A DNA stretch of 64,000 nucleotides, from the NCBI GenBank assembly GCA_964347265.1, contig CAYFXV010000001.1, positions 14,397 through 78,396 of the forward strand, read 5' to 3'. This DNA comes from an uncultured archaeon. Its GTDB lineage: Archaea; Aenigmatarchaeota; Aenigmatarchaeia; Aenigmatarchaeales; Aenigmatarchaeaceae. Both the position numbers and the translations under genes were made by a program. Shown here piece after piece: positions 1 to 64,000 of this stretch; positions within the stretch are counted from its first letter, which is position 1, and each line of letters begins with the position of its first letter. Under the pieces are notes generated by a model that did not search any database, was not told the origin of the DNA, and worked only from the letters and a program-made list of their open reading frames with translations.

Positions 1-1148
1 GTGTATACTTTACTTCTAATTCCTTTAACTTGTAAGGATAATTCATCTAATAATTTTAAAAATTTTTCAACATCAAAGAATCTTGGTAATGGGATTATTT
101 TGTCTCCATCTAAAAACAAATACGTAGCCATACCACAAGCTGCATTTGCTGTTAATTCATATCTTGGTCTTTCTGTTAAAGCTTCAAAGAAATGTGTTAT
201 TGGAGCAACTGTGGGAACTGGATACCAATCTTCTCTTCTAACAGCTCCATTTGTTTGTTCTTCTATTTTTTTAATAACATCAGGAATAGTTATTCTAAAC
301 TTTTCTCTATCTGCTTTCGTTATTCTTCCTACAAGAGAAACAGGTTGATAATTAACTCCACGAACGATATCAATGTTTTTTATTCCAAATCTTAAGATGT
401 TTCCAACATCATTATCATTAACAGTATTAATAATAGTTGGAACAAGAACTATTCCTACATGTGCTTTTCTACAATTTTCTATTATTTGGGGGATTTCCCA
501 ATGATTTTTGGGATTTGTTTGGGATGTTGTTCCATCATAACTCAAATATATTGTATTGATACCTGCTGCTTTTACTGCCCTAGCAAACTCTAAACTCTGA
601 GATAATCTAATTCCATTGGTATTCAATTGAACATGGTCATAATCTTCTTCTTTTGCAATTTTAATAATATCAATAATATCATCTCTTAACGTAGGTTCAC
701 CTCCAGTCAATTGCACAGCGTTTGTTTTAACAGGCTGTTCTTTCTTCATCGCTCTTAACATCATTCTTATTTGTTCTAAAGATGGTTCATAAACATAACC
801 CATTGCTTTTGCATAAAAGAAACAGTAAAAGCATTGTAAATCACAACGATTTGTAACAACAATATTTCCTAAGGCTGTGTGAGATTTATGCATTTTACAT
901 AAACCACAAGCTGTCGGACATATGGGGTTTTCAATATTAACATTAGGATTAGAAATACCCTTTCCATCGTGAGCAAAACTCATAGCTTTTAAATACATCT
1001 GGTAATCTCCCCAATATAAATCTTCAAACTCTCCATGCTCAAAACATTTTTTTCTTATCCAAACTTTATTATCTCTTTCGAAAATCTCTGCTGGAAGAAT
1101 TTTTAAACATTCGGGACAAAGGGATTTGGTATCTTTTATTTTGTTCAT
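1..1148 (-). CDS. Radical SAM protein. It has an N-terminal CPEC zinc-ribbon-like segment. The gene is partial: its C-terminus lies beyond the window start.
   Basis: Not in the ORF track because there is no stop codon inside the window. Manual reverse-complement translation from the ATG at 1148 gives MNKIKDTKSLCPECLKIL...NIVVTNRCDLQCFYCFF... with a CX3CX2C motif (CDLQCFYC), and the frame stays open to position 1. The track ORFs on the + strand at 1..348 and 192..395 overlap it and are likely spurious. Confidence 0.7.
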   Translation of the reverse strand, partial: MNKIKDTKSLCPECLKILPAEIFERDNKVWIRKKCFEHGEFEDLYWGDYQMYLKAMSFAHDGKGISNPNVNIENPICPTACGLCKMHKSHTALGNIVVTNRCDLQCFYCFFYAKAMGYVYEPSLEQIRMMLRAMKKEQPVKTNAVQLTGGEPTLRDDIIDIIKIAKEEDYDHVQLNTNGIRLSQSLEFARAVKAAGINTIYLSYDGTTSQTNPKNHWEIPQIIENCRKAHVGIVLVPTIINTVNDNDVGNILRFGIKNIDIVRGVNYQPVSLVGRITKADREKFRITIPDVIKKIEEQTNGAVRREDWYPVPTVAPITHFFEALTERPRYELTANAACGMATYLFLDGDKIIPLPRFFDVEKFLKLLDELSLQVKGIRSKVY

Positions 1149-1160
1149 GGTATCTAACTT

Positions 1161-1787
1161 TTGGAACTTTTTAAAAGTTATAAAAGTTTATATATTTCGA
1201 TTAATATAAAGTTAACTATGAGTTATATTTTTTATAGAACTTTGTCTTATGTCTTATCGGCACCCTTTATTGCACTATATGTCATAATTATATTTTCTTT
1301 TTTGTCACCAATCGGTTTAGGATACATAAATCCTTTTTCAAGTATATTGGTTGGATCAATTTTTCTAGTTTTAATTCCCATGGGTTCAGTATATTACTTT
1401 AATAAAAAAGATATAGAAGTTAATAAAAAAGAAGATAGAACAAAACTGTACTTAATTTCAATTGTTAGTTATTTGATGTCTTCTGCAATTTTTTGGCTTT
1501 TAAACTCTCATATCATGTTTGTAATATCCATGGCTTATGTTTTCGTATCGTCTGCAGTTTCTATAATAAATATTTTTTGGAAAATATCAGCACATTCAGC
1601 GGGGATTGCTGGACCAACAACTGCTTTGGTTCATGTATTTGGAACAAACTTAATACCTCTTTATATATTAACTCTTTTAGTTTTTTGGATAAGAATAAGA
1701 ATTAAAGCTCATAATATTTTACAACTCATAATAGGGGCAATAGTAGCTATTTTTATAACTTCATTGGTCTATACAATATTGTGGTAA
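1161..1787 (+). CDS. Polytopic membrane protein, possibly a PAP2-like phosphatase.
   Basis: 208 aa and highly hydrophobic with multiple predicted TM segments. It carries weak PAP2-like motifs (SAHSAG; R-x5-H-x3-Q). Confidence 0.4.
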   Translation: MELFKSYKSLYISINIKLTMSYIFYRTLSYVLSAPFIALYVIIIFSFLSPIGLGYINPFSSILVGSIFLVLIPMGSVYYFNKKDIEVNKKEDRTKLYLISIVSYLMSSAIFWLLNSHIMFVISMAYVFVSSAVSIINIFWKISAHSAGIAGPTTALVHVFGTNLIPLYILTLLVFWIRIRIKAHNILQLIIGAIVAIFITSLVYTILW

Positions 1788-1788
1788 T

Positions 1789-2265
1789 ATGAAAAAATTG
1801 AATGAAATCAAAAAAGATATTTATTCAAGTTTTGCGGACATAGCATCCTCAATAGGTTATTCTGAAATTCATGGAAGAATAATTGCTGCTCTATTGGTAT
1901 CTGATGGAAAGCTTTCTTTGCAAAATTTAGCAAAAGAGACTGAATATTCAATCTCAACACTATCATTAAGTTTAGATTTGTTAGAATTTTTAGGAATGAT
2001 TAAAAAAATTAAAAAAGCTGGAGATAGAAAACTTTATGTTGAACTTCAGGGTGATCTATTAGAAGGTCTAAAAAGAGCTTTTGTATTAAAGATTCAAAAA
2101 AATATAAACGACAGTTTGAATAGTTTTGAAAGATATAAAGAAATTTTAAAAGAATCAAAAGGTAATAAAAAGGAAAGAGTTATGAATGTATTAGGCACAT
2201 TGGAAGAAGAAATCAAAAAATTAGATAATTATATAAAACTTTTATCAAAAATAAAATTACCGTGA
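1789..2265 (+). CDS. Winged-helix transcriptional regulator (MarR/GbsR-like).
   Basis: 158 aa. The wHTH-like segment reads EIHGRIIAALLVSDGKLSLQNLAKETEYSISTLSLSLDLLEFLGMIKK, followed by a coiled C-terminal region. Confidence 0.5.
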   Translation: MKKLNEIKKDIYSSFADIASSIGYSEIHGRIIAALLVSDGKLSLQNLAKETEYSISTLSLSLDLLEFLGMIKKIKKAGDRKLYVELQGDLLEGLKRAFVLKIQKNINDSLNSFERYKEILKESKGNKKERVMNVLGTLEEEIKKLDNYIKLLSKIKLP

Positions 2266-2269
2266 TTAA

Positions 2270-2401
2270 ATGAAAATTGGTATATGTCAGTGCTGCGGTG
2301 GTGTAGCTACACAAACTTGTAAATTTTGTGGTGCTTTAGTTTGTATAAAATGCACTACCTCAAATGGTTGCAAAGTTTGTGAGGGAAGAAAAAAAATTTA
2401 G
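2270..2401 (+). CDS. Small Cys-rich zinc-ribbon protein (43 aa, four CxxC pairs).
   Basis: Manually found ORF, below the track's size cutoff: MKIGICQCCGGVATQTCKFCGALVCIKCTTSNGCKVCEGRKKI. It sits directly downstream of the wHTH gene on the same strand. Confidence 0.35.
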   Translation: MKIGICQCCGGVATQTCKFCGALVCIKCTTSNGCKVCEGRKKI

Positions 2402-2438
2402 TCTCATCTCGTTTCCGATTGACTTAAAATTTCTTACC

Positions 2439-2666
2439 TTATATAGATTGTAAGGCTTCTACTAAACTATCTTTTATTTCACTTTCAGCAGGAAATCCTA
2501 ACGCATTCTTGAATCTTTTTTGACCTGTTGGGGTGATGAATCCTTTTGAAATTGAAATGAATTCGTTCTCTCCTTCAGGTGTTTTAGCTACTTTTCTAGC
2601 TACTTCCAAGAATTTATTATTTCCGAACTTGATTTCCCTACTGTCTTTTGTTTCGAATTCTACCAT
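2439..2666 (-). CDS. Hypothetical small protein.
   Basis: 75-aa ORF with a clean start and stop. I recognise no motif. Confidence 0.35.
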   Translation of the reverse strand: MVEFETKDSREIKFGNNKFLEVARKVAKTPEGENEFISISKGFITPTGQKRFKNALGFPAESEIKDSLVEALQSI

Positions 2667-2721
2667 TTCTATACCTCCCTATTTTCTAAATTTAATAGCT
2701 GTTAACTATATTTAAATAGGT

Positions 2722-3075
2722 ATGATAAACTATTTAAATAGTCACCACAAAGTAATAAATATGCCATTTATACTGTTAAAACTAAAACAAAATGCTGAAG
2801 AGCCATATGCAATTCATGACTTGGAAAAGTTCGGGATATGGCTATTTAGAAAAAAGCATTTAATAGTGGGAAGCGTTCTTAGCAATAAAAACGACATAAC
2901 TTTAATTAGAACTAGTGAAACAAAGAGAAGAAAGTTTGGAGAAATAATAAAAACTAAAACTGGATGGTATTACAAGTTAGTAAACAAGAAAAAGAAGACA
3001 CTTGAGGGAACATTTAAAGACGGATTAAAAGTACCTATTTTTGACAATATTATAGAATTTAAAGAAAAGTTGTAA
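2722..3075 (+). CDS. Hypothetical basic protein.
   Basis: 117-aa Lys-rich ORF. An alternative start is the Met at 2761. No recognisable motif. Confidence 0.3.
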   Translation: MINYLNSHHKVINMPFILLKLKQNAEEPYAIHDLEKFGIWLFRKKHLIVGSVLSNKNDITLIRTSETKRRKFGEIIKTKTGWYYKLVNKKKKTLEGTFKDGLKVPIFDNIIEFKEKL

Positions 3076-3324
3076 TTAAATTACTGTTGAAGATTCAACC
3101 TCTACTTCAGAAATTCCATTTATAGATTTTATCTCAGTCTCTATACCTTCTATTCCTTTATCAGGAACTATAATTAATATTTTCAAGGCCTTTAAACCAA
3201 AAGCTAAAGGTTCTATTTTTGAATCTTTAATTTCTATTTTTTTAGCTATTTCCTCTTTCACTTTTTCTAAATCTGTATCAGTAGATTTGGGCATTATTTT
3301 TAATGAAACGGCAACATCTCCCAT
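3076..3324 (-). CDS. ef1b: Translation elongation factor aEF-1beta.
   Basis: 82 aa. The sequence MGDVAVSLKIMPKSTDTDLEKVKEEIAKKIE... closely matches archaeal EF-1beta (MGDVA.TLK.MPES.D.DLE.L...). Its length is typical. Confidence 0.85.
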   Translation of the reverse strand: MGDVAVSLKIMPKSTDTDLEKVKEEIAKKIEIKDSKIEPLAFGLKALKILIIVPDKGIEGIETEIKSINGISEVEVESSTVI

Positions 3325-3489
3325 TATGGACCCTCGAAATTACAAACATTACATTTATAAAGTCTTGAAAGTTTCTTACACTTTCTACAACGAATAATAG
3401 TTCCTTCTCCACAATTTGGACATTTAAATACAACAAATTCGTCCTGTCCTACAACATCTATTCCACAACTTGAACATATTAATTTCATT
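3325..3489 (-). CDS. Zn-ribbon RNA-binding protein (COG2888/DUF1610-like), the conserved partner of aEF-1beta.
   Basis: Manually found 54-aa ORF: MKLICSSCGIDVVGQDEFVVFKCPNCGEGTIIRCRKCKKLSRLYKCNVCNFEGP. It has four CxxC pairs and abuts the ef1b start, matching the conserved archaeal gene pair. Confidence 0.7.
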
Positions 3490-3543
3490 TTATTCACTTC
3501 AAGTTATATATATTTAAAACTTTCGATATTATTTATTGATTCA

Positions 3544-4695
3544 ATGCTCTATAAAAACCTTAATTTAAATCTTATTAAAATTCCTAAAGTTAGGGTTGCT
3601 ACTGGTCTTTATTCTCATTGGGACTCTATAGTTAAGATTGATGAAAATATTTTGAACTGGATTAAAAAGGCTTATAAAGAAGAACCAAAAGGTGTTATAC
3701 TTAATTCTTTAGAAGAGACAGTATTTACTATAAAAGAAGCCCTCGAAAATGAAGGTAAAGAATTTTTAATATCTGAAGATGTTTATAATAGATTAGATCA
3801 GTTTTTCTTAAAAAGAGAATTTAGAATTGGTGGTAATGGATATAACATGGGAAACATGTTATTTTTATCAGAAATTATTCCTGTTGTATCTTATCCTATA
3901 AGATCTAAAAAATTAATGGAAAATTCTCCTGAGTTTAAAATTGTTTTAAAGGGTGAATTAAAGAAACCAATAGAAACAATAAGGATAACAGATCAGGATT
4001 ATGATCACATAATTATTGAACTTGAAAATTCTAGACATATTTTGTCATGGGACCCAATGACATCTCGGGGAATTTTTGATTATGAATTTTTAAAATTTGC
4101 TTCTGATCCAAAAAATATAGATATATTGATTCTTGCATATGCCCATTTGTTATTGCCTGATTATAAAAAGAAAACAGATGCAATTATAGATTTCTTAAGT
4201 GAAAAAAGGCCAAGAACTCATCTAGAGTTTGGTCTAGGTTGCGAAGAGTCTATGAAATATGCTATGGAAAAATTCTCAGAAGATAAATGTTGTGAGTCTT
4301 GGGGATTAAATGAAATAGAATGCAAAGTTTACTTAAATGCAACATCTGAAAATAAAAATGATTTAATAGAGTCTGCTCTAAATGCTATTAAAGAATACAA
4401 TATAGATAGAGTCTGTGTTCATACACCTGAATTTGTTTTTTCTATTTCTAAATATGATATAATGAAGGAGTATAGAGCTCTAATAACTGCTTGTCTTTTT
4501 GCTGCAGCAAGAACTTTTGGTGATTTAAAATTAAAAATTGCTAAATCATTGCCAACAACATATGAACCTGTTAAAGAAAAAATAGAAGAATACAATTTTT
4601 GTTTAGTACCATGTTTAATAAATAAATTCCCTAGAGTTTTAACAGGAATTGGTGATGGTTTTGCTGCTATTCAAGCTGTTAAAGCTCTAAGCTGA
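3544..4695 (+). CDS. ADP-dependent sugar kinase (ADP-glucokinase/phosphofructokinase family).
   Basis: 383 aa. All three family motifs are present: RIGGNGYNMGNML (the GG...AN region), NEIE (NxxE), and the C-terminal GIGDGFAA (GXGD catalytic motif). Confidence 0.65.
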   Translation: MLYKNLNLNLIKIPKVRVATGLYSHWDSIVKIDENILNWIKKAYKEEPKGVILNSLEETVFTIKEALENEGKEFLISEDVYNRLDQFFLKREFRIGGNGYNMGNMLFLSEIIPVVSYPIRSKKLMENSPEFKIVLKGELKKPIETIRITDQDYDHIIIELENSRHILSWDPMTSRGIFDYEFLKFASDPKNIDILILAYAHLLLPDYKKKTDAIIDFLSEKRPRTHLEFGLGCEESMKYAMEKFSEDKCCESWGLNEIECKVYLNATSENKNDLIESALNAIKEYNIDRVCVHTPEFVFSISKYDIMKEYRALITACLFAAARTFGDLKLKIAKSLPTTYEPVKEKIEEYNFCLVPCLINKFPRVLTGIGDGFAAIQAVKALS

Positions 4696-4983
4696 TTTAG
4701 CAATTTTCTTAGCCAACCTGTTTAAAGAAGCTCTTAGAATGTCTCCTTTGATGTTTTTCTTCTTTATTCTTTTCATACTAGCAGCAAACTTTGGTCTATC
4801 CATTGTTCCTTTTAACCAAGCCTCAAAATCATTCCTATCATCTCTTAAATGAAACTCTAGGCTTTCTATAGGAACTGTCTTCAGGCATTCTGAAAATTCA
4901 GAAAGATTATGAGCAATCTTTCCTGTAAAGCCTGAAGTAGTACAAAACCAAAAAGCTTTATCATTTGATACATTTTTTCCCAT
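4687..4983 (-). CDS. Hypothetical protein.
   Basis: 98-aa ORF convergent with the kinase gene. Unknown family. Confidence 0.35.
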   Translation of the reverse strand: MGKNVSNDKAFWFCTTSGFTGKIAHNLSEFSECLKTVPIESLEFHLRDDRNDFEAWLKGTMDRPKFAASMKRIKKKNIKGDILRASLNRLAKKIAKSA

Positions 4984-5122
4984 TTTATCACCATTCTATG
5001 GATTTTTTAACATTTTTCATTATATGTTTAAATACAGTTTTTAATTAAAATTTAAATATGTAGTAAACCATATACATTACGTATAAACTATAAAGGATTC
5101 TAATATTTAAAGATGATGTAGA

Positions 5123-6268
5123 ATGAAGGTACTGATGCTTGGTTGGGAATTCCCACCAGCCAAAACTGGAGGCTTAGGTACCCATTGCTATGAACTTGTT
5201 AAAAATTTAAGTAAAAGAGGCGTTAGTGTTCTACTATTAATTCCAAAAAGAACAGGGAATAAAAAACATAATATACCAAATGTAGAAATAATAGAAGTAG
5301 GTTCTGTTGCCTTAAACCCTTATAATACAACAAAACCTGATGATAAATTTGAAAAAGGTTATGGATGGAACTTCTTTGAAGAAGTTAGAGCTTTTAACAA
5401 AAGATGCGTTGAAATAGCAAAAAACAAGAAATTCGATGTTGTTCATTGTCATGATTGGATGACAATAGATGCTGGAATTAAAATTAAAAAAACAACAGGA
5501 AAACCTCTAGTTTTCACTGTTCACTCAACAGAATATGATAGAACAGCTTATATCTATCCTATGAAATTTATAATTGATATTGAGAAAGGGGGGATTCAAA
5601 AAGCAGATTTGGTTATAACAGTTAGCAAAGGTATGAAAAAACAATTAATAGAGAAATATAATGCTGAAGAGAAAAAGATTATAGTAATATATAATGGAAT
5701 AAATCCCTCTAAATATTTTGGATTGATTAAGAAAGGTAATAAAGGAATTGTCCTTTTCTTAGGAAGGCTAACAAATCAAAAAGGACCTTATTTCTTTTTA
5801 CATACAGCAAAAAAGGTTTTAGAAAAAAGGAAAGATATCATGTTCATAGTTGCTGGTCAGGGAGAACAGATGCCAGAACTAATTAGAATTGCAATTGGAT
5901 TAGGTATTATGGATAATGTTGTTTTTACTGGTTATTTAACCGAAGAAGAGCTTTTACAAGCTTATTATATGGCTGATGTTTATGTTATGCCATCAGTAGC
6001 AGAACCATTTGGAATTACAGCATTAGAGGCAATTGCTTCAGGAACTCCTGTTATTGTTTCTAAAAATGCTGGTGTTGCAGAAAAAATATTGCATTGTTTT
6101 AAAGTGGATTTCTGGGACACCCATGAAATGGCTAATAAAATAATATGCTTATTGAAATACCCCGTTCTGGGAGAATGTATGAGAAAAAATTCTTATAAGG
6201 AGATAAGAAACTTTGGATGGGATAGAGTAGCTGAACAAACAATATCAGTTTATAGGAGAGCTATATGA
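5123..6268 (+). CDS. GT-B glycosyltransferase. It is probably a small archaeal (GT5/GT4-type) glycogen synthase.
   Basis: 381 aa. N-terminal MKVLMLGWEFPPAKTGGLGTH resembles the Pyrococcus glycogen synthase N-terminus. The C-terminal E-x7-E region is PSVAEPFGITALEAIASGTPVIV. Confidence 0.6.
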   Translation: MKVLMLGWEFPPAKTGGLGTHCYELVKNLSKRGVSVLLLIPKRTGNKKHNIPNVEIIEVGSVALNPYNTTKPDDKFEKGYGWNFFEEVRAFNKRCVEIAKNKKFDVVHCHDWMTIDAGIKIKKTTGKPLVFTVHSTEYDRTAYIYPMKFIIDIEKGGIQKADLVITVSKGMKKQLIEKYNAEEKKIIVIYNGINPSKYFGLIKKGNKGIVLFLGRLTNQKGPYFFLHTAKKVLEKRKDIMFIVAGQGEQMPELIRIAIGLGIMDNVVFTGYLTEEELLQAYYMADVYVMPSVAEPFGITALEAIASGTPVIVSKNAGVAEKILHCFKVDFWDTHEMANKIICLLKYPVLGECMRKNSYKEIRNFGWDRVAEQTISVYRRAI

Positions 6269-7440
6269 CATCGCTTTGTTTTTATTTTCAGGTTCACCAA
6301 CCAATGAGATTAAATAGATTTTCTATCTTTACTAAAGGTTCTCCTTATTTTGATGAAGAAAGAAACAAAGCGTATTTAAAAAAAGTTTCAAATAAATGTT
6401 ATTTACCAACTAACAAACTTCTTTTAGATCTAATAAATGAATATGAGAAAAAATTCAAAATTGCCTTTAGCTTAACTGGAGTTTTTGTAGAGCAATGTAA
6501 AAAATATGCACCTGAAGTTTTAGAATCTTTTAAAGAATTAACCAAGACTGGAAACGTTGAGTTTTTAAATGAAACTTATTATCATTCTTTAGCAGTCTTA
6601 TTTTCTGAAAAGGAATTTAAAGAACAAATAAAACTTCATAGGAAAATGATATTAGAATTGTTTAACCAAAAACCAAAAATTTTTAGAAATACTGAAGCAA
6701 TGTATTCAAACAGTATTGCCAAACTAATTGAAAAATTAGGATATAGAGGAATAATAACAGAAGGTCATGAAAGTATTCTAGGGTGGAGATCACCTAATTA
6801 CTTGTACTATCCAAATGGTTGTAAAAAAATTTCAGCCTTATTGAGGAACTATAAATTAAGTGATGATATTGGTTTTAGGTTTTCTGCTCGATGGTGGGAA
6901 GAATATCCACTGACTGCTGATAAATATTCGATATGGTTATCAAAATGTGAAGGTCATTGTATTAATGTATTCATTGATTATGAAACATTTGGAGAACATC
7001 AATGGGAAGATACAGGAATATTTAATTTCTTAAAATACTTACCATCTGAAATTTCTAAATATCCAAGTCTTGATTTTAAAACTCCATCTGAAATTATTAA
7101 ATCATATAAACCTGTTGGAGTCATAGATGTTCCACATACAATTTCTTGGGCAGATGTCCAAAGAGATCTTTCAGCCTGGCTTGAGAATGAAATGCAAAAA
7201 CTTGCTTTTGAACAAATGGCAAAACTTGAAGAACATGTTAAGAAAAACCCAGAATTGTTGCATACATGGAGATTACTTCAAACTTCTGATCATTTTTATT
7301 ATATGTGTACTAAGTGGTTTGCTGATGGTGATGTTCACAAATATTTTAATCCTTATAATTCTCCTTATGATGCATTTATTAACTTTATGAACATTTTACA
7401 AGACCTAAGAAGAAAGTTGGGTTTAAATGAAAGTAGATGA
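6265..7440 (+). CDS. GH57-family glycoside hydrolase (alpha-amylase, 4-alpha-glucanotransferase or branching-enzyme-like).
   Basis: 391 aa. N-terminal FYFQVHQPMR matches the GH57 region-I HQP signature. It overlaps the upstream GT gene by 4 nt, which suggests an operon. Confidence 0.5.
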   Translation: MTSLCFYFQVHQPMRLNRFSIFTKGSPYFDEERNKAYLKKVSNKCYLPTNKLLLDLINEYEKKFKIAFSLTGVFVEQCKKYAPEVLESFKELTKTGNVEFLNETYYHSLAVLFSEKEFKEQIKLHRKMILELFNQKPKIFRNTEAMYSNSIAKLIEKLGYRGIITEGHESILGWRSPNYLYYPNGCKKISALLRNYKLSDDIGFRFSARWWEEYPLTADKYSIWLSKCEGHCINVFIDYETFGEHQWEDTGIFNFLKYLPSEISKYPSLDFKTPSEIIKSYKPVGVIDVPHTISWADVQRDLSAWLENEMQKLAFEQMAKLEEHVKKNPELLHTWRLLQTSDHFYYMCTKWFADGDVHKYFNPYNSPYDAFINFMNILQDLRRKLGLNESR

Positions 7441-9373
7441 TCTAAAATGGGAATATCTACCAATAGAAAATCCTGATTGGGATTATGCTAGAAACCTCTT
7501 TACTGTTCTAAAAAGACCTCAAGCAACTTGGTCTCAATCTATTTTTTCTGTAAGACATAAAAACTTAATTGCACCTAACAGAGATTATAAATTTCAAGGA
7601 TTATATGTTTTTGTTAATAAGGAGTATTGGAAATTTTTAGATGCTATATTCTTTGGAATAAAAGAATTTCATATGGAACCTAAAAAAGTAATAATTTTTC
7701 CTTGGAAATCTGTTTATCAATATTTTGGAGATGGAATCGATGTTGATGTTTCTTATTATTTATCTAGAGATATGAGAGAAGGCATAACAGCAAAAATCAT
7801 ATTTGATATAAAGAACTCTTTTTTTAAAGAACTAATAATTAAACCTTTAGTTGATATTAGGAATATTTTTTCAGATTCAAAACCAGAAAAAATTAAAACT
7901 AAAGTTAATAACAACTCTTTGACTGCATCCTTTGGAAAAAATAAAATTTCTTTTTTTGTTAATGATAGTAGTATTTTAGCTGAAAAGGAGATTTTAAATT
8001 GGAAATATAAATTGGGAAGTGGATTTAGAGAAAATACTAGCAATGGTATAAGATTTGTTTCAGAATGGGCTAGGCCTGTATTCATTGGAGAAATTCACAA
8101 AAGATTATCTGGAGATGAAAAGATTTCTTTAATAATAAACTGTAATAGAAAAAATGATGATTTCGATGAAAATGAGGAAAAATTATATGTAAATCAAATA
8201 ACTAAGAAATTTAATTGTAAAAATGAATTGTTAGCAAGAATAATCTCATTGGATAGTTTTGGTATATTAGAAAAAAATATTTTAATACCAGAAGCCGGAG
8301 ATTTCTGGTTTAGACAAATATGGCTAAGGGATTTGTTAGAATCGTTAATTAATAATTTTCAAACTTTCATCAAATTAGATAACAAAAAAATAAATGAAAT
8401 AATAAAATGGATACTAAAACAACAAAATAGAAAAACTGGGAGATTCCCAAATTTCAAAAATAATTATAATTCTGTTGATACAAGTCTTTTATTCTTTATT
8501 TTAGCTGAAAAATACCTAAAACACTTCAATGATAAAACAATGGAAAAAAGAATTTTAGAAAGTTTTAATTTACTTTTTAAAAAATTTTCTGAAAATAAAA
8601 TAGAAAATAATGGGCCACCAGTAATTAAACATTATATGTTATACTCTATGCCATGGCATTCTTGGACAGACTCTAGAATTCCTTTCAGAGGAGATATGAT
8701 ATCTACAAGAATTCCACATGAATGGGTTAAAGAAGAGAATTTAGAAGAAATACTCAAACCATGTTTGTTACCTGAAATAAATGCAATGTTTATTAGAACT
8801 TTAAAAGTGGTGGAACTGTTAGGAAAAGATCTTGGAAATTTTTATAAAAAATCTTTAGAAAAATATAAAAAAATATTTCAAAATAATGATTTTCTATATT
8901 CTATAATTATTAACGATAAAAAAGATGCTACAGAAACTTCAATGGCATTGAATTCTGCTGTTTTGTTATATAATCATGTTTTTAATAAAAAAGATTTGGA
9001 AAAAATGTGGCCATCTGTTCAGAAATTATTAGTTAAAAGAAGTGGAAAATTGTTTGGTATTCTTTGTAGAAATATAAAAGATAGAATATATTACAACGAT
9101 TACCAATATCATGGAGCAGTTGTTTGGCCAAGAGACACTCCTTATCTCATTAGATACCTGAAAACAATTGGAAAAAATGATTTAGTAAAAGAAATTCTGG
9201 AAAGTAATTTAGAACATCAGATGAATGAATCTGGAATATTTTATTGTAATGAGTTATTTTCACTTCCTGAAGGAAAGAATCCATCCCCAACTAAAAGTGA
9301 TGGTAATCCTGTCCCAGTTAAGAACCCTATCCAATTATGGTCACATTTTTGTGATGATTATTTAAGAAGCTAA
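7427..9373 (+). CDS. Amylo-alpha-1,6-glucosidase / glycogen-debranching-enzyme-like six-hairpin glycosidase (GDE_C or GH15-like).
   Basis: 648 aa. It contains FWFRQIWLRDLLESL (a W.RD-type motif), and its size and operon context with glycogen enzymes fit. Confidence 0.45.
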   Translation: MKVDDLKWEYLPIENPDWDYARNLFTVLKRPQATWSQSIFSVRHKNLIAPNRDYKFQGLYVFVNKEYWKFLDAIFFGIKEFHMEPKKVIIFPWKSVYQYFGDGIDVDVSYYLSRDMREGITAKIIFDIKNSFFKELIIKPLVDIRNIFSDSKPEKIKTKVNNNSLTASFGKNKISFFVNDSSILAEKEILNWKYKLGSGFRENTSNGIRFVSEWARPVFIGEIHKRLSGDEKISLIINCNRKNDDFDENEEKLYVNQITKKFNCKNELLARIISLDSFGILEKNILIPEAGDFWFRQIWLRDLLESLINNFQTFIKLDNKKINEIIKWILKQQNRKTGRFPNFKNNYNSVDTSLLFFILAEKYLKHFNDKTMEKRILESFNLLFKKFSENKIENNGPPVIKHYMLYSMPWHSWTDSRIPFRGDMISTRIPHEWVKEENLEEILKPCLLPEINAMFIRTLKVVELLGKDLGNFYKKSLEKYKKIFQNNDFLYSIIINDKKDATETSMALNSAVLLYNHVFNKKDLEKMWPSVQKLLVKRSGKLFGILCRNIKDRIYYNDYQYHGAVVWPRDTPYLIRYLKTIGKNDLVKEILESNLEHQMNESGIFYCNELFSLPEGKNPSPTKSDGNPVPVKNPIQLWSHFCDDYLRS

Positions 9374-9398
9374 CTAATTAATGATATGAGGTATTGTT

Positions 9399-11189
9399 AT
9401 GAAAACCCAAGCAAATGTTTTGTTTGAAGTAGCTTTTGAGGTATGCAACAAAGTTGGAGGAATATATGCTGTTATAGAGTCAAAAGCTGCCCGAATGGTT
9501 GAATTATATAAAAATAATTACTTTGCTGTAGGACCTTATTATCCTGAAAGAGCTATTCTAGAAACCATAAAACAAAAACCTCCAAAATTTTGTGAAAAGG
9601 TTTTTTCTAGCTTAAATAAAAACGGAATTAAGTGTCATTATGGAAAGTGGATTGTAGAAGGAAAACCAAATGTCATACTAGTTGAATTTAATGATCTATT
9701 AGAAAAAGTTAATAATATAAAAACAGAATTATGGAAAAAATATAAAGTTGATTCTTGGGGAACTAAGTTTGATTTTGAAGAACCTGTTGCTTGGTCAACA
9801 GCTGCTGGAATGCTAATAGAAAAACTTTTTCCATGTTTTGAAAATAAAAATGTTGTTGCTCATTTTCATGAATGGTTATCAGGAGCAGCTTTATTATATC
9901 TAAAAGATAAAGTCCCTACTGTTTTTACCACACATGCAACAATGTTAGGAAGAACAATAGCTGGATGGGGAGAAGATTTGTATAAAGAGGTTAATGATGC
10001 AATTTATACTAATACTCCTTTAGATCCAAAAAGACCTCACAAATATGGAGTTCAAGCAAAACACCAAATGGAAAAAGCTTGCGCTGAAAATTGTACTATT
10101 TTTTCAACAACATCTGAAATAACATCCAAAGAAGCAATCTACATACTAGGAAAAATACCTGATATAATATTACCAAATGGTTTAGATATAGAAAGATTTC
10201 CTACAATGGAAGAGTTTGCTTTATTACACAGAAAATACAGAGAAAAAATCAAGCATTTTCTAAGTGCCTATTTTAATCCTTATTATGAAACAGATTTGTG
10301 GGATGCAATGGTTTTTTTCACATCTGGAAGATATGAATTCAGAAATAAAGGATATGATGTTCTAATAGAAGCTTTAGGAAAATTGAATGAAAGAATGAAA
10401 AAAGAAAAAATTAAAAAAAATATTTTTGTTTTCTTCTATGTTCCTAGAGGCGATATTAAAGATAATATTGAAATCATGGAAAGTACTCAATTATATGATG
10501 ATATGAGAGAAACCGTAGACGATGAATTGCCTTGGATAGAAGAAATGATTTTGGATTCGCTTGCAAAAGGCAAAATGCCAAAAATGAGAGTTATACTTAA
10601 AAAAGAGTTTTTAGAGGAATGTAAAAGAAAAATAGCTGCCTTTAAAAGAAAAGGCAATCCTCCTTTTTCTGCATATATTGTTGATGAAGATGATTTAATT
10701 GTAAATGCTTTTAAGGAAAACAGGCTCTTGAATAGAATTGATGATAAAGTTAAAGTAATATTTTATCCTTCTTATTTATCAACAACAGACAGATTATTAG
10801 GATTAAACTATGAACAAGCTGTTCAAGGTTCTCATTTAGGCGTGTTTCCTTCATATTATGAGCCTTGGGGATATACCCCCCTTGAGTGTGCTGCAAATGG
10901 TGTTTTGTCTATAACTTCTGATTTTGCTGGCTTTGGAATATTTATTAAACAGAATTCTGATCAAAGTAAAAACCCTGGAATAGGGGTTTTAGAAAGAGAT
11001 AGCAAAAGTCGTGAAGAAGTTATTGAAAAATTATATGAAATGTTATGGAACATTGTTATTATGTCTAGAAAAGAAAGAATACCTAAGAAAGCTCAAGCAA
11101 AAGACTTAGCTTCACTAGCTGATTGGAAAATATTAATTAAAAATTATGTTCAAGCACATAACATGGCTTTAGAAAGATTTAAGAAATAA
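9399..11189 (+). CDS. Glycogen synthase, GT3 (eukaryote-type) family.
   Basis: 596 aa. N-terminal LFEVAFEVCNKVGGIYAVIESKA closely matches the fungal/animal glycogen synthase N-terminus (LFE.A.EV.N.VGGIY.V..SKA). HFHEWLSGAALLYLK matches the HFHEW block. Confidence 0.7.
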   Translation: MKTQANVLFEVAFEVCNKVGGIYAVIESKAARMVELYKNNYFAVGPYYPERAILETIKQKPPKFCEKVFSSLNKNGIKCHYGKWIVEGKPNVILVEFNDLLEKVNNIKTELWKKYKVDSWGTKFDFEEPVAWSTAAGMLIEKLFPCFENKNVVAHFHEWLSGAALLYLKDKVPTVFTTHATMLGRTIAGWGEDLYKEVNDAIYTNTPLDPKRPHKYGVQAKHQMEKACAENCTIFSTTSEITSKEAIYILGKIPDIILPNGLDIERFPTMEEFALLHRKYREKIKHFLSAYFNPYYETDLWDAMVFFTSGRYEFRNKGYDVLIEALGKLNERMKKEKIKKNIFVFFYVPRGDIKDNIEIMESTQLYDDMRETVDDELPWIEEMILDSLAKGKMPKMRVILKKEFLEECKRKIAAFKRKGNPPFSAYIVDEDDLIVNAFKENRLLNRIDDKVKVIFYPSYLSTTDRLLGLNYEQAVQGSHLGVFPSYYEPWGYTPLECAANGVLSITSDFAGFGIFIKQNSDQSKNPGIGVLERDSKSREEVIEKLYEMLWNIVIMSRKERIPKKAQAKDLASLADWKILIKNYVQAHNMALERFKK

Positions 11190-11195
11190 AAATTC

Positions 11196-11591
11196 TCAAG
11201 CTCTCATATCAGGAAGTTCCGGTAATCGAACACTTAAAGATCTAGTAGGTATTCTATTCATTATCATTCTGTTTAGGTTTTTAATAGTTATTATTTCTTT
11301 TAATCTCCTACTGGTTTTAAATGGAACAGCATGATATACTCTTCTAGGTTTTTCATTATCCAGATGTCCTTTTTTTGAACTAACATAACCTTTTTCTTCT
11401 AAAGTGTGTAATAATGGATAAATTTCAGAGGGACTAAAAAGAACTCCATACTTTTCTCTAAAATCGGTAAGAAGCTTATAACCATGAGTGGGTTCTTTCA
11501 ATATATTTCTTAAAAATATTTCTTCCATATTGGCCTTCAAATCTTTTCTAACTAATTGTTTTATTGTTTCCATTCTCGATATTGTTTCCAT
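11196..11591 (-). CDS. PadR-family transcriptional regulator.
   Basis: 131 aa. THGYKLLTDF...YPLLHTLEEKGYV is a PadR wHTH signature. Confidence 0.65.
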   Translation of the reverse strand: METISRMETIKQLVRKDLKANMEEIFLRNILKEPTHGYKLLTDFREKYGVLFSPSEIYPLLHTLEEKGYVSSKKGHLDNEKPRRVYHAVPFKTSRRLKEIITIKNLNRMIMNRIPTRSLSVRLPELPDMRA

Positions 11592-11679
11592 ATTTTGTCA
11601 CCAATTAATAGTCATAATACTATTATGGAATAAATTGTAGAAAAAGAAAATTTACCCTTACGGCAGTAAAAAATACTTA

Positions 11680-12114
11680 TTAGTATTTTTTCAAATGTCC
11701 ATGAATATACTTCTCAAATATTGTAAGAAATACTAATTTATCTCTTCCAGTATTAATAACTCTATGATACTTGTTAGGGAGAACTGTAACCAAATCTCCT
11801 TTTTTAACATTAATCTTCTTCTTATCAACAATTATATATCCTCTACCTTTCAAAAAAATATAAACTTCTTCAGCATTGTGTTTGTGTCCCCTAGTCATTT
11901 TAAATTCAGAATTGACTTTTCCAGGATATAGAAAATTCATACAAACCATAAGTCTTTTCAAACCAGTTTTTTTAACAGGCAAGTCAATTAAAACTTCGTT
12001 AATATCGTTTTTATGACCTTTAATGTTTTTGTAGATATTTTTACCTTTTTCGATCGCGTCTTTAACTTTCATTTTTAATGTCTTACCTTTGAACTTATTG
12101 ATGTTAAATTTCAT
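11680..12114 (-). CDS. Cupin-domain protein, probably a cupin-type glucose-6-phosphate isomerase (cPGI).
   Basis: 144 aa. MTRGHKHNAEEVYIFLKG matches the cPGI signature T.GH.H....E.Y. It sits beside the TIM and FBPA/P genes. Confidence 0.5.
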   Translation of the reverse strand: MKFNINKFKGKTLKMKVKDAIEKGKNIYKNIKGHKNDINEVLIDLPVKKTGLKRLMVCMNFLYPGKVNSEFKMTRGHKHNAEEVYIFLKGRGYIIVDKKKINVKKGDLVTVLPNKYHRVINTGRDKLVFLTIFEKYIHGHLKKY

Positions 12115-12779
12115 TTCATCCCCATTATTAATTCTTCCATAGCTTTTTCAACATTTCCTGCTTTGACTACACCAGAAGCTAATATAACTCCTTTTGTTCC
12201 AAGTTCAATTGCTTTTTTAACATCTTCTCTTGTTTTAATCCCTGCTCCGCAAAGAACATAGGTTCTTGGTGAAATTTTCTTAACATCATTAACAGATTTT
12301 TTTATTATTTCTGGTTTAGCAGTTGAAACAGAAACATCACCTCCAATTAATTCTGGAGGTTCAATTGCAATAAAATCTGGTTTAAATTCTGCTATTTTTT
12401 TTACTTCATTATTATCTTTAGCACAAACAATCGACACTAATTCATATTCTTCACATAAGTCAACACATTTCTTAATATCTTCATGCGGAATCCTTCTTTC
12501 AGAATGATTTATTATAGAACCGACTCCGCCTAATTCCTTTACTTCTTTAGGAAGCAAAGCTCCTGTATGTGCACCTGGTTCATAAGGATCTAGATGTTGA
12601 GAAATAGTTGAAGTAATTTTGGCAACTTCATTTAACAAAGGAGTAGGCGGTGCAATTAAAATAGTTACATTATATTTATTAGACAACTCTTTAGCAACTT
12701 CTGCAAACTTTATAGGCTTTTCTCCAAGAACTTGTTCATACTCTTTCAAATTTATTATTAATATAGGAAGTTTCATCAT
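12111..12779 (-). CDS. tpiA: Triosephosphate isomerase (archaeal short type).
   Basis: 222 aa. It has the INHSERR motif, the GAGIKT phosphate-binding region and typical archaeal TIM length. Confidence 0.85.
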   Translation of the reverse strand: MMKLPILIINLKEYEQVLGEKPIKFAEVAKELSNKYNVTILIAPPTPLLNEVAKITSTISQHLDPYEPGAHTGALLPKEVKELGGVGSIINHSERRIPHEDIKKCVDLCEEYELVSIVCAKDNNEVKKIAEFKPDFIAIEPPELIGGDVSVSTAKPEIIKKSVNDVKKISPRTYVLCGAGIKTREDVKKAIELGTKGVILASGVVKAGNVEKAMEELIMGMK

Positions 12780-13870
12780 ATATCCTGGAATCTATTTTTT
12801 AGTTTTTCCTTTACTGCAGGTAAGGTTGTGTATTCCATTTCATCTGCACCTAACCTATGTGGTTCGAATGGTCCTTGTCTTCTTAGAATATCTGCAATTT
12901 TTAATGCTTCTTGTCTAGCTTTGTCAAATGATTTATCCTTAAGCATGTCCCTTGATGTACCTAACATTCCATTGGCTAATTGAAAACCCAATGCCATAAC
13001 TCTTGGCGGTCCATCAAATCTTGAGGGCGTAGCATCTTCAACAGCCACAGGCATTAAAGGACCGTGATGACTTCCTCTCATCCAACCAGCAACAATCCAT
13101 GGATGTGCAAATCCTTCTAAAACTTCTCCAACTGCTGGCAAACCATGTTGCGCTCTTACAAACATAACTGGATCATCTTTTCCAACATATTTTCCTGCAA
13201 TTAAACTTAATCTACTTGTAGATGTGGAAACTGCATACAATTTGTCTGAAGTTCTGTAAACATGTTTTATAACATATCTTCCAGGTTGTCCAATTAATGC
13301 TAACAAATCATAAATCTCTTCAGGACATTTTAATTCAACTTTTTTATTTTCTATAACATCATGAACCTCGAATGTAAATCCTCCATGCATATGAGGATCA
13401 ATAACTAGACCTGCTGTTGAGAATGGGTCTGCAAACATTTTGTATAATGGAATATTCCATGCTCCTGGCTCTGTTTTATCTGCCATAAAAATAATAACTG
13501 GTTCTGATTTTCTTTCTTCGAATTCCAGTTCTGCAACACCTGGTCCCATTCCTTTTAGATTCCCTGAGAAAGTATCTTTTAATAAATCTTGACCAGCTCC
13601 ATAAAGTTTTAGTTCTTTAGCTTTTTCTGTGCATTTTTTAAAAGTATTCCAAGCCATAGCATGCACATCTTTATTATCAACACCATGTTGATGAGTCATT
13701 ATTAGTTGTAAATCATCTCCACATCCTGTAACATAAAAATCTATTAAAAAACCTTTGTTTTTCTCGTCTTGAAGAATGTTTCTTGCCATTTCAAGAATTT
13801 CTGGATGACTTGAAGAATGTCCAACGTATCCTCCTATGTCAGCTTTGATAACACTTAGCGTAATTTTCAT
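12776..13870 (-). CDS. fbp: Bifunctional fructose-1,6-bisphosphate aldolase/phosphatase (FBPase class V).
   Basis: 364 aa. N-terminal MKITLSVIKADIGGYVGHSSSHPE...DDLQLIMTHQHG is highly characteristic of archaeal FBPA/P. A TATA-like TTTATATTA lies about 25-35 nt upstream on the minus strand. Confidence 0.9.
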   Translation of the reverse strand: MKITLSVIKADIGGYVGHSSSHPEILEMARNILQDEKNKGFLIDFYVTGCGDDLQLIMTHQHGVDNKDVHAMAWNTFKKCTEKAKELKLYGAGQDLLKDTFSGNLKGMGPGVAELEFEERKSEPVIIFMADKTEPGAWNIPLYKMFADPFSTAGLVIDPHMHGGFTFEVHDVIENKKVELKCPEEIYDLLALIGQPGRYVIKHVYRTSDKLYAVSTSTSRLSLIAGKYVGKDDPVMFVRAQHGLPAVGEVLEGFAHPWIVAGWMRGSHHGPLMPVAVEDATPSRFDGPPRVMALGFQLANGMLGTSRDMLKDKSFDKARQEALKIADILRRQGPFEPHRLGADEMEYTTLPAVKEKLKNRFQDI

Positions 13871-13913
13871 ACATTACAAATTGTAGAGGTTTAATATAAA
13901 GATTTCACAAAAA

Positions 13914-13940
13914 TGTGCGGAGGGCAGGATTTGAACCTGC
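13914..13940 (-). repeat. 27-nt tRNA 3'-end fragment (T-arm plus 3' acceptor strand), copy 1 of a direct repeat.
   Basis: The minus strand reads GCAGGTTCAAATCCTGC-CCTCCGC-A, a canonical T stem-loop plus 3' acceptor strand. No complementary 5' acceptor (GCGGAGG) lies upstream, so this is not an intact tRNA. Confidence 0.6.
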
Positions 13941-13992
13941 TGAAAAAGACAACCTACGGTTTTCTTCCTTAACCATCTTTCCCTTCATAAAA

Positions 13993-14454
13993 TCATTTTT
14001 TATTAATTAATACTTCCAATTCTCTTAAAGATAAACCGTCTTCTCTATAATGGGGAAAACCTTTTTCTTCTGCAAATTTCATAGCTTCGAATAATTCTCT
14101 ACCAAATCCTCTTAAAACAGTTGTTAAATCAGTATCTCTTTCATCGTTTATTCTATATCTTTTTGAAGCCCAATGCAAAAATTTATCTTTTATTCTACCA
14201 AAAGATGAAGTTTTTACATCTTTTACAATATGAGAAAGTTCTGAAGCTAAAACACCTTTTTTAACCGATTCGCTTGCAGATTTTACTGTTTCATCAACCT
14301 CTAGAAAAAATCCTTCTGGATCTAATTCTCCATATTCTGCTAAAGCATCACCTAATTTCTTATATTCTATTTGTATATCACAATCTAATAAATCTATGTA
14401 TCCTTTTATTATTACTGTGTCTAAAAGTCGTCTTAGTTTTCCCATAATTTTCAA
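13993..14454 (-). CDS. Hypothetical protein flanked by the tRNA 3'-end repeats.
   Basis: 153-aa ORF with no recognisable motif. It lies exactly between the two 27-nt repeat copies. Confidence 0.4.
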   Translation of the reverse strand: MKIMGKLRRLLDTVIIKGYIDLLDCDIQIEYKKLGDALAEYGELDPEGFFLEVDETVKSASESVKKGVLASELSHIVKDVKTSSFGRIKDKFLHWASKRYRINDERDTDLTTVLRGFGRELFEAMKFAEEKGFPHYREDGLSLRELEVLINKK

Positions 14455-14514
14455 TAGAATACTAATCTTTAAATCACTTTTGCTGCCCTCAAGTCAGCGG
14501 TGAAGAACATGAGC

Positions 14515-14541
14515 TGTGCGGAGGGCAGGATTTGAACCTGC
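14515..14541 (-). repeat. 27-nt tRNA 3'-end fragment, copy 2 of the direct repeat.
   Basis: Identical 27-mer TGTGCGGAGGGCAGGATTTGAACCTGC on the + strand. As with copy 1, no 5' half is adjacent. Confidence 0.6.
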
Positions 14542-14601
14542 GAACCCATTACTAGAGCAATACAAATATATTAAAGTACAAAGTATTCTTATTAGAGAAA
14601 A

Positions 14602-16071
14602 ATGTTTGATTCAATAAAATTTGTTAAGGACAATAAAACTGTTTACAAAATTCTAATTAATGGAAGATGGAAAGAATCTTCTAATAAAAAAACTTTTGGA
14701 ATAAAAAACCCAGCCGACGGATCATTAATAGCAGAAGTTCAGAAAGCTACTAAAAAAGACGCTGAAAATGCTGTTAAAGCTGCCTTTAATGCAAAATCAA
14801 AAATAGCAAACATGGATGCTTCTGAAAGAGGAGACATTTTAGATAAAATGGGAAATTTATTAGAACAACACAAAGAAGAATTCATAGACATTATTTGTAA
14901 GGAGTCTGGAAAAACAAGAAAACTAGCTCAAGGAGAACTTCATGCTTCAATAGGAAGACTACATTATGCATCTGATGAAGCAAAAGAAATAAGAGGAGAA
15001 CTAATAAAAGGAGATATTGCAGGTAAAAGAAATTCAATGGGAATTGTTATTAGACAACCTTTAGGAGTTTTATTAGCTATAACACCATTTAATTATCCTT
15101 TGTTTACAGGAATTGCAAAAATAGCTCCTGGAATAGCAATTGGAAACTCAATTGTGGTTAAACCTGCAAGCGCTGATCCTATATGCTTGTTAATGTTTGC
15201 AAAAATTATGCAAGAAGCAGGAATACCAGATGGTGTAGTAAATATAGTTACAGGTTCAAGTTCAGAAATAGGAGATTATTTGTGTTCTCATCCTAAGATT
15301 GATATGATTTCATTTACAGGAAGCAGTGCAGTTGGAAAACATATAACATCTATTGCTGGAATGAAAAAATTACATTTAGAATTAGGAGGAAAAGCACCAG
15401 CAATTGTTTTAGAAGATTGTAACTTTGATATAGCTGTTAAAGAAGTTGCAATTGGTTCTTTAAAGTTCTCAGGCCAAAGATGCGATTCAATAAGTAGGGT
15501 GTTAGTTGTAGAACCAATAGCTGATAAATTTGTTAATGCCATGTTAGAAGAAATTAAAAAATGGAAACTTGGAAACCCTAGAGATCCTGAGACTGTTGTT
15601 GGGCCTTTAATAAATGAAGCTGCTGCCAAAAAAGTTGAGGAATTAGTTAATGATGCTGTTAAAAAGGGTGCAAAACTTTTATATGGTGGGAAAAAATATG
15701 ATCGTGGATATTTTGAACCAACAGTTCTAGATTTTGTTAATAGAGATATGAGAATTGCTTGGGAAGAAACATTTGGACCTGTGGTTACGATTATAAGAGT
15801 TAAAGATTATGAAGAAGCAATTAAACTTGCAAATGAATCTGAATATGGATTAGATGCTTGTATATTTACAAAAGATATTGATAAAGCATTTGATGCTGCG
15901 CAAAGAATTGAAGCTGGTTCTGTTCATATAAATGCTCATCCAACTCATGGTTTAGGAGTGTTCCCATTTGGTGGAGATGAAAGCTCTGGAGTAGGAAGAG
16001 AAGGAATTAAATATAGCATAGAAGATATGTCAAAAGTTCATGTTATGGTTTTGCATTCTCACAAAGAATGA
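14602..16071 (+). CDS. Aldehyde dehydrogenase family protein, probably a non-phosphorylating glyceraldehyde-3-phosphate dehydrogenase (GAPN).
   Basis: 489 aa with ALDH motifs ELGGKAP and FSGQRCDS (catalytic Cys). The GAPN assignment rests on the glycolytic neighbourhood. The internal minus ORF 15288..15629 is spurious. Confidence 0.7.
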   Translation: MFDSIKFVKDNKTVYKILINGRWKESSNKKTFGIKNPADGSLIAEVQKATKKDAENAVKAAFNAKSKIANMDASERGDILDKMGNLLEQHKEEFIDIICKESGKTRKLAQGELHASIGRLHYASDEAKEIRGELIKGDIAGKRNSMGIVIRQPLGVLLAITPFNYPLFTGIAKIAPGIAIGNSIVVKPASADPICLLMFAKIMQEAGIPDGVVNIVTGSSSEIGDYLCSHPKIDMISFTGSSAVGKHITSIAGMKKLHLELGGKAPAIVLEDCNFDIAVKEVAIGSLKFSGQRCDSISRVLVVEPIADKFVNAMLEEIKKWKLGNPRDPETVVGPLINEAAAKKVEELVNDAVKKGAKLLYGGKKYDRGYFEPTVLDFVNRDMRIAWEETFGPVVTIIRVKDYEEAIKLANESEYGLDACIFTKDIDKAFDAAQRIEAGSVHINAHPTHGLGVFPFGGDESSGVGREGIKYSIEDMSKVHVMVLHSHKE

Positions 16072-17124
16072 TTATTTCATTTTAAAATTTAATATTTCAT
16101 CTGGAGTTAATGCTTTGTTATAAATTCTAAATGAATCTATTATTCCATTAAAAGCCTCTCCAGCACTTGAAGGTATAGCACCTATACCAAAATCATTTGT
16201 CATATCCATTACATAATTATATGAACCGGTTTCAACAGACTTTCCATTTCTGTATATTATCCAATTTCCTGTTATGGTTTCGTATGTCATAACAAAATGT
16301 GTCCAAATATCATAACCCCAACCACTCGACCATACAGACATAGCTGACCAAGTTGTTCCATCACCTAAATAACAATACATAGTTGTGGAACCAGAAAAGA
16401 AATAACATGTACTAAAATATCTAGAAAGGAAAGGTCGTTGCATACTACCTTTTTCTCTCATATTAAACCAGAATTCTATTGTAAAACCATCTGGAAAATT
16501 CCCAAATTTATTTATTGCTACATAATCATCTATTCCATCAAATTCTAAAGCCTTACCAAATTTACCATTAACCCATTTGGGACATTCAGAAGTAGGGGGG
16601 TCTGAACAAATAGTAGTATAATCATATAATGTTCCATCATTTTCATATCCAGATTTATCATGTGCAATTGTTCCTCTACCTTCATCAAAATCTAAAGCTA
16701 AAAGAGCAGAATTATGTAAAAGAGATTCTACTCTCTGAACAATTTGTAAACTTGGATTAGATATTTTTAAGTCATAATCTCCTATACTTATTCCTAATAT
16801 ATCAACTGTTATAGTTCCTATTTCTCCTTTTCTTATAGTTTCAGGTGTCATGTTAAATTCAAGAGGTTCATCATCCAAGAAAACATTTAAACTGTCATTA
16901 ACTATTACTCCGCTTCCACAATTTTTTATATAAATATTATTTTTATGGATTGAATCTACTATCATACAAGTAGAGAGAATCTCTCTTGTTCTTGTTGTTC
17001 TTTCAGTTCCAGATTCTGTTAATTCTTTTACTGTCCCAAAAGTAAATAACCAAAAAAGGGTTGTTAGGAATATTAAAATTAACAAGACTAATAGTAATGT
17101 TACAATCGCTGAAAGACCACGCAT
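16072..17124 (-). CDS. Type IV pilin-like protein with a LamG/concanavalin-like lectin domain.
   Basis: 350 aa. N-terminal MRG/LSAIVTLLLVLLILIFL resembles an archaeal class III (prepilin) signal peptide. The C-terminal region (DGIDDYVAINKFGNFPDGFTIEFWFN...) is LamG-like. Confidence 0.5.
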   Translation of the reverse strand: MRGLSAIVTLLLVLLILIFLTTLFWLFTFGTVKELTESGTERTTRTREILSTCMIVDSIHKNNIYIKNCGSGVIVNDSLNVFLDDEPLEFNMTPETIRKGEIGTITVDILGISIGDYDLKISNPSLQIVQRVESLLHNSALLALDFDEGRGTIAHDKSGYENDGTLYDYTTICSDPPTSECPKWVNGKFGKALEFDGIDDYVAINKFGNFPDGFTIEFWFNMREKGSMQRPFLSRYFSTCYFFSGSTTMYCYLGDGTTWSAMSVWSSGWGYDIWTHFVMTYETITGNWIIYRNGKSVETGSYNYVMDMTNDFGIGAIPSSAGEAFNGIIDSFRIYNKALTPDEILNFKMK

Positions 17125-17155
17125 AATTATAATTTAAAACAAGGTAATTATATTT

Positions 17156-18466
17156 ATGAGTATTTTTAGGGCTTATGATATTCGTGGAATTTATGGAAAA
17201 GATTTAACAGAAAAAGTCATGAAAAATATAGGAAAGGCTTTAGGAACTTTTCTTGGTGGTAACAAAAATGTTTGTGTTGGGTATGACACTAGAAAGTCAT
17301 CTAAAAAATTATTTGAAGCATTTTCTTCAGGATTAACTTCTACAGGTTGTAATGTTATATCTCTGGGATTAGTAGCAAACCCTATGCTATATTTTTATGC
17401 TTGGAAAAACAAAATTTTTGGAGCCTTAATAACTGCAAGCCATAATCCAAAAAATTGGAATGGTTTAAAAATGGTGAGACCAAATGGAGTCAGTTTCATA
17501 GAAGAGATTAAATTAATAGAGAATACATATGATTCCAAAAAATTTATTAAAGGTAGGGGAAGGATAACTAAAGCAGATGTATTTAAAAATTATAAAAAAT
17601 TTTTAGAAAGTAAGTTTGGGGTTATTAGAAAAAAAGTTGTCGTTGAGTGTTTTGGAGCAGCTGCTGTTACTGCTCTGCCAATTCTAAGAAGTTTAGGACT
17701 TGATGTAATAAGTCTTCATGACAAACCTGATGGAAATTTCTTTGGGTTTACGAGACCTGAACCAAAAGGAGAAAATCTAAATATGCTTAAAAAAGCTGTT
17801 AAAAGAGAAAAAGCTGATTTTGGAGTTGCATTTGATGGAGATGGTGACAGATCTGTTTTTGTTGATAACAGAGGTAGAGAACCTAATGTAAGCTCAGTAA
17901 TAGCAACTTTTGTTGATTATATATTAAAGAAAAAGAGGGGGTCTATTCTTTTAACAGCTGATTGTGCAAGCGAAATTGAAGATATTGCCAAAGAGTTGAG
18001 AGGAAAAACTATTTGGTGGAGAGTTGGACATGGATTTATAGAAGAAAAAAGTGCAAAAGAAAAAGTTTTATTTGCTGGAGAACAAAGTTCTCATCTTTAT
18101 TTCAATGAATTTTATCCATTCTCTGATGGCATACTTGCAACTATTTATTTAGCTAAAATACTTTCAGAAAGTAAAAAAACACTATCGGAATTACTTGACG
18201 AAATAAAAATACATCCAATAAAAAAATTATATATTAATGTTGGAAGCGATGAAAACAAAATAAGAATTATAGAAAGTTTAAAGAAAAGATATCCTAATGC
18301 TCTAGATATAATGGATGGCATTAAAATGAAATTAGATGATGTAGAATGGGTTCTAATAAGAGCAAGTCAAACAAATCCAGAAATAAATTTATGCGTGGAA
18401 GCAAGGAATGAAAACAGGATGAAAAACATTATTAGAGAATACATTAAATTAGTTAAACAAATTTAA
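17156..18466 (+). CDS. Phosphoglucomutase/phosphomannomutase (alpha-D-phosphohexomutase).
   Basis: 436 aa. It has the active-site loop TASHNPKNWNGLK (TASHNP), the metal-binding FDGDGDR, and overall domain order. Confidence 0.85.
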   Translation: MSIFRAYDIRGIYGKDLTEKVMKNIGKALGTFLGGNKNVCVGYDTRKSSKKLFEAFSSGLTSTGCNVISLGLVANPMLYFYAWKNKIFGALITASHNPKNWNGLKMVRPNGVSFIEEIKLIENTYDSKKFIKGRGRITKADVFKNYKKFLESKFGVIRKKVVVECFGAAAVTALPILRSLGLDVISLHDKPDGNFFGFTRPEPKGENLNMLKKAVKREKADFGVAFDGDGDRSVFVDNRGREPNVSSVIATFVDYILKKKRGSILLTADCASEIEDIAKELRGKTIWWRVGHGFIEEKSAKEKVLFAGEQSSHLYFNEFYPFSDGILATIYLAKILSESKKTLSELLDEIKIHPIKKLYINVGSDENKIRIIESLKKRYPNALDIMDGIKMKLDDVEWVLIRASQTNPEINLCVEARNENRMKNIIREYIKLVKQI

Positions 18467-19470
18467 TATTGTCTTGCAATATCAGAAAGCCTTTCTGGAA
18501 TTATATGAGGTACTGTTTCTCCTGAAAACTCTAAATATCCTTCCCAAGATTTAGTTCCTTGATTCAAAGGAGCTCTTGAAAATATTCTAAATTGATTACA
18601 AAAATTATCTCTAGGGGCTGCACTAAGATTTACAATATTTAATTGTTCAGAAACTCTATCAATTTTAATTCTTATTGCCTTGTCTAAGAATTTTGCAACA
18701 GCACTAATTTCTTTATCATTCATTTTTTGAAAACTAGAATTTTCTAAGGTCATTACAACAAATTCCGTTTTTCCAAAAACAGGAGACCATTCAACAAAAA
18801 ATACAACCTTGCTTTCTTCATCAAAATCTATAACCAATTCTTCTTTAATTAAAGCCTTAACCCAAGATTTCCAATACTTTTTACTTCCTAATTTCATAGT
18901 CAGGGCAGTTTTAGCTAAGGGTTTGTCTTCACAATGGAATTGAGCATGAAAATGTTCTAAAGAAGATGCTGCCTTAGAACCGCAATTAACATGCATAGAA
19001 ACATATTTTTTCTTTGAAAGTTTTCCTATTTTCTTTACAAGCTTAATACTATCTACCCAATTATTCAATAACAAATCTCTCGGATCTACTATGTGTCTTT
19101 TATAATTATGAACTACTACACCATGTATTTTCGCAAAAGGAAATAAATTTGAAAAAACAAGAGAATCATTTAAGATATATTGTTTTTTCAATCCAGTTTC
19201 TTTTGAAAACTTAGCACATTTTTTAGGATCACAAAAAAAGCATCTTAATGAAGGTGTTTTGAAACCGAGAGTAGTAGTTTCTATTTTTCTAGCTTCTCTT
19301 TCAGGAGCTATTCTAGATCTAGAATAAAAAGCAGGGTTGTTTCTTATTTTAGTTTCACATGCTTTAGATTGACCTTCTGGCTCTACAACAAAAACCCTAA
19401 TTGTTTTTTCGAGTTTTTTTAAGTCTGTTTTTCTAACCCCTTTTAGGTACTTTTCTAAAGCTTTTAGCAT
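18463..19470 (-). CDS. GalT-family (HIT-like) nucleotidyltransferase, either a galactose-1-phosphate uridylyltransferase or an NDP-glucose phosphorylase-like enzyme.
   Basis: 335 aa. It has an N-terminal zinc motif CFFCDPKKC and an H-x-H-x-Q motif in LEHFHAQFH, matching GalT's HPHGQ. It is adjacent to the phosphohexomutase. Confidence 0.5.
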   Translation of the reverse strand: MLKALEKYLKGVRKTDLKKLEKTIRVFVVEPEGQSKACETKIRNNPAFYSRSRIAPEREARKIETTTLGFKTPSLRCFFCDPKKCAKFSKETGLKKQYILNDSLVFSNLFPFAKIHGVVVHNYKRHIVDPRDLLLNNWVDSIKLVKKIGKLSKKKYVSMHVNCGSKAASSLEHFHAQFHCEDKPLAKTALTMKLGSKKYWKSWVKALIKEELVIDFDEESKVVFFVEWSPVFGKTEFVVMTLENSSFQKMNDKEISAVAKFLDKAIRIKIDRVSEQLNIVNLSAAPRDNFCNQFRIFSRAPLNQGTKSWEGYLEFSGETVPHIIPERLSDIARQY

Positions 19471-19521
19471 AAAAATATTTCATATAACTTTTATTAATAG
19501 TTTTAAAATTTAACTATTATT

Positions 19522-19595
19522 GCCCCTATAGTTCAATTTGGATAGAATAACTCCCTGCGGAGGAGTTGATTTGGGTTCGAATCCCAATGGGGGCA
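19522..19595 (+). tRNA. tRNA-Arg (anticodon GCG).
   Basis: Manual fold: acceptor GCCCCTA/TGGGGGC, anticodon stem ACTCC/GGAGT with loop CTGCGGA, T-loop TTCGAAT. The track ORF 19538.. overlaps it. Confidence 0.8.
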
Positions 19596-19624
19596 TTTAT
19601 TTTTATAGAAAAATAATATCTTTT

Positions 19625-19933
19625 ATGGTAGAATCCCCTTTTGTTATTTTAATTGAAATGTTGCAGGCCTTGATTGAGAACTTTATTGGTAGTTTTCAAA
19701 TTATTTATATAAAATTAATTGAACTTTTTATTACATTATCAATTATATCTGGAGTTAGTCCTGTAGCTTTTGTTGTTGTTGTAATTTTTGGTTCATTAGT
19801 TCTATTCTTTATTTTAAAGTTTGTTTTTGGTTCATCAAAGATATTGTTAGTAATATTCTTATTTTATTTCATATTCATGGTAATAATTTCATTTTCTATG
19901 TTATCTGCAACCCAAGCTGCACCACCTGCTTAG
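19625..19933 (+). CDS. Small hydrophobic membrane protein (hypothetical).
   Basis: Track ORF 19538..19933 trimmed to an internal Met downstream of the tRNA. It is strongly hydrophobic. Low confidence. Confidence 0.25.
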   Translation: MVESPFVILIEMLQALIENFIGSFQIIYIKLIELFITLSIISGVSPVAFVVVVIFGSLVLFFILKFVFGSSKILLVIFLFYFIFMVIISFSMLSATQAAPPA

Positions 19934-19935
19934 AA

Positions 19936-20634
19936 TTATAATTTTTGAATCAGTCTAGCAGTATCAGTTAAGGCTTTCTCTAATTTTTTATCTTCTGGCC
20001 TTTCAAGTAATATAAATTCAACAGAAGTTACAAAACCTTCTTTAATAAGAAAATTAGGAGTAATGTGCACATACAACATGCCTTTTTTTATTAAATTAAT
20101 TAAGAATTTTTTCTTATTCAAGAATTTACAAACTTTATCTGCTTTTTCATTTTTCAAAGAAAATAATCTATACAAACCTACAGATAAACTGTAAAGACCT
20201 ATAACTAAGAACAAAAACAAAATAAGTGCCCTAAATAGTATTAAAAATACAACTTGGAATAATGTAAACCAAATCAAATATGCTGTATACAATAAAATTA
20301 TTCCAAACAAAGTTACCAAAATAACTCTTATAGGTAAGTTCCCCCAATCTGCAGCTCTAAACTTTCTCTTTCCCTCATCATAAACTATCCATAAGTTATG
20401 TGGTTTTGTATATGCTCTTAAAACATAAGTAAGGGGATATTGAACAAATTCTACTCTAATTTTTCCAATTTTCTTAATCTTAACCCCAGAAACAAACCAA
20501 TAAAGACATACTGCAATGATTAAAGCTTCAATCAACAGAAGTATTGAAAAAAGTTGTCTTGATATAAAAGAAACAGGAAAAGACAGTATAAGTACTACAA
20601 AAAAAGTAATCATAAAAAACTTCAATTTGTTCAT
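19936..20634 (-). CDS. Membrane protein, possibly a bacterial-PH-domain (YdbT-like) protein.
   Basis: 232 aa with N-terminal TM helices, a soluble segment and further TM segments. No definitive motif. Confidence 0.35.
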   Translation of the reverse strand: MNKLKFFMITFFVVLILSFPVSFISRQLFSILLLIEALIIAVCLYWFVSGVKIKKIGKIRVEFVQYPLTYVLRAYTKPHNLWIVYDEGKRKFRAADWGNLPIRVILVTLFGIILLYTAYLIWFTLFQVVFLILFRALILFLFLVIGLYSLSVGLYRLFSLKNEKADKVCKFLNKKKFLINLIKKGMLYVHITPNFLIKEGFVTSVEFILLERPEDKKLEKALTDTARLIQKL

Positions 20635-20666
20635 ATATATAGATAGATTTTTATTTTATAAATGTA

Positions 20667-21002
20667 ATGTTTATTTTCATGGTAACAATAGAAGACTTCC
20701 AAAAAATAGATATAAGAGTAGGTAAGGTAATTGAAATCAAAGATGCAGAAACAAAAAAACCAATGTACGTTCTTAAAGTGGATTTTGGAGAGTCGGGGAT
20801 TAAACAGTCTATAGCAGGTATAAAACCTAATTACGAAAAAGAAGAGCTTTTAAATAAAAAATTCATATTTGTAATTAATCTAGAACCTAAAAGAATAGCA
20901 AATATATTATCAGAGTGTATGATATTAGCAGCAGAAAAAGATGATAAAGTGGTCATTTTACAACCTGAAAGGGATATAGAAATTGGTTCAAAGATTTCAT
21001 AG
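20667..21002 (+). CDS. tRNA-binding domain protein (CsaA/Trbp111/EMAP-like).
   Basis: 111 aa. FQKIDIRVGKVIEIKD... matches the OB-fold tRNA-binding domain (Myf domain) signature. Confidence 0.7.
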   Translation: MFIFMVTIEDFQKIDIRVGKVIEIKDAETKKPMYVLKVDFGESGIKQSIAGIKPNYEKEELLNKKFIFVINLEPKRIANILSECMILAAEKDDKVVILQPERDIEIGSKIS

Positions 21003-21009
21003 TGATGGA

Positions 21010-21552
21010 ATGGTTGATTTATTTGTAGAATTTGTAAAATCTTTATTAATTATTTTTCCAGCTTATGCTGCTAATGGATTTCCTCCCTTAGCTAAAGGTG
21101 AAAAACCCATGGATTTAAAAAGAAAATGGTTTGACAATAGAAGAATATTTGGAGATGGGAAAACATTTGAAGGATTTGGTTTTGGTTTATTTTCAGGATT
21201 TGTAATTGGTGCTTTAGAAGCTTATCTTTATCCTGATCTTAATGCTTATGCAATGTTTTTTGGAGTCCAATTACCTCTAATTAATTTATTTATTGGTTTC
21301 ATGATAGCTTTAGGAGCGTTGTGTGGTGATTTGGCTGGAAGTTTTCTGAAAAGAAGGTTTAAATTAAAAAGAGGTGCAGATGTTCCATTATTAGACCAAT
21401 GGAATTTCATTATAGGAGCTGTTTTATTTACTTTTTGGTTTACTGAAATAACAATCTGGATGTTTTTAATAATGCTTTTAATAACACCAATATTTCATAG
21501 GATAGCTAATATAATTGCGCATAAAATAAGAGTAAAAAAAGAGCCGTGGTAA
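21010..21552 (+). CDS. carS: CDP-archaeol synthase (CarS).
   Basis: IFPAYAANGFPPLAKGEKPMDLKRKWFDNRRIFGDGKTFEGF matches the CarS/DUF46 signature. I chose the start at the second Met; the track ORF begins at 20983. Confidence 0.75.
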   Translation: MVDLFVEFVKSLLIIFPAYAANGFPPLAKGEKPMDLKRKWFDNRRIFGDGKTFEGFGFGLFSGFVIGALEAYLYPDLNAYAMFFGVQLPLINLFIGFMIALGALCGDLAGSFLKRRFKLKRGADVPLLDQWNFIIGAVLFTFWFTEITIWMFLIMLLITPIFHRIANIIAHKIRVKKEPW

Positions 21553-21553
21553 A

Positions 21554-22237
21554 ATGAAAATAGATTGTCACTGTCATACAATTTACAGCAAACATTGGTT
21601 TTGGGGATTTGATGCTATAAACACGCCCTTGGAAATGATAAAAGTTGCAATAAAAAAAGGTATGGATGGATTAGCAATAACAGACCATGACACAGTAAAA
21701 GGAAGTTTAGTTGGAAAAAAAGTAGCAAAAAGATTTAAAAATTTTATTATAATAACTGGTTCTGAAATAAAAACAAAGGAAGGAGAAATAATTGGTTTAG
21801 ATATAAAAGAAAATATTCCAATAAACCTAAGCATTGGAGAAGCTATAGAAAAAATTCATGATTTAGGAGGTATAGCAGTAGCTCCGCACCCCTTCGGAAG
21901 CTATGTTTTTAGAAAATGTGCTCAAGAAAATGCTTTAAAAGCAGACGCAATAGAAGTTTATAACTCAACTTTAACAAAAAAACAAAATAACAAAGCTTTG
22001 CGTTTAGCAAAAAAATTTAAAAAATCTTTTACAGCTGGGAGTGATGCTCATTCTGCAAGAGAAGTTGGAAATGCTGGAATAATAGTTAATGGAAATCCTA
22101 TAGACTCAATTTTAAAAAACAAAGTAAAAATTTTTGGAAGACATACAAGCATATTAAGAATAGCTGGCACAATATCTAAAAAATTCATTAGATCTATTGA
22201 ATGGAGAATAACAGGTGGAAGGAGAAAATATAGTTAA
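21554..22237 (+). CDS. PHP-domain metal-dependent phosphoesterase.
   Basis: 227 aa. MKIDCHCHTIYSKH and GSDAHS histidine motifs are typical of PHP. Confidence 0.75.
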   Translation: MKIDCHCHTIYSKHWFWGFDAINTPLEMIKVAIKKGMDGLAITDHDTVKGSLVGKKVAKRFKNFIIITGSEIKTKEGEIIGLDIKENIPINLSIGEAIEKIHDLGGIAVAPHPFGSYVFRKCAQENALKADAIEVYNSTLTKKQNNKALRLAKKFKKSFTAGSDAHSAREVGNAGIIVNGNPIDSILKNKVKIFGRHTSILRIAGTISKKFIRSIEWRITGGRRKYS

Positions 22238-22245
22238 AATTTGTT

Positions 22246-22734
22246 TCAGAAAAATTGTAAAATCCAATTTATTCCGTAAAATCCTCCATAAGCAAGGACT
22301 AAAGCCATTATAGTTTTTCCTATGAAACTTGCCAAAAGAAATTTCTTAAATGGATACCTCAAAGTTCCACCAATTATGCCAACTATATCATCTGGAAGAG
22401 GTGTTGCAGCGAATAATACTATTATAAAAAAACCACCATATTTTTTAAACTTTTTTTCCCATTTTTTAATATCTTTCTTATATTTCTTATTTATTATTTT
22501 TCTTCCTCCTAAACCTAAAACATAACCAACTATTTCTCCTATTGCTTCACCTAATCCAGCTAGAATTCCAACTAGAAGAGGATCCAATATAGCACCAGCA
22601 GCAAAAACAATAATATCAGTAGGAAGAATAAATATTATAGTAGAAGAACCTATTAAACTAACTAAGAAAACTCCTAAGTAACCATAAGTTTGGACCAAAG
22701 ACGTAAAAAATTCTAAAATCATTAAAAACACCAA
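22246..22734 (-). CDS. DedA/VTT-domain membrane protein.
   Basis: 162 aa with TM helices and the PLPDDIVGIIGG motif typical of DedA. Confidence 0.65.
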   Translation of the reverse strand: MVFLMILEFFTSLVQTYGYLGVFLVSLIGSSTIIFILPTDIIVFAAGAILDPLLVGILAGLGEAIGEIVGYVLGLGGRKIINKKYKKDIKKWEKKFKKYGGFFIIVLFAATPLPDDIVGIIGGTLRYPFKKFLLASFIGKTIMALVLAYGGFYGINWILQFF

Positions 22735-22765
22735 TAATATATTTTAAGCATTATAACATAATATT

Positions 22766-23365
22766 ATGCTTTATAAAAAAAGAAAATACTTTAAGGAGTT
22801 AAGTAAAAATTTTGGTCGTGTTTTTAGTAAATTCCCTCTCTCTCCAAACCAATGGACAATTTCAAGTTTGATTTTAGCTATAATACTTGTTTATTTTTTA
22901 ATCAATCAAAATTTTTTAATTTCCTTTATTGTTGGCATTTTCACTGTTTCTATTGATATGATAGATGGTGCTGTTGCAAGAGTAACTAAAAGAGCAACAA
23001 AATTTGGAGCTTATTTAGATACTATAATTGATAGATTTATAGAATTTTTTACTATACTTGGCCTATTTTTTGTAGACTATCCTAATTTTATTTTTACTTC
23101 AAAAACTTGGTTAATGGTTTTACTTTTTGGTTCTTTGATGTCATCATATTCAAAACCTGCTGCTCTTGAAAAGAACTTAATTAAAAAGGAATTAAAGGGC
23201 GGCGGAATTCTAGAACATACAGATAGATTAATTTTATTTCTAATTATAATTTTAATATCTAATTTTTCATTGGAGTATGCAAATTATTTAATTGTTTTAA
23301 CTTCGATTCTAACATTGGTATCATTTATTCAAAGATTTTTTATTGTAACAAAAAGATATATATAA
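22766..23365 (+). CDS. CDP-alcohol phosphatidyltransferase (archaetidyl-serine/inositol-phosphate-synthase type).
   Basis: 199 aa. DMIDGAVARVTKRATKFGAYLDTIIDR matches D-G-x2-A-R-x8-G-x3-D-x3-D. Confidence 0.8.
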   Translation: MLYKKRKYFKELSKNFGRVFSKFPLSPNQWTISSLILAIILVYFLINQNFLISFIVGIFTVSIDMIDGAVARVTKRATKFGAYLDTIIDRFIEFFTILGLFFVDYPNFIFTSKTWLMVLLFGSLMSSYSKPAALEKNLIKKELKGGGILEHTDRLILFLIIILISNFSLEYANYLIVLTSILTLVSFIQRFFIVTKRYI

Positions 23366-23385
23366 AACAAAACAGATTTGGTTTT

Positions 23386-23724
23386 ATGAAACAAGCCATT
23401 CTAGTAAGAACTGATCTGAAAATGGGTAAAGGTAAAATAGCCGCACAGTCTGCCCATGCTAGTTTTGTAGCTTTTTTAAAGTCCAATAAAAGAAGTAGGG
23501 AAAAATGGATGAAGGAAGGCATGAAAAAAGTTATTTTAAAAGTCTCTGGTGAAAAAGAACTAAAAAAGTTCCATAGATTGGCAAAAAAGGAAAAGTTACC
23601 TTGCAATTTTATAAGAGATGCTGGCTTAACTCAAACTAAACCAGGAACTATAACTGCTCTAGGAATAGGTCCTGCAAATGATAAGAAAATTGACAAAATA
23701 ACTGGAAAATTAAAATTATTGTGA
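23386..23724 (+). CDS. pth2: Peptidyl-tRNA hydrolase, archaeal type (Pth2).
   Basis: 112 aa. LVRTDLKMGKGKIAAQSAHA and the C-terminal ITALGIGPA are Pth2 signatures. Confidence 0.85.
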   Translation: MKQAILVRTDLKMGKGKIAAQSAHASFVAFLKSNKRSREKWMKEGMKKVILKVSGEKELKKFHRLAKKEKLPCNFIRDAGLTQTKPGTITALGIGPANDKKIDKITGKLKLL

Positions 23725-23725
23725 T

Positions 23726-23989
23726 ATGATGAAGAAAAAATATAAAATAAAAATATATTGGAAACAAATAATTTTGATTGAATTCATACTTGCAATTAGT
23801 TTTTTAATTCCATATTCAATTAGTGCAAATGGTGTTGAAAGTTATGGATTTCCTTTTGCTGTTATAAGAGTAAACAAAATTTCAAATCTTATAAACACAG
23901 ATTGGAATGGATTCTTGTTCAATGTCATCTTTTATATAGCTTTAGTATTTTTATTAAATGTAATTTGGATAAAAATTAAAAAGAAATGA
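23726..23989 (+). CDS. Small membrane protein (hypothetical).
   Basis: 87 aa with two predicted TM segments. Confidence 0.35.
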   Translation: MMKKKYKIKIYWKQIILIEFILAISFLIPYSISANGVESYGFPFAVIRVNKISNLINTDWNGFLFNVIFYIALVFLLNVIWIKIKKK

Positions 23990-23993
23990 TTAT

Positions 23994-24836
23994 ATGTTAG
24001 AAGAATTCATAAATGAAAATTTCTTAATTCCATTATGTCATTATTATACTCCAGTTGGAACAATAAGTTATGGCTTAATTATGGTTTTAGCAGTTATAGG
24101 AACTTACAAACTTCTAAAATATTTAAAAATAAAAATAGATAAAAAATTCTTTATCGGACTTATAACTTTTATAGTATATGGCGGTTGGACAAGAGCTTTA
24201 AGAGATCATAAATTAGGTATTTATCAAAGTAATATTTTTTGTTCGCCACCTATTTACTTTTTTATATTTTTCATAGCTCTAGCTTCTTTATTACTAGGAA
24301 TTTCAATAGAAAAAATAACTAAGAAGAAGAAACGTAAAATTTCTTATGAAAAAATAATGTTTGTAATAGGTTTATGTTTTTTATTGTATAATGCAACTTT
24401 AACTAACATAAAAAACTTTTTTGCATTTTCCTCTATTTTATTATTGGTTGGTTTTTGGTCTTTAGTTTTTTTGGGTATACACAAAATAAAACCGAAATTA
24501 TTATCATTACAAAATGCTGGAATAATAGTTTCACATTTGTTAGATGCAAGCTCAACCTTCATAACACTTTCTTTCTTTGGTTATTGTGAACAACATATCT
24601 TACCAGGTGTTTTAACAGGAGCATATTGTGATGCAAAAAGCTTACCAAATTATTTAATTTTACCATTTAACCCGTGGGTAATGTTTCCATTAAAAATAAT
24701 TGTGGTTTGGATTGTTTTAGCATTAATTGATAGATCTAAAGAGGATATTTTCTTAAAAAGGTTTTTAAAAATCGTAATTTTGATATTAGGGCTAGCATTG
24801 GGCATAAGAGATTTTCTTACGGTTTCTATGCTCTAA
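23994..24836 (+). CDS. Polytopic membrane protein (hypothetical, DUF63-like).
   Basis: 280 aa with multiple TM helices and conserved Cys/His. Confidence 0.4.
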   Translation: MLEEFINENFLIPLCHYYTPVGTISYGLIMVLAVIGTYKLLKYLKIKIDKKFFIGLITFIVYGGWTRALRDHKLGIYQSNIFCSPPIYFFIFFIALASLLLGISIEKITKKKKRKISYEKIMFVIGLCFLLYNATLTNIKNFFAFSSILLLVGFWSLVFLGIHKIKPKLLSLQNAGIIVSHLLDASSTFITLSFFGYCEQHILPGVLTGAYCDAKSLPNYLILPFNPWVMFPLKIIVVWIVLALIDRSKEDIFLKRFLKIVILILGLALGIRDFLTVSML

Positions 24837-24874
24837 AATTAAAGTTTAAGAATTTATGTGTTTAGATAATAAAT

Positions 24875-26116
24875 ATGATGTATCCTATAGATGTGGTATA
24901 TTTGGTATTCGTCTTCATAACATTGTATTTTTCTATATTATTTTTTCTATTATTTTTAAGAAACAAAAGATTAATTAAAAGAATACCTAAACTTACAAAA
25001 CATCCTTCTGTAAGCATAATTATACCAGCTTATAACGAAGAAAATGTCATAGGTAAAACAATTGAAAACTTGAAAAAGCTGATTTATCCGAAAAATAAAC
25101 TTGAAATAATAGTAGTGAATGATGGTTCTAGTGATAAAACTGGACAAATAGCAAGAAGTTTTAAGGGAGTAAAGGTCTTTGATAAAGTTAATCAAGGTAA
25201 AAAAGCATATGCACTTAATTTTGGATTAAAAAGAGCTAAAGGTGAAATAATAGGTTGTATAGATGCTGACTCTTTTCCACGATCAAATGCACTTTTAAAA
25301 TCAGTATCCTTTTTTAATGATCCAAAAGTAGGTGCTGTAACTACTTCTATTTTTGTAAAGGAACCAAAAAAATTGATCCAAAAACTTCAATATTTAGAAT
25401 ACATAATGATAGTTTGGTCTAGAAAATTACTTGAATTTTTAGATGGCATATATGTTACTCCAGGAGCAATGAGTTTGTATAGAAAAAGCGTTTTACAAGA
25501 AGTTGGTGGTTTTGATGAAAAGAATGTAACAGAAGATATAGAAATTGCTTGGAGAATACTTCGTAAAGGATATTTAATTAAGATGTCAACTCTTGCAAGA
25601 GTTTATACAAATGTTCCTTCATCATTTAAAAAATGGTGGAAACAAAGAATAAGATGGAATATAGGAGGTTTTCAAACATCAGTTAAACATATAGACACTA
25701 TTTTTAGATCCAGATTTAAAAGCTTAGGAATATTTGTTGTTCCATTTTTTATATTATCTTATCTTATTTCACTACTTGGTTTTGGAGTATTTGTATATGT
25801 TCTGGGCACAGCAGTCTATGGCTATTCTAATATTATTTTTAAATCATTTCTCTATAGTTCTAATCCTATTAAATATACAAACTTTATGGATTTTTTAATA
25901 CTTCCAAATGTTTTCACAATTTTTGGTTTAAGTATCTTTATTTTATCATTAGTTTGGATGTTCATAGGTTTGAGAGCTACAGGTATGAAAATAAAAGGAT
26001 TTAAAGGAATATATAAGATTTTAATTTACTTAAGTCTGTATATTACAATTTTCCCTATAGTTTTGATAGATTCTATATTTAAATTTGTGAGAGGTAAAGA
26101 TTATAGATGGCGATAA
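24875..26116 (+). CDS. Processive family-2 glycosyltransferase with NodC/HasA/cellulose-synthase-like architecture.
   Basis: 413 aa. N-terminal TM, GT-A domain (SIIIPAYNEE, VVNDGSSD, DADS) and the QRIRW motif (QxxRW of processive beta-glycan synthases), followed by C-terminal TM helices. Confidence 0.8.
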   Translation: MMYPIDVVYLVFVFITLYFSILFFLLFLRNKRLIKRIPKLTKHPSVSIIIPAYNEENVIGKTIENLKKLIYPKNKLEIIVVNDGSSDKTGQIARSFKGVKVFDKVNQGKKAYALNFGLKRAKGEIIGCIDADSFPRSNALLKSVSFFNDPKVGAVTTSIFVKEPKKLIQKLQYLEYIMIVWSRKLLEFLDGIYVTPGAMSLYRKSVLQEVGGFDEKNVTEDIEIAWRILRKGYLIKMSTLARVYTNVPSSFKKWWKQRIRWNIGGFQTSVKHIDTIFRSRFKSLGIFVVPFFILSYLISLLGFGVFVYVLGTAVYGYSNIIFKSFLYSSNPIKYTNFMDFLILPNVFTIFGLSIFILSLVWMFIGLRATGMKIKGFKGIYKILIYLSLYITIFPIVLIDSIFKFVRGKDYRWR

Positions 26117-26117
26117 A

Positions 26118-26771
26118 ATGCAAAGTGATATTTTAATAAAAACCACTTTTATAACAGTAGTTGTTTTTGTATTAGGTATACTTGTTGGTATCTGGTTAGA
26201 CAATGCAAGACTTGAAGATATAAAAGAAAGATTAGCTTTTATGGATATTGAATGGAACGACGCAAGATTACAAAGTGTATTATATCAAAATTTTATAAAC
26301 AGTACAGAGTCTTGTGAAAATGCTATTAATTCAAATTTAGATTTTAATGAGAAGATCTATAAAGAAGGTATAGAAATTGAAAGACGTGAAAATGTAAATA
26401 AATTTACTCCAGAAATAATGTCTGAAAAAAGAAGATATGCCTTATTGCAATTACAGTTTTGGTTAAACAGCATAAACTTGAAAGAATCATGTAAAGCTAA
26501 TTATAGTTCCATTGTATATTTTTACTCATTCTTTGATGAAAATGCAAAAATTAATCAAAAAATTCAGAGTACTATCTTGTCAGACTTGAAAGAAGAATGT
26601 GGAAATCAATTAATTCTAATACCACTTCCTTTTGATTTAAATATCTCCACAATAGAATTCATAAAATCAAATTACAAAATTAATTCTACTCCGTCTATTT
26701 TAATAAATGAAAGAACTGTTTTAGAAGGCATACAAAATAAAGAAAAAATTTTAGAATATATGAGCTGTTAA
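26118..26771 (+). CDS. Membrane-anchored protein translationally coupled to the GT2 synthase.
   Basis: 217 aa with an N-terminal TM. Its start is 2 nt after the GT2 stop. Unknown family. Confidence 0.45.
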   Translation: MQSDILIKTTFITVVVFVLGILVGIWLDNARLEDIKERLAFMDIEWNDARLQSVLYQNFINSTESCENAINSNLDFNEKIYKEGIEIERRENVNKFTPEIMSEKRRYALLQLQFWLNSINLKESCKANYSSIVYFYSFFDENAKINQKIQSTILSDLKEECGNQLILIPLPFDLNISTIEFIKSNYKINSTPSILINERTVLEGIQNKEKILEYMSC

Positions 26772-27379
26772 GTCATTAAAACTAAAAGCATTTTATCAAC
26801 TGCTAAATCTAAATCAGTATACTTTCTATCGATTTCAGAAAAGTCTCTACCTTGTAAAATTATAAGATTATTATTAACTATTACAGACGTTTGGTTAGCA
26901 TAAGAAGGACCTAACAATAGTATTACAGGTTCTATTGGAGTTGGAATTAATTCATCGGTTGAGTTTATAGGTAATGACTTAAAACATCTTACCTCTTCAT
27001 CTTCAAAAAATAACATACAAGAACTACCGTCTACATCTTTAAAACTTCCTGTTTGACCTTTATAATAGTGTCTGTAAACTATTCCTAATTTATTTGTTGT
27101 TTCAAAGCTTGAGGCAACATAAAAAGCATTTTCAGTTTCATTGGGAATGAAAGCTATGTAAATTTTATAAACTTCTGGATTTAGTAAAACATCTTTAATA
27201 GCATCTTCATTAGGATAAACTGGTGTTTTATTGGCCTCAAACAAATTTGCTCTAAAATGTCTTATATCACCTTCATAATACAAAGAATAAGGATCTTTAA
27301 AGGTTCCTAAATTATTTAATAGGAAAACAAAAGCAATAACAATTATTGCTATTATTACTATAATATAATTTTTTTCCAT
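26768..27379 (-). CDS. Secreted/membrane-anchored hypothetical protein.
   Basis: 203 aa with an N-terminal hydrophobic anchor. Confidence 0.4.
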   Translation of the reverse strand: MEKNYIIVIIAIIVIAFVFLLNNLGTFKDPYSLYYEGDIRHFRANLFEANKTPVYPNEDAIKDVLLNPEVYKIYIAFIPNETENAFYVASSFETTNKLGIVYRHYYKGQTGSFKDVDGSSCMLFFEDEEVRCFKSLPINSTDELIPTPIEPVILLLGPSYANQTSVIVNNNLIILQGRDFSEIDRKYTDLDLAVDKMLLVLMT

Positions 27380-27394
27380 ATACTAACCTCTGAT

Positions 27395-27462
27395 TCTCGA
27401 GAAATAAAAAGAAAAAGAAAAAAGGGGTAGCTGATTTCTTCAAACTATTCTATTAAGAATAG
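27395..27462 (-). terminator. Putative terminator of the S-layer-like gene: a hairpin overlapping the stop codon followed by T-tracts.
   Basis: Inverted repeat CTATTCT-atta-AGAATAG at 27445..27462 spans the stop. On the transcribed strand it is followed by CCCCTTTTTCTTTTTCTTTTT. Confidence 0.4.
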
Positions 27463-30239
27463 CTTGGAGATGCTACTGTTCCCGTAACAGTTACTTCAGC
27501 ACCTGCTTTTTGTGTGTCTGTTGCTCCTGGGAATCCAGTTTGGACAATTCTAGCTGCTAAGTCTGTATCTCCTGCTTCCCAACCGGCTATCAATAGAGCT
27601 GTCTTACCTGTTGCGAATTTGTCTGCAACAAGTTTTATCAAACCTGCATTCTCAGGTATTCCTGATGCAGCTCCACATGTATAGTCAGTATGACCCATGA
27701 CTTCAGCTGCTAGCTTGTTAATACAAGGTCCACCAACTATGACTAAATCATAGTTTGATTTGTCTGAGCTTGTTACTTCGGTATCAAGTTTAACAACATC
27801 TGATGTAATTGGTAATACAACATCTGTTGTTATTACGCCTCCAACTCCACCACTTGTTATTACACCTGTTGGAGTCAACACATAAACATTTCCATATGTG
27901 AACACATCTGGATAGCTTATTGTTGCTGAACCTCCAAGGTTTGAAGTCAAGTGATCTGATAGAGTACCGTAAGTTGTCATACCCTTGTATTGTGTTGATG
28001 TTCCTAAGAGCGGAACGTCTGCATAAGCGCTGTCATCTGAATAAAGTGAGGTAGCTATGCTTACTTTGTTGTTTGTACTATCCCATGATACTGGTAGATA
28101 CAACCAATTATGTGTTTGTCCGCCTTGTTGTGCTTCTTCAACTAAGATAAAACCTGTACCATCATACCAAGCACTTGTACTTGTTCCTAGTTTAACTGTG
28201 TAGTTCATAGCAGCACTAGTTCTTCCAACTCTTACTACATAATCAATGTGGTTCTTTGCAAATGTTCCACTTCCATAAGCTCCGTCTTCAACTGGTTCTC
28301 CAATTGCTGTTTCATTAGTCCAAGTTCCTGCTGTAGGACCATATGTAGCAACTGTTGTTGTATTGTCAGCATTTCTAACAAGTCTTATACCTGCAAATCC
28401 TAGTTGTGGATAAATCCAGGTTCCTGCGGTCATTGCACCTGAAGAATAGTTTGTATAGAAATACAAACCACCTTGACCTGTTGTTATTAACTTTGGTGCA
28501 AGGAAAGAGTATTCTCTACCAAGAGGTCCTGGTGTAGTAAAATCTGTGTATGCTGTTCCTGCAATATATCCATCTCCATTTAGGTCAACATTGATAGTTT
28601 TAGATGTATTGCTTATAAGGTAAACTCTATAAATGTTTCCATCAACTATCAAATTTGCTATGGCTCCATTTGAAGTTTGGTTACCTGTTGCTGTAATTGA
28701 ATTTCCTGACTCATCTGTAAATGTAAATTCACCAGTTGCTGCTGTATAAGCTGTAAATACCATTGTGTGGGAGAATCCTCCTTTCTGTATCACGAAAAAG
28801 TCTTGATCAACTGCGCTAATGTTTGCTCCCTCATCAAATACAACATCTCTCCAATCGTTTTCAGTGCCTGATGCTGTTACGGGTGCTGATGCCCATCTCC
28901 ATGTTACTCCGTCTGATGAATAGACTGAGAACATTTGTTCTTCAGCATCTGCAGCATTCTTGTATTTTAAGAACATGTTGTATCCAGAAGGATTGAATGT
29001 TATTGATTGTCTGTTTGCTGCATCTGTAAAATCTGGAATAATACTGTTGAATTTTATGTCAAAGGTTGATGCAAAGGAATCTGCCACTTTATCTCCTGCA
29101 GATAACCACTTATCTAAAGTTGGAGTATAGGTTAAAGAGAATACGGACCAACCACCTGATACACTTGAAGTCATTCCTGATACTAATTCAGATACGACTG
29201 ATGTACCTTTTGTTACTGTTCCTGCAGAACTTACTTTAACTTTGTCTGCGCCTATTGCTAATGTTGCATAATCTGCTGCTCCTGTCTTACCTTGGAAGAC
29301 TTTTATTGCAGCAATTTGTGTTCCATCAGACAAAGTTTTGGTTTCTCCTGCCTTTAATGTAAATGATTCACCATTTACATCCCCAATGGCAGAATAATAT
29401 GTTGATGTTCCTATAGTTTGTGCAGCAACTCCTGTCAAAGTAACTGTATAGTCTTTTCCTTCAGATGTTATTGTTTGTGGTGCTCCTGTTTCTACAGTAA
29501 CTAAATTCTTACCTCCAAGTAAGGTCATAGTTGAGATTGTATCAGTTGAACTACCATATGTGGCATCTGATATAACGAAATCTTTTCCTAAAATACTTAT
29601 AGTTGTACCTTGAATTACAGCCTGCAATAGTGTATTACTGGTAACACCTGATAAAGAGACTGGTGTTGAAAATGTTAGTTTGTATGTATAAAGTGGATAA
29701 GATGCTGGAACTTTAAAGGAAATTCTTGGCGTATTTTCAGTTGTAGGTCTTTCAAATTTTATTTGTGCGCCATTGCTACCTAAATCAGTCTCACCCAATA
29801 AATACAAATACTGTTTATATTGGTAAGCTCCACCAGATGCTGATGAATAAGTTTTGGTTCCTAACAAAGATGGTATATCTGAAGTTGTTATAATTCCCTT
29901 AACATTTTGCGGGTTTGTATAAGGTGTTAAAAATATACCAGATGTTTCTATTTTTGCTCCACCTGTAACACTTTCTCCTGCAATTGTTGTTGTTACATCT
30001 GTGGTTGTCTTAGCATTTGCTGCCATATTAACAGCTACATCAACAGCACCTGCAACATCAGCTGGTGCGGCTCTTGCCCCGATTACAAACAGTGGAAAAC
30101 TAACTGTTGAATCTGTTACTGTTATCATATCTGATATTTTTCCTAATTCTGTTACAGTAGATGCTAACACTGGACTCATTAATGACATTCCTGTCATAAG
30201 TGCTGAACCTGCTATCGCAGCCAATTTTTTAAATTGCAT
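27453..30239 (-). CDS. Large secreted Thr/Ser/Gly-rich surface protein, an S-layer protein candidate.
   Basis: 928 aa with signal peptide MQFKKLAAIAGSALMTGMSLMSPVLAS and low-complexity T/S/G-rich beta-type sequence. It has a strong SD (GGAGG) and a GC-rich leader. The internal + ORF 30001..30264 is spurious. Confidence 0.5.
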   Translation of the reverse strand: MQFKKLAAIAGSALMTGMSLMSPVLASTVTELGKISDMITVTDSTVSFPLFVIGARAAPADVAGAVDVAVNMAANAKTTTDVTTTIAGESVTGGAKIETSGIFLTPYTNPQNVKGIITTSDIPSLLGTKTYSSASGGAYQYKQYLYLLGETDLGSNGAQIKFERPTTENTPRISFKVPASYPLYTYKLTFSTPVSLSGVTSNTLLQAVIQGTTISILGKDFVISDATYGSSTDTISTMTLLGGKNLVTVETGAPQTITSEGKDYTVTLTGVAAQTIGTSTYYSAIGDVNGESFTLKAGETKTLSDGTQIAAIKVFQGKTGAADYATLAIGADKVKVSSAGTVTKGTSVVSELVSGMTSSVSGGWSVFSLTYTPTLDKWLSAGDKVADSFASTFDIKFNSIIPDFTDAANRQSITFNPSGYNMFLKYKNAADAEEQMFSVYSSDGVTWRWASAPVTASGTENDWRDVVFDEGANISAVDQDFFVIQKGGFSHTMVFTAYTAATGEFTFTDESGNSITATGNQTSNGAIANLIVDGNIYRVYLISNTSKTINVDLNGDGYIAGTAYTDFTTPGPLGREYSFLAPKLITTGQGGLYFYTNYSSGAMTAGTWIYPQLGFAGIRLVRNADNTTTVATYGPTAGTWTNETAIGEPVEDGAYGSGTFAKNHIDYVVRVGRTSAAMNYTVKLGTSTSAWYDGTGFILVEEAQQGGQTHNWLYLPVSWDSTNNKVSIATSLYSDDSAYADVPLLGTSTQYKGMTTYGTLSDHLTSNLGGSATISYPDVFTYGNVYVLTPTGVITSGGVGGVITTDVVLPITSDVVKLDTEVTSSDKSNYDLVIVGGPCINKLAAEVMGHTDYTCGAASGIPENAGLIKLVADKFATGKTALLIAGWEAGDTDLAARIVQTGFPGATDTQKAGAEVTVTGTVASPSYS

Positions 30240-30269
30240 TTTTTATTCCTCCTCATTTAATTAAAGTTT

Positions 30270-30317
30270 GCGCGGTGTATGCGCTTTTTCTGGCGCCAAA
30301 AATGCGCTTGCGCGCCA
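30270..30317 (-). promoter_or_regulatory. GC-rich structured leader or operator upstream of the S-layer-like gene.
   Basis: GCGCGGTGTATGCGC and GGCGCCAAAAATGCGCTTGCGCGCC palindromic elements sit about 30-80 nt upstream of the start. They are strongly GC-rich against the ~27% GC background. Confidence 0.45.
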
Positions 30318-30491
30318 AAAAGATTAATACCTCTATTTATTTCTGACGCCATTTTGATTAAGAAATATTGTATAAAGCTAGGATATATAAACTTCTAGAA
30401 ACTGTTTACTGAACTGTTTATCATTGTTTACTTATATATTTTGAAATTAAAATAAGAATTTTTATATCTTCTAATTGTTTCTAAAGGCTTT

Positions 30492-31397
30492 TTATGCCTT
30501 TTTTCCAAATTTCTTCTCTATATAAACCTTGTTTTTCCTACCAATCCTTTCAAGTTTTATAAGACCTCTTTCTTTCAAACTTTTAAGAACTTTTGAAACT
30601 TTTGCTTTAGAATATCCACTATCTTTAACAATTATCTTTTGATTAACGCCATTACCATGTTTCATAACTGTATTAAAAATTATTTTTTCATCTTTTTTTA
30701 ACACAGGTAATATTAATTTTACAGTTTTATTTTTCCAATAAAATTGATAAAAAACTATGACGCCTGCAAATATTATTATGATTGTTATTGTAAAAAATTC
30801 AATCGGAAATTCAGATATAATAACATCTCCTATTTTTTCAAAAGCTACAAAAACATCAATTCTATCTCCTTTTTTAAAATCATTCATTTGCCAGTTAATA
30901 ATTGTTCTTCTGCCATCTGATCCTATTAAAGCATTTTCTGGACTATAAGAATTTTCTACAGGCTCTCTTAAACCAGTTCCTTCTGGAAGCTTAACTAAAA
31001 TAGGAATAATTTCAGTATCACCTCTAAATTTAAAAGAATCTGTAAACAAAAAATAATTATTTCTCTTATTAACTTTTTGATTTGAATTATAAGTTATAAT
31101 GACGTCTGTTCTTTCTGAAGCTTTCATAGTACAAACTATATTTGTTTCTAACATTCCAGGTTGGATTTTACAATCTGCAACAGAATCAACTTTAATGTTA
31201 TCAGGAGAACCTAGAGGTGTGATAAAACTTTGGTCTTGATGATTTACAAATATTAAAGTTAATTTATATTCAACTGTATTATTTTCAAAAATTTCTGCTG
31301 TAACTCCGTATTGATATAATTCTTGCGAAAAACAAGGAACTGAAAATAAAATAAAGAATATTAAAATTAGGATTTTTTTCATTTTATCACTCTTCAC
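30492..31397 (-). CDS. Single-pass membrane protein with an extracytoplasmic N-terminal domain and a cytoplasmic C-terminal winged-helix DNA-binding domain.
   Basis: 301 aa. It has a signal peptide (MKKILILIFFILFSVPCFSQ), a ~190-aa ectodomain, a TM (FFTITIIIIFAGVIVFYQFYW), then FNTVMKHGNGVNQKIIVKDSGYSKAKVSKVLKSLKERGLIKLERIGRKNKVYI (wHTH). Confidence 0.5.
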   Translation of the reverse strand: MKSDKMKKILILIFFILFSVPCFSQELYQYGVTAEIFENNTVEYKLTLIFVNHQDQSFITPLGSPDNIKVDSVADCKIQPGMLETNIVCTMKASERTDVIITYNSNQKVNKRNNYFLFTDSFKFRGDTEIIPILVKLPEGTGLREPVENSYSPENALIGSDGRRTIINWQMNDFKKGDRIDVFVAFEKIGDVIISEFPIEFFTITIIIIFAGVIVFYQFYWKNKTVKLILPVLKKDEKIIFNTVMKHGNGVNQKIIVKDSGYSKAKVSKVLKSLKERGLIKLERIGRKNKVYIEKKFGKKA

Positions 31398-31824
31398 CTC
31401 TCATGAAAACTATTCCACCAGCACCAGCTGCTGCAAGTCTATGCATCATATTTGAAATTGAATTCAAAATTGATTGAGCTTCACCAACATCTAAATTGAA
31501 TTTTTCTGGTTCTAATATTTCTATAGCAGATGGTCCATATTCAATAGCAATCTGTGCAAGGTTATCAAACTTTTTAGATATTAAATTAACTTCACATGTT
31601 ACAGAATATCCAACCTCAACATTTTGAATTGGTGTTTCAACTCTCTTAGTTTCCCCAAAACTTTTTTTATAAATTTTTACTCTATTGTCTCTGTCAAGTT
31701 TGTTAACCAAAGACTCTAGTGCATCTTTTGCTACGTTTTCATTTATTGCTAAAGCTTCGAACATAACCCAAGATTTAAACCATCCTTCTCTAACTTTTTC
31801 GTTTGCTTCTTCCTCGCTTATCAT
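31387..31824 (-). CDS. Hypothetical protein.
   Basis: 145-aa ORF. It overlaps the upstream gene by 11 nt. Family not recognised. Confidence 0.4.
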   Translation of the reverse strand: MISEEEANEKVREGWFKSWVMFEALAINENVAKDALESLVNKLDRDNRVKIYKKSFGETKRVETPIQNVEVGYSVTCEVNLISKKFDNLAQIAIEYGPSAIEILEPEKFNLDVGEAQSILNSISNMMHRLAAAGAGGIVFMRGEE

Positions 31825-31863
31825 ATAAGAATTAATTTCTTTCTTAAAGCTTTAAATTTGTTT

Positions 31864-32895
31864 CTAAAAGTGTTCTGGCACCCATCTTTTTCCAAAAATA
31901 GGTATTTCCTCTCCACATTTAGGACATTTAAAATCTTTTTTCAATGAGAATTTTTTAACACCTAAAATTGTTCTTTCAATAACAAGGTTTCCACAATTAT
32001 GACAATAAGTATTTTCCAACTTATGATTATGAACATTTCCTAAATAAACATATTTTAGTCCTTCTTTTTTTGCTATTTCATAAGCTTTTTCCATTGTTTT
32101 GATAGGTGTTCTAGGCAAATCTGTCAATTTATGGGTTGGAAAAAATTGAATTAAGTGAAACGGTGTTTTGTCTCCTAAGTTATCAAATATCCATTTACAA
32201 AGTTTTTTCACATCTTCCATATTGTCCCCAACTTTAGGAACTATTAAATCTGTTATTTCAATATAAATTTTGTTTTTCTTGTAAGCTAACAAAGCATCAA
32301 AGATTGGTTCTACTTTAGGAACGCTTGAAAATTCATTGTAAAACTTTGGATTTGCAGAACCTTTTAAATCAACAACAGCTGCGTCCAAATATTTTGATAT
32401 TTCTTTTATTGCTTCTGGAGAAGTATAACCATTTGTAACAAACATGTTATAAAATCCATTTTTTCTAGCTATTTTTGCAGTATCATAAGAAAATTCATAA
32501 AATATTGTTGGCTCTGTATAAGTATAAGAAAAGCCTTGAACACCAAATTTCTTTGCTAAATCAATTAATTGCTCAGGAGTATGATCTTGTCCAATAACAT
32601 TTGTCCATTCTTGTGATATTCCATAATTACAACAAAACTTACATCTAAAATTACATCCAACAGTAGATATAGATACGGTTCTAGAACCTGGAGCAAACAT
32701 GTATAATGGTTTTTTTTCAATAGGATCTACTGCTACTGAACAGAGTTTTCCATAAACAAGAGAATATAATTTGTCTTTAATGTTTTTCCTAACTCTACAA
32801 AATCCTACTTGATTTTCTGCTATAATACAATTTCTAGCACATAAACCACATTTAATAGCGTTTTTAATTTGTTTATAGAACATAGCTTCTTTCAT
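31864..32895 (-). CDS. Radical SAM enzyme of the COG1180 type (PflA/AmrS-like activating enzyme).
   Basis: 343 aa with CGLCARNC at the N-terminus and the radical SAM motif CNFRCKFC (CX3CX2C). Confidence 0.65.
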   Translation of the reverse strand: MKEAMFYKQIKNAIKCGLCARNCIIAENQVGFCRVRKNIKDKLYSLVYGKLCSVAVDPIEKKPLYMFAPGSRTVSISTVGCNFRCKFCCNYGISQEWTNVIGQDHTPEQLIDLAKKFGVQGFSYTYTEPTIFYEFSYDTAKIARKNGFYNMFVTNGYTSPEAIKEISKYLDAAVVDLKGSANPKFYNEFSSVPKVEPIFDALLAYKKNKIYIEITDLIVPKVGDNMEDVKKLCKWIFDNLGDKTPFHLIQFFPTHKLTDLPRTPIKTMEKAYEIAKKEGLKYVYLGNVHNHKLENTYCHNCGNLVIERTILGVKKFSLKKDFKCPKCGEEIPIFGKRWVPEHF

Positions 32896-32933
32896 AATAA
32901 CTTATATAATTTTCAAATATTTTATAGTATTAT

Positions 32934-33007
32934 GCCCCAATAGCTCAGTTGGCTAGAGCGACTGTCTCGTAAACAGTAGGTCGGCGGTTCAAATCCGCCT
33001 TGGGGCT
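32934..33007 (+). tRNA. tRNA-Thr (anticodon CGT).
   Basis: Manual fold: acceptor GCCCCAA/TTGGGGC, anticodon stem ACTGT/ACAGT with loop CTCGTAA, T-loop TTCAAAT. Confidence 0.8.
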
Positions 33008-33101
33008 ACTTTAACCAATTCTCAAAACTAGAAAAGATTTAATAATATTGTTCTTTAATTCTTGAAAATAATTAAAAAGTTAGGGTTCTAATAATTATAT
33101 T

Positions 33102-33899
33102 GTGAATGAAATGTCAGAATTGAAAGTCTTACAAATTGAGACAACTAATCTTTGTAATTCTCATTGTGTGTTTTGTGTTCATGATAGAATAAAAGAATAT
33201 GAAAATATGAGTGATGAACTATTTAAAAAAATATTGAATGACGCCAAAAAAATTGAAACAATAAAAAGAATAATCCCCATGATGACTGGCGAACCACTTA
33301 TGGATAAAAAATTTATAAATCGTCTTAAATTGATAAACGGGATATTACCAAACAAACAAATAGAAGTATATAGCAATGGCTCTTTTCTTACTTCTAAAAT
33401 CATAAAAGAATTAGCTTCTATAGAGAATTTGACGATGTTTTTTAGTATTAATGGTACTAGCAAAAAAACTAGAAAAAAATTAATGGGTTTAGATGATTAT
33501 GATTATGTAGTCAAAATGGTAAATTTATATGCTTTAACTGAAAAACCATTTAGAACAATATTTGTGGCTCACCCTTCAGTTAAAAAAGAAGAATTTCATA
33601 ATTTTATAAGAAGTTGGAGCAATAAGGCTTTGATTATCCCCTATGCCAATTTTATAGGAGAAAAATACAGAAGTGATACAATTGAAAAAACTTGCGTTAG
33701 AGCAATTAGTCATATGACTGTTATGTGGAATGGAAAAGTCAATCTTTGTTGTTTTGATGCTTTGGGAAAAGTCATTTTTGGAGATTTGAACACACAATCT
33801 ATTAAAGAAGTTTGGAATTCTAAAAAAAGACAATCTTATGCGAAAGCACATTTAAATGGAGAAATAATAGAACCTTGCAACATTTGTGTTTACATATAA
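33102..33899 (+). CDS. Radical SAM protein with a C-terminal Cys-rich SPASM/twitch-like extension.
   Basis: 265 aa. LQIETTNLCNSHCVFCV contains CX3CX2C. The C-terminal cysteines are CCFDALGKV...EPCNICVYI. Internal minus ORFs 33179..33463 and 33576..33851 are spurious. Confidence 0.65.
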   Translation: MNEMSELKVLQIETTNLCNSHCVFCVHDRIKEYENMSDELFKKILNDAKKIETIKRIIPMMTGEPLMDKKFINRLKLINGILPNKQIEVYSNGSFLTSKIIKELASIENLTMFFSINGTSKKTRKKLMGLDDYDYVVKMVNLYALTEKPFRTIFVAHPSVKKEEFHNFIRSWSNKALIIPYANFIGEKYRSDTIEKTCVRAISHMTVMWNGKVNLCCFDALGKVIFGDLNTQSIKEVWNSKKRQSYAKAHLNGEIIEPCNICVYI

Positions 33900-34080
33900 G
33901 AAGGCGACATATAAAATTTATATAAGCTTATAAAAGCTATAGTGACAGAATGGAAAAAAACAAAAATTATTTTTCGTTTCTAATTCAATTTTAAACATAA
34001 TATTATTAATAATATATTACTTTGCTTAATCTATACGGCTTTGAAAAAGATTTAAATAGATGCTATAAAAATCATATAAA

Positions 34081-34389
34081 GTGGATGAAATGGATTGGAT
34101 AACCTTTGTTAAAAAAGAAAATGTTAAAAAGGCTGAAGAAAAATTAAGAAGTGATTTTGATATAGCAGCCAAACAAAGCATAACAGTCAGAGATGCAAAG
34201 TCATTGGACATAGAAAAAGATGGAAGTTTCATTTTAATTAATGGAACAGAAGAGGGAATAGAAAAATGTAAAGAACTAATAAAAGAATTTGTTGAAGAAA
34301 TTGATGAAGATTATTTGAATAAAGCAGAAGAAAAAATTAAAGAAGAAGAAGAAAAAGCAGCAGAAGCATTTGGTGGAATATTGGGATAG
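34081..34389 (+). CDS. Acidic hypothetical protein.
   Basis: 102 aa with a Glu/Lys-rich C-terminus. No recognisable motif. Confidence 0.35.
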   Translation: MDEMDWITFVKKENVKKAEEKLRSDFDIAAKQSITVRDAKSLDIEKDGSFILINGTEEGIEKCKELIKEFVEEIDEDYLNKAEEKIKEEEEKAAEAFGGILG

Positions 34390-34391
34390 AA

Positions 34392-34649
34392 ATGATGGCT
34401 ATATTTACATTAGGAGCAGACGAAATAAGAATAAAACAAATGGAAAATATAGCTGAAGCTTGGGGATTTGCTGGAAAATATTCTAACACAGAAAATTTAT
34501 TGATTGATGCCAGAAAAAAGAAGTTTGATTCTATTTTAGTTATAGACCGTGAGGCTTTCGAAGATAAAGCCAAAATAGAACTTAATAATCTTGGTGTAGA
34601 AATAATTAGTTTAAAGGATAAGAAAGTTTTAGAAAAAAAGATTTTTTAA
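34392..34649 (+). CDS. Hypothetical small protein.
   Basis: 85 aa. Its start is 3 nt after the previous stop, so the two are probably co-transcribed. Confidence 0.35.
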   Translation: MMAIFTLGADEIRIKQMENIAEAWGFAGKYSNTENLLIDARKKKFDSILVIDREAFEDKAKIELNNLGVEIISLKDKKVLEKKIF

Positions 34650-34686
34650 TAAAATATTAATTTAATTCTAACAATTAGTTTTTTAT

Positions 34687-34758
34687 GCGCCGATAGTCTA
34701 ATGGTTAGGACATCAGCTTCCCAAGCTGACGATCTGGGTTCGAATCCCGGTCGGCGCA
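34687..34758 (+). tRNA. tRNA-Gly (anticodon CCC).
   Basis: Manual fold: acceptor GCGCCGA/TCGGCGC, anticodon stem TCAGC/GCTGA with loop TTCCCAA, T-arm CTGGG-TTCGAAT-CCCGG. Confidence 0.8.
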
Positions 34759-34812
34759 TCATTCTTGACGGGATGAGAAACTGATATAAATCAGGAATAT
34801 AAGCTAATTTAT

Positions 34813-35286
34813 ATGAAGAAACCATTTGAAATAGGTTTTAGTTTTGGTCTAACTTCTGGAATAATAACAACTCTTGGGTTAATGGTAGGTCTGCATTCTG
34901 GTACTCACTCAAAACTTGCAGTTATCGGAGGTATACTAACAATAGCAGTAGCAGATGCATTTTCAGACTCATTAGGTATGCATATTTCTGAAGAATCTGA
35001 AAAAAAGAAAACAAAAGATATATGGGAATCAACAATTTCTACTTTTCTATCAAAATTCTTTTTTGCATTGACATTTATTATTCCGATTTTATTACTCGAA
35101 CTTTTAACAGCAATTTTAGTAAGTATAGTTTGGGGTCTATTAATGATAGGTATTCTTAGTTTTAGGATAGCTAAAAAACAAAAAGAAACAGCGTGGAAGG
35201 TAGTTGCAGAACATTTGATTATAGCATTGGTAGTTATAGTTATAACTCATTATGTGGGTGATTGGATATCATTAACATTTGGTTAG
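34813..35286 (+). CDS. VIT1/CCC1-family membrane protein (iron/manganese transporter-like).
   Basis: 157 aa. GLTSGIITTLGLMVGLHSGT...AVADAFSDSLGMHISEESE resembles the VIT family (DUF125). Confidence 0.55.
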   Translation: MKKPFEIGFSFGLTSGIITTLGLMVGLHSGTHSKLAVIGGILTIAVADAFSDSLGMHISEESEKKKTKDIWESTISTFLSKFFFALTFIIPILLLELLTAILVSIVWGLLMIGILSFRIAKKQKETAWKVVAEHLIIALVVIVITHYVGDWISLTFG

Positions 35287-35309
35287 TCGAATCCCGGTCG
35301 GCGCATCAT
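35287..35309 (+). repeat. 23-nt direct repeat of the tRNA-Gly 3' end (att-like).
   Basis: TCGAATCCCGGTCGGCGCATCAT is identical to 34740..34762 (the tRNA-Gly T-loop/acceptor plus 4 nt downstream). It directly follows the VIT gene's stop. Confidence 0.65.
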
Positions 35310-35767
35310 AACAAATGAACTATTATTATGAAAATTTCGGAGCCAATAGCATGTAAAAGAAAACTTGGTAAGAATGATTTGCTTCTATAATTAATAGTTC
35401 CAAAAACTATTCCACCTATTGCTGAATAAGGAATTTCAAGAAATGGTTTTCCAATATGTGCTAGTGTATAGGGTATATCTTGAAGTACTATTGACCATTT
35501 ACCAAATCTTTTAGATAAGCCAAACAATAGAAATCCTCTAAAAAACAATTCTCCGACAAACATTCCAAAAAACCTATCAAATATACCTATAGGTGTTAAT
35601 GGTCGAGTTAAATAATATGCTCTAAAATCTGATAAGTTTGCTGCAAAAAATGATAGAGGGAGAGATAAAATCAATAACAAAAGAATTGTTAATAAATCTT
35701 TTCTATCTATAGAATTTAAACCAATATTGTTTTTCATATAAATTCTATTATTTATTAATTCTAACAT
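35306..35767 (-). CDS. CPBP-family intramembrane metalloprotease (CAAX protease/Abi-like).
   Basis: 153 aa with motifs VGELFFRGFLL (EExxxR), YTLAHIG and FLLHAIGSE. Confidence 0.65.
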   Translation of the reverse strand: MLELINNRIYMKNNIGLNSIDRKDLLTILLLLILSLPLSFFAANLSDFRAYYLTRPLTPIGIFDRFFGMFVGELFFRGFLLFGLSKRFGKWSIVLQDIPYTLAHIGKPFLEIPYSAIGGIVFGTINYRSKSFLPSFLLHAIGSEIFIIIVHLL

Positions 35768-35786
35768 AAAGATAAATAGTGTTTAA

Positions 35787-36437
35787 ATGAATGTTATCGA
35801 AGATTTATCAGAATTTCTTAAAATCTCTAAAGATAATGTGATCTCAAAAATGAAAAAAGGAGTTTTTTTAGTAAAGGATGATTGGATAAAAGCAAACCCA
35901 AAAACAGAAGAAGAAGTAATCAAATTTTACAAGAATTGTAAAAACTATTTATTTGATTTAGCTGCTTGGCACGAACAACCATATAAAAAACAATGGGACT
36001 TACAATTGATAGAAGTTGTAAAAAAAATAGAACCGAGTGTAAAAACTATTCTGGATTATGGTTGTGGTATAGGTTCTAATGGGTTTTTATTTCATGAGGC
36101 AGGATTTAATGTAACATTAGCAGATTTAGATTCTTTTACTTTAGATTTTGCTAAATTTATAATTAAGAAATATGGTCTGCCTATTAAAGTAATAGAAGTT
36201 GATAAAGAAGAAGTAAAAAGTAAATTCGATGTTATTATTTGTCTGGATACACTTGAACATATTTTAGATCCAAAAACACTTTTAGAGAAATTATCTCATT
36301 ATTTGAATCCTGAAGGAAAAATTATTCTAACAATTACTGAACGTGATGAATATCGTCCTATGCACTATGAAATGAAAAGCGATTTCTGGGAATATATGGG
36401 AAATTTAGTTAGAGAAAATAAAATCTTATTATTATAG
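35787..36437 (+). CDS. Class I SAM-dependent methyltransferase.
   Basis: 216 aa. LDYGCGIGSNGFLFHEAGFNVTLADLD (motif I), then ICLDTLEH. Confidence 0.8.
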   Translation: MNVIEDLSEFLKISKDNVISKMKKGVFLVKDDWIKANPKTEEEVIKFYKNCKNYLFDLAAWHEQPYKKQWDLQLIEVVKKIEPSVKTILDYGCGIGSNGFLFHEAGFNVTLADLDSFTLDFAKFIIKKYGLPIKVIEVDKEEVKSKFDVIICLDTLEHILDPKTLLEKLSHYLNPEGKIILTITERDEYRPMHYEMKSDFWEYMGNLVRENKILLL

Positions 36438-36444
36438 ATTTCGA

Positions 36445-37104
36445 TTATTCTTTCTGTATTCTTTTTTCCAAAAGTAGATAAGAAATTTTTTCATCAACTA
36501 TTATTTCTCCAATATGTTTACAAACAATTGATGTATCTAAAAAAACTTTAAATCCTTCTTTCTTTGCATTTTCACAAAAAGTCATATCTTCATTTAATTG
36601 TTCTACAATATCTGTATGTATATTTTTAAACTCAAAAAAAGTATTATAACCCCTTTCTTTTAATTTTTCAAAAACCTCTTTTTTAACTAAAACACAACCA
36701 AAACCAACAATATCAACTTCATGAAGGGCATTCAGTTTTACAAAATCAAGTAGTTTATATTTGCCTTCTTTATTTTTCATACAAACAACTGGCCTATATG
36801 GTGGTTTTCTTTGAAAATAAAGTGCTGAAATTATATCCTTATCTTTAGCGAATAAGTTGTCTAAAGTATTAGGAGGAATTAGCATATCTGAATCAATAAA
36901 CCAAAGATAATCTGGATTTTCTAATAAAGCTTTTTCAACAAGCTCATTTCTAGCTGCATCAAGTGGGAAACGTTTTGAAAAAACTAACCTTATATCATAC
37001 TTAGTTATGTTCTCATTTATTATGTTTAAAAAATTTAGAAAAAAATCACTATTAATAGTATTTGTTAGCGGTATGCAAAGGGAAACTCGTTTTTTGTTGT
37101 TCAT
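36445..37104 (-). CDS. GT-A-fold glycosyltransferase-like protein.
   Basis: 219 aa. The N-terminal CIPLTN...D..AARN and a DSD (DxD) motif suggest a nucleotide-sugar transferase fold. Confidence 0.4.
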   Translation of the reverse strand: MNNKKRVSLCIPLTNTINSDFFLNFLNIINENITKYDIRLVFSKRFPLDAARNELVEKALLENPDYLWFIDSDMLIPPNTLDNLFAKDKDIISALYFQRKPPYRPVVCMKNKEGKYKLLDFVKLNALHEVDIVGFGCVLVKKEVFEKLKERGYNTFFEFKNIHTDIVEQLNEDMTFCENAKKEGFKVFLDTSIVCKHIGEIIVDEKISYLLLEKRIQKE

Positions 37105-37193
37105 CTTAATCGTCTATTAAAAATAATATTAAGAGAAATATTTAAATTGTTAAATAAATTACCAATTTATTTAAAGGAAAACAACAATTTAGT

Positions 37194-37670
37194 ATGGCTG
37201 AAAACACTTATTTAATATTTCATCCAACAAGATTAGCATATTTTCTCTGGTATCTTATTGCAATAATTATAATAATTGTTGGTATTTTATCATTTTTTGA
37301 TATTATACCAATTTCAACTTTAATTGCAGATTATAATACTTATATTTTGATTTTCTTCAGTGCTGCTGGGATTATTTTAGTGGGAATTGCCGAAATTTTA
37401 AGAAAAACTGACAAATATGCAATAACAAATTTTAGAATTATCGAGAAAAAAGGTATAATAAATATTGAGGAAGACTCTATATACTGGGAAAAAGTAGCTA
37501 ATTATTCTTTAAGTCAAAATTTGGTGGATAGGATTTTTAAGATTGGCACAATAAAATTGTGGAGCATGGGTGGTGGAGGAGAAGGAATAGAACCTGAAGT
37601 AGTAATTAAAAAGGCTCCTCATATTAAAAAAATAAGATTTCTTTTGGATAAGTTGATACAAAAAAGATAA
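37194..37670 (+). CDS. Membrane protein with a bacterial-PH (YdbS/DUF304-like) domain.
   Basis: 158 aa with two N-terminal TM helices, then YAITNFRIIEKKG...IGTIKLWSMGGGGEG. Confidence 0.45.
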   Translation: MAENTYLIFHPTRLAYFLWYLIAIIIIIVGILSFFDIIPISTLIADYNTYILIFFSAAGIILVGIAEILRKTDKYAITNFRIIEKKGIINIEEDSIYWEKVANYSLSQNLVDRIFKIGTIKLWSMGGGGEGIEPEVVIKKAPHIKKIRFLLDKLIQKR

Positions 37671-37706
37671 TTCTTATAAATATTTGTTGTTTTAATAAAA
37701 TAAGAT

Positions 37707-37779
37707 GGGCCAGTGGTCTAGCGGCTATGACGCTACCTTGACAGGGTAGATATCGCAGGTTCGAGTCCTGCCTGGCCCA
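37707..37779 (+). tRNA. tRNA-Val (anticodon GAC).
   Basis: Manual fold: acceptor GGGCCAG/CTGGCCC, anticodon stem CTACC/GGTAG with loop TTGACAG, T-arm GCAGG-TTCGAGT-CCTGC. Confidence 0.8.
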
Positions 37780-37793
37780 CTTAGAGTGATAAA

Positions 37794-38225
37794 ATGAAAG
37801 CTTGGAAAATTATAGTAGCTGGAATTGTGTTTGCAATAATAGCTCAAATAATACACTATGTAGAAGCAATTGCTACAATGGGTTTCTACATGGATCCAAC
37901 ATATTTCACAGTTTGGAGCAAAATAATGATGCCAACAGAAGGTGCACCGCCAGCTGAATTCTATTACTTTTCAATTGGATTTGGAATAATAACAGGAATA
38001 ATTTATGCTGTGGTTTATGCAATGGTTAAAAAAAGTGTACCAGGAAAAACAATTGTTAAACAGGGCCTATATTTCGGTTTCCTCTTGTTTCTACTAGGAA
38101 TACCTCATACTTTGGCAATGTATTTAATAATTAACTTGCCAACATTATTACTATTTTACTGGACAATAACAGGCCTTATAATTAATTTAATAGGCGGAGT
38201 TATTATTGCTGGAATAGTTAAGTAG
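37794..38225 (+). CDS. Polytopic small membrane protein (hypothetical).
   Basis: 143 aa with four predicted TM helices. Confidence 0.4.
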   Translation: MKAWKIIVAGIVFAIIAQIIHYVEAIATMGFYMDPTYFTVWSKIMMPTEGAPPAEFYYFSIGFGIITGIIYAVVYAMVKKSVPGKTIVKQGLYFGFLLFLLGIPHTLAMYLIINLPTLLLFYWTITGLIINLIGGVIIAGIVK

Positions 38226-38233
38226 TGTTTTAA

Positions 38234-39496
38234 ATGAAAATTTTTGCCGATTTACATTTACATAGTCATTATAGTAGGGCAACTTCTAATAAAATGAATA
38301 TAGAAAATCTGGAAAGATATGCAAAAATTAAAGGAATAAATCTTTTGGGAACCGGAGATTTTACACACCCTTCTTGGTTAGATGAATTGAAAAGAAGCTT
38401 AATAGAAGTTGGAAATACTGGTTTATTTCAATTTAAAGACAAAAGTATATATTTCATGCTTCAAGCAGAAGTTTCAAATATTTATAATCAAGATGAAAAA
38501 ACAAGAAAAATACATAATGTTATTTTAGCTCCTAGTTTTGAAATTGTAGAACAGATAAATGATTTTCTTAAAAACTATGGTAAATTGGCAAGTGATGGAA
38601 GACCTATTTTAACTAATATAAACTGTGCAGAACTTGTAGAGAGTTTGATTAATATTTCCAGAGATACAGTAATAATACCAGCACATATATGGACTCCTTG
38701 GTTCTCTTTATTTGGAAGCAAATCTGGTTTTGATTCAATAGAAGGATGCTTTAAAGATAAGACAAAACACGTATTTGCTTTAGAAACAGGCCTTTCTAGT
38801 GATCCTGCAATGAATTGGAGACTATCTTCATTAGATAATTTTGCATTGGTTTCAAATAGTGATAGTCATAGCCCATGGCCTAATAGATTGGGTAGAGAAT
38901 TAAATGTTTTTGATATTGAAATGAAATATAAAGACATAATAAATGCGATTAAAAATAAGAATCCTAAAGAATTTCTTTATACTGTTGAAGTTGATCCTTC
39001 TTATGGTAAGTATCATTGGGATGGTCATAGAAATTGTAATGTTTGTTTGAATCCTAAGGAATCAAGAAAATATCATGATATTTGTCCTGTTTGTGGAAAT
39101 CCTTTAACAATAGGTGTGGAACACAGGGTTGAAGAACTGGCAGACAGAAAAGAAGGTTTTGTTCCTAAAAATGCTATTGTTTTTAAAACTTTGCTCCCAT
39201 TATCAGAATTAATAGCACATATCTATAATACCCAACCTTTTTCTAAGAAAGTCTGGACAGAGTCTACAAAATTAATAAAGAGCTTTGACTCTGAATTAAA
39301 TGTTCTATTAAATGCTAATAGAGAAAATTTAAAACTTTTAGTTAATGAAAGACTTGTTGATTTAATAATAAAAAACAGAGAAGGAAAATTAAAGGTTCAA
39401 CCTGGATATGATGGAGTTTATGGAAAATTAATATTAGATGGAAAAATTTCTATTAAACAACCTCAAAAAAGAATTGATAGTTATATTAATAAATAA
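38234..39496 (+). CDS. PHP-domain phosphoesterase with a C-terminal Zn-ribbon (archaeal TIGR00375-like family).
   Basis: 420 aa. N-terminal MKIFADLHLHSHYSRATS is the PHP His motif. Its Cys clusters are CNVCLNP...CPVCGNP. Confidence 0.6.
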   Translation: MKIFADLHLHSHYSRATSNKMNIENLERYAKIKGINLLGTGDFTHPSWLDELKRSLIEVGNTGLFQFKDKSIYFMLQAEVSNIYNQDEKTRKIHNVILAPSFEIVEQINDFLKNYGKLASDGRPILTNINCAELVESLINISRDTVIIPAHIWTPWFSLFGSKSGFDSIEGCFKDKTKHVFALETGLSSDPAMNWRLSSLDNFALVSNSDSHSPWPNRLGRELNVFDIEMKYKDIINAIKNKNPKEFLYTVEVDPSYGKYHWDGHRNCNVCLNPKESRKYHDICPVCGNPLTIGVEHRVEELADRKEGFVPKNAIVFKTLLPLSELIAHIYNTQPFSKKVWTESTKLIKSFDSELNVLLNANRENLKLLVNERLVDLIIKNREGKLKVQPGYDGVYGKLILDGKISIKQPQKRIDSYINK

Positions 39497-39545
39497 TAAA
39501 AATGAGAGTAGAGAAATGTTTCTCTACTTTTAAAACAGCGAAAAA

Positions 39546-40514
39546 CTACTTGCCTGAAACTGTTACGCTAGCTGTTCTTTCAACCCAATAACCATAGTCT
39601 GCTGTTACTTTGATCTGATCTGACCTAAATGTTGAAGGTATGGATGTTACAGTTACATCACAAGTTATTGTTGCTTCACCTTTTGTTAATTCAAATGTAT
39701 CGGCACAATCTTCCTCACCACTCCATCCAGGTACATCTGATACATCTATGTCTATCCAGTTTAATTGTGTTTCTGCATCAATTTCATAATCAGTTCCATC
39801 ATAAGCAACTGCACCTTGTAGGTAAACTGTTCCACCACCTACGCTACTAGCTTTTATTTGTAGTGTAAATGTTTGATCACCATCAACAATTACATTTGTT
39901 GGTTTTACTGTCACATATAATGCAACAGGACCTCCTGTTGAAGTGAATGAATTTTGATTTAATGATCTTCCTGCTGCTTTTGCTGCATCAGCTTCTGCCT
40001 CATCATAAATCCATACATTACCTGTAACAGTAGTTGTGTAATCGTAATAAAGTCTTCCTATGAATACATCAGTTCTTGATATTCCTGGATCAATAGCTGT
40101 AGGTGAGGTTAAATACCAGTTTACTGTCTTCTCGTCTGCTGGGACATCTCTAACTGGGTCATACGGATCCATATCCTTTCCCATAGTTTGATGAGTTGTA
40201 GTGGTAGTACCTCTTTCAGTCCAATATAAACCACCGTCTGGTGAGAAGTCACTTCGAAGAGCTGAACCTTGCAACACAGCTAATGCACTACCATCTGGTA
40301 CACTTGAACCACCTTTGTTAATAATTGTCATTGTAATTTTTGCTGAACGGTTGTTATAAACTTCTGTATTATCTATAGAGAATTCTTCTACTACTAAACC
40401 GCCTCCAGCAAAAACTGTAGGTGATGTTATCCATGGTATTGATATTGGTCCGCCCTGAATACACCCTGCTATAAAGATTATAGCCAGCGTAGCTAACAAA
40501 ATCTCTTTTTTCAT
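39546..40514 (-). CDS. Secreted lipoprotein-like protein, paralog A.
   Basis: 322 aa with signal peptide plus lipobox-like LAIIFIAGCIQG. It is a paralog of 40623..41582 and shares ETQLNW, the KAAGR block and overall layout with it. Confidence 0.5.
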   Translation of the reverse strand: MKKEILLATLAIIFIAGCIQGGPISIPWITSPTVFAGGGLVVEEFSIDNTEVYNNRSAKITMTIINKGGSSVPDGSALAVLQGSALRSDFSPDGGLYWTERGTTTTTHQTMGKDMDPYDPVRDVPADEKTVNWYLTSPTAIDPGISRTDVFIGRLYYDYTTTVTGNVWIYDEAEADAAKAAGRSLNQNSFTSTGGPVALYVTVKPTNVIVDGDQTFTLQIKASSVGGGTVYLQGAVAYDGTDYEIDAETQLNWIDIDVSDVPGWSGEEDCADTFELTKGEATITCDVTVTSIPSTFRSDQIKVTADYGYWVERTASVTVSGK

Positions 40515-40622
40515 TTAAAAATCACCTTTTATTTCTATCATAAAATTGTAAGGCGTATATTTATAGATTTAGGTTAGGGAGTTGTACATTGCTTACACTA
40601 CAAAAAATTTGCATTTTAGAAT

Positions 40623-41582
40623 TTATCTTCCTTGAACTGTTACAACTGCTTCTCTTTCTTGGTAATAACCATAGGTCACTAATACATTGAGTAGATATGA
40701 TTTAAAAGTTGATGGTGCTGAAGGTACTTTAGCTTCACAAACTAGTGTCATGGATCTTCCTCCAAAAACTTCCTGATCACCAGTACATTCTGCAACATTT
40801 AAATTTGGAGCATCCACAGCCACATTAAGCCAGTTTAATTGTGTTTCTGCATCTAATGCTAAATCAGAAACTGTTGCACTATCGTAATCTATGTCTTTAT
40901 TAAAAATTGTACCAGTTGCAGTATTAGTTATATCTATGTTAAAAGTAAATTCGGTTTCACCTTCATACAGTATTATTGGATTTGGAGTTAATCTAACATT
41001 TACACCAACTGGTCCTGAAATTGGTGTGAAACTTGATGTTCTCAGGGCTCTTCCTGCTGCTTTTGTTGCTTCTGCTTCCGAATCTGTATAAACCCATATG
41101 TTACCATTCACACCTGATGAATAATCACTGTAAACTCTTAGTATGAATGTGTCTTGTCTTGTTTGACCTGGTGTTATGGTCGGAGAAACCAAACTCCAGC
41201 TAAATCTTTCCATATCAGGTGGAGTGCCTCTTACAACGTTTTCAGGATCCATATCTTTAGAAAAATATCTTATTTCACTTCTATCATCACCTGCATCCCT
41301 ACCATACCAATATTTACCAGTTGTATCATCAAGATCAATATTTGAACCTGTTAAATAAACTAGAGCTGAATCATTTGCAACTGTTGTTCCTCCCCTGTTT
41401 TCAATTTCTCCTACTACTCTTACTGTTCTATTACTATAAACAGGAGTTGGATCTGCTGTAAAACTTATTATTTCTAAACCTATGCCTCCAAGTCCTACTG
41501 TTGGCCCCAATCCTGGTATTTCTCCTATACATCCTGCAACTAAAGCTATTGCTAAAATTGATATTAAAATTTTGGATTTCAT
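40623..41582 (-). CDS. Secreted lipoprotein-like protein, paralog B.
   Basis: 319 aa with signal/lipobox LAIALVAGCIGE. It has the same domain layout as paralog A, including TKAAGRALRTSSF versus AKAAGRSLNQNSF. Confidence 0.5.
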   Translation of the reverse strand: MKSKILISILAIALVAGCIGEIPGLGPTVGLGGIGLEIISFTADPTPVYSNRTVRVVGEIENRGGTTVANDSALVYLTGSNIDLDDTTGKYWYGRDAGDDRSEIRYFSKDMDPENVVRGTPPDMERFSWSLVSPTITPGQTRQDTFILRVYSDYSSGVNGNIWVYTDSEAEATKAAGRALRTSSFTPISGPVGVNVRLTPNPIILYEGETEFTFNIDITNTATGTIFNKDIDYDSATVSDLALDAETQLNWLNVAVDAPNLNVAECTGDQEVFGGRSMTLVCEAKVPSAPSTFKSYLLNVLVTYGYYQEREAVVTVQGR

Positions 41583-41689
41583 ATTTTCACTGATATAAAA
41601 TTGTAAAGTACGTATTTATAGTTAGCGGTCATTATTACACTTTATAAAAACAATGTGGATTAACAAATTAAAAGAATAAATATTCAGTA

Positions 41690-42952
41690 TTATTGTTTTG
41701 CTATAGGTGCATTGTGGATAAGTAAGTCATTTTCACCAAAGTAATTATGAGCTTCAGTCTCTATATTATAAACATAACCTGTATATGCGTTTATTTTATT
41801 TGAAACTAGAGAAACTAAAACTGCTTCTTCATTTAAAGATGGGAATACTTTATGATTCCATGTAAACCAGTTACCATTATAAAAATAAATATCCCAAAAT
41901 CCAAAATGAGATGTTTTTTCTTTAACTTTTGTTTCAACTTTTTTACCATCTTTATATCCTATTACTGTATCACCAACTTTCAAATCTTCAATTCTTTTAA
42001 ATCCTTCAGGCGTTAAAACCTTAAAACCCTCTATTAAACAACCTCCACCGCCTCCAAAAGGTGTGGGAGTTGTAGGTTTTTCTCCTTTTACTGTTATAGG
42101 AATATGGTTGTAAAGAGTGTATTTATAACCAATATCCATATTTAAAGATTTAATACTCATTATGGTTTGTGGAGCAGTGGAAAATTCACAAATTGTTGGA
42201 ACAGCCCTACCTTTTATAAATTTCAAATCTTTATTTAATGTAAAGGTCCCTCCACTCGACGTATAATTGGGACAACTACTTATAATTATATTGTTTGGAG
42301 CAGTGAATTTTATATCTAAATTATCAAAAAAACCATCTCCCCTATTATTATAATTAATATACATATCATATCCTGATAGATCCGCTATAAATGGCTGTGA
42401 TTCAGAAAAAGTTAAATAAACATTTAATGGGCCTTTTGCAAAAGTAGATTGAATAGGAATATCTTGAAGTGTTCCTTCTACTTCTCTTACAACATATTCA
42501 GATTCTGATAAAACTACTATATCTTGAAAAACAGAACTGGTCGCAGAATATGCTACAAAAAACTTTATTATACATCGTCTATCTATCTCTGATTCTTCTG
42601 ATTTCCATCTCCAATGCCACATACAAGTTTGGTTTGCTTTTAATGTTCCAGATGCATCAGTACCACAATCGTCTTTTAGAAATTTATTAGTAGCAACATC
42701 AAAACAAGGATAATCATAAACTATTAAATTAACATTGTTTAAATCATAAAGTTGCTTATTCCTTAATTCAAAAAAAACTTGAACTTCTCTTCCTCCTCTA
42801 ATTTCTGAAGAAGTTGTTTCTGCTTTTATGTAAAGGTCTGGACTTCCTGGATCAATTAAAAAAGTCTCTGGTTGTGGTAGTGATGGAAATGGAGGTAGAA
42901 TCGAACATAAAGAAATCAGAACAATGGGAAGTAATAAAAGTAAATATTTCAT
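41690..42952 (-). CDS. Secreted protein with a C-terminal Hint domain (hedgehog/intein-like, bacterial-intein-like type).
   Basis: 420 aa with a signal peptide. A Gly5 linker is followed by CLIEGFKVLTPEGFKRIEDLKVGDTVIG (intein block A), KTSHFGF (block B, TxxH), YNIETEAHNYFG (block F) and NDLLIHN (block G, terminal HN). Only 6 non-nucleophilic residues (APIAKQ) follow. Confidence 0.7.
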   Translation of the reverse strand: MKYLLLLLPIVLISLCSILPPFPSLPQPETFLIDPGSPDLYIKAETTSSEIRGGREVQVFFELRNKQLYDLNNVNLIVYDYPCFDVATNKFLKDDCGTDASGTLKANQTCMWHWRWKSEESEIDRRCIIKFFVAYSATSSVFQDIVVLSESEYVVREVEGTLQDIPIQSTFAKGPLNVYLTFSESQPFIADLSGYDMYINYNNRGDGFFDNLDIKFTAPNNIIISSCPNYTSSGGTFTLNKDLKFIKGRAVPTICEFSTAPQTIMSIKSLNMDIGYKYTLYNHIPITVKGEKPTTPTPFGGGGGCLIEGFKVLTPEGFKRIEDLKVGDTVIGYKDGKKVETKVKEKTSHFGFWDIYFYNGNWFTWNHKVFPSLNEEAVLVSLVSNKINAYTGYVYNIETEAHNYFGENDLLIHNAPIAKQ

Positions 42953-43881
42953 GGTCTTACCTCAACATCAACATTTCCTATTGTATAATAGTCGTAATCA
43001 ATTGATGCATTTATAAAATATGTTTTTTCTGGACCTGGAGAAATAATAGATGGTGTTGTAATGCCAGAACATCTTATTTCAAGAGATTTTTTATTTATTA
43101 TATAAATATCTTCATCACTCGTACATATTCTGCTTCCAGAATCACAATCAAAAAATGGACAAGTATCAACACCTCCGGTAACAGTGAAACCTTCAGGAAA
43201 TTCTATTTTAAATTTACCGCTAGGAATTTTTCTTAATAATCCAGTCCCTTTATCATGCACCACTAAATAAACTGCTAAAGAAGTACCAGTTTTTGCAGGC
43301 AAACTAGTTCCAAAATCAAAATAAATTTTTATAGGGCCTCTCCCAACATTTACAGTTGGTGTAAAAGTAGTTGTCTTTCCTGCCCTATGTAATTCTTGTA
43401 AGTGTGCTGTTTCAATTACAAGAATATCAATCTCTGATACTGCTGTGTGTTCAAAATCAAATTTAAATTTTATAGGACAAGTTGTTTTTATATTTGCAAT
43501 ATCTTCTGATGAAGGAGCTTGAAAAGTCCATTCAACTAATCTTGTTTCTGTTGGAGAAAGTTTAGTCCAAGCAGGATTACTTGTTGGGGGAATATCAGGA
43601 ACTCCTCCTACAGGTGTACATAAGCCAGTATCATAAATATTATAACCAACTTCTTTAGTATAAATTTCATCTTGGTTTAATAATTCAAAATAAATTGAAA
43701 ACTCATCTTCCGTACGAACAGATGTTGAAGGTAGAACAGTCAAATTGTGTATAGAGATTACATCATGTGGTTTTTCTTTTACTTTAGGACCAGAAGGAGT
43801 AAAAAATGGTATTTCAAATGGTAGACCTACACATCCTGAAAATAATAAAATTAATATTAAACTTAATAACAATTTTTTCAT
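42949..43881 (-). CDS. Lipoprotein-like secreted protein of the envelope cluster.
   Basis: 310 aa. Signal peptide ends in LLFSGCVG (lipobox-like). Its 4-nt overlap with the downstream Hint-protein gene indicates translational coupling. Confidence 0.45.
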   Translation of the reverse strand: MKKLLLSLILILLFSGCVGLPFEIPFFTPSGPKVKEKPHDVISIHNLTVLPSTSVRTEDEFSIYFELLNQDEIYTKEVGYNIYDTGLCTPVGGVPDIPPTSNPAWTKLSPTETRLVEWTFQAPSSEDIANIKTTCPIKFKFDFEHTAVSEIDILVIETAHLQELHRAGKTTTFTPTVNVGRGPIKIYFDFGTSLPAKTGTSLAVYLVVHDKGTGLLRKIPSGKFKIEFPEGFTVTGGVDTCPFFDCDSGSRICTSDEDIYIINKKSLEIRCSGITTPSIISPGPEKTYFINASIDYDYYTIGNVDVEVRP

Positions 43882-43921
43882 TAAATCTCCACTTTATATT
43901 TTATTTTTTAATTTAAAGATT

Positions 43922-46246
43922 TTATTGCGGAGGTGCAATTGCCAATTGTAAGCTTCGTGATTGTGTATTCAAATATCTGTAGTCAGTCAATCCTACTATC
44001 AAACTAGTTTTACTATCAACATCTGCAGGTAAAGCATCGGGTTTTATGAAAAAGGAAACTCTCTTGAATTCTTGAGATTCTATATCTCTACCATGGGTGC
44101 ATGTTATTACATAAAATCCAGAGGGGTTTGTAACTTCGCAACTATCAAAACTGTAATATAAGTCCGAATTAGATAAATTATCAATCAAATTATCAGGAAC
44201 TTTAATTACGAATTTCGCTTGTTTTATTATACCCGTACCTTCATTAAGAAGAGAAGCTATAACAATGTTCGTTTCATCGCTTCTTAATGGCTGTTTCCTA
44301 GAAATTAATGTTGCCTTAACAGGACCTCCAGTATAATAAGATGTCAATTCTTTTATTACTATTTGTTTGTTTTTAAGCAAATCCATGTATAAGCCCGTAT
44401 CCATAACATCAATTGGTATGGATACATTAACTTTATAATTATAAGTCAAATTAGCATTTACTTTAAATAATGTGGTAGCATAAGTATAGGTTGTACCTGG
44501 AACACAAGGAGCTGGATTACCATCTACATCGAGACATTGTCCTCCCAAATCAAGTGTTCCATTAGTCCAAGAATCTTCTTTATAAATAAATGAAGCTACT
44601 TCTATCTCACTTGGATATGTAACATCACTCCAAGTACAAGTGGATCCTGAACCACTACCACGACCACATTCTATTTCAGTAATAGATCCAACATCAGATA
44701 TTTTTGCTGTAACAGGATCTGTCCAAGTTGCATAAATCTCTAATGTTGAAGCTCCGAAAACAGAAGGATCTGATTGATATTCTCCTTTGTTAGTAAGTTC
44801 TATAAAACCTATTGTTGGTTCACTTGGTTCCAAAGTTCCAGGTATAGATGTATAAATATCAAAGCCTGTAAATTCGAGGGATAGTATTGTTCCTGTTGGT
44901 ATGCTTTTTGCTACTTGTATTTTTTGTTGTTGCAATAAATAGTATTGTTGAGGATTAGTCAATAACAACCAACTATCTGATAATCCGCTTTGGGCTTGTG
45001 CTAGAAGAACATTTAATGGGCTCAAATATGTTTCACCAAAACCTTGAACTTGGGGCCACCACACTCCGAATATTGCACTACCAACAAAACCTGTGTATGT
45101 AGTTGAAAATATGAACAATGATATCAAAATTACTATAACTCCAACAGCTGGTCTTGCTTCTGGTCCAGCTGTTGCACCTGAAAACAAGGAAAAAAACCAA
45201 ACAACTGAAAACAATACCACATTCACATCAGAAATATCAAAAGCAAAAGGTCCGAAAGGTTGAAAGAACGTAAAGAGAGCCCCAATCATAACAAGTGAAA
45301 AAATTAATGATTCTGCAGCTCTACCTTTTTTTGAAAGACTTAAATTTATTGTTATTACACCGCCTTCTTCTTCAATATGAGTAGGAATTGCTATAAAAAA
45401 TGCTGCAGACATCAAACCTAATGGCCAACTTAAAGGACCAGCAAAAGTTGAAGAAATTTGAAATGCTAAATAAATACCAAGAACTAATCTTACCCATGCT
45501 AATATAAGCTTATATGGTTGACTAGTCTTGTATCGGAATGGTAAGTTGAAATAAAATATAAATCCAAAAACTAAAGCTAGCATACGGTTCAAAGTAAAAA
45601 AGTCCAATAGTATGAAAAAGAATGCAACTAATTTGGCGAAAGCTTTTACTGTCAAAAAGCCCATAGCTCCACCACTTATCTGTTCCCCTCGTCCGACTTC
45701 ACTGACAATACTACGTTCTGAAGGAAAAACAGAATGAATTGCAATAAAAACAAACCCTATTGCTAAATATGTTCTAGGAGGTATACCAAAGAATGGTGGA
45801 ATAATTATAGAACATGCTGCGGCTATTATATAAATGAGAATTTGAAAAAATTTAAGTTGTGTTCCTTTTCCTGCTATTTCTGCGATAGTTCTAAAGCTAG
45901 GTTTTTTTACTTTAGAAGATGTTGGTCTTCCTTTTGTATAAGCTATGTCCTCTCCTTCCTGAGTCTTTGTTAATGCATGACCTCTCATTTTTTTAAAAAA
46001 ACTAACTAATCCAGTATCTCCCGCTGCTTCTGCTTGTTTTTGCCTTTCCATTGCATAACTTATGTTTGCACCACTATAGGCTTTTCTAACTGCTGTATTA
46101 AAATCTACTCCTTTTGCAGTATACTCATCTATTTTTTGTAACATATACAAATATCTTTGTTTTTTCGCATCTGAAAGATCATCTCTAGAAGCTTGTTTAA
46201 AAATATAATTATATAATTTTTTGTAATCTGTTTTCTTTGTTGCCAT
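43922..46246 (-). CDS. Large polytopic membrane protein: ~130-aa cytoplasmic N-terminus, 8-10 TM helices and a ~380-aa extracytoplasmic C-terminal domain.
   Basis: 774 aa. The hydrophobicity pattern is readable from the sequence, and no known family motif was recognised. The + ORF 43745..43951 overlaps this gene's 3' end and is spurious. Confidence 0.45.
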   Translation of the reverse strand: MATKKTDYKKLYNYIFKQASRDDLSDAKKQRYLYMLQKIDEYTAKGVDFNTAVRKAYSGANISYAMERQKQAEAAGDTGLVSFFKKMRGHALTKTQEGEDIAYTKGRPTSSKVKKPSFRTIAEIAGKGTQLKFFQILIYIIAAACSIIIPPFFGIPPRTYLAIGFVFIAIHSVFPSERSIVSEVGRGEQISGGAMGFLTVKAFAKLVAFFFILLDFFTLNRMLALVFGFIFYFNLPFRYKTSQPYKLILAWVRLVLGIYLAFQISSTFAGPLSWPLGLMSAAFFIAIPTHIEEEGGVITINLSLSKKGRAAESLIFSLVMIGALFTFFQPFGPFAFDISDVNVVLFSVVWFFSLFSGATAGPEARPAVGVIVILISLFIFSTTYTGFVGSAIFGVWWPQVQGFGETYLSPLNVLLAQAQSGLSDSWLLLTNPQQYYLLQQQKIQVAKSIPTGTILSLEFTGFDIYTSIPGTLEPSEPTIGFIELTNKGEYQSDPSVFGASTLEIYATWTDPVTAKISDVGSITEIECGRGSGSGSTCTWSDVTYPSEIEVASFIYKEDSWTNGTLDLGGQCLDVDGNPAPCVPGTTYTYATTLFKVNANLTYNYKVNVSIPIDVMDTGLYMDLLKNKQIVIKELTSYYTGGPVKATLISRKQPLRSDETNIVIASLLNEGTGIIKQAKFVIKVPDNLIDNLSNSDLYYSFDSCEVTNPSGFYVITCTHGRDIESQEFKRVSFFIKPDALPADVDSKTSLIVGLTDYRYLNTQSRSLQLAIAPPQ

Positions 46247-46300
46247 ATTAATCCCAATGCTTTTATCTAAACTAAATATGAGAAATCGTACTTATAATAT

Positions 46301-47086
46301 TTATTCAAAAAACACTATTACCTGAGCAGAAGAAACATCATACCTTGTATTCGGTTCTGTAGAAAATTCAATTGTATTATTTCCAGTTTTAAGAACACTA
46401 GTAGGAAAGTCCTTATAGATTGTTGTTATCCCACTATGAACTTTTACCCTATTTATAATAACATCAAGGTCTCCTATTCCTTCTCTATCAGCATAAACAA
46501 CAATTCTTGCTCTTTCCATATACTCAATCTCTAAATCATTTAATTCAAAATTAAAACTTTTAGTTTTCTTACCATAATAATTAACAATAACATCTGAATC
46601 AAAGATGTAAACAGTTGGAGCCCAAATTTTCCAACCAGAGTTTTCAGCCTTTATTTCTAAAATATTGTTTTTTTCTAAAATGTCTTTATCAAATCCAATT
46701 AGTTTTTCGCCAACAGGGGGATAGTCTGCATAAACTTGTTGTCCATTGACTAAAATTATCAATCTGCCATAATAGTTTGTGTTCCAAACTCTAAGATTTA
46801 TCAAAACTTCAGAAACTTCATCTGGATCTGAAACTTGAAAACCAACTCTTTTCTCTTCATTAACAAATGCGCCATTAGAAACCTCTCCTTTTACATAACC
46901 AACTTTTTCTTCTCCTGTTGTAAAAGAAACTTCAAAATTATAAAATTCTATTGTTCTATCAGCTGGTAAATATCTATAAGGATATGTTCTAGAAGGTCTA
47001 AAAATTAAGCCACCTCCTCCAAAAACTAGCAAAAATACAATTAAACAAATTATTGCTATTACTAAAATCGGTAGGAAGTCTGGCAT
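46301..47086 (-). CDS. N-terminally anchored extracytoplasmic protein, first gene of the envelope cluster.
   Basis: 261 aa. N-terminal TM MPDFLPILVIAIICLIVFLLVFGGGG, then a soluble domain. Confidence 0.45.
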   Translation of the reverse strand: MPDFLPILVIAIICLIVFLLVFGGGGLIFRPSRTYPYRYLPADRTIEFYNFEVSFTTGEEKVGYVKGEVSNGAFVNEEKRVGFQVSDPDEVSEVLINLRVWNTNYYGRLIILVNGQQVYADYPPVGEKLIGFDKDILEKNNILEIKAENSGWKIWAPTVYIFDSDVIVNYYGKKTKSFNFELNDLEIEYMERARIVVYADREGIGDLDVIINRVKVHSGITTIYKDFPTSVLKTGNNTIEFSTEPNTRYDVSSAQVIVFFE

Positions 47087-47123
47087 AGTTGATATTTAAA
47101 CACATAAGAATAAAAATATTCTC

Positions 47124-48140
47124 ATGCGCTCACGTTTTGATTTAAAGCACAACATAGGGAAAATAACTCCTCATTCAAAAGAGGATTTATACATATTAAA
47201 AGAAGTTATAACTCCTGGAAATTTTATTACTGCAAAGTCTCCAAGAAGTGTTAAAATAAGAAGAGAAGGAGAACTAATAAGAGCTAAAACAGGAAGAAAG
47301 GAATCAATAATGAAAATACTTGTTGAAAAAATTGAATTAAAAGATAAATTAAGACTAACTGGAAAGATTTTAGAAGCTCCTGAAAGAGTGGAGAGAGGTT
47401 ATCACACAATTGAAATCGAGCCTAACAAATTTTTAAAAATAGAAAAAGAATGGAAATCTTGGGAAATTGATAGAATTAAATCTGCTGAAAGAAGACCTGA
47501 ACCAGTTTTAGTATGTATATTAGATGAAAATGAAGCTGATTTTTATTTTTTAAAAGAAAGATACAAACATTTGTTTAATTTAGTTTCTAAAGCAACTGGA
47601 AAAAGATTTGATTCAAAAAAAGCTGAAAAAGAAAGAAAAGAATATTATGTTAATATTTTAAATGAATTGAAAAAAAGATCTAAAAATGTTAAAAAAATTG
47701 TAATAGCTGGCCCTGGATTTGCAAGAGATGATTTGCAAAAACTAATGAAACAAAGGGGAAAAGAATTGTTAGAAAAATTAATGATGGAATTTACTTATCA
47801 AACAGGAAATTTAGGTTTGCAAGAATTGTTAAAAAAGGGTTTAATAGAAAAAATAACTAAATACAGTAGAATTTCTCAAGAAACAAAAGCTGTTGAAAAA
47901 TTATTAGAAGAAATAAATAAAAATGGGAAAGCTGTTTATGGTTTGGAAAATACTAGAGAAGCTTTGGAAAATGGAACTGTTGATTTTCTTTTAGTTTCTG
48001 ATATTAAATTAAGAGAATTTGAAGAATTGTTAGATTTGGCAGACAAAATAAAATGTAAAATAATGATAATAGCTTCTGAACATGCTGCTGGAGAAAGACT
48101 GGTTGGATTAGGTGGAATAGCAGGATTGCTAAAATTCTGA
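47124..48140 (+). CDS. pelA: Protein Pelota (Dom34 homolog; mRNA surveillance/ribosome rescue).
   Basis: 338 aa, with Pelota-typical size and eRF1-like domain features (..IAGPGFARDDL.., C-terminal GERLVGLGGIAGLLKF). Confidence 0.75.
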   Translation: MRSRFDLKHNIGKITPHSKEDLYILKEVITPGNFITAKSPRSVKIRREGELIRAKTGRKESIMKILVEKIELKDKLRLTGKILEAPERVERGYHTIEIEPNKFLKIEKEWKSWEIDRIKSAERRPEPVLVCILDENEADFYFLKERYKHLFNLVSKATGKRFDSKKAEKERKEYYVNILNELKKRSKNVKKIVIAGPGFARDDLQKLMKQRGKELLEKLMMEFTYQTGNLGLQELLKKGLIEKITKYSRISQETKAVEKLLEEINKNGKAVYGLENTREALENGTVDFLLVSDIKLREFEELLDLADKIKCKIMIIASEHAAGERLVGLGGIAGLLKF

Positions 48141-48226
48141 ATCTAGCAAATATTTTAACTCTATTATTGTAGTTAATAAAACGAAAAGTTTAAATTTATG
48201 AATTATTTATTCTATATTGTGTTTGT

Positions 48227-48385
48227 ATGCCAGATGATCTTGATGTATTTATTGCATCTCAGAGGAGAAATAATACTAAATTAAAACATTTTGAAGAAGT
48301 TGGCAAAGATATATTTGTAGAATACAAAACTCCCATTAAACGAGAATATAAAGACTATATAAACATTTCTTCTCTTTTTAAATAA
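48227..48385 (+). CDS. Possible small protein (52 aa) in an otherwise empty 275-nt gap.
   Basis: Manually found ORF: MPDDLDVFIASQRRNNTKLKHFEEVGKDIFVEYKTPIKREYKDYINISSLFK. No recognisable motif; it may be non-coding. Confidence 0.2.
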   Translation: MPDDLDVFIASQRRNNTKLKHFEEVGKDIFVEYKTPIKREYKDYINISSLFK

Positions 48386-48415
48386 TTTAAATATAAATTT
48401 ATCCAAATTCTAAAC

Positions 48416-49171
48416 ATGATTGACAAACTTTTAAGAGCTTATTTAATTGAGAAAAAACCTTGGTATGGAATTGTATTAGGTTTTCTTTTTGCAAGCTTAG
48501 GAATAATATTTGCTTTTCTTATTTTTAGAACAGAACCATCATTTCCTGCAGTTTTTTTAACAACTTTAGCAGCAGCACCTTTAATTGTTAAATTAATAAA
48601 AAGTGAAAGACAAAAAGAAAACATATTAAGAAGACATGAAAATATTATTGGAGTTTATTTTTATTTGTTCTTTGGAATGACCATTGCATTTGCTTTATTT
48701 AATGCTTTTTTACCAACTGAAATTTCTAGTTCTATTTTTAGTGAACAGCTAAACAAATTTTCTGCAGGTTATTTTACAGGACAATCTCAACTATTTTTTG
48801 AAATAATTTTAAATAATCTTGGCTTAGTTTTATTCTTTTTCATATTATCTTTGTTTTATGGTTCTGGTTCAATGTTTCTTTTATCTTGGAACTCGTCCAT
48901 ACTTGGAGTAATGTGGGGCAATATATTGAAGATTTCACTTTCTTTAATGGATCCACTTGTTTTTGTTCAAAATGTTTTTTTCATATTTCCTTTCTTATTA
49001 CCTGAAGTTGAGGCTTATTTCTTAGCTTCAATAGCTGGTGGTATAGTTTCTGTAAACTTGGATAATAAGAAAAAATTAGAAACTGCAATGAATGATTCTT
49101 TGATGTTTTTAGTATTATCTATAGTGTTGATAATAATTGCTGGTGGTATAGAAACTATTTTGATTGCATAA
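48416..49171 (+). CDS. Polytopic membrane protein (SpoIIM/DUF95-like).
   Basis: 251 aa with six or more TM helices. Confidence 0.35.
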   Translation: MIDKLLRAYLIEKKPWYGIVLGFLFASLGIIFAFLIFRTEPSFPAVFLTTLAAAPLIVKLIKSERQKENILRRHENIIGVYFYLFFGMTIAFALFNAFLPTEISSSIFSEQLNKFSAGYFTGQSQLFFEIILNNLGLVLFFFILSLFYGSGSMFLLSWNSSILGVMWGNILKISLSLMDPLVFVQNVFFIFPFLLPEVEAYFLASIAGGIVSVNLDNKKKLETAMNDSLMFLVLSIVLIIIAGGIETILIA

Positions 49172-50501
49172 ATTTATGTCAGAATTATTAATTATGATTA
49201 TGAAAAAATGGATTTTTTTATTATTCTCATTAACGTTTGTTTTTGTTACAATAAATTTGACAAGGGTTGAAGCTATAACAAACCCTACCCCTGATCCTGA
49301 ATGTGATAGAAAAGAACCAGGAGAAAGCTTAAATGACGGAATTTGTAATTTAACTTGTCAATATATCGAATGCAATCCTGATGGAACTAGTGATTATGAA
49401 GTTAAGGTATTCAGGGAAGATTTCGATTATCTTGATAGCGATATATGGGCTTTTGAAGGAGTTGGACCCTTAGTTGAAAGTGGGAATTTAGTTGTGCACG
49501 TACTAGCATGGCAAACAAATTATGATACAAAGATTTTCACTGGAGAAAAATTTGGAAAAGCAATTTATGAGTTTAAAATTAAAATGACTGAAAAAGTTCA
49601 AGATGTTGCATCATTCTTTTTCTTGTATGAAGGACAAGAAACTGGATGTAAACCAGATTCGTATCCATTTTGTCAGGAAATAGATGTTGAATTTTTCGGT
49701 TACGTTCCCGAAGGATCAAACCCAAGAATAGATGATAGAAATTCAATTGTTTTTGCAAGTAGAAATTCTACTGGTCATTGGAGTTGGCATATAGTATCAG
49801 CTCCAAGCAACTTGGACGATGAGAATTGGCATTTATTCAGATTAGAATATAGAACAGATTCGATAGTACTTACAGTTGATGATTCAGTAATTGGAACTAT
49901 TACAGATATCATTCCGGATAAAAATATGCACATATATTTTGGGGCATATGGAAGTACCCATGAAAATTCGTATACCATGTATGTCGCTTATGTTGAAGTA
50001 TTTAAATTATTTAATGTATGTAAATTAGAATGTGGTGCTGATTCTGAGTGTGATGAAATAATACCAGGGTGTAGTGGTTGTAATGATACTTGCCGATATT
50101 GCTCTGGTGACGTAGATGGTGACGGTGATGTTGATTATAATGATTTCATTATTCTTGCAGGGGCTTATGGCTCGAGCAGCGGTCAACCAGCCTATGATGT
50201 GTGTGCAGACTTTGATAAAGACGGTGATGTTGACTATGATGATTTCATGGTTCTTGCAGGAAACTATGGGAAGAGTTGTCTAGGATCTACAGGAACGTTT
50301 ACAGGTCCTTCTAGAATAACAGAGAGCATGATGAAGAAATTAGAAAAAGAGAAAAAACCAAAAGCATACTTTACATTGCCTTATTTGTTAGAAGTTGTGA
50401 TTCCGTTTGTTAGTTTTGTAATTATAGCCTTGATTGAGATTTTTGTTTTAGGATTGATAATTAGAAAATTGCATGAGATGTATCCTAAGAAAAAGAAATA
50501 A
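49164..50501 (+). CDS. Secreted GH16-family glycoside hydrolase (beta-glucanase/laminarinase-like) with a dockerin-like module and a C-terminal TM anchor.
   Basis: 445 aa with a signal peptide. The GH16 catalytic motif is QEIDVEF (E-x-D-x-x-E). It has two Ca-binding dockerin-like repeats, DVDGDGDVDYNDFIILAGAYG and DFDKDGDVDYDDFMVLAGNYG, and a terminal hydrophobic helix followed by KKKK. Confidence 0.65.
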   Translation: MHKFMSELLIMIMKKWIFLLFSLTFVFVTINLTRVEAITNPTPDPECDRKEPGESLNDGICNLTCQYIECNPDGTSDYEVKVFREDFDYLDSDIWAFEGVGPLVESGNLVVHVLAWQTNYDTKIFTGEKFGKAIYEFKIKMTEKVQDVASFFFLYEGQETGCKPDSYPFCQEIDVEFFGYVPEGSNPRIDDRNSIVFASRNSTGHWSWHIVSAPSNLDDENWHLFRLEYRTDSIVLTVDDSVIGTITDIIPDKNMHIYFGAYGSTHENSYTMYVAYVEVFKLFNVCKLECGADSECDEIIPGCSGCNDTCRYCSGDVDGDGDVDYNDFIILAGAYGSSSGQPAYDVCADFDKDGDVDYDDFMVLAGNYGKSCLGSTGTFTGPSRITESMMKKLEKEKKPKAYFTLPYLLEVVIPFVSFVIIALIEIFVLGLIIRKLHEMYPKKKK

Positions 50502-50503
50502 TT

Positions 50504-51355
50504 CTATGCAATTGTTATTGTTGAATTTGTTGAATGAATTGTAGTATTACTAATACCTGTTGTTGTTATTGTAAAATCACCAATTAGTGTAGCCATTGCA
50601 ATTTGAATATTTAATACAGAAGTTGCAAAACCTTCAGAAGGAACATTAACAGGACTTATTGAATATGAACATATAGAACCAATAGGACAACCTGAAAGAG
50701 ATAAATGAACTAAACCTGAAAACCTATTGATTGAGCTTACATTAATTACAAATGAGGCTTTTTGAGCAACAACTTTAGTATAATTAGGTATTGACTCTAT
50801 AGAAAAGTCTTTTATGCAAGAACTATTATAAGCGCATCTAGATTCTATATCGCAGTTTGATGGTTCACATGTTCTAACCATATACATTTGAGAAGTACAA
50901 GGTCCTCCACAACCTTTATTAATCCACCTTGTACAAAGACATTCTTTAGGTTTAACAGTTAAATAATAAGTTGATGTTTTTTTAATACCAAAACTAGATG
51001 CAAAAATGTTTATTGGATAAGTTCCTTCAGGTGTTGATTCTGATGGTATAATTGTTAATTCAGAAGTATAAGTTGGTGTAGCATTATTTACTGATAAAAA
51101 ACATGCAGTATGTTTTGGACAATTTGAAATATATATTTCAACTTCTCTAGAATCTTCAGAATCAGAAAATACTATGACTGTAGATGTTATAGATTTTTCT
51201 TGACTTATTGTTCCTTCTTTTGGCTCTATGTAAATATTAAAATCAAATGGTTGAGGAAAAATATAAAACATAAAATCAAGAAAAAACCATCCAATGAAAA
51301 ATATTGTAAATACGATTAAGAGGGATATTATTTGTAAAAATGATTTCTTTTTCAT
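50504..51355 (-). CDS. Cys-rich secreted or membrane-anchored hypothetical protein.
   Basis: 283 aa with an N-terminal TM and clustered cysteines (CLCTRWINKGCGGPCTSQ...CEPSNCDIESRC). Confidence 0.4.
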   Translation of the reverse strand: MKKKSFLQIISLLIVFTIFFIGWFFLDFMFYIFPQPFDFNIYIEPKEGTISQEKSITSTVIVFSDSEDSREVEIYISNCPKHTACFLSVNNATPTYTSELTIIPSESTPEGTYPINIFASSFGIKKTSTYYLTVKPKECLCTRWINKGCGGPCTSQMYMVRTCEPSNCDIESRCAYNSSCIKDFSIESIPNYTKVVAQKASFVINVSSINRFSGLVHLSLSGCPIGSICSYSISPVNVPSEGFATSVLNIQIAMATLIGDFTITTTGISNTTIHSTNSTITIA

Positions 51356-51385
51356 AAATAATTTTTAGAATAATTAGATAATAAA

Positions 51386-51458
51386 TGGACCCGTCGGGAC
51401 TTGAACCCGAAACCTCCACCATGCCAAGGTGGCGATCTACCAATTGATCTACAGGCCC
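51386..51458 (-). tRNA. tRNA-Ala (anticodon GGC).
   Basis: Reverse-complement fold: acceptor GGGCCTG/CGGGTCC with a G3:U70 identity pair, anticodon loop TTGGCAT, T-loop TTCAAGT. Confidence 0.8.
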
Positions 51459-51466
51459 AAAAATAA

Positions 51467-51539
51467 TGGGCCAGGGGAGATTCGAACTCCCGACCTCCAC
51501 GGTGTAAGCGTGGCGTCATAACCACTAGACCACCGGCCC
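51467..51539 (-). tRNA. tRNA-Val (anticodon TAC).
   Basis: Reverse-complement fold: acceptor GGGCCGG/CTGGCCC, anticodon stem CCACG/CGTGG with loop CTTACAC, T-loop TTCGAAT. Confidence 0.8.
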
Positions 51540-51587
51540 TTAAGAAACAATAAAACTTGCAACATATAAAAAATTAACTAAAATAAT

Positions 51588-52151
51588 ATGTTTATGAGAC
51601 TTTCAAGAAAATTTTACTCAAGAAACACAAAAACAGTTGCAAAAGAATTGTTAGGAAAAATCTTAGTTCATAAAAAATGTAAAGGAAAGATAGTTGAAAC
51701 TGAAGCTTATTTTGGAAAGTATGATCCTGCTTCTCATGCCTATTGTAAAATTACAAAAAGAAATATAATAATGTACCAGAAACCCGGAACTGCTTATGTT
51801 TATTTTACTTATGGAAATCATTGGATGTTTAATGTTGTTACAGAGAAAAAAGGTATACCTGGAGCTGTTTTAATAAGAGCTGTAGAACCATTAAATGGAA
51901 TTGAAATAATGAAAAGAAGAAGAAAAATAAATAATATTAAAAATCTTACAAATGGTCCTGGTAAATTAACTAAAGCTTTTAGTATTAATAAAAAACATAA
52001 TTGTCTAGACTTAACAAAAAGTAATTTGTTTATAGAAAATTCTAATGAAAAGTTTAAAATTGTTAAAACAACTAGAATTGGTCTTTCTAAAGGTCAGGAA
52101 AAATTATTAAGATTTTATATAAAAGATAATGGATTTGTTTCTAAAAAATAA
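51588..52151 (+). CDS. DNA-3-methyladenine glycosylase (MPG/AAG family).
   Basis: 187 aa. ETEAYFGKYDPASHAY...GTAYVYFTYGNHWMFNVV...GAVLIRAVEP matches the MPG family. Confidence 0.8.
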   Translation: MFMRLSRKFYSRNTKTVAKELLGKILVHKKCKGKIVETEAYFGKYDPASHAYCKITKRNIIMYQKPGTAYVYFTYGNHWMFNVVTEKKGIPGAVLIRAVEPLNGIEIMKRRRKINNIKNLTNGPGKLTKAFSINKKHNCLDLTKSNLFIENSNEKFKIVKTTRIGLSKGQEKLLRFYIKDNGFVSKK

Positions 52152-52155
52152 GTGA

Positions 52156-52269
52156 TGGGCGAGGTGAGATTTGAACTCACGACCTCCAGTATTTACAGAA
52201 CGCAGCCACAAAAAATGACTAACGTCATTTTATAAGACTGGCGCTCTAACCAAACTAAGCTACCCGCCC
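52156..52269 (-). tRNA. Intron-containing tRNA. The anticodon is TAT (tRNA-Ile) if the intron is at the canonical 37/38 position.
   Basis: Reverse complement: acceptor GGGCGGG/CTCGCCC, D-arm GCTT..GAGC, anticodon stem CCAGT/ACTGG enclosing CTTATA plus a ~39-nt insert (with hairpin ATGAC-GTTA-GTCAT), T-arm GTGAG-TTCAAAT-CTCAC. Confidence 0.65.
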
Positions 52270-52306
52270 AATACCAATTTATTTATTGCTAAACTAATTT
52301 AAAAAT

Positions 52307-53200
52307 ATGTTGAATTTAAGACAAGAGGTTCAAGGATTCCTAGAAAAAAGCGATTATGTTACTTGTGAATATAAAGGTTGTTTTGATATAGCAGCCAAGA
52401 AAGATGCTTTATTGCTATTAAAAGTTTTGTTAAACATTGATGGTTTTCAAAGAGAACAAGCAAGAAACTTAAAAATCATATCAAACAATCTTGATGCTCA
52501 TCCTTTTTTAATAGGAGTTCAAACTAATAGAGAAAAACTAAAAACTGGAATAGTTTATGAAAGATATGAAACACCAACTGTTTCTTTAAAAACCTTTGAA
52601 GATCTAATTGTTAATTCAATATTTCCTAGAATATATAGAGATAGAGGAGGATTGTATGTAGAAATTGATTCTGCAATATTAAGAGAAATAAGAAAGAAAA
52701 AAGGTTTAACTCAAAGAGAATTGGCAGAAGCTATTGGAATTAATAAAAAGGTTATTTATGAACATGAGAAAAAGCAGTTAAGAATGTTATTAGAAATAGC
52801 TGAAAAAATAGAGAGAACACTTAATCAAAAAATAATAAAACCAATAGAAGTTTTTAAAAAATATGAAGAGCACGGATATCCTAAAGATTCTATAGAAAGA
52901 GGAGTTAAAAAACATTTGGAAAAAATAGGTTTTAAAACTGATTTTGTAAAACAAGCCCCTTTAGATGTTTTTGCTAAAGAAAAATCATTAGTTTTATCTG
53001 ATATTGAAATAAATAAAAGAAAAATGAAACAACATGCTGCAAGTTTAAAAGATTTTATAAACGTGGTAAAAAAGCCTGCTATTCTCATAACTGAAAAAAC
53101 AAGAGATGAAGAAATATTAGGAATACCTGTAATTGAGAGAAAAAAACTAAAAGAAATTGATAAAAAAGAATTGATTAAAAAAGCTAAGAAAGCAATTTAA
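52307..53200 (+). CDS. Archaeal HTH (XRE-type) transcriptional regulator of the MJ1164/PF0535-like family.
   Basis: 297 aa. Central HTH KGLTQRELAEAIGINKKVIYEHE. Its length and layout match the conserved archaeal putative HTH-type regulator family. Internal minus ORF 52825..53088 is spurious. Confidence 0.6.
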   Translation: MLNLRQEVQGFLEKSDYVTCEYKGCFDIAAKKDALLLLKVLLNIDGFQREQARNLKIISNNLDAHPFLIGVQTNREKLKTGIVYERYETPTVSLKTFEDLIVNSIFPRIYRDRGGLYVEIDSAILREIRKKKGLTQRELAEAIGINKKVIYEHEKKQLRMLLEIAEKIERTLNQKIIKPIEVFKKYEEHGYPKDSIERGVKKHLEKIGFKTDFVKQAPLDVFAKEKSLVLSDIEINKRKMKQHAASLKDFINVVKKPAILITEKTRDEEILGIPVIERKKLKEIDKKELIKKAKKAI

Positions 53201-53233
53201 ATAATTCTAAAAAGTATAATTTCTAGTGTTTTA

Positions 53234-53518
53234 ATGGGGATGATAAAAGAATTTATGGATTTTGTAAGGAAACAAAATGTTGTATCAGTTGCATTAGGTT
53301 TGGTAATTGGTTTTGGAACTAAAACATTGATAGATGCATTAATAGCAGATTTAATAGCTCCAGTATACGAACCATATTTGGGATTTGGCCCTGATGCTGT
53401 AATGACAGTGGGTTTATCTGTCTTTAAGGTGGGTCATTTCATACAAGCATTAATCAGTTTTCTAGTGATCCTACTTGTAGCTTTTATAATAGGAAAATCA
53501 ATGGGAAAAAAGCTGTAA
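53234..53518 (+). CDS. mscL: Large-conductance mechanosensitive channel MscL.
   Basis: 94 aa. EFMDFVRKQNVVSVALGLVIGFGTKTLIDALIADLIAP matches the MscL N-terminus/TM1 consensus. Confidence 0.75.
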   Translation: MGMIKEFMDFVRKQNVVSVALGLVIGFGTKTLIDALIADLIAPVYEPYLGFGPDAVMTVGLSVFKVGHFIQALISFLVILLVAFIIGKSMGKKL

Positions 53519-53611
53519 TTTAAATATCTTTCCTTTTTCTATTCTTAACCATTAAGTTTAAATATACTTACATACACATATTTTTTATCATACTATTTAT
53601 GAGGTGATAAA

Positions 53612-55327
53612 ATGACTAATGGACAAGCTCAATTAGGAGGCCAACCAATATTAGTCCTACCTGAAGGAACCTTAAGAACTTTAGGTAAAGGAGCTCAAAG
53701 AACTAATATAGCAGCAGCAAAAGCTGTTGCAGACGCAGTAAGAACAACTTTAGGACCAAAAGGAATGGACAAGATGTTAGTTGATAATCTAGGAGATATT
53801 GTAATAACAAATGATGGTGTAACAATTTTAGAAGAAATGCAAATAGAACATCCTGCTGCAAAAATGTTAGTAGAAGTTGCAAAAACACAAAACGAAGAAG
53901 TTGGAGACGGGACAACAACTGCAGCTGTTTTAGCAGGAGAATTACTAAAAAAAGCAGAAGATCTCTTAGAACAGAACATACACTCAACAGTTATTACAAG
54001 GGGTTATAAGATTGCAAGAGAAAAGGCATTAGAAATTCTTGATAAAATTTCTGAAAAAATAGAGCTAGAAGACACAGAAGATTTAGTAAAAATAGCAATA
54101 ACGTCAATGACAGGAAAAAGTGCAGAAATGGCATCAGAACACTTAGCAAGAGTTGTTGTAGAAGCAGTTAGAACTGTTATGGAAGACAAAGAAATTGATA
54201 AAGAAAACATTAAACTTGAAAAAAAGCAGGGAGGTTCAGCAGAAGATACAGAACTAATAAAAGGTGTAATAATTGACAAAGAAGTTGTTCACCCTGGAAT
54301 GGCTAAAAAAGTAAAATATGCAAAAATTGCTTTGTTAGATTCTTCGTTAGAAATTGAGAAGACAGAAACTGATGCACAAATACGAATAACATCACCAGAC
54401 CAGTTACAAAGTTTTCTAGATCAAGAAGAAAAAATACTAAAAGACATGGTTAACAAGGTTGCTTTGTCAGGATGTAGTGTATTATTCTGTCAAAAAGGAA
54501 TAGATGATGTAGCTCAGCATTATCTTGCTAAAAAAGGTATTTTAACAGCTAGAAGAATCAAGAAATCTGATATGGAAAAATTAGCAAGAGCAACAGGAGG
54601 AAAAATAGTTTCAAACATCTCAGATTTAAGTGAAGACGATTTAGGAGAAGCAGGCATTGTTGAAGAAAAGAAAATTTCTGGAGAAGAAATGATATTTGTC
54701 AGAGATTGTAAGAATCCAAAAGCAGTTTCAATATTAATCAGAGGTGGAACAGAACATGTTGTTGCTGAGGTTGAAAGAGCAATTGAAGATGCTATAGGAG
54801 CAACTAGCTCAGCCTTAGAAGTTGGTAAAATAGTTGCTGGTGGAGGAGCACCAGAAGAAGTTGTTGCAAGAGAATTAAGAGAATTTGCTCAAAGATATTC
54901 AGGAAGAGAACAACTAGCAATTAAAGCTTTTGCAGATGCAATGGAAATAATACCAAAGACGTTAGCAGAAAACGCAGGTCTAGACCCACTAGATATGTTA
55001 ACCGAACTAAGATCAGCACAAGAAGGCGATAGGAAAGAACATTATGAAGGACGTGAAATAAAAAAAACAGTTAAATTACATGATACTAAAACATATGACT
55101 TAAAAAAAGAACATTATGGAATAGATGTGTACACAGGAAAAATAGTTGATATGAAAGCAAAAGGTGTTATTGAACCATTGAAAATAAAAACACAAGCAAT
55201 AAAATCTGCTGCAGAAGCTGCAGAAATGATACTAAGAATAGATGATATAATATCTGCAGGAAAATTAGAAAAAGGTGGAGCACCACCAATGCCTCCAGGC
55301 GGACCAGGAATGGGAGGAATGTACTAA
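53612..55327 (+). CDS. ths: Thermosome subunit (group II chaperonin).
   Basis: 571 aa. [36 protein letters not shown] and the C-terminal GGMGGM-like tail are all present. Internal minus ORFs are spurious. Confidence 0.95.
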
Positions 55328-55397
55328 TTTTCCCATTTTTTCTTTTTCTTAAACTTTTATATAGAGGTTTTGATACAATTTTACTTAGGAGAACAAT

Positions 55398-55841
55398 ATG
55401 AAAGGAATATCCACAATATTGGCAATGATATTGATTGTTATCATAGTTGTTGCTTTGATAGGATTGACTTATACTTTTGCAGTAGGACTATTTGGAACAG
55501 CAACAGCAGGAGCTACTGAACAAACAGCAGCAGTTACAGAAAGATTGCAGAAAAGTGTTGCTATAGTTGCATCAAGTTGTAGTATATCTGGAGCTAATGC
55601 TACTTATCGTTTTACACTTAAGAATACAGGAACAATGACTGTTGAAGCTGCTTCATTAAAAGCTTTTGTAGATGGAACTCTAATTCAAGGAGCATCATTT
55701 GAAGATATACCTAAAGGACAAATTGATACACAGGAAAGAGCATTTACAAATGAAACGGCATCTCAAGGAACAGCAATAACTCATACTCTAAGAATTGCAG
55801 CACCTGCAGGAGAAGTAGATTCTTCAGTAACTTGTCAATAA
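55398..55841 (+). CDS. Archaeal type IV pilin-like protein with a class III signal peptide.
   Basis: 147 aa. MKG/ISTILAMILIVIIVVALIGL is an N-terminal prepilin-like signal with a hydrophobic helix. The remainder is Thr/Ala-rich. Confidence 0.6.
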   Translation: MKGISTILAMILIVIIVVALIGLTYTFAVGLFGTATAGATEQTAAVTERLQKSVAIVASSCSISGANATYRFTLKNTGTMTVEAASLKAFVDGTLIQGASFEDIPKGQIDTQERAFTNETASQGTAITHTLRIAAPAGEVDSSVTCQ

Positions 55842-55878
55842 AAAACATTTATATAGAAGCTTCAGCAAAACTATAGTT

Positions 55879-56397
55879 ATGCCAGAAGAAGATGTAGCTT
55901 ATGAAATAATACCAGTAACTCCTATCAAGAAACTAGAAGAAAGAATAGAAAAGATAGAAACAACAAGAACAACGCCCGATCTGCAGAATTTAATAAATCA
56001 GATAATAGAATTAATAAGAAACAATCAAAAAATTGTAAATGATGTTATCCAAGCAAATGCAGATTTAAAAAATGAACTTTCTAAGTTACCTTCTAAAATT
56101 GACGAATTATTAACTACTATAAATAATTTTCTTTCTTTAGTAGAGGCTGCTGGAAGAGAAGAGGTAGCAGCTAAACCCCCAGAACCCAAACCTGATGTAT
56201 TTAAACTAATGGTTGAAGAATTAAAGAAAATTTCTGAACAAAATAAAAAACTCATAGAAAGCAACCAATCTGTTCTTGAAGAACTAGATAAAATGAGCAA
56301 AAGAGTTAAGTCAAAAGGAGCAGCAGGCATGCCTGTTTCAACATTATTGTCCACATATCCTTTAAGAAAAGACATAAAAAAACCTGAACAAACATGA
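55879..56397 (+). CDS. Coiled-coil protein within the pilus locus (accessory protein, unknown).
   Basis: 172 aa, predicted helical, with a central Pro-rich linker. Internal minus ORF 56025..56375 is spurious. Confidence 0.4.
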   Translation: MPEEDVAYEIIPVTPIKKLEERIEKIETTRTTPDLQNLINQIIELIRNNQKIVNDVIQANADLKNELSKLPSKIDELLTTINNFLSLVEAAGREEVAAKPPEPKPDVFKLMVEELKKISEQNKKLIESNQSVLEELDKMSKRVKSKGAAGMPVSTLLSTYPLRKDIKKPEQT

Positions 56398-56834
56398 AAG
56401 GTATAAGCGCGATAATTGCAATAATTTTGATTTTGATGATAGTTGTTGCTTTGGCTGCTTTAGCATATACATGGTTTACTGGGATATTTGCTAGTTTGAC
56501 TACGAGTGCTGCTAATGCAACTACAACAGCTACAACAGCAATGGGAATGCAAATTAGAATAGAGGCTGCAAAATTTTTTGAAACACCATCTCATCAAGTT
56601 AATGCTACAATCAGAAACACAGGAACTGTAGATGTTGATCCAAACAAATTTGGAGTTTATATAGATGGAAGCCTTCACACAAGTACATATTATGATTCAG
56701 AACCATCTACCAAAATACCACCTGGAGGAACTGTAACTATCAATATCACAAACACCACAGCTGCATGCCCAAACAAAGTATTAAAAGTATCAATAGAAAC
56801 TGGTTTAGACGATTATAAAACAATAACTTGTTGA
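56394..56834 (+). CDS. Type IV pilin-like protein (paralog 1).
   Basis: 146 aa. The N-terminus MKG/ISAIIAIILILMIVVALAALAYTWFTGIFA is identical to the next gene's. Confidence 0.65.
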   Translation: MKGISAIIAIILILMIVVALAALAYTWFTGIFASLTTSAANATTTATTAMGMQIRIEAAKFFETPSHQVNATIRNTGTVDVDPNKFGVYIDGSLHTSTYYDSEPSTKIPPGGTVTINITNTTAACPNKVLKVSIETGLDDYKTITC

Positions 56835-56839
56835 TAAAC

Positions 56840-57256
56840 ATGAAAGGTATAAGCGCGATAATTGCAATAATTTTGATTTTGATGATAGTTGTTGCTTTGG
56901 CTGCTTTAGCATATACATGGTTTACTGGGATATTTGCTGGTTTGACTGGTGGTGCAGAAACTGCAGTAGAAGCTACTACCACAGCTATGGGAGTCAATTT
57001 TAGAATAGAAACAGCAAAAAATGTTACAGATGACGTATCAGTCACTATAAGAAATATTGGAACAAGCACAATAAATGTAAGTAAAATGACAGCTTATGTT
57101 GATGATGAAAAAGAAGAAATAACAGATATAGCAGACTCTATTTTAGATTATGGTGAAACGACAACTTTCTTTGTTAATAATACTGTTGAACCAAATGGAA
57201 AAAAATTAAAAATAGTAGCTGTAACTGGTTTAGAACAAACAGCAACAATTACTTAA
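56840..57256 (+). CDS. Type IV pilin-like protein (paralog 2).
   Basis: Start trimmed to MKGIS. The first ~100 nt are identical to paralog 1, and the C-terminal domain diverges. Confidence 0.65.
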   Translation: MKGISAIIAIILILMIVVALAALAYTWFTGIFAGLTGGAETAVEATTTAMGVNFRIETAKNVTDDVSVTIRNIGTSTINVSKMTAYVDDEKEEITDIADSILDYGETTTFFVNNTVEPNGKKLKIVAVTGLEQTATIT

Positions 57257-57279
57257 TAAACTAAAAACAATTAACTATC

Positions 57280-57789
57280 ATGAAAGCGCAGTCAGAGACA
57301 TTGGTGTTTGTTCTTTTGTTTTTATTAAGTGTTGGTTTATTTACAGTAGCTGTTTTTTGGAGTAAAGATGTTTTTCAACAAAACGTTGATATGACAAAGG
57401 TTTCTTCTGCTGAGAAATTCATGAAAGATATTGATTACACTATTAAGAGTTTGATAAAATTTGGTGGTTACAAGGAAATTGATTATAGAGTTGATGGACC
57501 AATAACACTAATTGATGGCAAAACTATTGAAGTAAGAACAGTTGTACCCTCTGAAATTTCATTACCAAGATATTGGAATAATATATCTTCTGACTCTTCT
57601 TTTATAAGAGAAATGCTAGATGGAGATGTATTTAGAATCCAGTTAATTTATCCTGAAAACGAATATAAAATTGAGTTTTTTACTGAAGGTCCAACTATAG
57701 CAAAACCAAAAATAGTTAAAGTTGAAAAAAATTCTACATATATTGAAAATAATAAAGCAGCAATCAAAATAAGAATAACCTTTATATAA
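57280..57789 (+). CDS. Pilin-like or FlaF/FlaG-like N-terminally anchored protein.
   Basis: 169 aa with N-terminal hydrophobic helix MKAQSETLVFVLLFLLSVGLFTVAV. It lies in the pilus operon. Confidence 0.45.
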   Translation: MKAQSETLVFVLLFLLSVGLFTVAVFWSKDVFQQNVDMTKVSSAEKFMKDIDYTIKSLIKFGGYKEIDYRVDGPITLIDGKTIEVRTVVPSEISLPRYWNNISSDSSFIREMLDGDVFRIQLIYPENEYKIEFFTEGPTIAKPKIVKVEKNSTYIENNKAAIKIRITFI

Positions 57790-57798
57790 ATATTCTTT

Positions 57799-58215
57799 AT
57801 GAAAGGGCAGTATTTAACTGTTGAATACATAATTTTTTTCATAATTGGAATAGGAATGATAATCTCTGTTTATTTCATATTCTCAAATGTAAATGAAATA
57901 TCTGAGAGAAACACATTAAAATCTCAACTTAAAGCTGTGGGAAAAATAATAAAAGGAACTGCCATAAACATATTAGAAATTTCATCTTCGACAAACAGTG
58001 AAATAAATTATAATTTATCTATACCTCCAAAGTTATCTAGATGTGTATATATGATAGAAGTTAATGATAACTTGAATCTAAATTGCAGTCATGATGTTAG
58101 TACTGGTGTTGTTTTGAGTCTGTATAATCTTAATATTACAACAGAAAATATTATATATAGCACAAAAGGCTATCTTGAAATGAATGCTCATAATGAAACG
58201 GTTGAGTTAAAATGA
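57799..58215 (+). CDS. Pilin-like or FlaF/FlaG-like N-terminally anchored protein.
   Basis: 138 aa with N-terminal MKGQYLTVEYIIFFIIGIGMIISVYFIF. Confidence 0.45.
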   Translation: MKGQYLTVEYIIFFIIGIGMIISVYFIFSNVNEISERNTLKSQLKAVGKIIKGTAINILEISSSTNSEINYNLSIPPKLSRCVYMIEVNDNLNLNCSHDVSTGVVLSLYNLNITTENIIYSTKGYLEMNAHNETVELK

Positions 58216-60029
58216 AGAAAATTAAATTAAAGCATATGCAACCTAAAGGAAAATTAAAATTAAAGCTTAGTAAATTCTTTTGGAGAACTGTTAGAGGATA
58301 CAAAATACTTAAAAAAATGGAACTATCGGGATTTGGGGGAAGAAGACTTAAAGGAATGAGATTTCCTTACCCACAAGAAAGTATTATGGGAGGAGGAAGA
58401 CTAGAAATAAAAGGACCTTCTGTAAAAATTAGTGAAATAAAAGCAGAAAAATTTGTGGTTGGAGAAGAGGAAGAATTTAAGGGAATACCAATAGTTACTG
58501 AAGTCGGGACTATAGTTAAAATAAGTGGTCCTGAATATAGTTTAAGGGATGTAAACATTTTTTATGATCTTATAAAATATGATTCCAAAGTTTTTGCATC
58601 TGCAAATATAAGATGGTCTGATGCTCAATCTTCTTTGATTTATAAGCTTATAGAACCGAAGTTAACAATAAATGAAAGGAATTTGTTGAATAAAATAAAA
58701 ATGATGCTTATAGAAAAATTAGATGTTGACTTTACAACATTAAGAAAGGGGCAAGCTAGAAGTTATTTATTCAAAAGATTTGAAGAGATGATAACAACGA
58801 TGGCACCTAATATTCCTGAAGATAAGAAAAAAGACTTTTTGTATTATATTGAGAGAGATTTTGTAGGTTTGGGGAAAATAGAAGCTTTAATGAAGGATCC
58901 TAATTTAGAAGATATATCATGTGATGGTGTTGGTGTTCCCTTATACGTATACCATAGAGATCCTTTAATAGGAAGTGTTAAGACAAATATATTCTTTGAA
59001 AGTTCCGAAGAACTTGATGTTTTTGTAAGTAAACTTTCACAAAGATGTGGAAAAAGCATTTCAGTTGCACAACCACTTATTGGAGGAACTTTGCCAAGCG
59101 GTTCTAGAGTTCAAGCAACTTTAGGAACTGACATAGCTAGAAAAGGAAGTAATTTTACTATTAGGAAATTTACTGAAAAACCATTAACACCTGTAAATTT
59201 ATTAAATCTTCAAACACTTGACCCTAAAATTGCTGCATATTTATGGCTGACTGTAGAATATGGTAGAAGTATTTTAATTTCTGGAGGTGTTGCTACTGGA
59301 AAAACAACTCTTTTAAATGCTATGTCCTTATTTATTAAACCAGAATTAAAGATTGTTTCAATAGAAGACACAGCCGAGCTACTTCTTCCACATTCCCATT
59401 GGGTTCCCAGTGTTGCCAGATTACCAATAGTAGAAATAGGAAGAAAAAAATTAGGAGAAGTAGATCTTTTTGATTTATTAAAAGAATCCTTAAGACAAAG
59501 ACCAGATTATTTAATAGTAGGAGAGGTTAGGGGCAGAGAAGCTTATGTCCTATTTCAGCAAATAGCTACTGGTCATAGTTCTTTATCAACAATACATGCA
59601 GATTCTATGGAAAGATTAATAGATAGATTAACAACACCACCGATTAGCCTTCCAGCAAATCTTATAGAAGCTTTAGACATAATTATTTTTCTTGTTAGAA
59701 TAAAATATGGACCAACATATGTAAGAAGAATAAGAGGTATCTACGAGATTGTCGGTTTTGATAAAAAAAAGAACTTTCCTATTGTAAATGAGATATTTAG
59801 ATGGAATCCGAATAATGATAGTTATGATGCAGTAAATCCATCTATTGTTTTAAAAAGAATTTCTCAGCAACATGGAATAAAACAAGTATATTTGCAACAA
59901 GAAATATCTCGTAGAATAAAAATTTTAGAATGGATGACTGAAAAAAATATAGAAGATTACAGAGATGTAGCAAAGATTTCAAAACTTTATTATGCAAGAC
60001 CAGATGAATTGCTAGAAGCCATACCATAG
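58212..60029 (+). CDS. flaI: FlaI/ArlI-type secretion ATPase (type IV pilus/archaellum assembly ATPase, TadA/VirB11 superfamily).
   Basis: 605 aa. Walker A is GGVATGKTT, Walker B/Asp box is LIVGEVRG, and it has a His box. The true start may be an internal Met (MELSG or MRFPY). Confidence 0.85.
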   Translation: MKKIKLKHMQPKGKLKLKLSKFFWRTVRGYKILKKMELSGFGGRRLKGMRFPYPQESIMGGGRLEIKGPSVKISEIKAEKFVVGEEEEFKGIPIVTEVGTIVKISGPEYSLRDVNIFYDLIKYDSKVFASANIRWSDAQSSLIYKLIEPKLTINERNLLNKIKMMLIEKLDVDFTTLRKGQARSYLFKRFEEMITTMAPNIPEDKKKDFLYYIERDFVGLGKIEALMKDPNLEDISCDGVGVPLYVYHRDPLIGSVKTNIFFESSEELDVFVSKLSQRCGKSISVAQPLIGGTLPSGSRVQATLGTDIARKGSNFTIRKFTEKPLTPVNLLNLQTLDPKIAAYLWLTVEYGRSILISGGVATGKTTLLNAMSLFIKPELKIVSIEDTAELLLPHSHWVPSVARLPIVEIGRKKLGEVDLFDLLKESLRQRPDYLIVGEVRGREAYVLFQQIATGHSSLSTIHADSMERLIDRLTTPPISLPANLIEALDIIIFLVRIKYGPTYVRRIRGIYEIVGFDKKKNFPIVNEIFRWNPNNDSYDAVNPSIVLKRISQQHGIKQVYLQQEISRRIKILEWMTEKNIEDYRDVAKISKLYYARPDELLEAIP

Positions 60030-60037
60030 ATGATTTC

Positions 60038-60919
60038 ATGAATATTTGGAGAACTCTTAGGGACTTATCATTTAAATTCTTCAAACATAGCTTAGATCCA
60101 TCTGTTAATTTATTTGAAAGTATAAAACCCGACTTATTAAAGGCGGACATAGGACTAACCTTAGTAGAATACGTCTATGTGATGTTTTTTTCAATTTTAT
60201 TGTTCTTTGTTATAGAATTTCCTCTAATTACAATTATAACAAGTATATTCTTACAGGATATTATTCTAGCTGTTTTATTTTCATTTACTTTAAACATTGT
60301 GATTGTTCTGATTGTTTTCTTTATTTTTTATACGTATCCTAGTATGGCTGCAGGAAATAGAAAAAAAGATATTGAAGCTGCCTTACCCTTTGCAACAACT
60401 TATATGGCAACAATAGCAAACTCAGGAGCACCTCCTATAACAATGTTTAAAGTTATTTCACACTTTGGAGAATATGGAGAAGTTTCTAAAGAAGCTGAGA
60501 AAATTTATAAAGATGTAGAAGTTTTTGGTATGGATTTAGTAGGTGCTATAAGAAAAACCGCTAATAGAACACCATCTGAAGAACTAAAAGAATTATTATG
60601 GGGTTTAGACACTGTTTTAACAAGCGGTGGCAACATTGGTGATTTTTTACACGAAAAATCTAGACTATTCATAGCAGAATATGGAAGAAGATTACAGAGA
60701 TACTCTAGGACTTTATCTGTTTTAATAGAAATTTACTTAACTTTGGTTTTAGTGGGTTCTGTATTTTTCATAATTATAACTGCCTTAATGTCAATATTAG
60801 GTGGAGGAGGCATGACTACTTATCTGTCTTTCATACAATTTTTAGTAATTTTTATAGTTTTACCTTTCATGTCTGTCGGTTTTATATTTTTGATAAAATC
60901 TATAGCTCCAGCAGCGTGA
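60038..60919 (+). CDS. flaJ: FlaJ/TadC-like membrane platform protein, N-terminal half (first T2SS_F-like domain).
   Basis: 293 aa with TM segments and a cytoplasmic domain (ATYMATIANSGAPP...). It is directly followed by the second half in another frame. Confidence 0.6.
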   Translation: MNIWRTLRDLSFKFFKHSLDPSVNLFESIKPDLLKADIGLTLVEYVYVMFFSILLFFVIEFPLITIITSIFLQDIILAVLFSFTLNIVIVLIVFFIFYTYPSMAAGNRKKDIEAALPFATTYMATIANSGAPPITMFKVISHFGEYGEVSKEAEKIYKDVEVFGMDLVGAIRKTANRTPSEELKELLWGLDTVLTSGGNIGDFLHEKSRLFIAEYGRRLQRYSRTLSVLIEIYLTLVLVGSVFFIIITALMSILGGGGMTTYLSFIQFLVIFIVLPFMSVGFIFLIKSIAPAA

Positions 60920-60923
60920 TGAA

Positions 60924-61874
60924 ATGAAGAAACATGAAAAAAAGAAGCAAGAAAAAAAGAGATTTAATATAAAATTTATACCAATAATAATAGCAGCAAT
61001 GTTAATTATCATAAGCACGTTTTTCTATGAAAATATAGGATTAATGGGAAATCTTATTCTTTTGGCAGTTATAATAGGGATAATTCCTTATGCATTTTTT
61101 TCGTATTTTGAATATAAAAAAGTAAAGACAATGGAAGAGCAATTACCAATATTTTTATTAGATTTGTCTGAAGCACAAAAAATAGGAATGACATTGCCAG
61201 AAGCATTAAAACAAGTATCAAAAACTGATTATGGGAAGTTAACAGAAGAGATTAATAAAATAAATTATCAACTTTCTTGGGGTGTACCTACACAAGAAGC
61301 TATGAACAATTTTGCTCTAAGATTAAAAAAATCAAAATTAATAGGAAGAGTTGTTAGAATTATAAATGAAGCTTATAGTTCTGGAGGCGATATTGCTAGA
61401 ACAATGGAAGCTACAGCCTCAGATATAACGTCAATAAAAGAGGCTGAAAGAGAAAGAAGATCTGTTACATATCAACACATGTTGATAATGTATGCTATTT
61501 TTTATATATTCATTGGAATAGTTATTGCTCTTTCTCAAACTTTAATACCTTTAATGGAACTAGATATTCAAGCTGGAATAGCAGGTGATATAATGAGTTT
61601 TAGAGATCCATGCGACATTTGTATAAATAATCCAGAGCTTTTTTGTATAAATTGTTCAATTTTTTCAGTTGTCTGTCAGATGTTTGGGATTGAAACAAGC
61701 TGTTATTATTATGCATTATTTCTTTTAATGGTTTTGATCCAAGGGATATTTTCTGGATTAGTAGCAGGACAGATTGGTGAAGGCTCTGTAACTGCTGGCT
61801 TAAAGCATAGTTCAATAATGACAATATCTGGTTTTAGTGTACTCTTATTCTTACTAAAGGCCGGTGTGATATAA
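60924..61874 (+). CDS. flaJ: FlaJ/TadC-like membrane platform protein, C-terminal half (second T2SS_F-like domain).
   Basis: 316 aa. Its cytoplasmic domain (LSWGVPTQEAMNNFALRL...YSSGGDIARTM) plus C-terminal TM helices match the second FlaJ repeat. Confidence 0.6.
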   Translation: MKKHEKKKQEKKRFNIKFIPIIIAAMLIIISTFFYENIGLMGNLILLAVIIGIIPYAFFSYFEYKKVKTMEEQLPIFLLDLSEAQKIGMTLPEALKQVSKTDYGKLTEEINKINYQLSWGVPTQEAMNNFALRLKKSKLIGRVVRIINEAYSSGGDIARTMEATASDITSIKEAERERRSVTYQHMLIMYAIFYIFIGIVIALSQTLIPLMELDIQAGIAGDIMSFRDPCDICINNPELFCINCSIFSVVCQMFGIETSCYYYALFLLMVLIQGIFSGLVAGQIGEGSVTAGLKHSSIMTISGFSVLLFLLKAGVI

Positions 61875-62278
61875 TGCATGGACAGACAAGAATAGAATTC
61901 ATTTTTGCTATTGTAATATTTTCAATAGTGATTTTTTATGTTGTGACTCAAATAAATACTGTGTTTTCTAGTATTATTTCAGATTATGAAATTGACGCTT
62001 TAAAAGCAGAAGCTTTAAATTCAATCACAAACCTTGTAGAAAGTGAATTATTAGCAAATGAACCTTATAATCTTTCAAAAGAAAAGATAGAAAACTTAAA
62101 CCAAAATTGTGGTCTTTTGGATAATTTTGGTATTGAATCTTATAGATTAAAGATTTACAATTCAACTGATCTAATGTTATTTTGCGGTATTGACAGCTTA
62201 AAACCTCCAAAAGTGTTTGTTATGAAATACGTCATAATTGAAAATGATTCTGGGAACACTACACTAGAATTGTGGTAA
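61874..62278 (+). CDS. Pilin-like or FlaG-like small anchored protein.
   Basis: 134 aa with N-terminal MHGQTRIEFIFAIVIFSIVIFYVV. Confidence 0.4.
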   Translation: MHGQTRIEFIFAIVIFSIVIFYVVTQINTVFSSIISDYEIDALKAEALNSITNLVESELLANEPYNLSKEKIENLNQNCGLLDNFGIESYRLKIYNSTDLMLFCGIDSLKPPKVFVMKYVIIENDSGNTTLELW

Positions 62279-62279
62279 A

Positions 62280-64000
62280 ATGAAAGGCTTTATTTATTTA
62301 TTAGAAATATCAATTGCCTTAATATTAATGTTAGTAGTCTTAGGAACCATATCTACTTATAATGTAAAAGAAAGTTGGGAAAGAGTTGATTTAGTAGGTG
62401 TTGCTGATAATTTAATAAAAATAATTGAAATTTTGGGTATTGAGAATACCTTAAATGGCAATCTAAGTAGAATTGAAATTTTAATTCCTCCAAATGTTGA
62501 TTTTGGATTAAGAGTTAATGGAATACCTAAAAAAGATATAATTGTTGGTTGTTTTGAGTTAGGATGGCCAGATACGAGTTGTGGTGGTTTAATTAGTATC
62601 TTAACGCGGTCTGTTTATTTAAACAATAGAGAGATTAATTTTAACGTTGTCTACTTATATAAGTTTAGTACCCCAATCCCAAATTATATAGATGTCATGG
62701 TATTCCACGAATGCTATGGAGCTTGTGAATGGAACTCTACAGTAAGAAGCTGGCTTGAGGATTATTTAAATAGAGGCGGTTCACTAATTTGGATAAACAA
62801 AACTGATGGAACAGACATCGATTTTAATCAATTTTTTGGTTTAACACCTTCTTCAGGAACAGAAAGCTTTCTTAATTTTACAAAATATGAACCTGAATGG
62901 GATGAAACTATGAAATATTTTTTAGGAGCTGGCTTTATTGTTGATATTTCAGGTGGTTCACCATATTCAAATATTTGGTACATATGGAGAAATTGCGGCG
63001 CAACATGCGGAAGTAATTTTGATTATTCACGTTATATAACTCAATTATCACCAAATACACTTAATTTCACAAACTTTTCAGCAAACCAAGGTCCAAATCC
63101 TCTTTGGTTTGTTGTAAATGAGGGTGAAATATTTACTCTTACAGGTCCTGATGGAAACAAATATTTTTTTAAGCTTAGAAAAATATGGGATAATGATAAA
63201 ATAAGTATACAGCCTTTAAACACAAGCTTTATTTTTCTTGATAATTCTGGTAAAAGTGTTGTAGGAAATAATATTTTAGCTAATTCAGACCAAACCTATG
63301 CTTCGGCAACAAAAAAAGGAAGCAATATCATATGGATGGGAGATAGCAGAGAATTCTGGGATTCAACACATGATTTTTTAACCAAAGCTGCAATACTATC
63401 TCTCACAGAAAAAGAATGGTTTCTAAAAAAATATAAATCTAGATATGAAAATGTAGAAGTTAGTTCTTTTATGTCATTATGTTGTGACATGCCTGAAACA
63501 GTTGAACTAAGTTTTATTTTGTGGTATAGGGCTTATTTATGGTATCCTGGCGACAAGGATGCTTGGACAGAATCATTAACTGGTTGGAGTGCTGGAAATC
63601 CTCCAACAGGAAATTTAGACTTAAGTACTGACAAAAAGATAGGAGATTATAGCATAAATTTCACTTCTACAAATAATGGTTTTAGAACTTTTTTCCATTT
63701 TTTTGATGTTAGTTCTATAAATCCTGATGATTACATCTTAAAATTTTGGTACAAAGGAAATAACACAAGGTGGATATTAGCTGATCAATATTTAAATTAT
63801 GAATTTGAAGATAATTTTTGCCCAATGCCTGGAGGAGTTATTTCTGGATACACAGGGGAACATAAAAATTGGACCTTAATTGAAGTTGATTTATCTTCTT
63901 TATCAGCTAATGGAGCACACGACGATACTGAAGGTTGTAATGTTAATAACGATTTTTATGATATAGAAGGAATTATTTTTCAGGATTGGAAATTCACATG
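62280..64000 (+). CDS. Large pilin-like adhesin with a class III signal-like N-terminus. The 3' end is partial and continues beyond the window.
   Basis: Not in the track because there is no stop codon. Manual translation from the ATG at 62280 is open to the window end (over 570 aa). It reads MKG/FIYLLEISIALILMLVVLGTIS..., then a large Asn/Trp/Cys-containing extracellular domain. Minus ORFs 63041..63223 and 63296..63490 are spurious. Confidence 0.55.
   Translation, partial: MKGFIYLLEISIALILMLVVLGTISTYNVKESWERVDLVGVADNLIKIIEILGIENTLNGNLSRIEILIPPNVDFGLRVNGIPKKDIIVGCFELGWPDTSCGGLISILTRSVYLNNREINFNVVYLYKFSTPIPNYIDVMVFHECYGACEWNSTVRSWLEDYLNRGGSLIWINKTDGTDIDFNQFFGLTPSSGTESFLNFTKYEPEWDETMKYFLGAGFIVDISGGSPYSNIWYIWRNCGATCGSNFDYSRYITQLSPNTLNFTNFSANQGPNPLWFVVNEGEIFTLTGPDGNKYFFKLRKIWDNDKISIQPLNTSFIFLDNSGKSVVGNNILANSDQTYASATKKGSNIIWMGDSREFWDSTHDFLTKAAILSLTEKEWFLKKYKSRYENVEVSSFMSLCCDMPETVELSFILWYRAYLWYPGDKDAWTESLTGWSAGNPPTGNLDLSTDKKIGDYSINFTSTNNGFRTFFHFFDVSSINPDDYILKFWYKGNNTRWILADQYLNYEFEDNFCPMPGGVISGYTGEHKNWTLIEVDLSSLSANGAHDDTEGCNVNNDFYDIEGIIFQDWKFT

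Follow-up and report, generated by a model that had tools for sequence, protein, structure and literature searches.

What lies in this stretch of archaeal DNA? The window (the whole 64-kb stretch that we analyzed) is part of a MAG assigned to Candidatus Aenigmatarchaeota (DPANN), and the contigs identical or near-identical to it belong to Candidatus Aenigmatarchaeota MAGs, which bears out an initial annotation that had called the host DPANN-like. All 12 gene families named in that annotation were found where it had placed them, most with profile HMM support; the exceptions to direct profile support are a GDE-like protein, reached through transitive homology, and a GalT-like protein, recognized by its predicted fold. 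Three ORFs are additional to that annotation and encode a DUF5752 protein, a nonconserved protein of 153 aa, and a pilin-like LamG protein. The neighborhood consists of at least six transcription units distributed over both strands and is neither a single operon nor a mobile island. It contains the following features:

3544-4695, plus strand: ADP_PFK_GK-family kinase, 383 aa (PF04587, 52 bits vs. cut-off 27)
4687-4983, minus strand: DUF5752 small protein (PF19027, 32.3 bits vs. 23, C-terminal half of the model)
5123-6268, plus strand: GT4/GT5 glycosyltransferase (Glyco_transf_5, 90.6 bits; Glycos_transf_1, 108.6 bits)
6265-7440, plus strand: GH57 alpha-glucan-active enzyme, 391 aa (PF03065, 285.5 bits, whole domain)
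7427-9373, plus strand: GDE_C-like glycoside hydrolase (direct Pfam score 17.3 bits vs. cut-off 21)
9399-11189, plus strand: GT3 Glycogen_syn, eukaryote-type (PF05693, 481.4 bits, residues 10-593), last gene of its operon
11196-11591, minus strand: PadR-family regulator (PF03551, 48 bits)
11680-12114, minus strand: short cupin, 144 aa, related to cupin-type PGI (PF06560, 40.7 bits vs. 20.7; Cupin_2, 48.4)
12111-12779, minus strand: TIM, archaeal-type triose-phosphate isomerase (NF003302, 267.7 bits vs. 132; Pfam TIM, 126.9)
12776-13870, minus strand: FBP aldolase/phosphatase (FBPA/P; NF041126 equivalog, 595.1 bits vs. 520; PF01950, 614 bits), first gene of its operon
13993-14454, minus strand: nonconserved ORF, 153 aa
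14602-16071, plus strand: aldehyde dehydrogenase (ALDH), GAPN-like (PF00171, 536.6 bits)
16072-17124, minus strand: pilin-like LamG protein, sitting among the carbohydrate genes
17156-18466, plus strand: phosphohexomutase of the PGM/PMM/GlmM family (PGM_PMM domains I-III, 117.7, 76.6, and 71.6 bits)
18463-19470, minus strand: GalT-like, double-HIT fold nucleotidyltransferase/NDP-sugar phosphorylase-like protein (from predicted structure)
19521-19596: tRNA-Arg, at one edge of the neighborhood

Four of these genes form an operon whose first member, the GT4/GT5 enzyme, appears by sequence to be a glycosyltransferase of the glycogen/starch-synthase-like, alpha-glucan type. Its N-terminal sequence, MKVLMLGWEFPPAKTGGLG, includes a KTGGL motif near the N-terminus, and its best NCBIfam match is TIGR02149 (glgA_Coryne; 154 vs. 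a cut-off of 302). The gene overlaps that for GH57 by 4 nt, which in turn overlaps the GDE-like gene by 14 nt; the overlaps that had been proposed are thus real and make the genes operonic. Throughout the neighborhood, operons were assigned where genes overlap or nearly abut. In GH57 the motifs HQP, GNVEFL, NTE, and IDYETFGEH are seen, and a phmmer search against solved GH57 structures matched none of them. Amylase, glucanotransferase, and branching enzyme are candidate specificities for this protein, and the family calls in the neighborhood include no recognized branching enzyme. The GDE_C-like protein matches structure 7vma weakly (0.0017); its full-length homologs (33-39% identity, E 1e-107 to 1e-84) contain PF06202 and bear the name amylo-alpha-1,6-glucosidase, and by this transitive homology it is probably an amylo-alpha-1,6-glucosidase-like hydrolase of the (alpha/alpha)6 type. 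One homolog, from Methanocellales, has a sugar-1-P nucleotidyltransferase gene immediately downstream. Inspection by eye revealed no N-terminal signal peptide in either GH57 or the GDE-like protein. GT3 synthases like the one closing the operon have been reported in DPANN, without characterization (PMC11046441).

The kinase upstream, the only ADP-dependent kinase in the region, scores far under the NCBIfam ADP-GK equivalog cut-offs (66.6 vs. 387), but its family profile matches ADP-GK/PFK structures (4.6e-15 to 8.6e-9), and the best Foldseek matches of its AF2 model (pLDDT 92) are ADP-glucokinases (E 2e-24, TMq 0.82). An NExE motif (255-259), TGxGD (367-371), R164, E73, and H155 are invariant in the family, and the catalytic NExE, GxGD, and Arg are all kept. 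The Glu and His correspond in the alignment to E88 and H176, residues of the glucose site in P. furiosus ADP-GK, whereas P. horikoshii PFK carries Asn at the position of the His. The protein thus appears to represent a short, divergent clade with glucokinase-like sugar-site residues, and we predict a short ADP-dependent sugar kinase that is glucokinase-capable. Thermoproteota share this clade (46-53% identity), and a Thermoproteota homolog adjoins myo-inositol-1-phosphate synthase, a G6P consumer. Next to the kinase, the DUF5752 gene is convergent with it and divergent from the GT4/5 operon, a position unchanged in the related loci L085, L086, L089, and L090.

On the minus strand, FBPA/P, TIM, and the cupin form an operon in which the cupin, as the last gene, overlaps TIM by 4 nt; the triplet is intact in L085, L086, L089, L090, and L091. 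Established biochemistry regards FBP aldolase/phosphatase as a unidirectional, gluconeogenic enzyme. The cupin has cPGI structures as its best solved relatives (2.5e-11), and its TxGHxH...E and H metal-site residues align with them; the metal ligands (H, H, E, H) are in register with those of the P. furiosus/T. litoralis cPGI (PF06560), and so is the TxGHxH...ExY core. It is, however, only 144 aa long (vs. ~189 aa); compared with canonical relatives of cPGI length (190-197 aa), it has neither the "P..GHDY" segment nor the C-terminal hairpin with its strands, and its scores against canonical cPGIs are no better than those against small cupins in general. Three residues separate HxH from E here, compared with 6-11 in the published cPGI signature.

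Among the remaining carbohydrate genes, the ALDH has GAPNs as its closest solved relatives (379.5 bits); T. tenax GAPN scores 335 and the lactaldehyde DH of M. jannaschii 323, and the protein falls under both NCBIfam cut-offs (lactaldehyde DH, 496.7 vs. 650; archaeal GAPN, 479.9 vs. 780). It keeps the "QRC" motif, but the Arg of S. mutans "KTQRG" is His; at least one phosphate-binding Arg of bacterial GAPN is thus replaced, which counts against a GAPN role. The gene is divergent from FBPA/P in L003, L086, and L090. Because the phosphohexomutase matches archaeal GlmM best (Arch_GlmM, 333 vs. 439; PMM/PGM, 278 vs. 618), it may serve amino-sugar metabolism. For the GalT-like protein, no Pfam family exceeded its cut-off and a profile search against PDB sequences gave weak matches. 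The top Foldseek match of its AF2 model (pLDDT 84, pTM 0.87) is the At5g18200 ADP-glucose phosphorylase (3.6e-12, TM 0.63/0.68), and uridylyltransferases and E. coli GalT come next. With At5g18200 and class I GalT (HIT branch III) it shares the double-HIT fold and the HxHxQ nucleophile motif, although structural-alignment identity is 12-17% and a Pfam GalT domain match is lacking. RxNP (R43/N45), CxxC (C77/C80), and HxHxQ (H173-x-H175-x-Q177) are invariant in the family, and the CxxC presumably forms a zinc site. Among its 113 homologs, those named by lineage are all from Aenigmatarchaeota/Aenigmarchaeota except for one "Micrarchaeota" and one "Nealsonbacteria" MAG.

What might these genes accomplish together? 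The best overall explanation, and in our judgment a probable one, is that they form a native, vertically inherited carbohydrate-reserve neighborhood of the Candidatus Aenigmatarchaeota genome. From the families and folds observed, the order of the genes, and their conservation, we infer the substrates, the reaction directions, and the identity of the polymer. Synthesis would run from triose-P through F6P, G6P, G1P, and NDP-glucose to alpha-glucan. The FBPA/P-TIM-cupin operon would convert triose phosphates to F6P, and then to G6P if the short cupin is a PGI; the phosphohexomutase would yield G1P; NDP-glucose would come from the GalT/ADP-glucose-phosphorylase-like enzyme, from a pyrophosphorylase whose gene lies elsewhere, or from the two together; and the GT4/5(KTGGL)-GH57-GDE_C-like-GT3 operon would build and remodel an intracellular alpha-glucan. 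During remobilization, cytoplasmic GH57 and GDE-like hydrolases would free glucose or oligosaccharides, the released glucose would be rephosphorylated by the short ADP-dependent kinase, and the GAPN-like dehydrogenase could serve as the catabolic exit, converting GAP irreversibly to 3-phosphoglycerate.

The initial annotation had described a Thermococcales-style ADP-dependent EMP/gluconeogenesis pathway plus glycogen. The gluconeogenesis and glycogen-turnover gene set is upheld by the family calls, but the full EMP pathway is not: there is one ADP-kinase, the cupin lacks the C-terminal part of cPGI, and the only FBP enzyme in the region is FBPA/P, which by established biochemistry has no activity in the glycolytic direction. 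Nor did the annotated part of the 64-kb window yield the lower glycolysis (GAPOR, GAPDH/PGK, enolase, PK, or PPS) or a class I or other glycolytic FBP aldolase. Could the cell still run the modified EMP pathway completely and reversibly, as in Thermococcales or Methanococcales, fermenting glycogen via FBP to pyruvate for ATP with a bifunctional kinase? Glycogen-storing methanogens use a single bifunctional ADP-PFK/GK (PMC4902934; PMC13267639), and by analogy the kinase here could be bifunctional as well (PMC13267639). It adjoins the genes for glycogen, its L091 counterpart immediately precedes the GAPN-like ALDH with both on one strand, and bifunctional and PFK structures are among its Foldseek matches with scores only slightly weaker. 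However, where P. horikoshii PFK has K158 and N160, the aligned residues of the kinase family are Tyr and His, and a survey of 23 Aenigmarchaeota MAGs found PFK in all but one to be absent, the KEGG ADP-PFK/GK orthologue likewise occurring in only one (PMC8407114). We therefore regard a complete EMP pathway as unlikely.

Less likely still, and in our view improbable, is that the glycosyltransferases and hydrolases work mainly in glycosylating the surface or in making compatible solutes, and not in glycogen storage. Gluconeogenesis in Nanopusillus has been proposed to supply activated sugars for glycosylation (PMC4935971), and at this locus the GlmM score of the mutase, the great breadth of the GT4 family, and the pilin-like LamG surface protein interspersed among the genes would fit such a role. 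They are outweighed by the 481-bit match of GT3 to the Glycogen_syn model, the combination of KTGGL with a Glyco_transf_5 domain in GT4/5, the membership of its operon partners GH57 and GDE_C in alpha-glucan families, and hydrolases that both lack a visible N-terminal signal sequence.

Does the embedded PadR coordinate the whole gene set as a dedicated regulator, as had been suggested? Its location between the GT3 and cupin genes, 88 nt downstream of the cupin, and its retention in the closest relative L002 would favor this. PadR occupies this slot, however, only in the closest relatives (L001/L089 and L002); unrelated ORFs fill it in L003, L085 (a VIT1-like protein), L086, and L090, and L091 carries a PadR gene ~8 kb away, next to inositol-phosphate synthase. 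PadR is thus a lineage-specific occupant of a variable slot and not a conserved member of the neighborhood, so a conserved PadR regulon is unsupported. A search for a motif common to the island promoters found none: a TATAC-N5-GTATA palindrome occurs only upstream of GT4/5, its one-mismatch matches are not enriched (5 found vs. 2.8 expected), and a search for TGM-like operators returned nothing significant. Coordination of the set by PadR is accordingly highly improbable.

How old is the neighborhood? The order ADP-kinase, DUF5752, GT4/5, GH57, GDE, GT3 is conserved in L085, L086, and L090, and in L091 the genes are rearranged and lack GT3 but keep the same flanks. These flanks are housekeeping genes (to one side aS21/aEF-1beta, to the other a tRNA-binding protein, CarS, and PHP) and recur in relatives down to 51% kinase identity, which indicates ancient, vertical inheritance and not recent block transfer. 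GC, GC3, and codon-usage distance are alike in the neighborhood and 50 other genes of the window (Mann-Whitney p 0.25, 0.98, and 0.11), which speaks against a foreign block. The nearest outgroups are not the same for all genes (Thermoproteota for the kinase, Diapherotrites and methanogens for GDE, many bacteria and Thermofilaceae for FBPA/P, none for the GalT-like protein); thus, any transfers were old and piecemeal. That the 16 kb was acquired as a block, as the initial annotation had allowed, by horizontal transfer from a donor such as a Thermococcales-like archaeon, is on these grounds and with neither integrase nor transposase present the most improbable reading of all, despite the tight clustering, the tRNA-Arg at one edge, the kinase clade common to Thermoproteota, and the HGT inferred for single GDE and GalT genes of Aenigmarchaeota (PMC8407114 supplement).

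How does a native carbohydrate-reserve neighborhood compare with known systems? Gluconeogenesis with glycogen storage is a trait already known in DPANN and has been described as a hallmark of them (PMC7443923); Nanopusillus encodes and expresses FBPA/P, GAPN, and glycogen enzymes (PMC4935971). The novelty here is modest and comes from three divergent parts, namely the mini ADP-kinase, the truncated cupin-PGI-like protein, and the Aenigmatarchaeota-restricted GalT/ADP-glucose-phosphorylase-like enzyme. As in Ca. Nanohalobium constans and Nanopusillus acidilobi, a reduced genome combines FBPA/P, glycogen synthase, and a debranching enzyme with an amylase, and a GAPN relative is shared with Nanopusillus (PMC7443923; PMC4935971). 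The Nanohalobium hydrolases are extracellular and feed the host, whereas those of this locus have no visible signal peptides, and unlike either organism the locus adds the three divergent parts in one conserved neighborhood. The modified EMP pathway of Thermococcales shares with it the ADP-dependent sugar kinase family, a cupin-type PGI relative, GAPN, and FBPA/P for gluconeogenesis, but has ADP-GK and ADP-PFK as separate enzymes, together with class I aldolase, GAPOR, and the full lower glycolysis; the annotated part of this window shows none of these. Methanococcales match the reading proposed here for this organism in that they do not grow on sugars, store glycogen, and tie one ADP-kinase to its use (PMC4902934; PMC13267639). 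Compared with their ADP-PFK/GK, the kinase here is ~70-90 aa shorter and remote (17-21% identity by structural alignment); a GT3 is present besides GT4/5, and the PGI candidate is a cupin. M. jannaschii also has a cluster of this kind, MJ1604-MJ1611, with genes for the kinase, a PGI, a glycogen synthase, a glucoamylase, and a GH57 amylase.

What does the neighborhood at 3544-19470 encode, and is it a single operon? The gene set described in the initial annotation is confirmed: all the families it named were recovered in place, by Pfam or NCBIfam profiles or by other homology and fold evidence. The interpretation attached to that gene set, a Thermococcales-style ADP-dependent EMP/gluconeogenesis and glycogen island possibly regulated by PadR or acquired as a block, is supported in part only. 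Profile cut-offs were passed by the FBP aldolase/phosphatase (FBPA/P), archaeal TIM (NCBIfam, 268 bits against 132), the eukaryote-type glycogen synthase (GT3), GH57, the GAPN-like protein (ALDH superfamily), the phosphohexomutase (PGM/PMM domains I–III, all matched), PadR, and the KTGGL glycosyltransferase (GT4/GT5, hereafter GT4/5; 5123-6268, plus strand). Three ORFs inside the interval had been overlooked:

4687-4983, minus strand: DUF5752 protein, conserved in synteny among relatives
13993-14454, minus strand: 153-aa ORF with no family match, not conserved
16072-17124, minus strand: LamG-domain protein with a pilin-like N terminus

With transcription units inferred from gene spacing and strand, the genes are arranged as follows:

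Unit 1: kinase gene alone
Unit 2: DUF5752 gene, on the opposite strand
Unit 3: GT4/5, GH57, GDE (a GDE_C-like hydrolase), and GT3, with overlaps of 4 and 14 nt and then a gap of 25 nt
Unit 4: FBPA/P, TIM, and cupin (a short PGI-like protein), with two 4-nt overlaps; PadR lies 88 nt further on
Unit 5: ALDH
Unit 6: mutase (PGM/PMM)
Unit 7: GalT-like gene (18463-19470, minus strand), convergent with the mutase gene and overlapping it by 4 nt

The gene set is a neighborhood rather than one operon. Within it, the overlapping, operonic arrangement proposed for GT4/5, GH57, and GDE holds (unit 3).

Is the neighborhood native to its host? Reading synteny from the ORF listings of related loci, we found that three relatives (L085, L086, and L090) share the order aS21, aEF-1beta, kinase, DUF5752, GT4/5, GH57, GDE, GT3 up to a variable slot between the GT3 and cupin genes and, past that slot, the order cupin, TIM, FBPA/P, ALDH. 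Their kinases are 70, 58, and 57% identical to the one studied here, respectively. A fourth relative, L091 (kinase identity 51%), carries the same families between the same flanks (aS21/aEF-1beta; tRNA-binding protein, CarS, and PHP), with the gene set rearranged, lacking GT3, and including extra GT4/5 genes. The 15 neighborhood ORFs are similar in composition to the 50 other ORFs of the window (GC, P = 0.25; GC3, P = 0.98; codon usage, P = 0.11). No integrase was found among the annotated profile matches of the window, and the sole att-like repeat encloses one 153-aa ORF within the neighborhood. Acquisition as a block, that is, recent horizontal transfer of a genomic island, is rejected on the native composition, the lack of an integrase among those matches, and the position and flanks conserved across the clade. 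Native composition together with conserved order and flanks indicates that the cluster is ancient and native; the nearest outgroups are not the same from gene to gene, so any horizontal transfers were old and piecemeal.

In a 96%-identical relative (L002), a very divergent PGM-like ORF of 725 aa (3592-5769) takes the mutase position, and an ORF of 480 aa that faintly matches GH53 (8447-9889) fills the intergenic slot between FBPA/P and ALDH. The LamG/ConA-like lectin-domain protein (16072-17124, minus strand), encoded between ALDH and the mutase, is found in L002 and absent from another relative, L003; its N terminus resembles a class III (pilin-type) signal, MRGLSAIVTLLLVLLILIFL, and the protein probably acts at the cell surface or in adhesion, outside the pathway. 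A 27-nt perfect direct repeat (13914-13940 and 14515-14541, 601 bp apart) encloses the minus-strand ORF at 13993-14454, which is absent from relatives. Read on the minus strand, the repeat (GCAGGTTCAAATCCTGCCCTCCGCACA) corresponds to the T-arm and 3' acceptor strand of a tRNA; neither copy lies in a detected whole tRNA, and no matching 5' half was found in the window. Two other assemblies of this organism break exactly at the repeat copies (JABAOH010002075.1 breaks at 13940, and WVZI01000016.1 starts at 14515). The repeat may be the att-like scar of an element integrated in a tRNA 3' end, or it may represent a pair of split-tRNA 3' halves. The gaps between conserved genes are hot spots of gene turnover.

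How do these enzymes fit together as a pathway? The modified EMP pathway of Thermococcales comprises separate ADP-GK and ADP-PFK enzymes, a class I FBP aldolase, GAPOR and/or GAPN, and lower glycolysis. In contrast, the annotated part of the 64 kb encodes one ADP-dependent kinase, and we found there no glycolytic aldolase, second kinase, GAPOR, PPS, or lower-glycolysis genes (PGK, enolase, PK), so a full Thermococcales-style pathway is not supported for this stretch. The reading we support is that the genes would serve synthesis from triose-P through F6P, G6P, G1P, and NDP-glucose to an intracellular alpha-glucan. Remobilization would proceed by glucan hydrolysis followed by ADP-dependent re-phosphorylation, and carbon would leave irreversibly as 3-phosphoglycerate through the GAPN-like enzyme. 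In L085 (1-2636) and L086 (611-3264), a form III RuBisCO gene and a ribose-1,5-bisphosphate-isomerase-like IF-2B-family gene precede the kinase by 8–10 kb; the organism studied here (L089, 1-70) has an IF-2B-family gene about 10 kb upstream of its kinase, just beyond the window. These genes suggest nucleoside-derived 3-PGA as a carbon input, with nucleoside salvage tied to the gluconeogenic genes. The general theme is already established: gluconeogenesis plus glycogen storage has been called a DPANN hallmark (PMC7443923), expression of FBPA/P, GAPN, and glycogen enzymes is on record for Nanopusillus (PMC4935971), vent DPANN have been noted to carry modified-EMP genes (PMC8091004), and a survey table lists FBPA/P in three Aenigmarchaeota MAGs and GYS together with galT in three (PMC8407114). 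What the locus adds is a clearer view of carbon handling in one DPANN phylum.

FBPA/P, a gluconeogenic enzyme, matches its NCBIfam equivalog model from end to end (NF041126, 595.1 bits against 520; positions 1-356/356). The cupin exceeds the PF06560 cut-off (40.7 bits against 20.7), with only profile positions 53-144 of 182 matched. Its best solved relatives are cupin PGIs, and in the alignment the cPGI metal site is matched by H77, H79, E83, and H117. An exhaustive HMMER search places it in a clade of small, 139- to 159-aa proteins, which are about equally similar to proteins of cPGI length (190-197 aa) and to generic 110-aa cupins. It lacks the full cPGI architecture (about 190 aa): the chain stops 10 residues past the last barrel strand, the C-terminal strands of the long forms are missing, and “EK(Y/H)xxxH” stands in place of the C-terminal “P..GHDY” segment, which we take to participate in substrate-phosphate binding. 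The overlapping FBPA/P-TIM-cupin operon, with the cupin gene last, is intact in all relatives examined (L085, L086, L089, L090, and L091), and it is this conserved placement that best supports PGI function, a prediction we hold with somewhat more confidence than doubt. The ALDH matches the superfamily profile at 537 bits. Its top six solved relatives are GAPNs, and it retains “GQRC” (Arg before the catalytic Cys), with His at the Arg position of “KTQRG” in Streptococcus mutans GAPN. Its NCBIfam scores are 479.9 against 780 for GAPN (NF040869) and 496.7 against 650 for lactaldehyde dehydrogenase. A triose-phosphate substrate is favored because the gene is conserved next to FBPA/P and, in L091, adjoins the kinase.

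The glucan operon combines well-recognized and divergent enzymes. GT4/5 has KTGGL, a motif characteristic of starch and glycogen synthases, and matches PF08323 (Glyco_transf_5; 90.6 bits against 22.7), and it falls far under the cut-off of all NCBIfam GlgA models (e.g., TIGR02095, 104 against 328); judged by sequence, it would be as much GT4-like as GT5-like. Its best NCBIfam match, TIGR02149, raises a GlgM-like role (maltose-1-phosphate synthase), which we do not favor because the score is half the cut-off and GlgE is absent nearby. The GT3 product is a predicted glycogen synthase (PF05693, Glycogen_syn; 481.4 bits, profile positions 1-585/639). GT3 synthases have been reported in DPANN, their activity and priming being unknown (PMC11046441), and the conserved GT4/5–GT3 pair would make a practical system for studying how archaeal GT3 glycogen synthases are primed. 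GH57 matches PF03065 at 285.5 bits; inspection revealed the “..NTE..” and “IDYETFGEH” motifs, from which, rather than from structure, the Glu nucleophile and Asp proton donor were assigned, and a sequence search against solved structures gave no match. For GDE, the direct evidence is weak both in Pfam score (17.3 bits against a cut-off of 21) and in its match to 7vma (E = 0.0017), and searches of solved structures, including one with a five-sequence profile, returned marginal matches only. Its YHGAVVWPRD segment aligns with the similar YHRGSVWPHD of 7vma. Full-length homologs at 33–39% identity (E down to 1e-107) carry PF06202, which supports the family call by transitive homology; homologs are annotated as amylo-alpha-1,6-glucosidase in Methanocellales, Methanosarcinales, and ANME-1, and one lies directly upstream of a sugar-1-phosphate nucleotidyltransferase gene.

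Is the gene set under common regulation? The variable slot filled by PadR in the window holds unrelated genes in four relatives (L003, L085, L086, and L090), so a conserved role for PadR in regulating the set is rejected. The palindrome TATACATTACGTATA lies at 5071-5085, 38–52 nt upstream of the GT4/5 start, probably overlapping the TATA region. L085 and L002 preserve it and L086 has a degraded copy, with three of four relatives counted as conserving it. It occurs once in the window and at none of the other neighborhood promoters, and one-mismatch matches are not enriched (5 against 2.8 expected); in the search for a shared operator like the Thermococcales TGM, it was accordingly dropped as evidence of a regulon. 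Being unique in the window, the palindrome may be an operator of the glycogen operon only.

Which phosphate donor and substrate does the short kinase use? The 383-aa protein (about 450–470 aa in characterized enzymes) matches PF04587 across positions 2-425 of 430 (52 bits, cut-off 27; E = 6.2e-14), and it reaches 66.6 bits with the NCBIfam ADP-dependent glucokinase equivalog NF010642, whose cut-off is 387. A database search found 131 relatives, all of 354–400 aa, from Aenigmatarchaeota and Thermoproteota-type MAGs (Nitrososphaerales, Bathyarchaeota, and “Methylarchaceae”). A profile of 23 family members matches solved ADP-GK and ADP-PFK structures at E values of 4.6e-15 to 8.6e-9. The AF2 model (pLDDT 92.1) has a large Rossmann-like domain and a small lid domain, as in solved ADP-GK/PFK, and 22/22 of its top PDB matches are ADP-dependent kinases, glucokinases first (Foldseek, 4b8r, E = 2.2e-24; TMq 0.82); the TMt, 0.68, is lower because 70–90 residues are missing. 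N255-E-x-E259, T367-G-x-G-D371, and R164 are invariant across the 23 members, and the NXXE, GXGD (catalytic Asp), and Arg (on the “NRxI”-equivalent strand) align with the motifs of 1ua4, 1gc5, and 5k27. In alignment, E88 and H176 of the Pyrococcus furiosus glucokinase correspond to E73 and H155, both invariant in the family; Pyrococcus horikoshii PFK has Asn at the H176 equivalent and Lys two residues earlier, a site where the family has Tyr. We predict an active ADP-dependent sugar kinase able to take glucose. F6P may be an additional substrate, as in the bifunctional enzymes of glycogen-storing methanogens (PMC13267639).

A survey of Aenigmarchaeota stated that the MAGs lack PFK and glucokinase, and its table lists K00918 in one MAG (PMC8407114). 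Aenigmarchaeota have thus been reported without either enzyme, yet a conserved, very divergent short ADP-dependent kinase adjoins the glycogen genes; our results show that it is widespread in the Aenigmatarchaeota clade but too divergent for strict orthology calls. Outside DPANN, clade members are 46–53% identical and share a 9-aa insertion absent from Aenigmatarchaeota members. On one contig with Thermoproteota-like gene content (L087, 8908-11167; JGI 3300002532), the kinase gene adjoins myo-inositol-1-phosphate synthase and lies near genes for aldehyde:ferredoxin oxidoreductase and a Fae/HPS fusion, a context that hints at G6P supply in another setting and at an old DPANN–TACK exchange.

The GalT-like protein gave nothing above cut-off in Pfam (GalT domain models unmatched; HIT, 18.7 against 21.5), and a sequence-profile search of solved structures returned marginal matches only. 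The family appears restricted to Aenigmatarchaeota in homolog searches. Its predicted structure (pLDDT 84, pTM 0.87) best matches the Arabidopsis ADP-glucose phosphorylase At5g18200 (E = 3.6e-12), with uridylyltransferases and Escherichia coli and human GalT next. RxNP, CxxC, and the nucleophile motif HxHxQ are invariant in the family, and the double-HIT fold and motifs are those of HIT branch III. With fold and motifs present and the Pfam GalT models unmatched, the protein is a predicted GalT-fold enzyme, not a demonstrated GalT.

Could these divergent enzymes together form a pared-down glycogen cycle built from noncanonical parts? In such a cycle, the co-operonic KTGGL GT4/5 would start glucan chains that the eukaryote-type GT3 elongates, and the clade-specific GalT/ADP-glucose-phosphorylase-like enzyme would interconvert G1P and NDP-glucose, instead of or beside a pyrophosphorylase. 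The mini ADP-dependent kinase would turn glucose back into G6P, and the whole cycle would be tied to ADP and Pi, not to ATP. We consider it improbable that Aenigmatarchaeota run this complete scheme. On thermodynamic grounds, phosphorolysis of ADP-glucose is favored, a point against the GalT-like enzyme working in synthesis only. In addition, glgC is present in two of the three Aenigmarchaeota MAGs having both GYS and galT (PMC8407114). Priming by GT4/5, if true, would answer the open question of how archaeal GT3 is primed without glycogenin. The mini kinase, the short cupin, and the GalT-fold enzyme, which strict cut-off annotation pipelines miss or mislabel, deserve biochemical testing; if their activities are confirmed, pathway reconstructions of Aenigmatarchaeota, and of Thermoproteota with the kinase clade, would need revision.

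The host setting is as initially described. The window is AT-rich (GC 0.27-0.37 per 2 kb), and contigs of NCBI assemblies GCA_012974985.1 and GCA_011772535.1 encode proteins identical in sequence to ones from the window. The nearest species-level relatives among GTDB genomes are “Candidatus Aenigmatarchaeota archaeon” (FBPase identity 96 and 89%), and archaeal markers flank the neighborhood (aEF-1beta, ribosomal protein aS21, CDP-archaeol synthase, S-layer protein, and thermosome); the DPANN-like, reduced-genome assignment is therefore correct.

Elsewhere in the window, six minus-strand ORFs (322, 319, 420, 310, 774, and 261 aa) at 39546-47086 are essentially without Pfam matches, apart from a weak intein-splicing match in one. 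A 114-nt Rfam tRNA match at 52156-52269 (minus strand; 59.9 bits), unreported by ARAGORN, probably marks a tRNA gene with an intron. At 55398-64000 lies a type IV pilus/archaellum-like locus: besides a T2SSE-family ATPase (58212-60029) and two T2SSF-family membrane proteins, it encodes several small proteins of pilin-like or CARDB type, and a large ORF (>577 aa) extends past the window end.

Follow-up and report, generated by a model that had tools for sequence, protein, structure and literature searches.

Positions 5123-11189 of the window, which is the whole analysed stretch of 64 kb, carry a cluster of genes that we read, with a probability of about 55%, as a four-gene operon by which a DPANN archaeon, most likely one of Aenigmatarchaeota type, synthesises and remodels glycogen-like alpha-glucan inside the cell. 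Such an operon is typical among the relatives of this archaeon and has in part already been described. In the list of open reading frames (ORFs) of the window, the four genes stand in a row on the plus strand; the first two overlap by 4 bp, the second and the third by 14 bp, and the start of the last one is preceded by a 25-nt gap with a GAGGT Shine-Dalgarno-like site. The GC content is even throughout the region (0.28-0.30) and thus gives no hint of contamination or of a gene transfer in the recent past. A sequence-only reading had placed two glycogen synthases here, at 5123..6268 and 9399..11189, flanking a GH57 and a GDE gene, and the ORFs lie at exactly these coordinates. The operon and its surroundings include the following features.

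3544..4695, plus strand: ADP-PFK/GK-like sugar kinase, 383 aa, immediately before the operon (PF04587, 52 bits)
4687..4983, minus strand: small DUF5752 protein, 98 aa, divergent from the operon (PF19027, E=8e-8)
5123..6268, plus strand: GT4-like retaining GT-B glycosyltransferase, 381 aa, opening the operon
6265..7440, plus strand: short GH57 protein, 391 aa, candidate chain-transfer or branching partner (PF03065, 285 bits)
7427..9373, plus strand: divergent GDE_C/GH133-type amylo-alpha-1,6-glucosidase-like protein, 648 aa, below the Pfam threshold when taken alone
9399..11189, plus strand: GT3 glycogen synthase, 596 aa, closing the operon (PF05693, 481 bits)
11196..11591, minus strand: PadR-family transcription regulator, convergent with the GT3 gene (PF03551, 48 bits)
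11680..12114, minus strand: candidate cupin-type glucose-6-phosphate isomerase, syntenic in locus L082 (Cupin_2, 48 bits; GPI, PF06560, 41 bits)
12111..12779, minus strand: archaeal triose-phosphate isomerase (NF003302, 268 bits, cut-off 132)
12776..13870, minus strand: fructose-1,6-bisphosphate aldolase/phosphatase of gluconeogenesis (NF041126, 595 bits, cut-off 520)
14602..16071, plus strand: aldehyde dehydrogenase, GAPN/lactaldehyde-dehydrogenase-like (PF00171, 537 bits; NCBIfam equivalogs below their cut-offs)
17156..18466, plus strand: phosphoglucomutase/phosphomannomutase, converting glucose-6-P to glucose-1-P, syntenic in L082 (PGM_PMM domains I-III)
18463..19470, minus strand: weak, tentative candidate for a hexose-1-phosphate nucleotidyltransferase/NDP-glucose phosphorylase of the GalT family (HIT branch)

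The last gene of the operon encodes what is, judged by its sequence, a complete and true GT3 glycogen synthase whose catalytic apparatus is intact. The Pfam profile Glycogen_syn (PF05693) covers residues 10-593 at 481 bits (cut-off 27), and the strings LFEVAFEVCNKVGGIYAVIESKA and HFHEW, which had been taken as a GT3 N-terminus, are both present. Among the PDB structures, human GYS1 aligns with residues 6-593 (E=1.8e-115), and human GYS1, yeast Gsy2 and C. elegans GSY-1 match over the whole length with E=1e-115 to 1e-108. The full-length alignment with GYS1 and Gsy2p includes the inserted helical region, which is the tetramer interface in eukaryotes, and the K/R-V-G-G N-terminal motif (K18-V-G-G), the R311/K317 pair and the E-X7-E motif (E488, E496) are kept. 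Most of the residues that serve the glucose-6-phosphate activator in the human and yeast enzymes are kept in the predicted protein as well: H277, R281 and H479 correspond to yeast H286, K290 and H500, and R557, R560 and K564 to human R579, R582 and R586 (the roles of the residues in regulation and glucose-6-phosphate binding are taken from PMC9287172). In contrast, the phospho-sensing human R588 and R591 are replaced by Q566 and D569, and both tails that are phosphoregulatory in eukaryotes are absent, the N-terminal one with sites 2/2a and the C-terminal one with sites 3a/3b. The identity to the animal and fungal enzymes is only about 35%, and a glycogenin (GT8) partner was not found among the scanned ORFs of the window.

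The product of the first gene stands at the border between GT4 and GT5 as far as its profile scores tell (Glycos_transf_1 109, Glyco_transf_4 102 and Glyco_transf_5 91 bits in Pfam) and is probably an alpha-1,4-glucosyltransferase. It had been likened to the minimal Pyrococcus-type (GT5) glycogen synthase, and the likeness holds insofar as the P. abyssi synthase (PaGS; PDB 2bis/3fro) is its best single-sequence PDB match (92 bits, about 28% identity over the full length; GlgM 77 bits), with GRL..QKG and E-X7-E common to both and K-T-G-G-L present locally in the window protein. The resemblance is unspecific, since GT4 proteins equal or outscore PaGS in all the other tests, and the assignment to the Pyrococcus type was not upheld. 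The window protein falls short of PaGS by about 55 residues. Its family profile scores GlgM (GT4) slightly higher than PaGS among PDB sequences (139 against 131 bits); its top NCBIfam match is TIGR02149 (glgA_Coryne, GlgM type) with 154 bits at a cut-off of 302, while TIGR02095 (glgA) reaches 104 bits, far below the cut-off of 328; and NCBI names its close relatives "glycosyltransferase family 4". In a Foldseek search with the AF2 model (pLDDT 85), GT4 structures superpose as well as PaGS and the two cannot be separated. R215, K220 and E294-X7-E302 are invariant across the family, whereas K14, the lysine of K-X-G-G-L ("KTGGL"), occurs in only 13 of 78 members.

Profile-profile comparison points to the two transferases as distantly related homologues: hhalign gives a probability of 97% (E=9.5e-11) and pairs HCHDW with HFHEW and GRLTNQKG with GRYEFRNKG, and the GT3 protein also matches Glycos_transf_1 and Glyco_transf_5 in Pfam. 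The earlier description of the synthases as non-homologous is thus contradicted. Their placement in two different CAZy-type families, one of them true GT3 and both of the retaining GT-B type, stands.

The short GH57 was correctly recognised in the cluster. A single-sequence PDB search with it gave no match, and the family profile gives weak ones, of which the closest is the 4-alpha-glucanotransferase 1k1w (E=1.9e-8); branching enzymes follow with E of at least 0.02, and the known GH57 branching enzymes exceed the window protein in length by more than 100 residues. The catalytic E144 (RNTE) and D238 (DYETFGEH) are nearly invariant in the family, which counts 734 representatives of 50%-identity clusters at E<=1e-30. 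The claim of a GDE holds through the relatives of the protein and not by its own score: GDE_C covers residues 290-611 at 17.3 bits (E=0.0024), under the cut-off of 21, while full-length relatives (33-39% identity, E about 1e-107) bear PF06202 and are named amylo-alpha-1,6-glucosidase. The archaeal GDE 7vma matches with E=0.0017 and shares the motif YH..VWP.D. No signal peptide was seen in the sequences of the GH57 and GDE-like proteins.

Archaea and bacteria alike preserve the GT4-like gene and the short GH57 gene as a tightly linked pair. Of the 80 loci of a genome scan, 66 have GH57 as the gene immediately after the GT4-like one, with GH57 identities of 42-60%; these loci span Thermoplasmatota, Methanosarcinales, DPANN, Patescibacteria, Planctomycetota, Bacteroidales and Gammaproteobacteria, the labels being those of metagenome bins and possibly wrong. 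Among the scan loci, 16 have GT3 within 10 kb, and 21 of the 80 have a GDE-type neighbour. DUF5752 is a conserved accessory of this module: with an HMM built from eight copies, it was detected next to GH57 in 17 of the 80 scan loci (L002-L081), in some as tandem copies and in L022 joined to the GH57 reading frame, and it also occurs in L082, L085 and L086. Among eight DPANN loci anchored on GT3, a GDE_C-type gene is present in all eight and a GT4-like gene in six; therefore, GT3 does not strictly depend on the GT4-like protein in cis. Synteny with the window is complete in locus L082.

It seems that the GT4-like protein is an alpha-1,4-glucosyltransferase able to act independently of GT3, since many genomes have the pair and no GT3 nearby; here it would probably begin or lengthen short chains. 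The GH57 partner would rearrange or branch them; no other protein of the operon is a candidate for introducing the branches which the debranching-type enzyme would then take off. GT3 would carry out bulk elongation, probably tuned by glucose-6-phosphate. The sugar kinase, the glucose-6-phosphate and triose-phosphate isomerases, the aldolase/phosphatase and the phosphoglucomutase could bring hexose phosphates in and out. A branching role of GH57 is opposed by its closer match to a 4-alpha-glucanotransferase; on the other side, a review (PMC11046441) asks whether GH57 "amylases" could be the branching enzyme that is missing in archaea. The earlier suggestion that the two transferases differ in donor, or divide priming and elongation, is plausible. 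It is possible, though rather unlikely, that both are competent glycogen synthases working in parallel and differing mainly in the NDP-sugar donor (e.g., UDP- versus ADP-/GDP-glucose), as redundant or condition-specific enzymes that would not divide the starting and extending of chains between them. The donor-binding Arg/Lys pair and E-X7-E are kept in both proteins, archaeal GT5 synthases accept several NDP-glucoses (PMC11046441), the pair alone may be a complete synthase system in many genomes, and two of the eight GT3 loci do without the GT4-like gene. However, donor specificity is not legible from either sequence, and a search of the window for NDP-sugar pyrophosphorylases of either kind gave none; among its scanned ORFs, NDP-glucose pyrophosphorylase, glycogenin-like GT8 and phosphorylase are all missing. 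The recurrent linkage of GT3 to the pair in DPANN, Patescibacteria and Bacteroidales suggests cooperation over mere redundancy.

Against the operon reading, GlgM, a maltose-1-phosphate synthase, scores level with a true glycogen synthase against the GT4-like family, so that a non-polymer product is possible. Somewhat less probable still than parallel synthases is a GlgM-like enzyme producing maltose-1-phosphate or a small alpha-glucoside, to be used by GH57 or by a GlgE elsewhere, with GT3 as the sole true synthase. GlgM and TIGR02149 are indeed the top profile and NCBIfam matches, and related GT4 genes of Picrophilus torridus cluster with GH57 and GH133 in a genome with GlgE and with no GT3 or GT5 synthase (PMC11046441). 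Yet TIGR02149 stays far under its cut-off, the GlgM match spans only residues 100-379 whereas the alignment with the P. abyssi synthase is full-length, no GlgE is seen in the window or the fetched loci, and an identity of about 20% to GlgM has been judged too low for a call (PMC11046441).

Taken phylogenetically, the label "eukaryote-type" for the GT3 enzyme fails: in the tree, the protein falls within a clade of DPANN archaea with a bootstrap of 100, and the eukaryotes form a separate clade. Its full-length identity to animal and fungal enzymes might hint at contamination, or at a gene only recently gained from a eukaryote or bacterium and not native to the cluster, but synteny and phylogeny refute this: the gene order matches on independent DPANN assemblies (L082, L083, L085, L086 and L088), the best 120 homologues are all from DPANN-type sources (47-100% identity), its GC content equals that of the window, and the flanks bear the archaeal markers aEF-1beta, FBP aldolase/phosphatase and archaeal TIM.

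GT3 enzymes of DPANN and Euryarchaeota are already on record, with the DPANN sequences placed close to PVC bacterial and eukaryotic ones (PMC11046441); the GlgA-GT3 catalogued for DPANN in section 3.4.1 of that review (Chem Rev 2024) matches the window enzyme in family and taxonomic group, and the archaeal GT3 enzymes are described there as uncharacterised. The linkage of GT3 to GT4-like, GH57 and DUF5752 genes and the conservation of the glucose-6-phosphate site are new beyond it. The same review flagged GT4 genes beside GH57/GH133 as unexplained. The trio of gene types at 5123-9373 is that of the GH133-GT4-GH57 clusters of Picrophilus torridus and Segatella copri; the Bacteroidales loci with the order GDE, GT4-like, GH57, GT3 repeat that of S. 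copri (PMC11784079), and the Thermoplasmatota loci fit the description of P. torridus (PMC11046441), which differs in having no GT3, with orthology to the genes of both species inferred via related metagenome bins. In Sulfolobus acidocaldarius, the GH57 gene amyA and glgA are co-transcribed, and glycogen accumulation genetically requires both (PMC8158581). This pairing is a precedent for the operon reading and follows the same logic as the GT4-like/GH57 pair, but there the synthase belongs to GT5 and is larger, and the two genes stand in the opposite order.

The sugar kinase upstream of the operon is a distant, short member of its family (67 bits with the NCBIfam ADP-glucokinase model, cut-off 387), and its slot is taken by a like kinase in L082 and by a PfkB kinase in L083. 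The GalT-family candidate at 18463..19470 matches HIT and DcpS_C with E of about 0.002, and its best PDB match, the Arabidopsis GalT-like protein 1z84, has only E=0.12. It resembles the GalT-family gene adjacent to GT3 in L083 (BLASTP E=3e-7, shared motif N.G..A..S..H.H.Q), and an HMM gives E=3e-5. A gene of this family directly adjoins GT3 in L020, L023, L027, L083, L084 and L087, and in these relatives it may supply the nucleotide-sugar donor.

The GT4-like transferase and the GT3 glycogen synthase of this Aenigmatarchaeota genome belong to one tightly packed four-gene operon, and the genes on either side of it are as follows:

3544-4695 (+): ADP-PFK/GK-like kinase, 383 aa, upstream of the operon
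4687-4983 (-): DUF5752 small protein, upstream of the operon and divergent from it
5123-6268 (+): GT4-like transferase, 381 aa, first gene of the operon
6265-7440 (+): GH57 enzyme, 391 aa, overlapping the GT4-like gene by 4 bp
7427-9373 (+): GDE-like protein, 648 aa, overlapping the GH57 gene by 14 bp
9399-11189 (+): GT3 glycogen synthase, 596 aa, preceded by a GAGGT site within a 25-nt gap
Downstream of the operon (-): PadR, cupin-type PGI candidate, TIM, FBP aldolase/phosphatase
Beyond these minus-strand genes (+): aldehyde dehydrogenase, then phosphoglucomutase (PGM)

The presence of the sugar kinase, the PGI candidate, TIM, FBP aldolase/phosphatase and PGM around the operon makes this region a sugar-phosphate and glycogen island. 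TATA-like AT-rich stretches can be discerned by eye within 4984-5122. The GC content of the window is about 29%. Of its named relatives, the nearest are Candidatus Aenigmatarchaeota and a bin that bears the label Micrarchaeota RBG_16_36_9. The upstream kinase scored 67 bits against the NCBIfam ADP-glucokinase cut-off of 387 and fell far under every such cut-off. The same kinase occupies this position in L082, a DPANN-type locus that shares more than 15 kb of synteny with the window, and a PfkB kinase takes its place in L083, another locus of this type.

GT3 glycogen synthase has long been regarded as a eukaryotic enzyme. The sequence-only reading, which described two non-homologous glycogen synthases, one Pyrococcus-type and one eukaryote-type GT3, around GH57 and a GDE, was largely right as an observation, and its GT3 call is solid; the terms "Pyrococcus-type", "non-homologous" and, in the phylogenetic sense, "eukaryotic" did not survive. 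The GT3 identity of the 9399-11189 product is borne out by a full-length match to PF05693 Glycogen_syn (481 bits at a cut-off of 27, residues 10-593 of 596), the motifs quoted for it are present in the sequence, and human, yeast and nematode glycogen synthase structures match it at E=1e-115 to 1e-108. Meanwhile, all 120 of its best database relatives come from DPANN-type sources (47-100% identity). A neighbour-joining tree of 24 sequences, in which the human and yeast sequences were rebuilt from printed PDB alignments, placed the enzyme inside an Aenigmatarchaeota/RBG_16 clade and not with eukaryotes; the eukaryotic GT3 sequences (35% identity to it) formed a clade of their own and those of Bacteroidales another, each of the three with a bootstrap of 100. 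This topology agrees with the published tree of a 2024 review, in which GT3 was already recorded in DPANN and Euryarchaeota (PMC11046441). "Eukaryote-type" therefore holds only as the name of a family. The idea that the gene is a contaminant or was recently transferred was rejected, as synteny, phylogeny and GC content are all against it.

The K18-V-G-G motif, R311, K317, E488 and E496 of the GT3 enzyme align with yeast R20, R320, K326, E509 and E517, respectively, and K18-V-G-G, R311, K317 and E488-X7-E496 are kept in nearly all of the 24 aligned GT3 sequences; from structural work on Gsy2p, yeast R320 and K326 are donor-binding. Yeast H286, K290 and H500, which we take on the same grounds to be Glc6P-site residues, map to H277, R281 and H479. 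The Glc6P-binding arginines of the human enzyme, R579, R582 and R586 (PMC9287172), map to R557, R560 and K564. Among 17 aligned sequences from DPANN, other archaea and Patescibacteria (15 archaeal and two patescibacterial), R560, K564, H277 and H479 are kept in all or nearly all, and positions 557 and 281 carry R or K in most and other residues in a few. The Glc6P-site residues are lost in Bacteroidales GT3. Human R588 and R591, which sense the phosphorylated tails, are replaced by Q566 and D569. Besides, residue 6 of the GT3 enzyme aligns with human residue 27 and its end with approximately human residue 618, and the alignment to the human enzyme reveals no counterparts of the N-terminal sites 2/2a and the C-terminal sites 3a/3b. 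The retained Glc6P-site counterparts, the replacement of R588/R591 and the missing tails thus make the enzyme a core GT3 synthase that lacks the eukaryotic phosphorylation control and probably has a Glc6P site. Binding of Glc6P itself we infer from the residue mapping; no archaeal GT3 has been characterised (PMC11046441).

The compact enzyme encoded by 5123-6268 is a retaining GT-B transferase. The Pyrococcus abyssi synthase is its best single-sequence PDB match (92 bits), so the resemblance to Pyrococcus that had been noticed is real. The assignment to that type is not upheld: TIGR02095 glgA gave 104 bits, below its cut-off of 328, and all PRK00654 GlgA equivalogs were far under cut-off. In the alignment of 78 family members, G-G-L, R215, K220 and E294-X7-E302 are invariant, and the lysine position of K-X-G-G-L (K14 in the window) is occupied by I in 34, N in 18, K in 13 and S in 7; KTGGL was dropped as a GT5 signature because of the lysine count. 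The Pfam search returned Glycos_transf_1 at 109 bits, Glyco_transf_4 at 102 and Glyco_transf_5 at 91 (passing its threshold of 22.7). The enzyme displays the Glyco_transf_4 N-domain, Glycos_transf_1 C-domain and compact GT-B fold of GT4 and lacks the above-threshold glgA match that would mark GT5. Relatives at 55-91% identity are named "glycosyltransferase family 4" by NCBI, and the Segatella copri and Picrophilus torridus genes in a similar arrangement are listed as GT4 in papers using CAZy (PMC11784079, PMC11046441). In a Foldseek search of the PDB, an AF2 model (pLDDT 85) gave TM-scores of 0.76-0.82 to MshA, BshA, GlgM and SPS; these and the P. abyssi synthase are near-equal, and therefore the fold cannot settle GT4 versus GT5. 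Apart from the PDB sequence match, all of these tests put the enzyme either at the border of GT4 and GT5 or nearer to GT4. Nor are the two transferases non-homologous, as the profile-profile comparison of the GT4-like and GT3 families yielded a probability of 97% (E=9.5e-11), pairing HCHDW with HFHEW and GRLTNQKG with GRYEFRNKG.

The GT4-like enzyme may be a maker of a small glucoside, such as maltose-1-phosphate. Its best NCBIfam model is TIGR02149 (glgA_Coryne/GlgM), and in the comparison of the family profile with PDB the maltose-1-phosphate synthase GlgM (139 bits) came just ahead of the Pyrococcus enzyme (131 bits). Membership of the GlgM subfamily is not indicated, given that TIGR02149 scores 154 bits, well short of its cut-off of 302, and that the alignment with GlgM 6tvp covers residues 100-379 only.

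The GH57 assignment of the neighbouring gene is confirmed by PF03065, whose family model the protein passes with 285 bits. E144 (RNTE) and D238 (DYETFGEH), which we take to be the catalytic Glu of region 3 and the catalytic Asp of region 4, are nearly invariant in 26 GH57 sequences, and the sequence shows regions of the HQP, GxxE and SDHFYY types. A single-sequence search of PDB found no match; the best match of the family profile was 4-alpha-glucanotransferase 1k1w (E=1.9e-8, residues 43-169 only), and the matches to branching enzymes were weak (1ufa E=0.021, 3n8t E=0.04, 5wu7 E=0.05). No close kinship to the characterised branching enzymes of T. kodakarensis, T. thermophilus and P. horikoshii was found in these comparisons. 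At E<=1e-30, the subfamily comprises 734 cluster representatives (clustering at 50% identity). The characterised Pontibacter GH57 (PMC11206854), which comes from a GlgE-type locus, did not evidently belong to it.

The GDE-like protein scored 17.3 bits against PF06202 GDE_C, below the cut-off of 21. Its membership of GDE_C/GH133 is supported by transitive homology, because PF06202 is carried by proteins that are related to it over the full length, with 33-39% identity and E-values as low as 1e-107. The N-termini of the GH57 and GDE-like proteins, judged by eye, do not resemble signal peptides, so their substrate is probably intracellular.

The genome scan with the GT4-like family, run on one genome per species, gave at least 599 matches, of which the best 80 were analysed; neighbours were counted by tblastn and HMM searches. 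In 66 of these best 80 loci, the GT4-like gene is immediately followed by a short GH57 gene (42-60% identity); the 66 come from Thermoplasmatota, Methanosarcinales, DPANN, Patescibacteria, Planctomycetota, Bacteroidales and Gammaproteobacteria. In the same set, GT3 was found within 10 kb in 16 loci, a GDE-type gene in 21, and DUF5752 in 17, some of them with tandem copies and one with DUF5752 fused to the reading frame of GH57. Conversely, six of the eight DPANN-type loci anchored on GT3 have a GT4-like gene within 10 kb, and all eight have a GDE_C-type gene. The Bacteroidales order, GDE, GT4-like, GH57 and a putative GT3 fusion of about 1400 aa, matches the GH133-GT4-GH57 group of S. copri (PMC11784079), and the Thermoplasmatota arrangement matches the P. 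torridus cluster, where the review marks the function of the GT4 as unknown (PMC11046441). Gene arrangements of this kind are typical for DPANN and for certain bacterial lineages, and published work already describes the elements, leaving questions about them open.

The pair also occurs in bins labelled Saccharibacteria, Paceibacterota or Parcubacteria (L014, L016, L021, L023, L025, L028, L039, L047 and others). The GT3 sequences of L014 and L023 share about 45% identity with archaeal GT3 and fall among the DPANN sequences. The pair and GT3 under Patescibacteria labels suggest either mis-binning or a transfer of genes between archaea and bacteria of ultra-small size. The Bacteroidales ORFs of about 1400 aa (L038 10946-15157, L071 5173-9414, L074 12843-17078, L078 12500-16723) have GT3 as their N-terminal domain and may be fusions to a second large domain, perhaps that of a phosphorylase.

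DUF5752, a protein of about 95 aa with the motif cFW..G..A.nL.eL...H....NDF..W, recurs by the GT4-like/GH57 pair in archaea, Patescibacteria and Gammaproteobacteria, at times as a tandem of two or three copies and in one case within the same reading frame as GH57. A full-text literature search for DUF5752 returned no paper, and a single-sequence AF2 model had a pLDDT of 48. In many DPANN and Patescibacteria loci, a GalT-family gene (PF01087/DUF4921, HIT branch) directly adjoins GT3, and the window has a weak relative of it beside PGM, with the motif EHFHAQ (BLASTP E=3e-7, HMM E=3e-5). The best PDB match of this relative is the Arabidopsis GalT-like protein 1z84 (E=0.12), which we take to be an ADP-glucose phosphorylase. 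Copies of the two families include:

Window 4687-4983 (-), L014 13269-13556, L016 6750-7019, L019 7442-7738: DUF5752
L020 12411-13651, L022 7694-9169, L086 9672-10004: DUF5752, further loci
L020 6725-7681, L023 5203-6258, L027 6694-7668: GalT-family genes beside GT3
L083 6979-7947, L084 9785-10717, L087 5761-6702: GalT-family genes beside GT3
Window 18463-19470 (-): weak GalT-family relative

The product of the GalT-family gene next to GT3 may take over from a pyrophosphorylase in making the nucleotide-sugar donor; the window ORFs that were scanned included no pyrophosphorylase.

Because many genomes have the GT4-like/GH57 pair without GT3, the pair is probably a self-sufficient alpha-glucan-building unit. 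Within this unit, the synthesis or extension of alpha-1,4 chains would fall to the GT4-like transferase and their transfer to GH57, and GT3, where present, would carry out bulk elongation under Glc6P control. Beside GT3, the GT4-like enzyme may prime it, may be a mere duplicate of it with another donor, or may make a small glucoside such as maltose-1-phosphate. Branches are implied by the debranching-type enzyme, and GH57 is the only candidate in the operon for their creation. A precedent for the pairing is found in Sulfolobus acidocaldarius, where the GH57 gene amyA is co-transcribed with glgA and glycogen needs both (PMC8158581); a review raises the question whether the branching enzyme missing from archaea is to be sought among GH57 proteins of this kind (PMC11046441).

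A wider proposal, to which we give a probability of only about 0.15, is that the GT4-like enzyme, GH57 and DUF5752 form an uncharacterised archaeal/bacterial module that starts and branches alpha-glucan chains, and would play for prokaryotic GT3 the role of glycogenin and the GH13 branching enzyme in eukaryotes. The donor would come from a GalT-family NDP-glucose phosphorylase-like enzyme and not from a pyrophosphorylase, and the tail-less, Glc6P-sensitive DPANN GT3 would represent the state before the eukaryotic gain of phosphorylation control. The window is a typical example of a partly described system and not a new kind of system. The operon and its many relatives offer a compact, well-conserved set for three questions open in the literature: the role of the GT4 gene beside GH57/GH133, the identity of the glycogen-branching enzyme in archaea without GlgB, and whether Glc6P control of GT3 is older than eukaryotes.

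Elsewhere in the window, six consecutive ORFs of 322, 319, 420, 310, 774 and 261 aa occupy 39546-47086 (-), where GC is 0.31-0.34, slightly above the rest; none has a Pfam match at E<=1e-5. One of seven tRNA matches, 52156-52269 (-), is 114 nt long against a 71-position model, which suggests an intron in this gene. Cell-surface genes, among them those of a pilus- or archaellum-type system, were also detected:

16072-17124 (-): Laminin_G_3 protein, cell-surface gene
27453-30239 (-): S-layer-like protein, 928 aa, cell-surface gene
49164-50501 (+): GH16/dockerin-like protein (weak), cell-surface gene
58212-61874 (+): T2SSE ATPase and two T2SSF membrane proteins, pilus- or archaellum-type system

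What the first reader, a model, noticed from the sequence alone, without database searches (positions are those of the whole stretch)
13914..14541. Two identical 27-nt tRNA 3'-end fragments flanking a single 153-aa ORF, with no intact parent tRNA
TGTGCGGAGGGCAGGATTTGAACCTGC occurs twice in direct orientation, at 13914..13940 and 14515..14541. On the minus strand each reads as a perfect T-arm (GCAGG-TTCAAAT-CCTGC) plus 3' acceptor strand CCTCCGC-A. Neither copy has a matching 5' acceptor (GCGGAGG), D-arm or anticodon arm upstream. The copies bracket the hypothetical gene 13993..14454 exactly. This pattern fits duplicated att cores left by integrative elements that targeted a tRNA gene located elsewhere. 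It equally fits 3' halves of split or trans-spliced tRNA genes of the kind known in Nanoarchaeota. The two alternatives are easy to tell apart.
Basis: seen in the sequence. Interest (0 to 1): 0.55.

Follow-up and report, generated by a model that had tools for sequence, protein, structure and literature searches.

The report
Integrase-less gene cassette flanked by tRNA-Leu ends
The two identical 27-base pieces are copies of the tail of a leucine tRNA gene left as recombination scars around a small, swappable one-gene cassette, one member of a family of such cassettes that sit behind tRNA genes in tiny (DPANN-type) archaea; they are not halves of a split tRNA.

Summary
The 27-mer occurs exactly twice, at 13914-13940 and 14515-14541, and no tRNA finder folds either locus. 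Read on the minus strand it is the last 25 nt of archaeal tRNA-Leu (T-arm, 3' acceptor strand, A73) plus 2 nt. The repeats bound a 0.6-kb single-gene cassette with conserved ends. The left arm is CATGTTCTTCAC..GAGGGCAGC followed by a TATA-like promoter. The right arm ("Rmot") is GGAAAGATGGTTAAGGAAGAAAACCGTAGGTTGTCTTTTT. About 30 other archaeal loci carry the same arms, next to 3' ends of tRNA-Leu, Gly, Lys, His and Thr, with unrelated cargo genes and sometimes in tandem arrays. The closest related genome has the same flanking genes but a different cargo, and homology breaks exactly at the two repeats. A second cassette lies in this window behind an intact tRNA-Gly(CCC), with a 23-nt repeat at 34740 and 35287. 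No cassette encodes an integrase. Full-length elements with a self-partitioning ("suicidal", SSV-style) integrase occur in the same kind of samples, and the cassette arms weakly resemble the 5' end of such an integrase gene. Best reading: att-site duplications of a non-autonomous cassette mobilised in trans. The split-tRNA reading is not supported. Cargo ORF: a small zincin-like metallopeptidase homologue lacking one zinc ligand.

The parts
14515..14541 (-). Copy 2 of the 27-nt core (attL-like). It consists of the tRNA-Leu T-arm, the 3' acceptor strand, A73 and 2 further nt.
   Evidence: Exact match. Identical to the 3' end of intact tRNA-Leu genes. Homology with relative L025 resumes exactly here.
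14542..14558 (-). Remnant of the tRNA-Leu variable arm (gctctagtaatgggttc). With copy 2 it forms a 5'-truncated tRNA-Leu pseudogene, and the AT-rich promoter region of the divergent GAPN gene abuts it.
   Evidence: TAATGGGTTC versus TAGTGGGTTC in the tRNA-Leu genes of L012, L018 and L036. Conserved in L025 but diverged in L070.
14482..14514 (-). Left arm, part 1: (CA)GCTCATGTTCTTCACCGCTGACTTGAGGGCAGC. It contains GAGGGCAG, the inverted complement of CTGCCCTC in the core.
   Evidence: Conserved after the tRNA 3' ends or cores in L052, L070, L053, L037, L047, L058, L071, L068, L061 and L064. Weak similarity to the first codons of int(C) in L085 and L086.
14448..14474 (-). Left arm, part 2: ATTTAAAGATTAGTATTCTATTGAAAA, the presumed archaeal promoter of the cargo gene. 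The TATA-like TTTAAAG at 14473-14467 starts 28 nt before ATG 14445, which suggests a leaderless mRNA.
   Evidence: Identical in L037, 3 mismatches in L052, 6 in L047. The position relative to the ATG was read. The promoter function is inferred.
13993..14445 (-). Cargo gene, 150 aa (153 aa if started at TTG 14454). It is a zincin-like small metallopeptidase homologue in which SELSH replaces HEXXH.
   Evidence: Homologues P0002-P0010 at 45-65% identity, with no Pfam, PADLOC, PHROG or NCBIfam hit. AlphaFold2 pLDDT 90.5. Foldseek top PDB hits are the minigluzincins 4jiu, 4jix and 4qhf, followed by ZMPSTE24, BepA and Spartan.
13941..13985 (-). Right arm ('Rmot'): AAGGGAAAGATGGTTAAGGAAGAAAACCGTAGGTTGTCTTTTTCA. 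It ends in a T5 run (a likely terminator of the cargo gene) and opens a short ORF, MKGKMVKEENRRLSFS, that reads into the core.
   Evidence: 100% identical in L037 and L075. Present in L024, L052 and 23 metagenome loci L057-L079, beside different tRNA 3' fragments.
13914..13940 (-). Copy 1 of the 27-nt core (attR-like). The conserved promoter region of the FBP aldolase/phosphatase gene follows.
   Evidence: Exact match. Homology with L025 breaks inside it at 13922. L025 keeps GCAGG[13-nt deletion]CTCCGCA at the same place.
34686..35309 (+). Second cassette of the same kind in this window. It comprises an intact tRNA-Gly(CCC) at 34686-34760, the left arm cattcttgacgggatgag, a 157-aa VIT1-family membrane protein at 34813-35286, and a 23-nt exact repeat of the tRNA 3' end (34740-34762 and 35287-35309). 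It has no Rmot.

Best explanation
The two 27-mers are att-type direct repeats: the 3' end of a tRNA-Leu gene duplicated by site-specific recombination. They bound a 0.6-kb, single-gene, integrase-less cassette. The cassette sits at a pre-existing, 5'-truncated tRNA-Leu remnant between the GAPN and FBP aldolase/phosphatase genes. It belongs to a family of cassettes in DPANN-type archaea. Members share conserved sequences on both sides of the tRNA-derived core: Rmot on one side, and CATGTTCTTCAC..GAGGGCAGC plus a promoter on the other. Joined end to end, these sequences would make an attP-like junction of about 110-140 bp. Members carry one or a few unrelated accessory genes. Shown: the repeats, their tRNA-Leu identity, the conserved arms, the variable cargo, the breakpoints at the repeats, the tandem arrays and the absence of an integrase. 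Inferred: a tyrosine integrase supplied in trans moves the cassettes. The likely source is related full-length elements whose 'suicidal' integrase gene spans attP, and the arms are relics of the 5' end of such a gene.
For: (1) The repeat is the tRNA-Leu 3' end.
(2) The closest relative, L025, has the same flanking genes (86% and 92% identical). Between the cores it carries an unrelated 368-aa dCTP-deaminase-like gene. Homology breaks at 13922 and 14516. A third lineage (L070, L073) has yet other cargo at the same GAPN|FBPase site.
(3) L037 has an intact tRNA-Leu(GAG), a left arm that is partly identical, a different 125-aa ORF, and a right arm plus core that are 100% identical over 70 nt.
(4) Rmot occurs in 23 metagenome contigs beside 3' fragments of different tRNAs. 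An intact tRNA lies 0.5-1 kb upstream in L058/L069 (Gly), L067 (Thr), L071 (Lys) and L077 (His). Repeat lengths are 19-27 nt and all start in the T-loop or T-stem.
(5) Tandem junctions of the form Rmot-core-left arm occur in L024, L053, L058 and L068; L076 carries two Rmot-plus-fragment copies without the left arm after them.
(6) An empty site exists: tRNA-Leu(GAG) is followed directly by uppS in L002, whereas the same site is occupied in L052, L024 and L037.
(7) A second cassette lies in the window behind an intact tRNA-Gly.
(8) A homologue of the cargo gene (P0007) is itself a one-gene insert between tRNA-Ser and a degenerate copy of its 3' end.
(9) Complete elements of 4.5-5 kb occur in L085 and L086. 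In them the integrase ORF is split by integration into a tRNA, and 23-25-nt repeats start at the T-loop.
(10) Trans-excision of elements with partitioned integrases is a published model (PMC7253208, PMC8371274).
Against: No integrase was found in any cassette or in the 64-kb window, although the window was screened only with a crude motif regex. No circular or free form was found: there were 0 hits in viral contigs. At this locus neither end is an intact tRNA, so the original target and the way the remnant arose are unknown. The similarity of the arms to int(N) and int(C) is weak (about 12/17 nt, and 5-6 of 12 residues) and the reading frames differ. The covariation of the inverted repeat with tRNA type is only modest (mean 6.5 versus 4.7 nt). 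Exchange of cargo by ordinary homologous recombination between the conserved arms would give the same polymorphism.
Confidence: 0.72

Rival explanations
1. Recombination hotspot without a dedicated recombinase. The tRNA-derived cores and the conserved arms act only as patches of homology. Cargo genes are swapped or duplicated by the host's homologous recombination, including uptake of foreign DNA carrying the same arms.
For: No integrase lies in or near any cassette. The arms are long enough (45-70 nt, up to 100% identical between genomes) to support homologous exchange. Three lineages carry different cargo at one chromosomal site.
Against: It does not explain how the same right arm came to lie beside 3' ends of five different tRNAs, each matching the tRNA just upstream. 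It also does not explain why every repeat starts in the T-loop or T-stem and ends at the tRNA 3' end, as att cores of tRNA-targeting integrases do. Complete elements with partitioned integrases and the same repeat geometry exist.
Confidence: 0.17
2. The fragments are 3' halves of split (trans-spliced) tRNA-Leu genes, as in Nanoarchaeota. Each is joined at the RNA level to a 5' half encoded elsewhere.
For: Both copies have a perfect T-arm and 3' acceptor strand. Both are preceded by AT-rich, TATA-like sequence, and copy 1 is followed by a T-run. A related Nanoarchaeum MAG locus (L052) has a longer fragment that starts near position 37, the classical split point.
Against: Copy 1 lacks a variable arm and an anticodon-stem strand. 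Its upstream 45 nt are an element arm shared with Gly, Lys, His and Thr fragments. Copy 2 starts in the variable arm and has only A/T upstream, with no GC-rich leader. No 5' half lies in the 64 kb. In relatives the fragments decay where a tRNA could not tolerate it: a 13-nt deletion in L025, a broken T-stem in L070, and a lost core in L073. The closest relative has intact tRNA-Leu(GAG) and tRNA-Leu(CAA) genes.
Confidence: 0.03
3. Target-site duplications made by a transposase or casposase that inserts at tRNA 3' ends.
For: Casposons and some other elements are known to insert at tRNA 3' ends, including tRNA-Leu, and to leave direct repeats (my own knowledge of the casposon literature, not checked here).
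Against: Repeat length varies from 19 to 27 nt among family members. There are no terminal inverted repeats. No Cas1 or transposase gene is present in any cassette.
Confidence: 0.03
4. The tRNA-like hairpin works at the RNA level, as a 3' end or stability element or a processing signal for the cargo mRNA.
For: Copy 1 lies just downstream of the cargo stop codon and a T5 run, and its T-arm can fold.
Against: In most family members the fragment starts inside the T-loop and cannot form the hairpin. The folds are no more stable than shuffled sequence (z = -0.5 and -0.9). There is no Rfam hit.
Confidence: 0.03

Closest known systems
Integrative elements with SSV-type ('suicidal') integrases, and the 'gene capture' they cause in archaeal chromosomes (reviewed in PMC8371274; PMC7253208)
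   Same: They target the 3' part of a tRNA gene. Their direct repeats equal the tRNA 3' end. The att site lies inside the 5' end of the integrase ORF, so a short int(N) ORF runs into the core at one end. Integrated copies become trapped and need an integrase supplied in trans to excise. Complete examples with this geometry were found here in related samples (L085, L086).
   Different: The cassette has no int(C) and no catalytic domain at all. It is only about 0.6 kb with one cargo gene and its own promoter. The same two arms recur with many cargos and with several tRNA cores, and in arrays. The associated full-length integrases hit Pfam PF00589 rather than PF16795, and they come from sediment or groundwater metagenomes rather than hyperthermophiles.
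Non-autonomous integrative elements mobilised in trans, such as the cis-mobilisable elements (CIMEs) of streptococcal ICEs and IMEX elements that use host Xer (my own knowledge, not checked here)
   Same: They are bounded by att sites, lack a recombinase, accrete in tandem at a tRNA or dif site, and depend on a recombinase encoded elsewhere.
   Different: Those are bacterial, and their arms are not derived from the integrase gene itself. The cassettes here are far smaller and regularly single-gene.
Integron gene cassettes
   Same: Single-ORF units lie in tandem arrays, separated by a recombination-site junction, with very diverse accessory cargo.
   Different: There is no IntI or attI platform. 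The junction is conserved in sequence rather than being an attC hairpin. Each cassette has its own promoter. The primary site is a tRNA 3' end.
Split tRNA genes of Nanoarchaeota, and the model in which mobile elements disrupt and scatter tRNA fragments (Sugahara et al. 2012, PMC3293823)
   Same: An orphan tRNA fragment lies far from any intact copy. [quoted passage not shown]
   Different: The fragment here shows no sign of being used as a tRNA half: no leader, no anticodon-stem strand, and decay in relatives.

Membership tests
tRNA-targeted site-specific integrative element (att duplication) | Direct repeats identical to the 3' part of a tRNA gene bound the insert | tested here: met
   The 27-nt exact repeat equals the tRNA-Leu 3' end.
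tRNA-targeted site-specific integrative element (att duplication) | The insert is absent or different in related genomes, with breakpoints at the repeats | tested here: met
   Window versus L025: homology ends at 13922 and resumes at 14516, with unrelated cargo between. Empty versus occupied tRNA-Leu(GAG)-uppS site in L002 versus L052, L024 and L037.
tRNA-targeted site-specific integrative element (att duplication) | One end is an intact, functional target tRNA | tested here: not met
   ARAGORN and Rfam find no tRNA at either copy. The feature is met in sister cassettes: window tRNA-Gly 34686-34760, L037, L058, L071 and L077.
tRNA-targeted site-specific integrative element (att duplication) | The element encodes its own integrase | tested here: not met
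   The only ORF is a zincin-like protein. No integrase was found in about 30 cassette loci.
tRNA-targeted site-specific integrative element (att duplication) | Recombination at the repeats (excision or integration) is demonstrated | not testable with these tools
   This needs reads of circular junctions or an in vitro assay.
SSV-type ('suicidal') integrase element | attP lies inside the int ORF: int(N) ends in the core at one end, and int(C) follows the tRNA in frame at the other | tested here: inconclusive
   A short ORF, MKGKMVKEENRRLSFS-AGSNPALRT, runs into copy 1. After copy 2 the frame reads AHVLHR* and stops. The resemblance to int(N) and int(C) of L085 and L086 is weak.
SSV-type ('suicidal') integrase element | Tyrosine-recombinase catalytic domain | tested here: not met
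   None in the cassette. It is present in the full-length relatives L080, L085 and L086 as PF00589.
Split / trans-spliced tRNA gene | The 3' half runs from the split point (usually 37/38) through the anticodon-stem 3' strand to the 3' end | tested here: not met
   Copy 1 is tRNA-like only from position 49. Copy 2 is tRNA-like only from the variable arm.
Split / trans-spliced tRNA gene | A GC-rich leader is complementary to the trailer of a 5' half, and a 5' half exists | tested here: not met
   The upstream sequences are AT-rich promoter or element arm. There is no GCGGAGG-D-arm piece in the 64 kb. The whole genome was not available.
Split / trans-spliced tRNA gene | Stems are kept by selection in relatives | tested here: not met
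   L025 copy 1 has a 13-nt deletion. The T-stem 5' strand is mutated in L070. L073 has lost the core.
Integron cassette array | IntI integrase with attI, and attC hairpin sites between promoterless cassettes | tested here: not met
   No integrase is adjacent. The junction is conserved in sequence, with only a 6-9-nt inverted repeat. Each cassette has a TATA-like promoter.
Transposon / casposon target-site duplication | Fixed-length duplication, terminal inverted repeats and a transposase | tested here: not met
   The duplications are 19-27 nt long, with no terminal inverted repeats and no Cas1 or transposase.

The most novel reading that the evidence does not exclude
DPANN-type archaea carry an integron-like gene-cassette system built from the wreck of a suicidal integrase gene. 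The 3' ends of tRNA genes serve as the primary insertion sites. A junction of about 110-140 bp (int(N) relic, tRNA core, int(C) relic) serves as the cassette recombination site. One-gene cassettes with their own promoters carry accessory and defence-like genes: NUDIX, HEPN, MNT-like nucleotidyltransferase, cytidine and dCTP deaminases, a small metallopeptidase homologue and VIT1. They are shuffled between tRNA sites and genomes by integrases supplied in trans by co-resident plasmid- or virus-like elements.
Probability: 0.35. Interest if true: 0.75.

Novelty: new variant of a known kind. Interest (0 to 1): 0.52.

Why it matters
Orphan tRNA fragments in archaeal genomes are routinely ambiguous between split-tRNA pieces and integration scars, and this case can be settled by comparison. 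More broadly, it exposes a recurrent, very small, integrase-less cassette with conserved recombination arms. The cassette moves unrelated accessory genes behind tRNA genes in genome-reduced archaea. If the trans-mobilisation is real, it is a compact route of gene exchange for organisms with few known mobile elements. It would also extend self-partitioning integrases to a PF00589-type family outside hyperthermophiles.

Tried and rejected
- tRNA finders and Rfam on the locus gave nothing beyond weak tmRNA/T-arm echoes.
- Folding each fragment with its flanks gave stabilities no better than shuffled sequence.
- GCGGAGG at 43927 was checked as a possible 5' half. It is a Shine-Dalgarno-like GGAGGTG after a TATA box, not a tRNA piece.
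- Permuted-tRNA and giant-intron readings of the 14541..13914 stretch were rejected because no 5' acceptor strand exists anywhere between or after the copies.
- Viral-contig scans for the right arm and for the 25-mer gave 0 hits.
- Exact look-up of the cargo protein's contig found nothing on record, so the source genome could not be retrieved.
- A regex for the tyrosine-recombinase box II motif found none in the window or the cassette loci. The test is crude.
- The inverted repeat between the core and the left arm at first looked like strong covariation with tRNA type. When quantified it is modest (6.5 versus 4.7 nt), and it may partly reflect conserved 'EG(I/L)' codons of an ancestral int(C). 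I do not rely on it.
- A first fuzzy-regex script timed out.
- L070 and L073 were first assumed to be overlapping halves of one locus. The 30 nt upstream of Rmot differ, so they represent at least two cargo variants in one sample.
Full report
**1. The observation**

The 27-mer TGTGCGGAGGGCAGGATTTGAACCTGC is present exactly twice, at 13914-13940 and 14515-14541. There is no third copy even at three mismatches, and none is expected by chance (repeat family D10). On the minus strand each copy reads GCAGG-TTCAAAT-CCTGC-CCTCCGC-A-CA. ARAGORN finds six tRNAs in the window, none of them here. Rfam finds seven, none here, and at E<=10 only weak tmRNA/T-arm echoes.

**2. Which tRNA the fragment comes from**

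A scan of one genome per species for the 25-mer (the repeat without the two trailing bases) gave 54 loci.

- In 35 of the 54 loci the match is the 3' end of a tRNA-Leu that ARAGORN detects, with anticodon GAG, UAG, CAG or CAA.
- Most of the remaining loci are intron-containing tRNA-Leu genes, or genes cut off by a contig end.
- The genomes are labelled Aenigmatarchaeota, Woesearchaeota, Nanoarchaeota, Thermoplasmata and others.

The fragment is therefore a tRNA-Leu tail. Copy 2 stays similar to tRNA-Leu for another 10-17 nt upstream, into the 3' side of the variable arm (TAATGGGTTC versus TAGTGGGTTC). Copy 1 does not.

**3. What lies between and around the copies**

On the minus strand the order is as follows.

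- Copy 2.
- A GC-richer stretch, CAGCTCATGTTCTTCACCGCTGACTTGAGGGCAGC.
- ATTTAAAGATTAGTATTCTATTGAAAA, with a TATA-like box 28 nt before ATG 14445.
- The ORF.
- AAGGGAAAGATGGTTAAGGAAGAAAACCGTAGGTTGTCTTTTTCA, called 'Rmot' here.
- Copy 1.
- The promoter and start of the FBP aldolase/phosphatase gene.

Upstream of copy 2 is the divergent GAPN-type aldehyde dehydrogenase gene.

**4. Comparison with other genomes**

*L037.* This Aenigmatarchaeota MAG has an intact tRNA-Leu(GAG) followed by the same promoter-like 27 nt. After that come a different 125-aa ORF, Rmot and the 25-mer again. The last 70 nt are 100% identical to the window.

*L025.* This is the closest relative found. It is syntenic on both sides, with 86% identity over 9477-13922 and 92% over 14516-16153. 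It has the same copy-2 remnant. Between the cores, however, it carries an unrelated 368-aa dCTP-deaminase-like gene. In place of copy 1 it has GCAGG[13-nt deletion]CTCCGCA. Homology thus breaks exactly at the two cores. That genome has intact tRNA-Leu(GAG) and tRNA-Leu(CAA) genes on other contigs (L032, L021).

*L070 and L073.* This third lineage has the GAPN|FBPase site occupied by yet other small ORFs. The T-stem 5' strand of its copy-2 equivalent is mutated, and the core after Rmot is missing.

*tRNA-Leu(GAG)-uppS site.* At this other site the empty state is seen in L002 and occupied states in L052, L024 and L037.

**5. A family of cassettes**

A metagenome scan for Rmot returned 23 contigs.

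- Rmot is followed there by 3' fragments of different tRNAs.
- In several contigs the matching intact tRNA lies 0.5-1 kb upstream in the same orientation: Gly(GCC) in L058/L069, Thr(UGU) in L067, Lys(CUU) in L071 and His(GUG) in L077.
- The repeats are 19-27 nt long. They start in the T-loop or at the T-stem and end at or just past the tRNA 3' end.
- The sequence after the intact tRNA shares CATGTTCTTCAC-like and GAGGG/GGGAT motifs and a TATA-like box.
- Junctions of the form Rmot-core-left arm between successive cassettes occur in L024, L053, L058 and L068; L076 carries two Rmot-plus-fragment copies, without the left arm after them.
- Orphan configurations like the window's, with fragments at both ends, also occur in L061 and L064.
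- The cargo is unrelated from case to case: NUDIX, an MNT-like nucleotidyltransferase, HEPN, a P-loop kinase-like protein, cytidine deaminase, a SAM methyltransferase, a zinc ribbon and membrane proteins.

**6. A second cassette in this window**

tRNA-Gly(CCC) at 34686-34760 is intact. It is followed by cattcttgacgggatgag and a 157-aa VIT1-family ORF. An exact 23-nt copy of its 3' end follows (34740-34762 and 35287-35309). This gives, in the same genome, the canonical arrangement of an intact tRNA plus a repeat.

**7. Where is the recombinase?**

None of the cassettes encodes one, and a crude motif screen of the window found none. However, a homologue of the window's cargo gene (P0007, 46% identical) is itself a one-gene insert, lying between tRNA-Ser(CGA) and a degenerate copy of that tRNA's 3' end. 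The next tRNA along, Gly(CCC), is fused in frame to a tyrosine integrase ORF.

A search with that integrase found close homologues whose N-termini are translated T-arms (GVQISP, GRVQIP, GSNPN). They sit about 12 codons before a conserved F/Y-L-D/E-x-L-x-x-x-G-L motif. These are int(C) halves of integrated elements.

Two complete integrated elements were delimited.

| Locus | Target tRNA | int(N) ORF | Direct repeat | Approximate size |
|---|---|---|---|---|
| L085 | His | 33 codons, running into the repeat | 25 nt | 5.2 kb |
| L086 | Glu | 33 codons, running into the repeat | 23 nt | 4.5 kb |

In both, int(C) follows the tRNA. This is the 'suicidal' SSV-style arrangement described in PMC8371274 and PMC7253208. 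Here, though, it occurs in a protein that hits only Pfam PF00589.

Rmot also opens a short ORF (MKGKMVKEENRRLSFS) that reads into the core in the 'GSNP' frame. The variable positions of Rmot fall mostly at third codon positions of that frame. After copy 2 the same frame reads AHVLHR*LEGS, and L058 reads HVLDWDKGI. For comparison, int(C) reads SHFFEQLNREGIG in L085 and SHFLLELDKLGLS in L086.

The resemblance is suggestive but weak, and the MAFFT alignment puts Rmot in a different frame from the L085 and L086 int(N). I therefore treat 'the arms are relics of the 5' end of a suicidal integrase gene' as an inference, not a result.

**8. Mechanism**

Site-specific recombination explains all of the following together:

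- direct repeats equal to a tRNA 3' end;
- variable repeat length;
- breakpoints at the repeats;
- empty and occupied sites;
- tandem junctions;
- the same arms beside different tRNA cores.

Because the cassettes lack an integrase, the enzyme must come from elsewhere. Excision of elements with partitioned integrases by a compatible integrase supplied in trans is an existing model (PMC7253208).

The main rival is exchange by ordinary homologous recombination across the conserved arms. That could account for the cargo polymorphism, but not for the association of one arm with five different tRNA cores.

Other readings fare worse.

- *Split tRNA halves.* They are disfavoured by the anatomy: no anticodon-stem strand, no leader and no 5' half. 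They are also disfavoured by the decay of the fragments in relatives.
- *Target-site duplication by a transposase.* The variable repeat length, the lack of terminal inverted repeats and the lack of a transposase speak against it.
- *An RNA-level role for the hairpin.* Most family members start inside the T-loop, and the folds are not unusually stable.

**9. The orphan state at this locus**

Copy 2 plus the variable-arm remnant is a 5'-truncated tRNA-Leu gene that predates the split of the window genome from L025. How it lost its 5' part is unknown. An older integration with a longer core, followed by rearrangement, is one possibility. Scattering of tRNA fragments by mobile elements has been proposed before (PMC3293823).

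**10. The cargo gene**

The 150-aa protein has ten homologues and no family assignment. A confident AlphaFold2 model (pLDDT 90.5) is closest to the archaeal minigluzincins abylysin, jannalysin and selecase. ZMPSTE24, BepA and Spartan come next (Foldseek E 0.02-0.5, probability about 1). Half of the homologues have HEXXH at the aligned helix. The window's clade has SELSH, so it may be a non-catalytic or altered variant.

**11. Novelty**

Integration scars at tRNA genes and suicidal integrases are both known. Four literature searches and two papers on archaeal integrases (a review and a primary study) did not turn up a description of this recurrent, about 0.5-1.5-kb, integrase-less, usually single-gene cassette with conserved arms at several tRNA types in DPANN-type archaea. 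I rate it a new variant of a known kind. The finding as originally posed is resolved in favour of the att-core reading.

Noticed in passing
window 34686-35309 (+): A second cassette of the same kind. An intact tRNA-Gly(CCC) is followed by a left-arm motif, a 157-aa VIT1-family membrane protein, and an exact 23-nt repeat of the tRNA 3' end (34740-34762 and 35287-35309). The same ORF is 86% identical in L078 10011-10494 but lacks these flanks there.
   Followed up: partly
L080 4296-5294; L085 4092-9341; L086 35-4533: Tyrosine integrases that hit only Pfam PF00589 are split by integration into tRNA-Gly, tRNA-His and tRNA-Glu. int(C) is fused to the tRNA, and a 33-codon int(N) plus a 23-25-nt repeat lies at the far end of elements of about 4.5-5 kb. 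This is a 'suicidal' arrangement outside the PF16795 families and outside hyperthermophiles.
   Followed up: partly
L006 5351-5660; L007, L009, L034, L039; L046 1-480: In Thermoplasmata MAGs an inverted copy of the tRNA-Leu 3' end (GTGCGGAGGGCAGG) lies 30-45 nt downstream of tRNA-Leu genes. L046 has a 182-bp unit repeated three times, each unit carrying that inverted copy and a perfect hairpin. L006 also has further direct and inverted T-arm fragments. The nature of these features is unknown.
   Followed up: no
L052 4210-4257 (-), also L062: In a Nanoarchaeum sp. MAG the leftmost fragment matches tRNA-Leu(GAG) from about position 37 to the 3' end, and no 5' half lies nearby. It could be a genuine split-tRNA 3' half or a longer att remnant. 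It is followed by the same left arm, a 139-aa ORF and Rmot without a core.
   Followed up: no
L001 4661-4770 and L020 153-260 (-): In an Asbonarchaeaceae MAG, tRNA-Leu genes appear to carry several introns, including a shared insert gctgactgcagcttga in the D-loop region, and ARAGORN misses them. Each is followed about 50 nt downstream by another T-arm/acceptor fragment.
   Followed up: no
window 52156-52269 (-): An intron-containing tRNA found by Rfam (59.9 bits) but missed by ARAGORN. Its 3' end is TTCAAATCTCACCTCGCCCA.
   Followed up: no
window 55395-57019 (+): Direct repeats D1 and D2 are the 5' ends of two or three paralogous genes. Each starts ATGAAAGG(A/T)ATA and encodes a hydrophobic stretch, which looks like archaeal class III (pilin-like) signal peptides.
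   Followed up: no
L070 11990-12041 and L073 9522-9706 (same metagenome, Ga0315296): Two contigs meet at Rmot of the GAPN|FBPase hotspot but differ in the 30 nt upstream of it. Many other contigs of the family also start or end at the core or at Rmot. This fits coexisting cargo variants or repeats breaking the assemblies.
   Followed up: no
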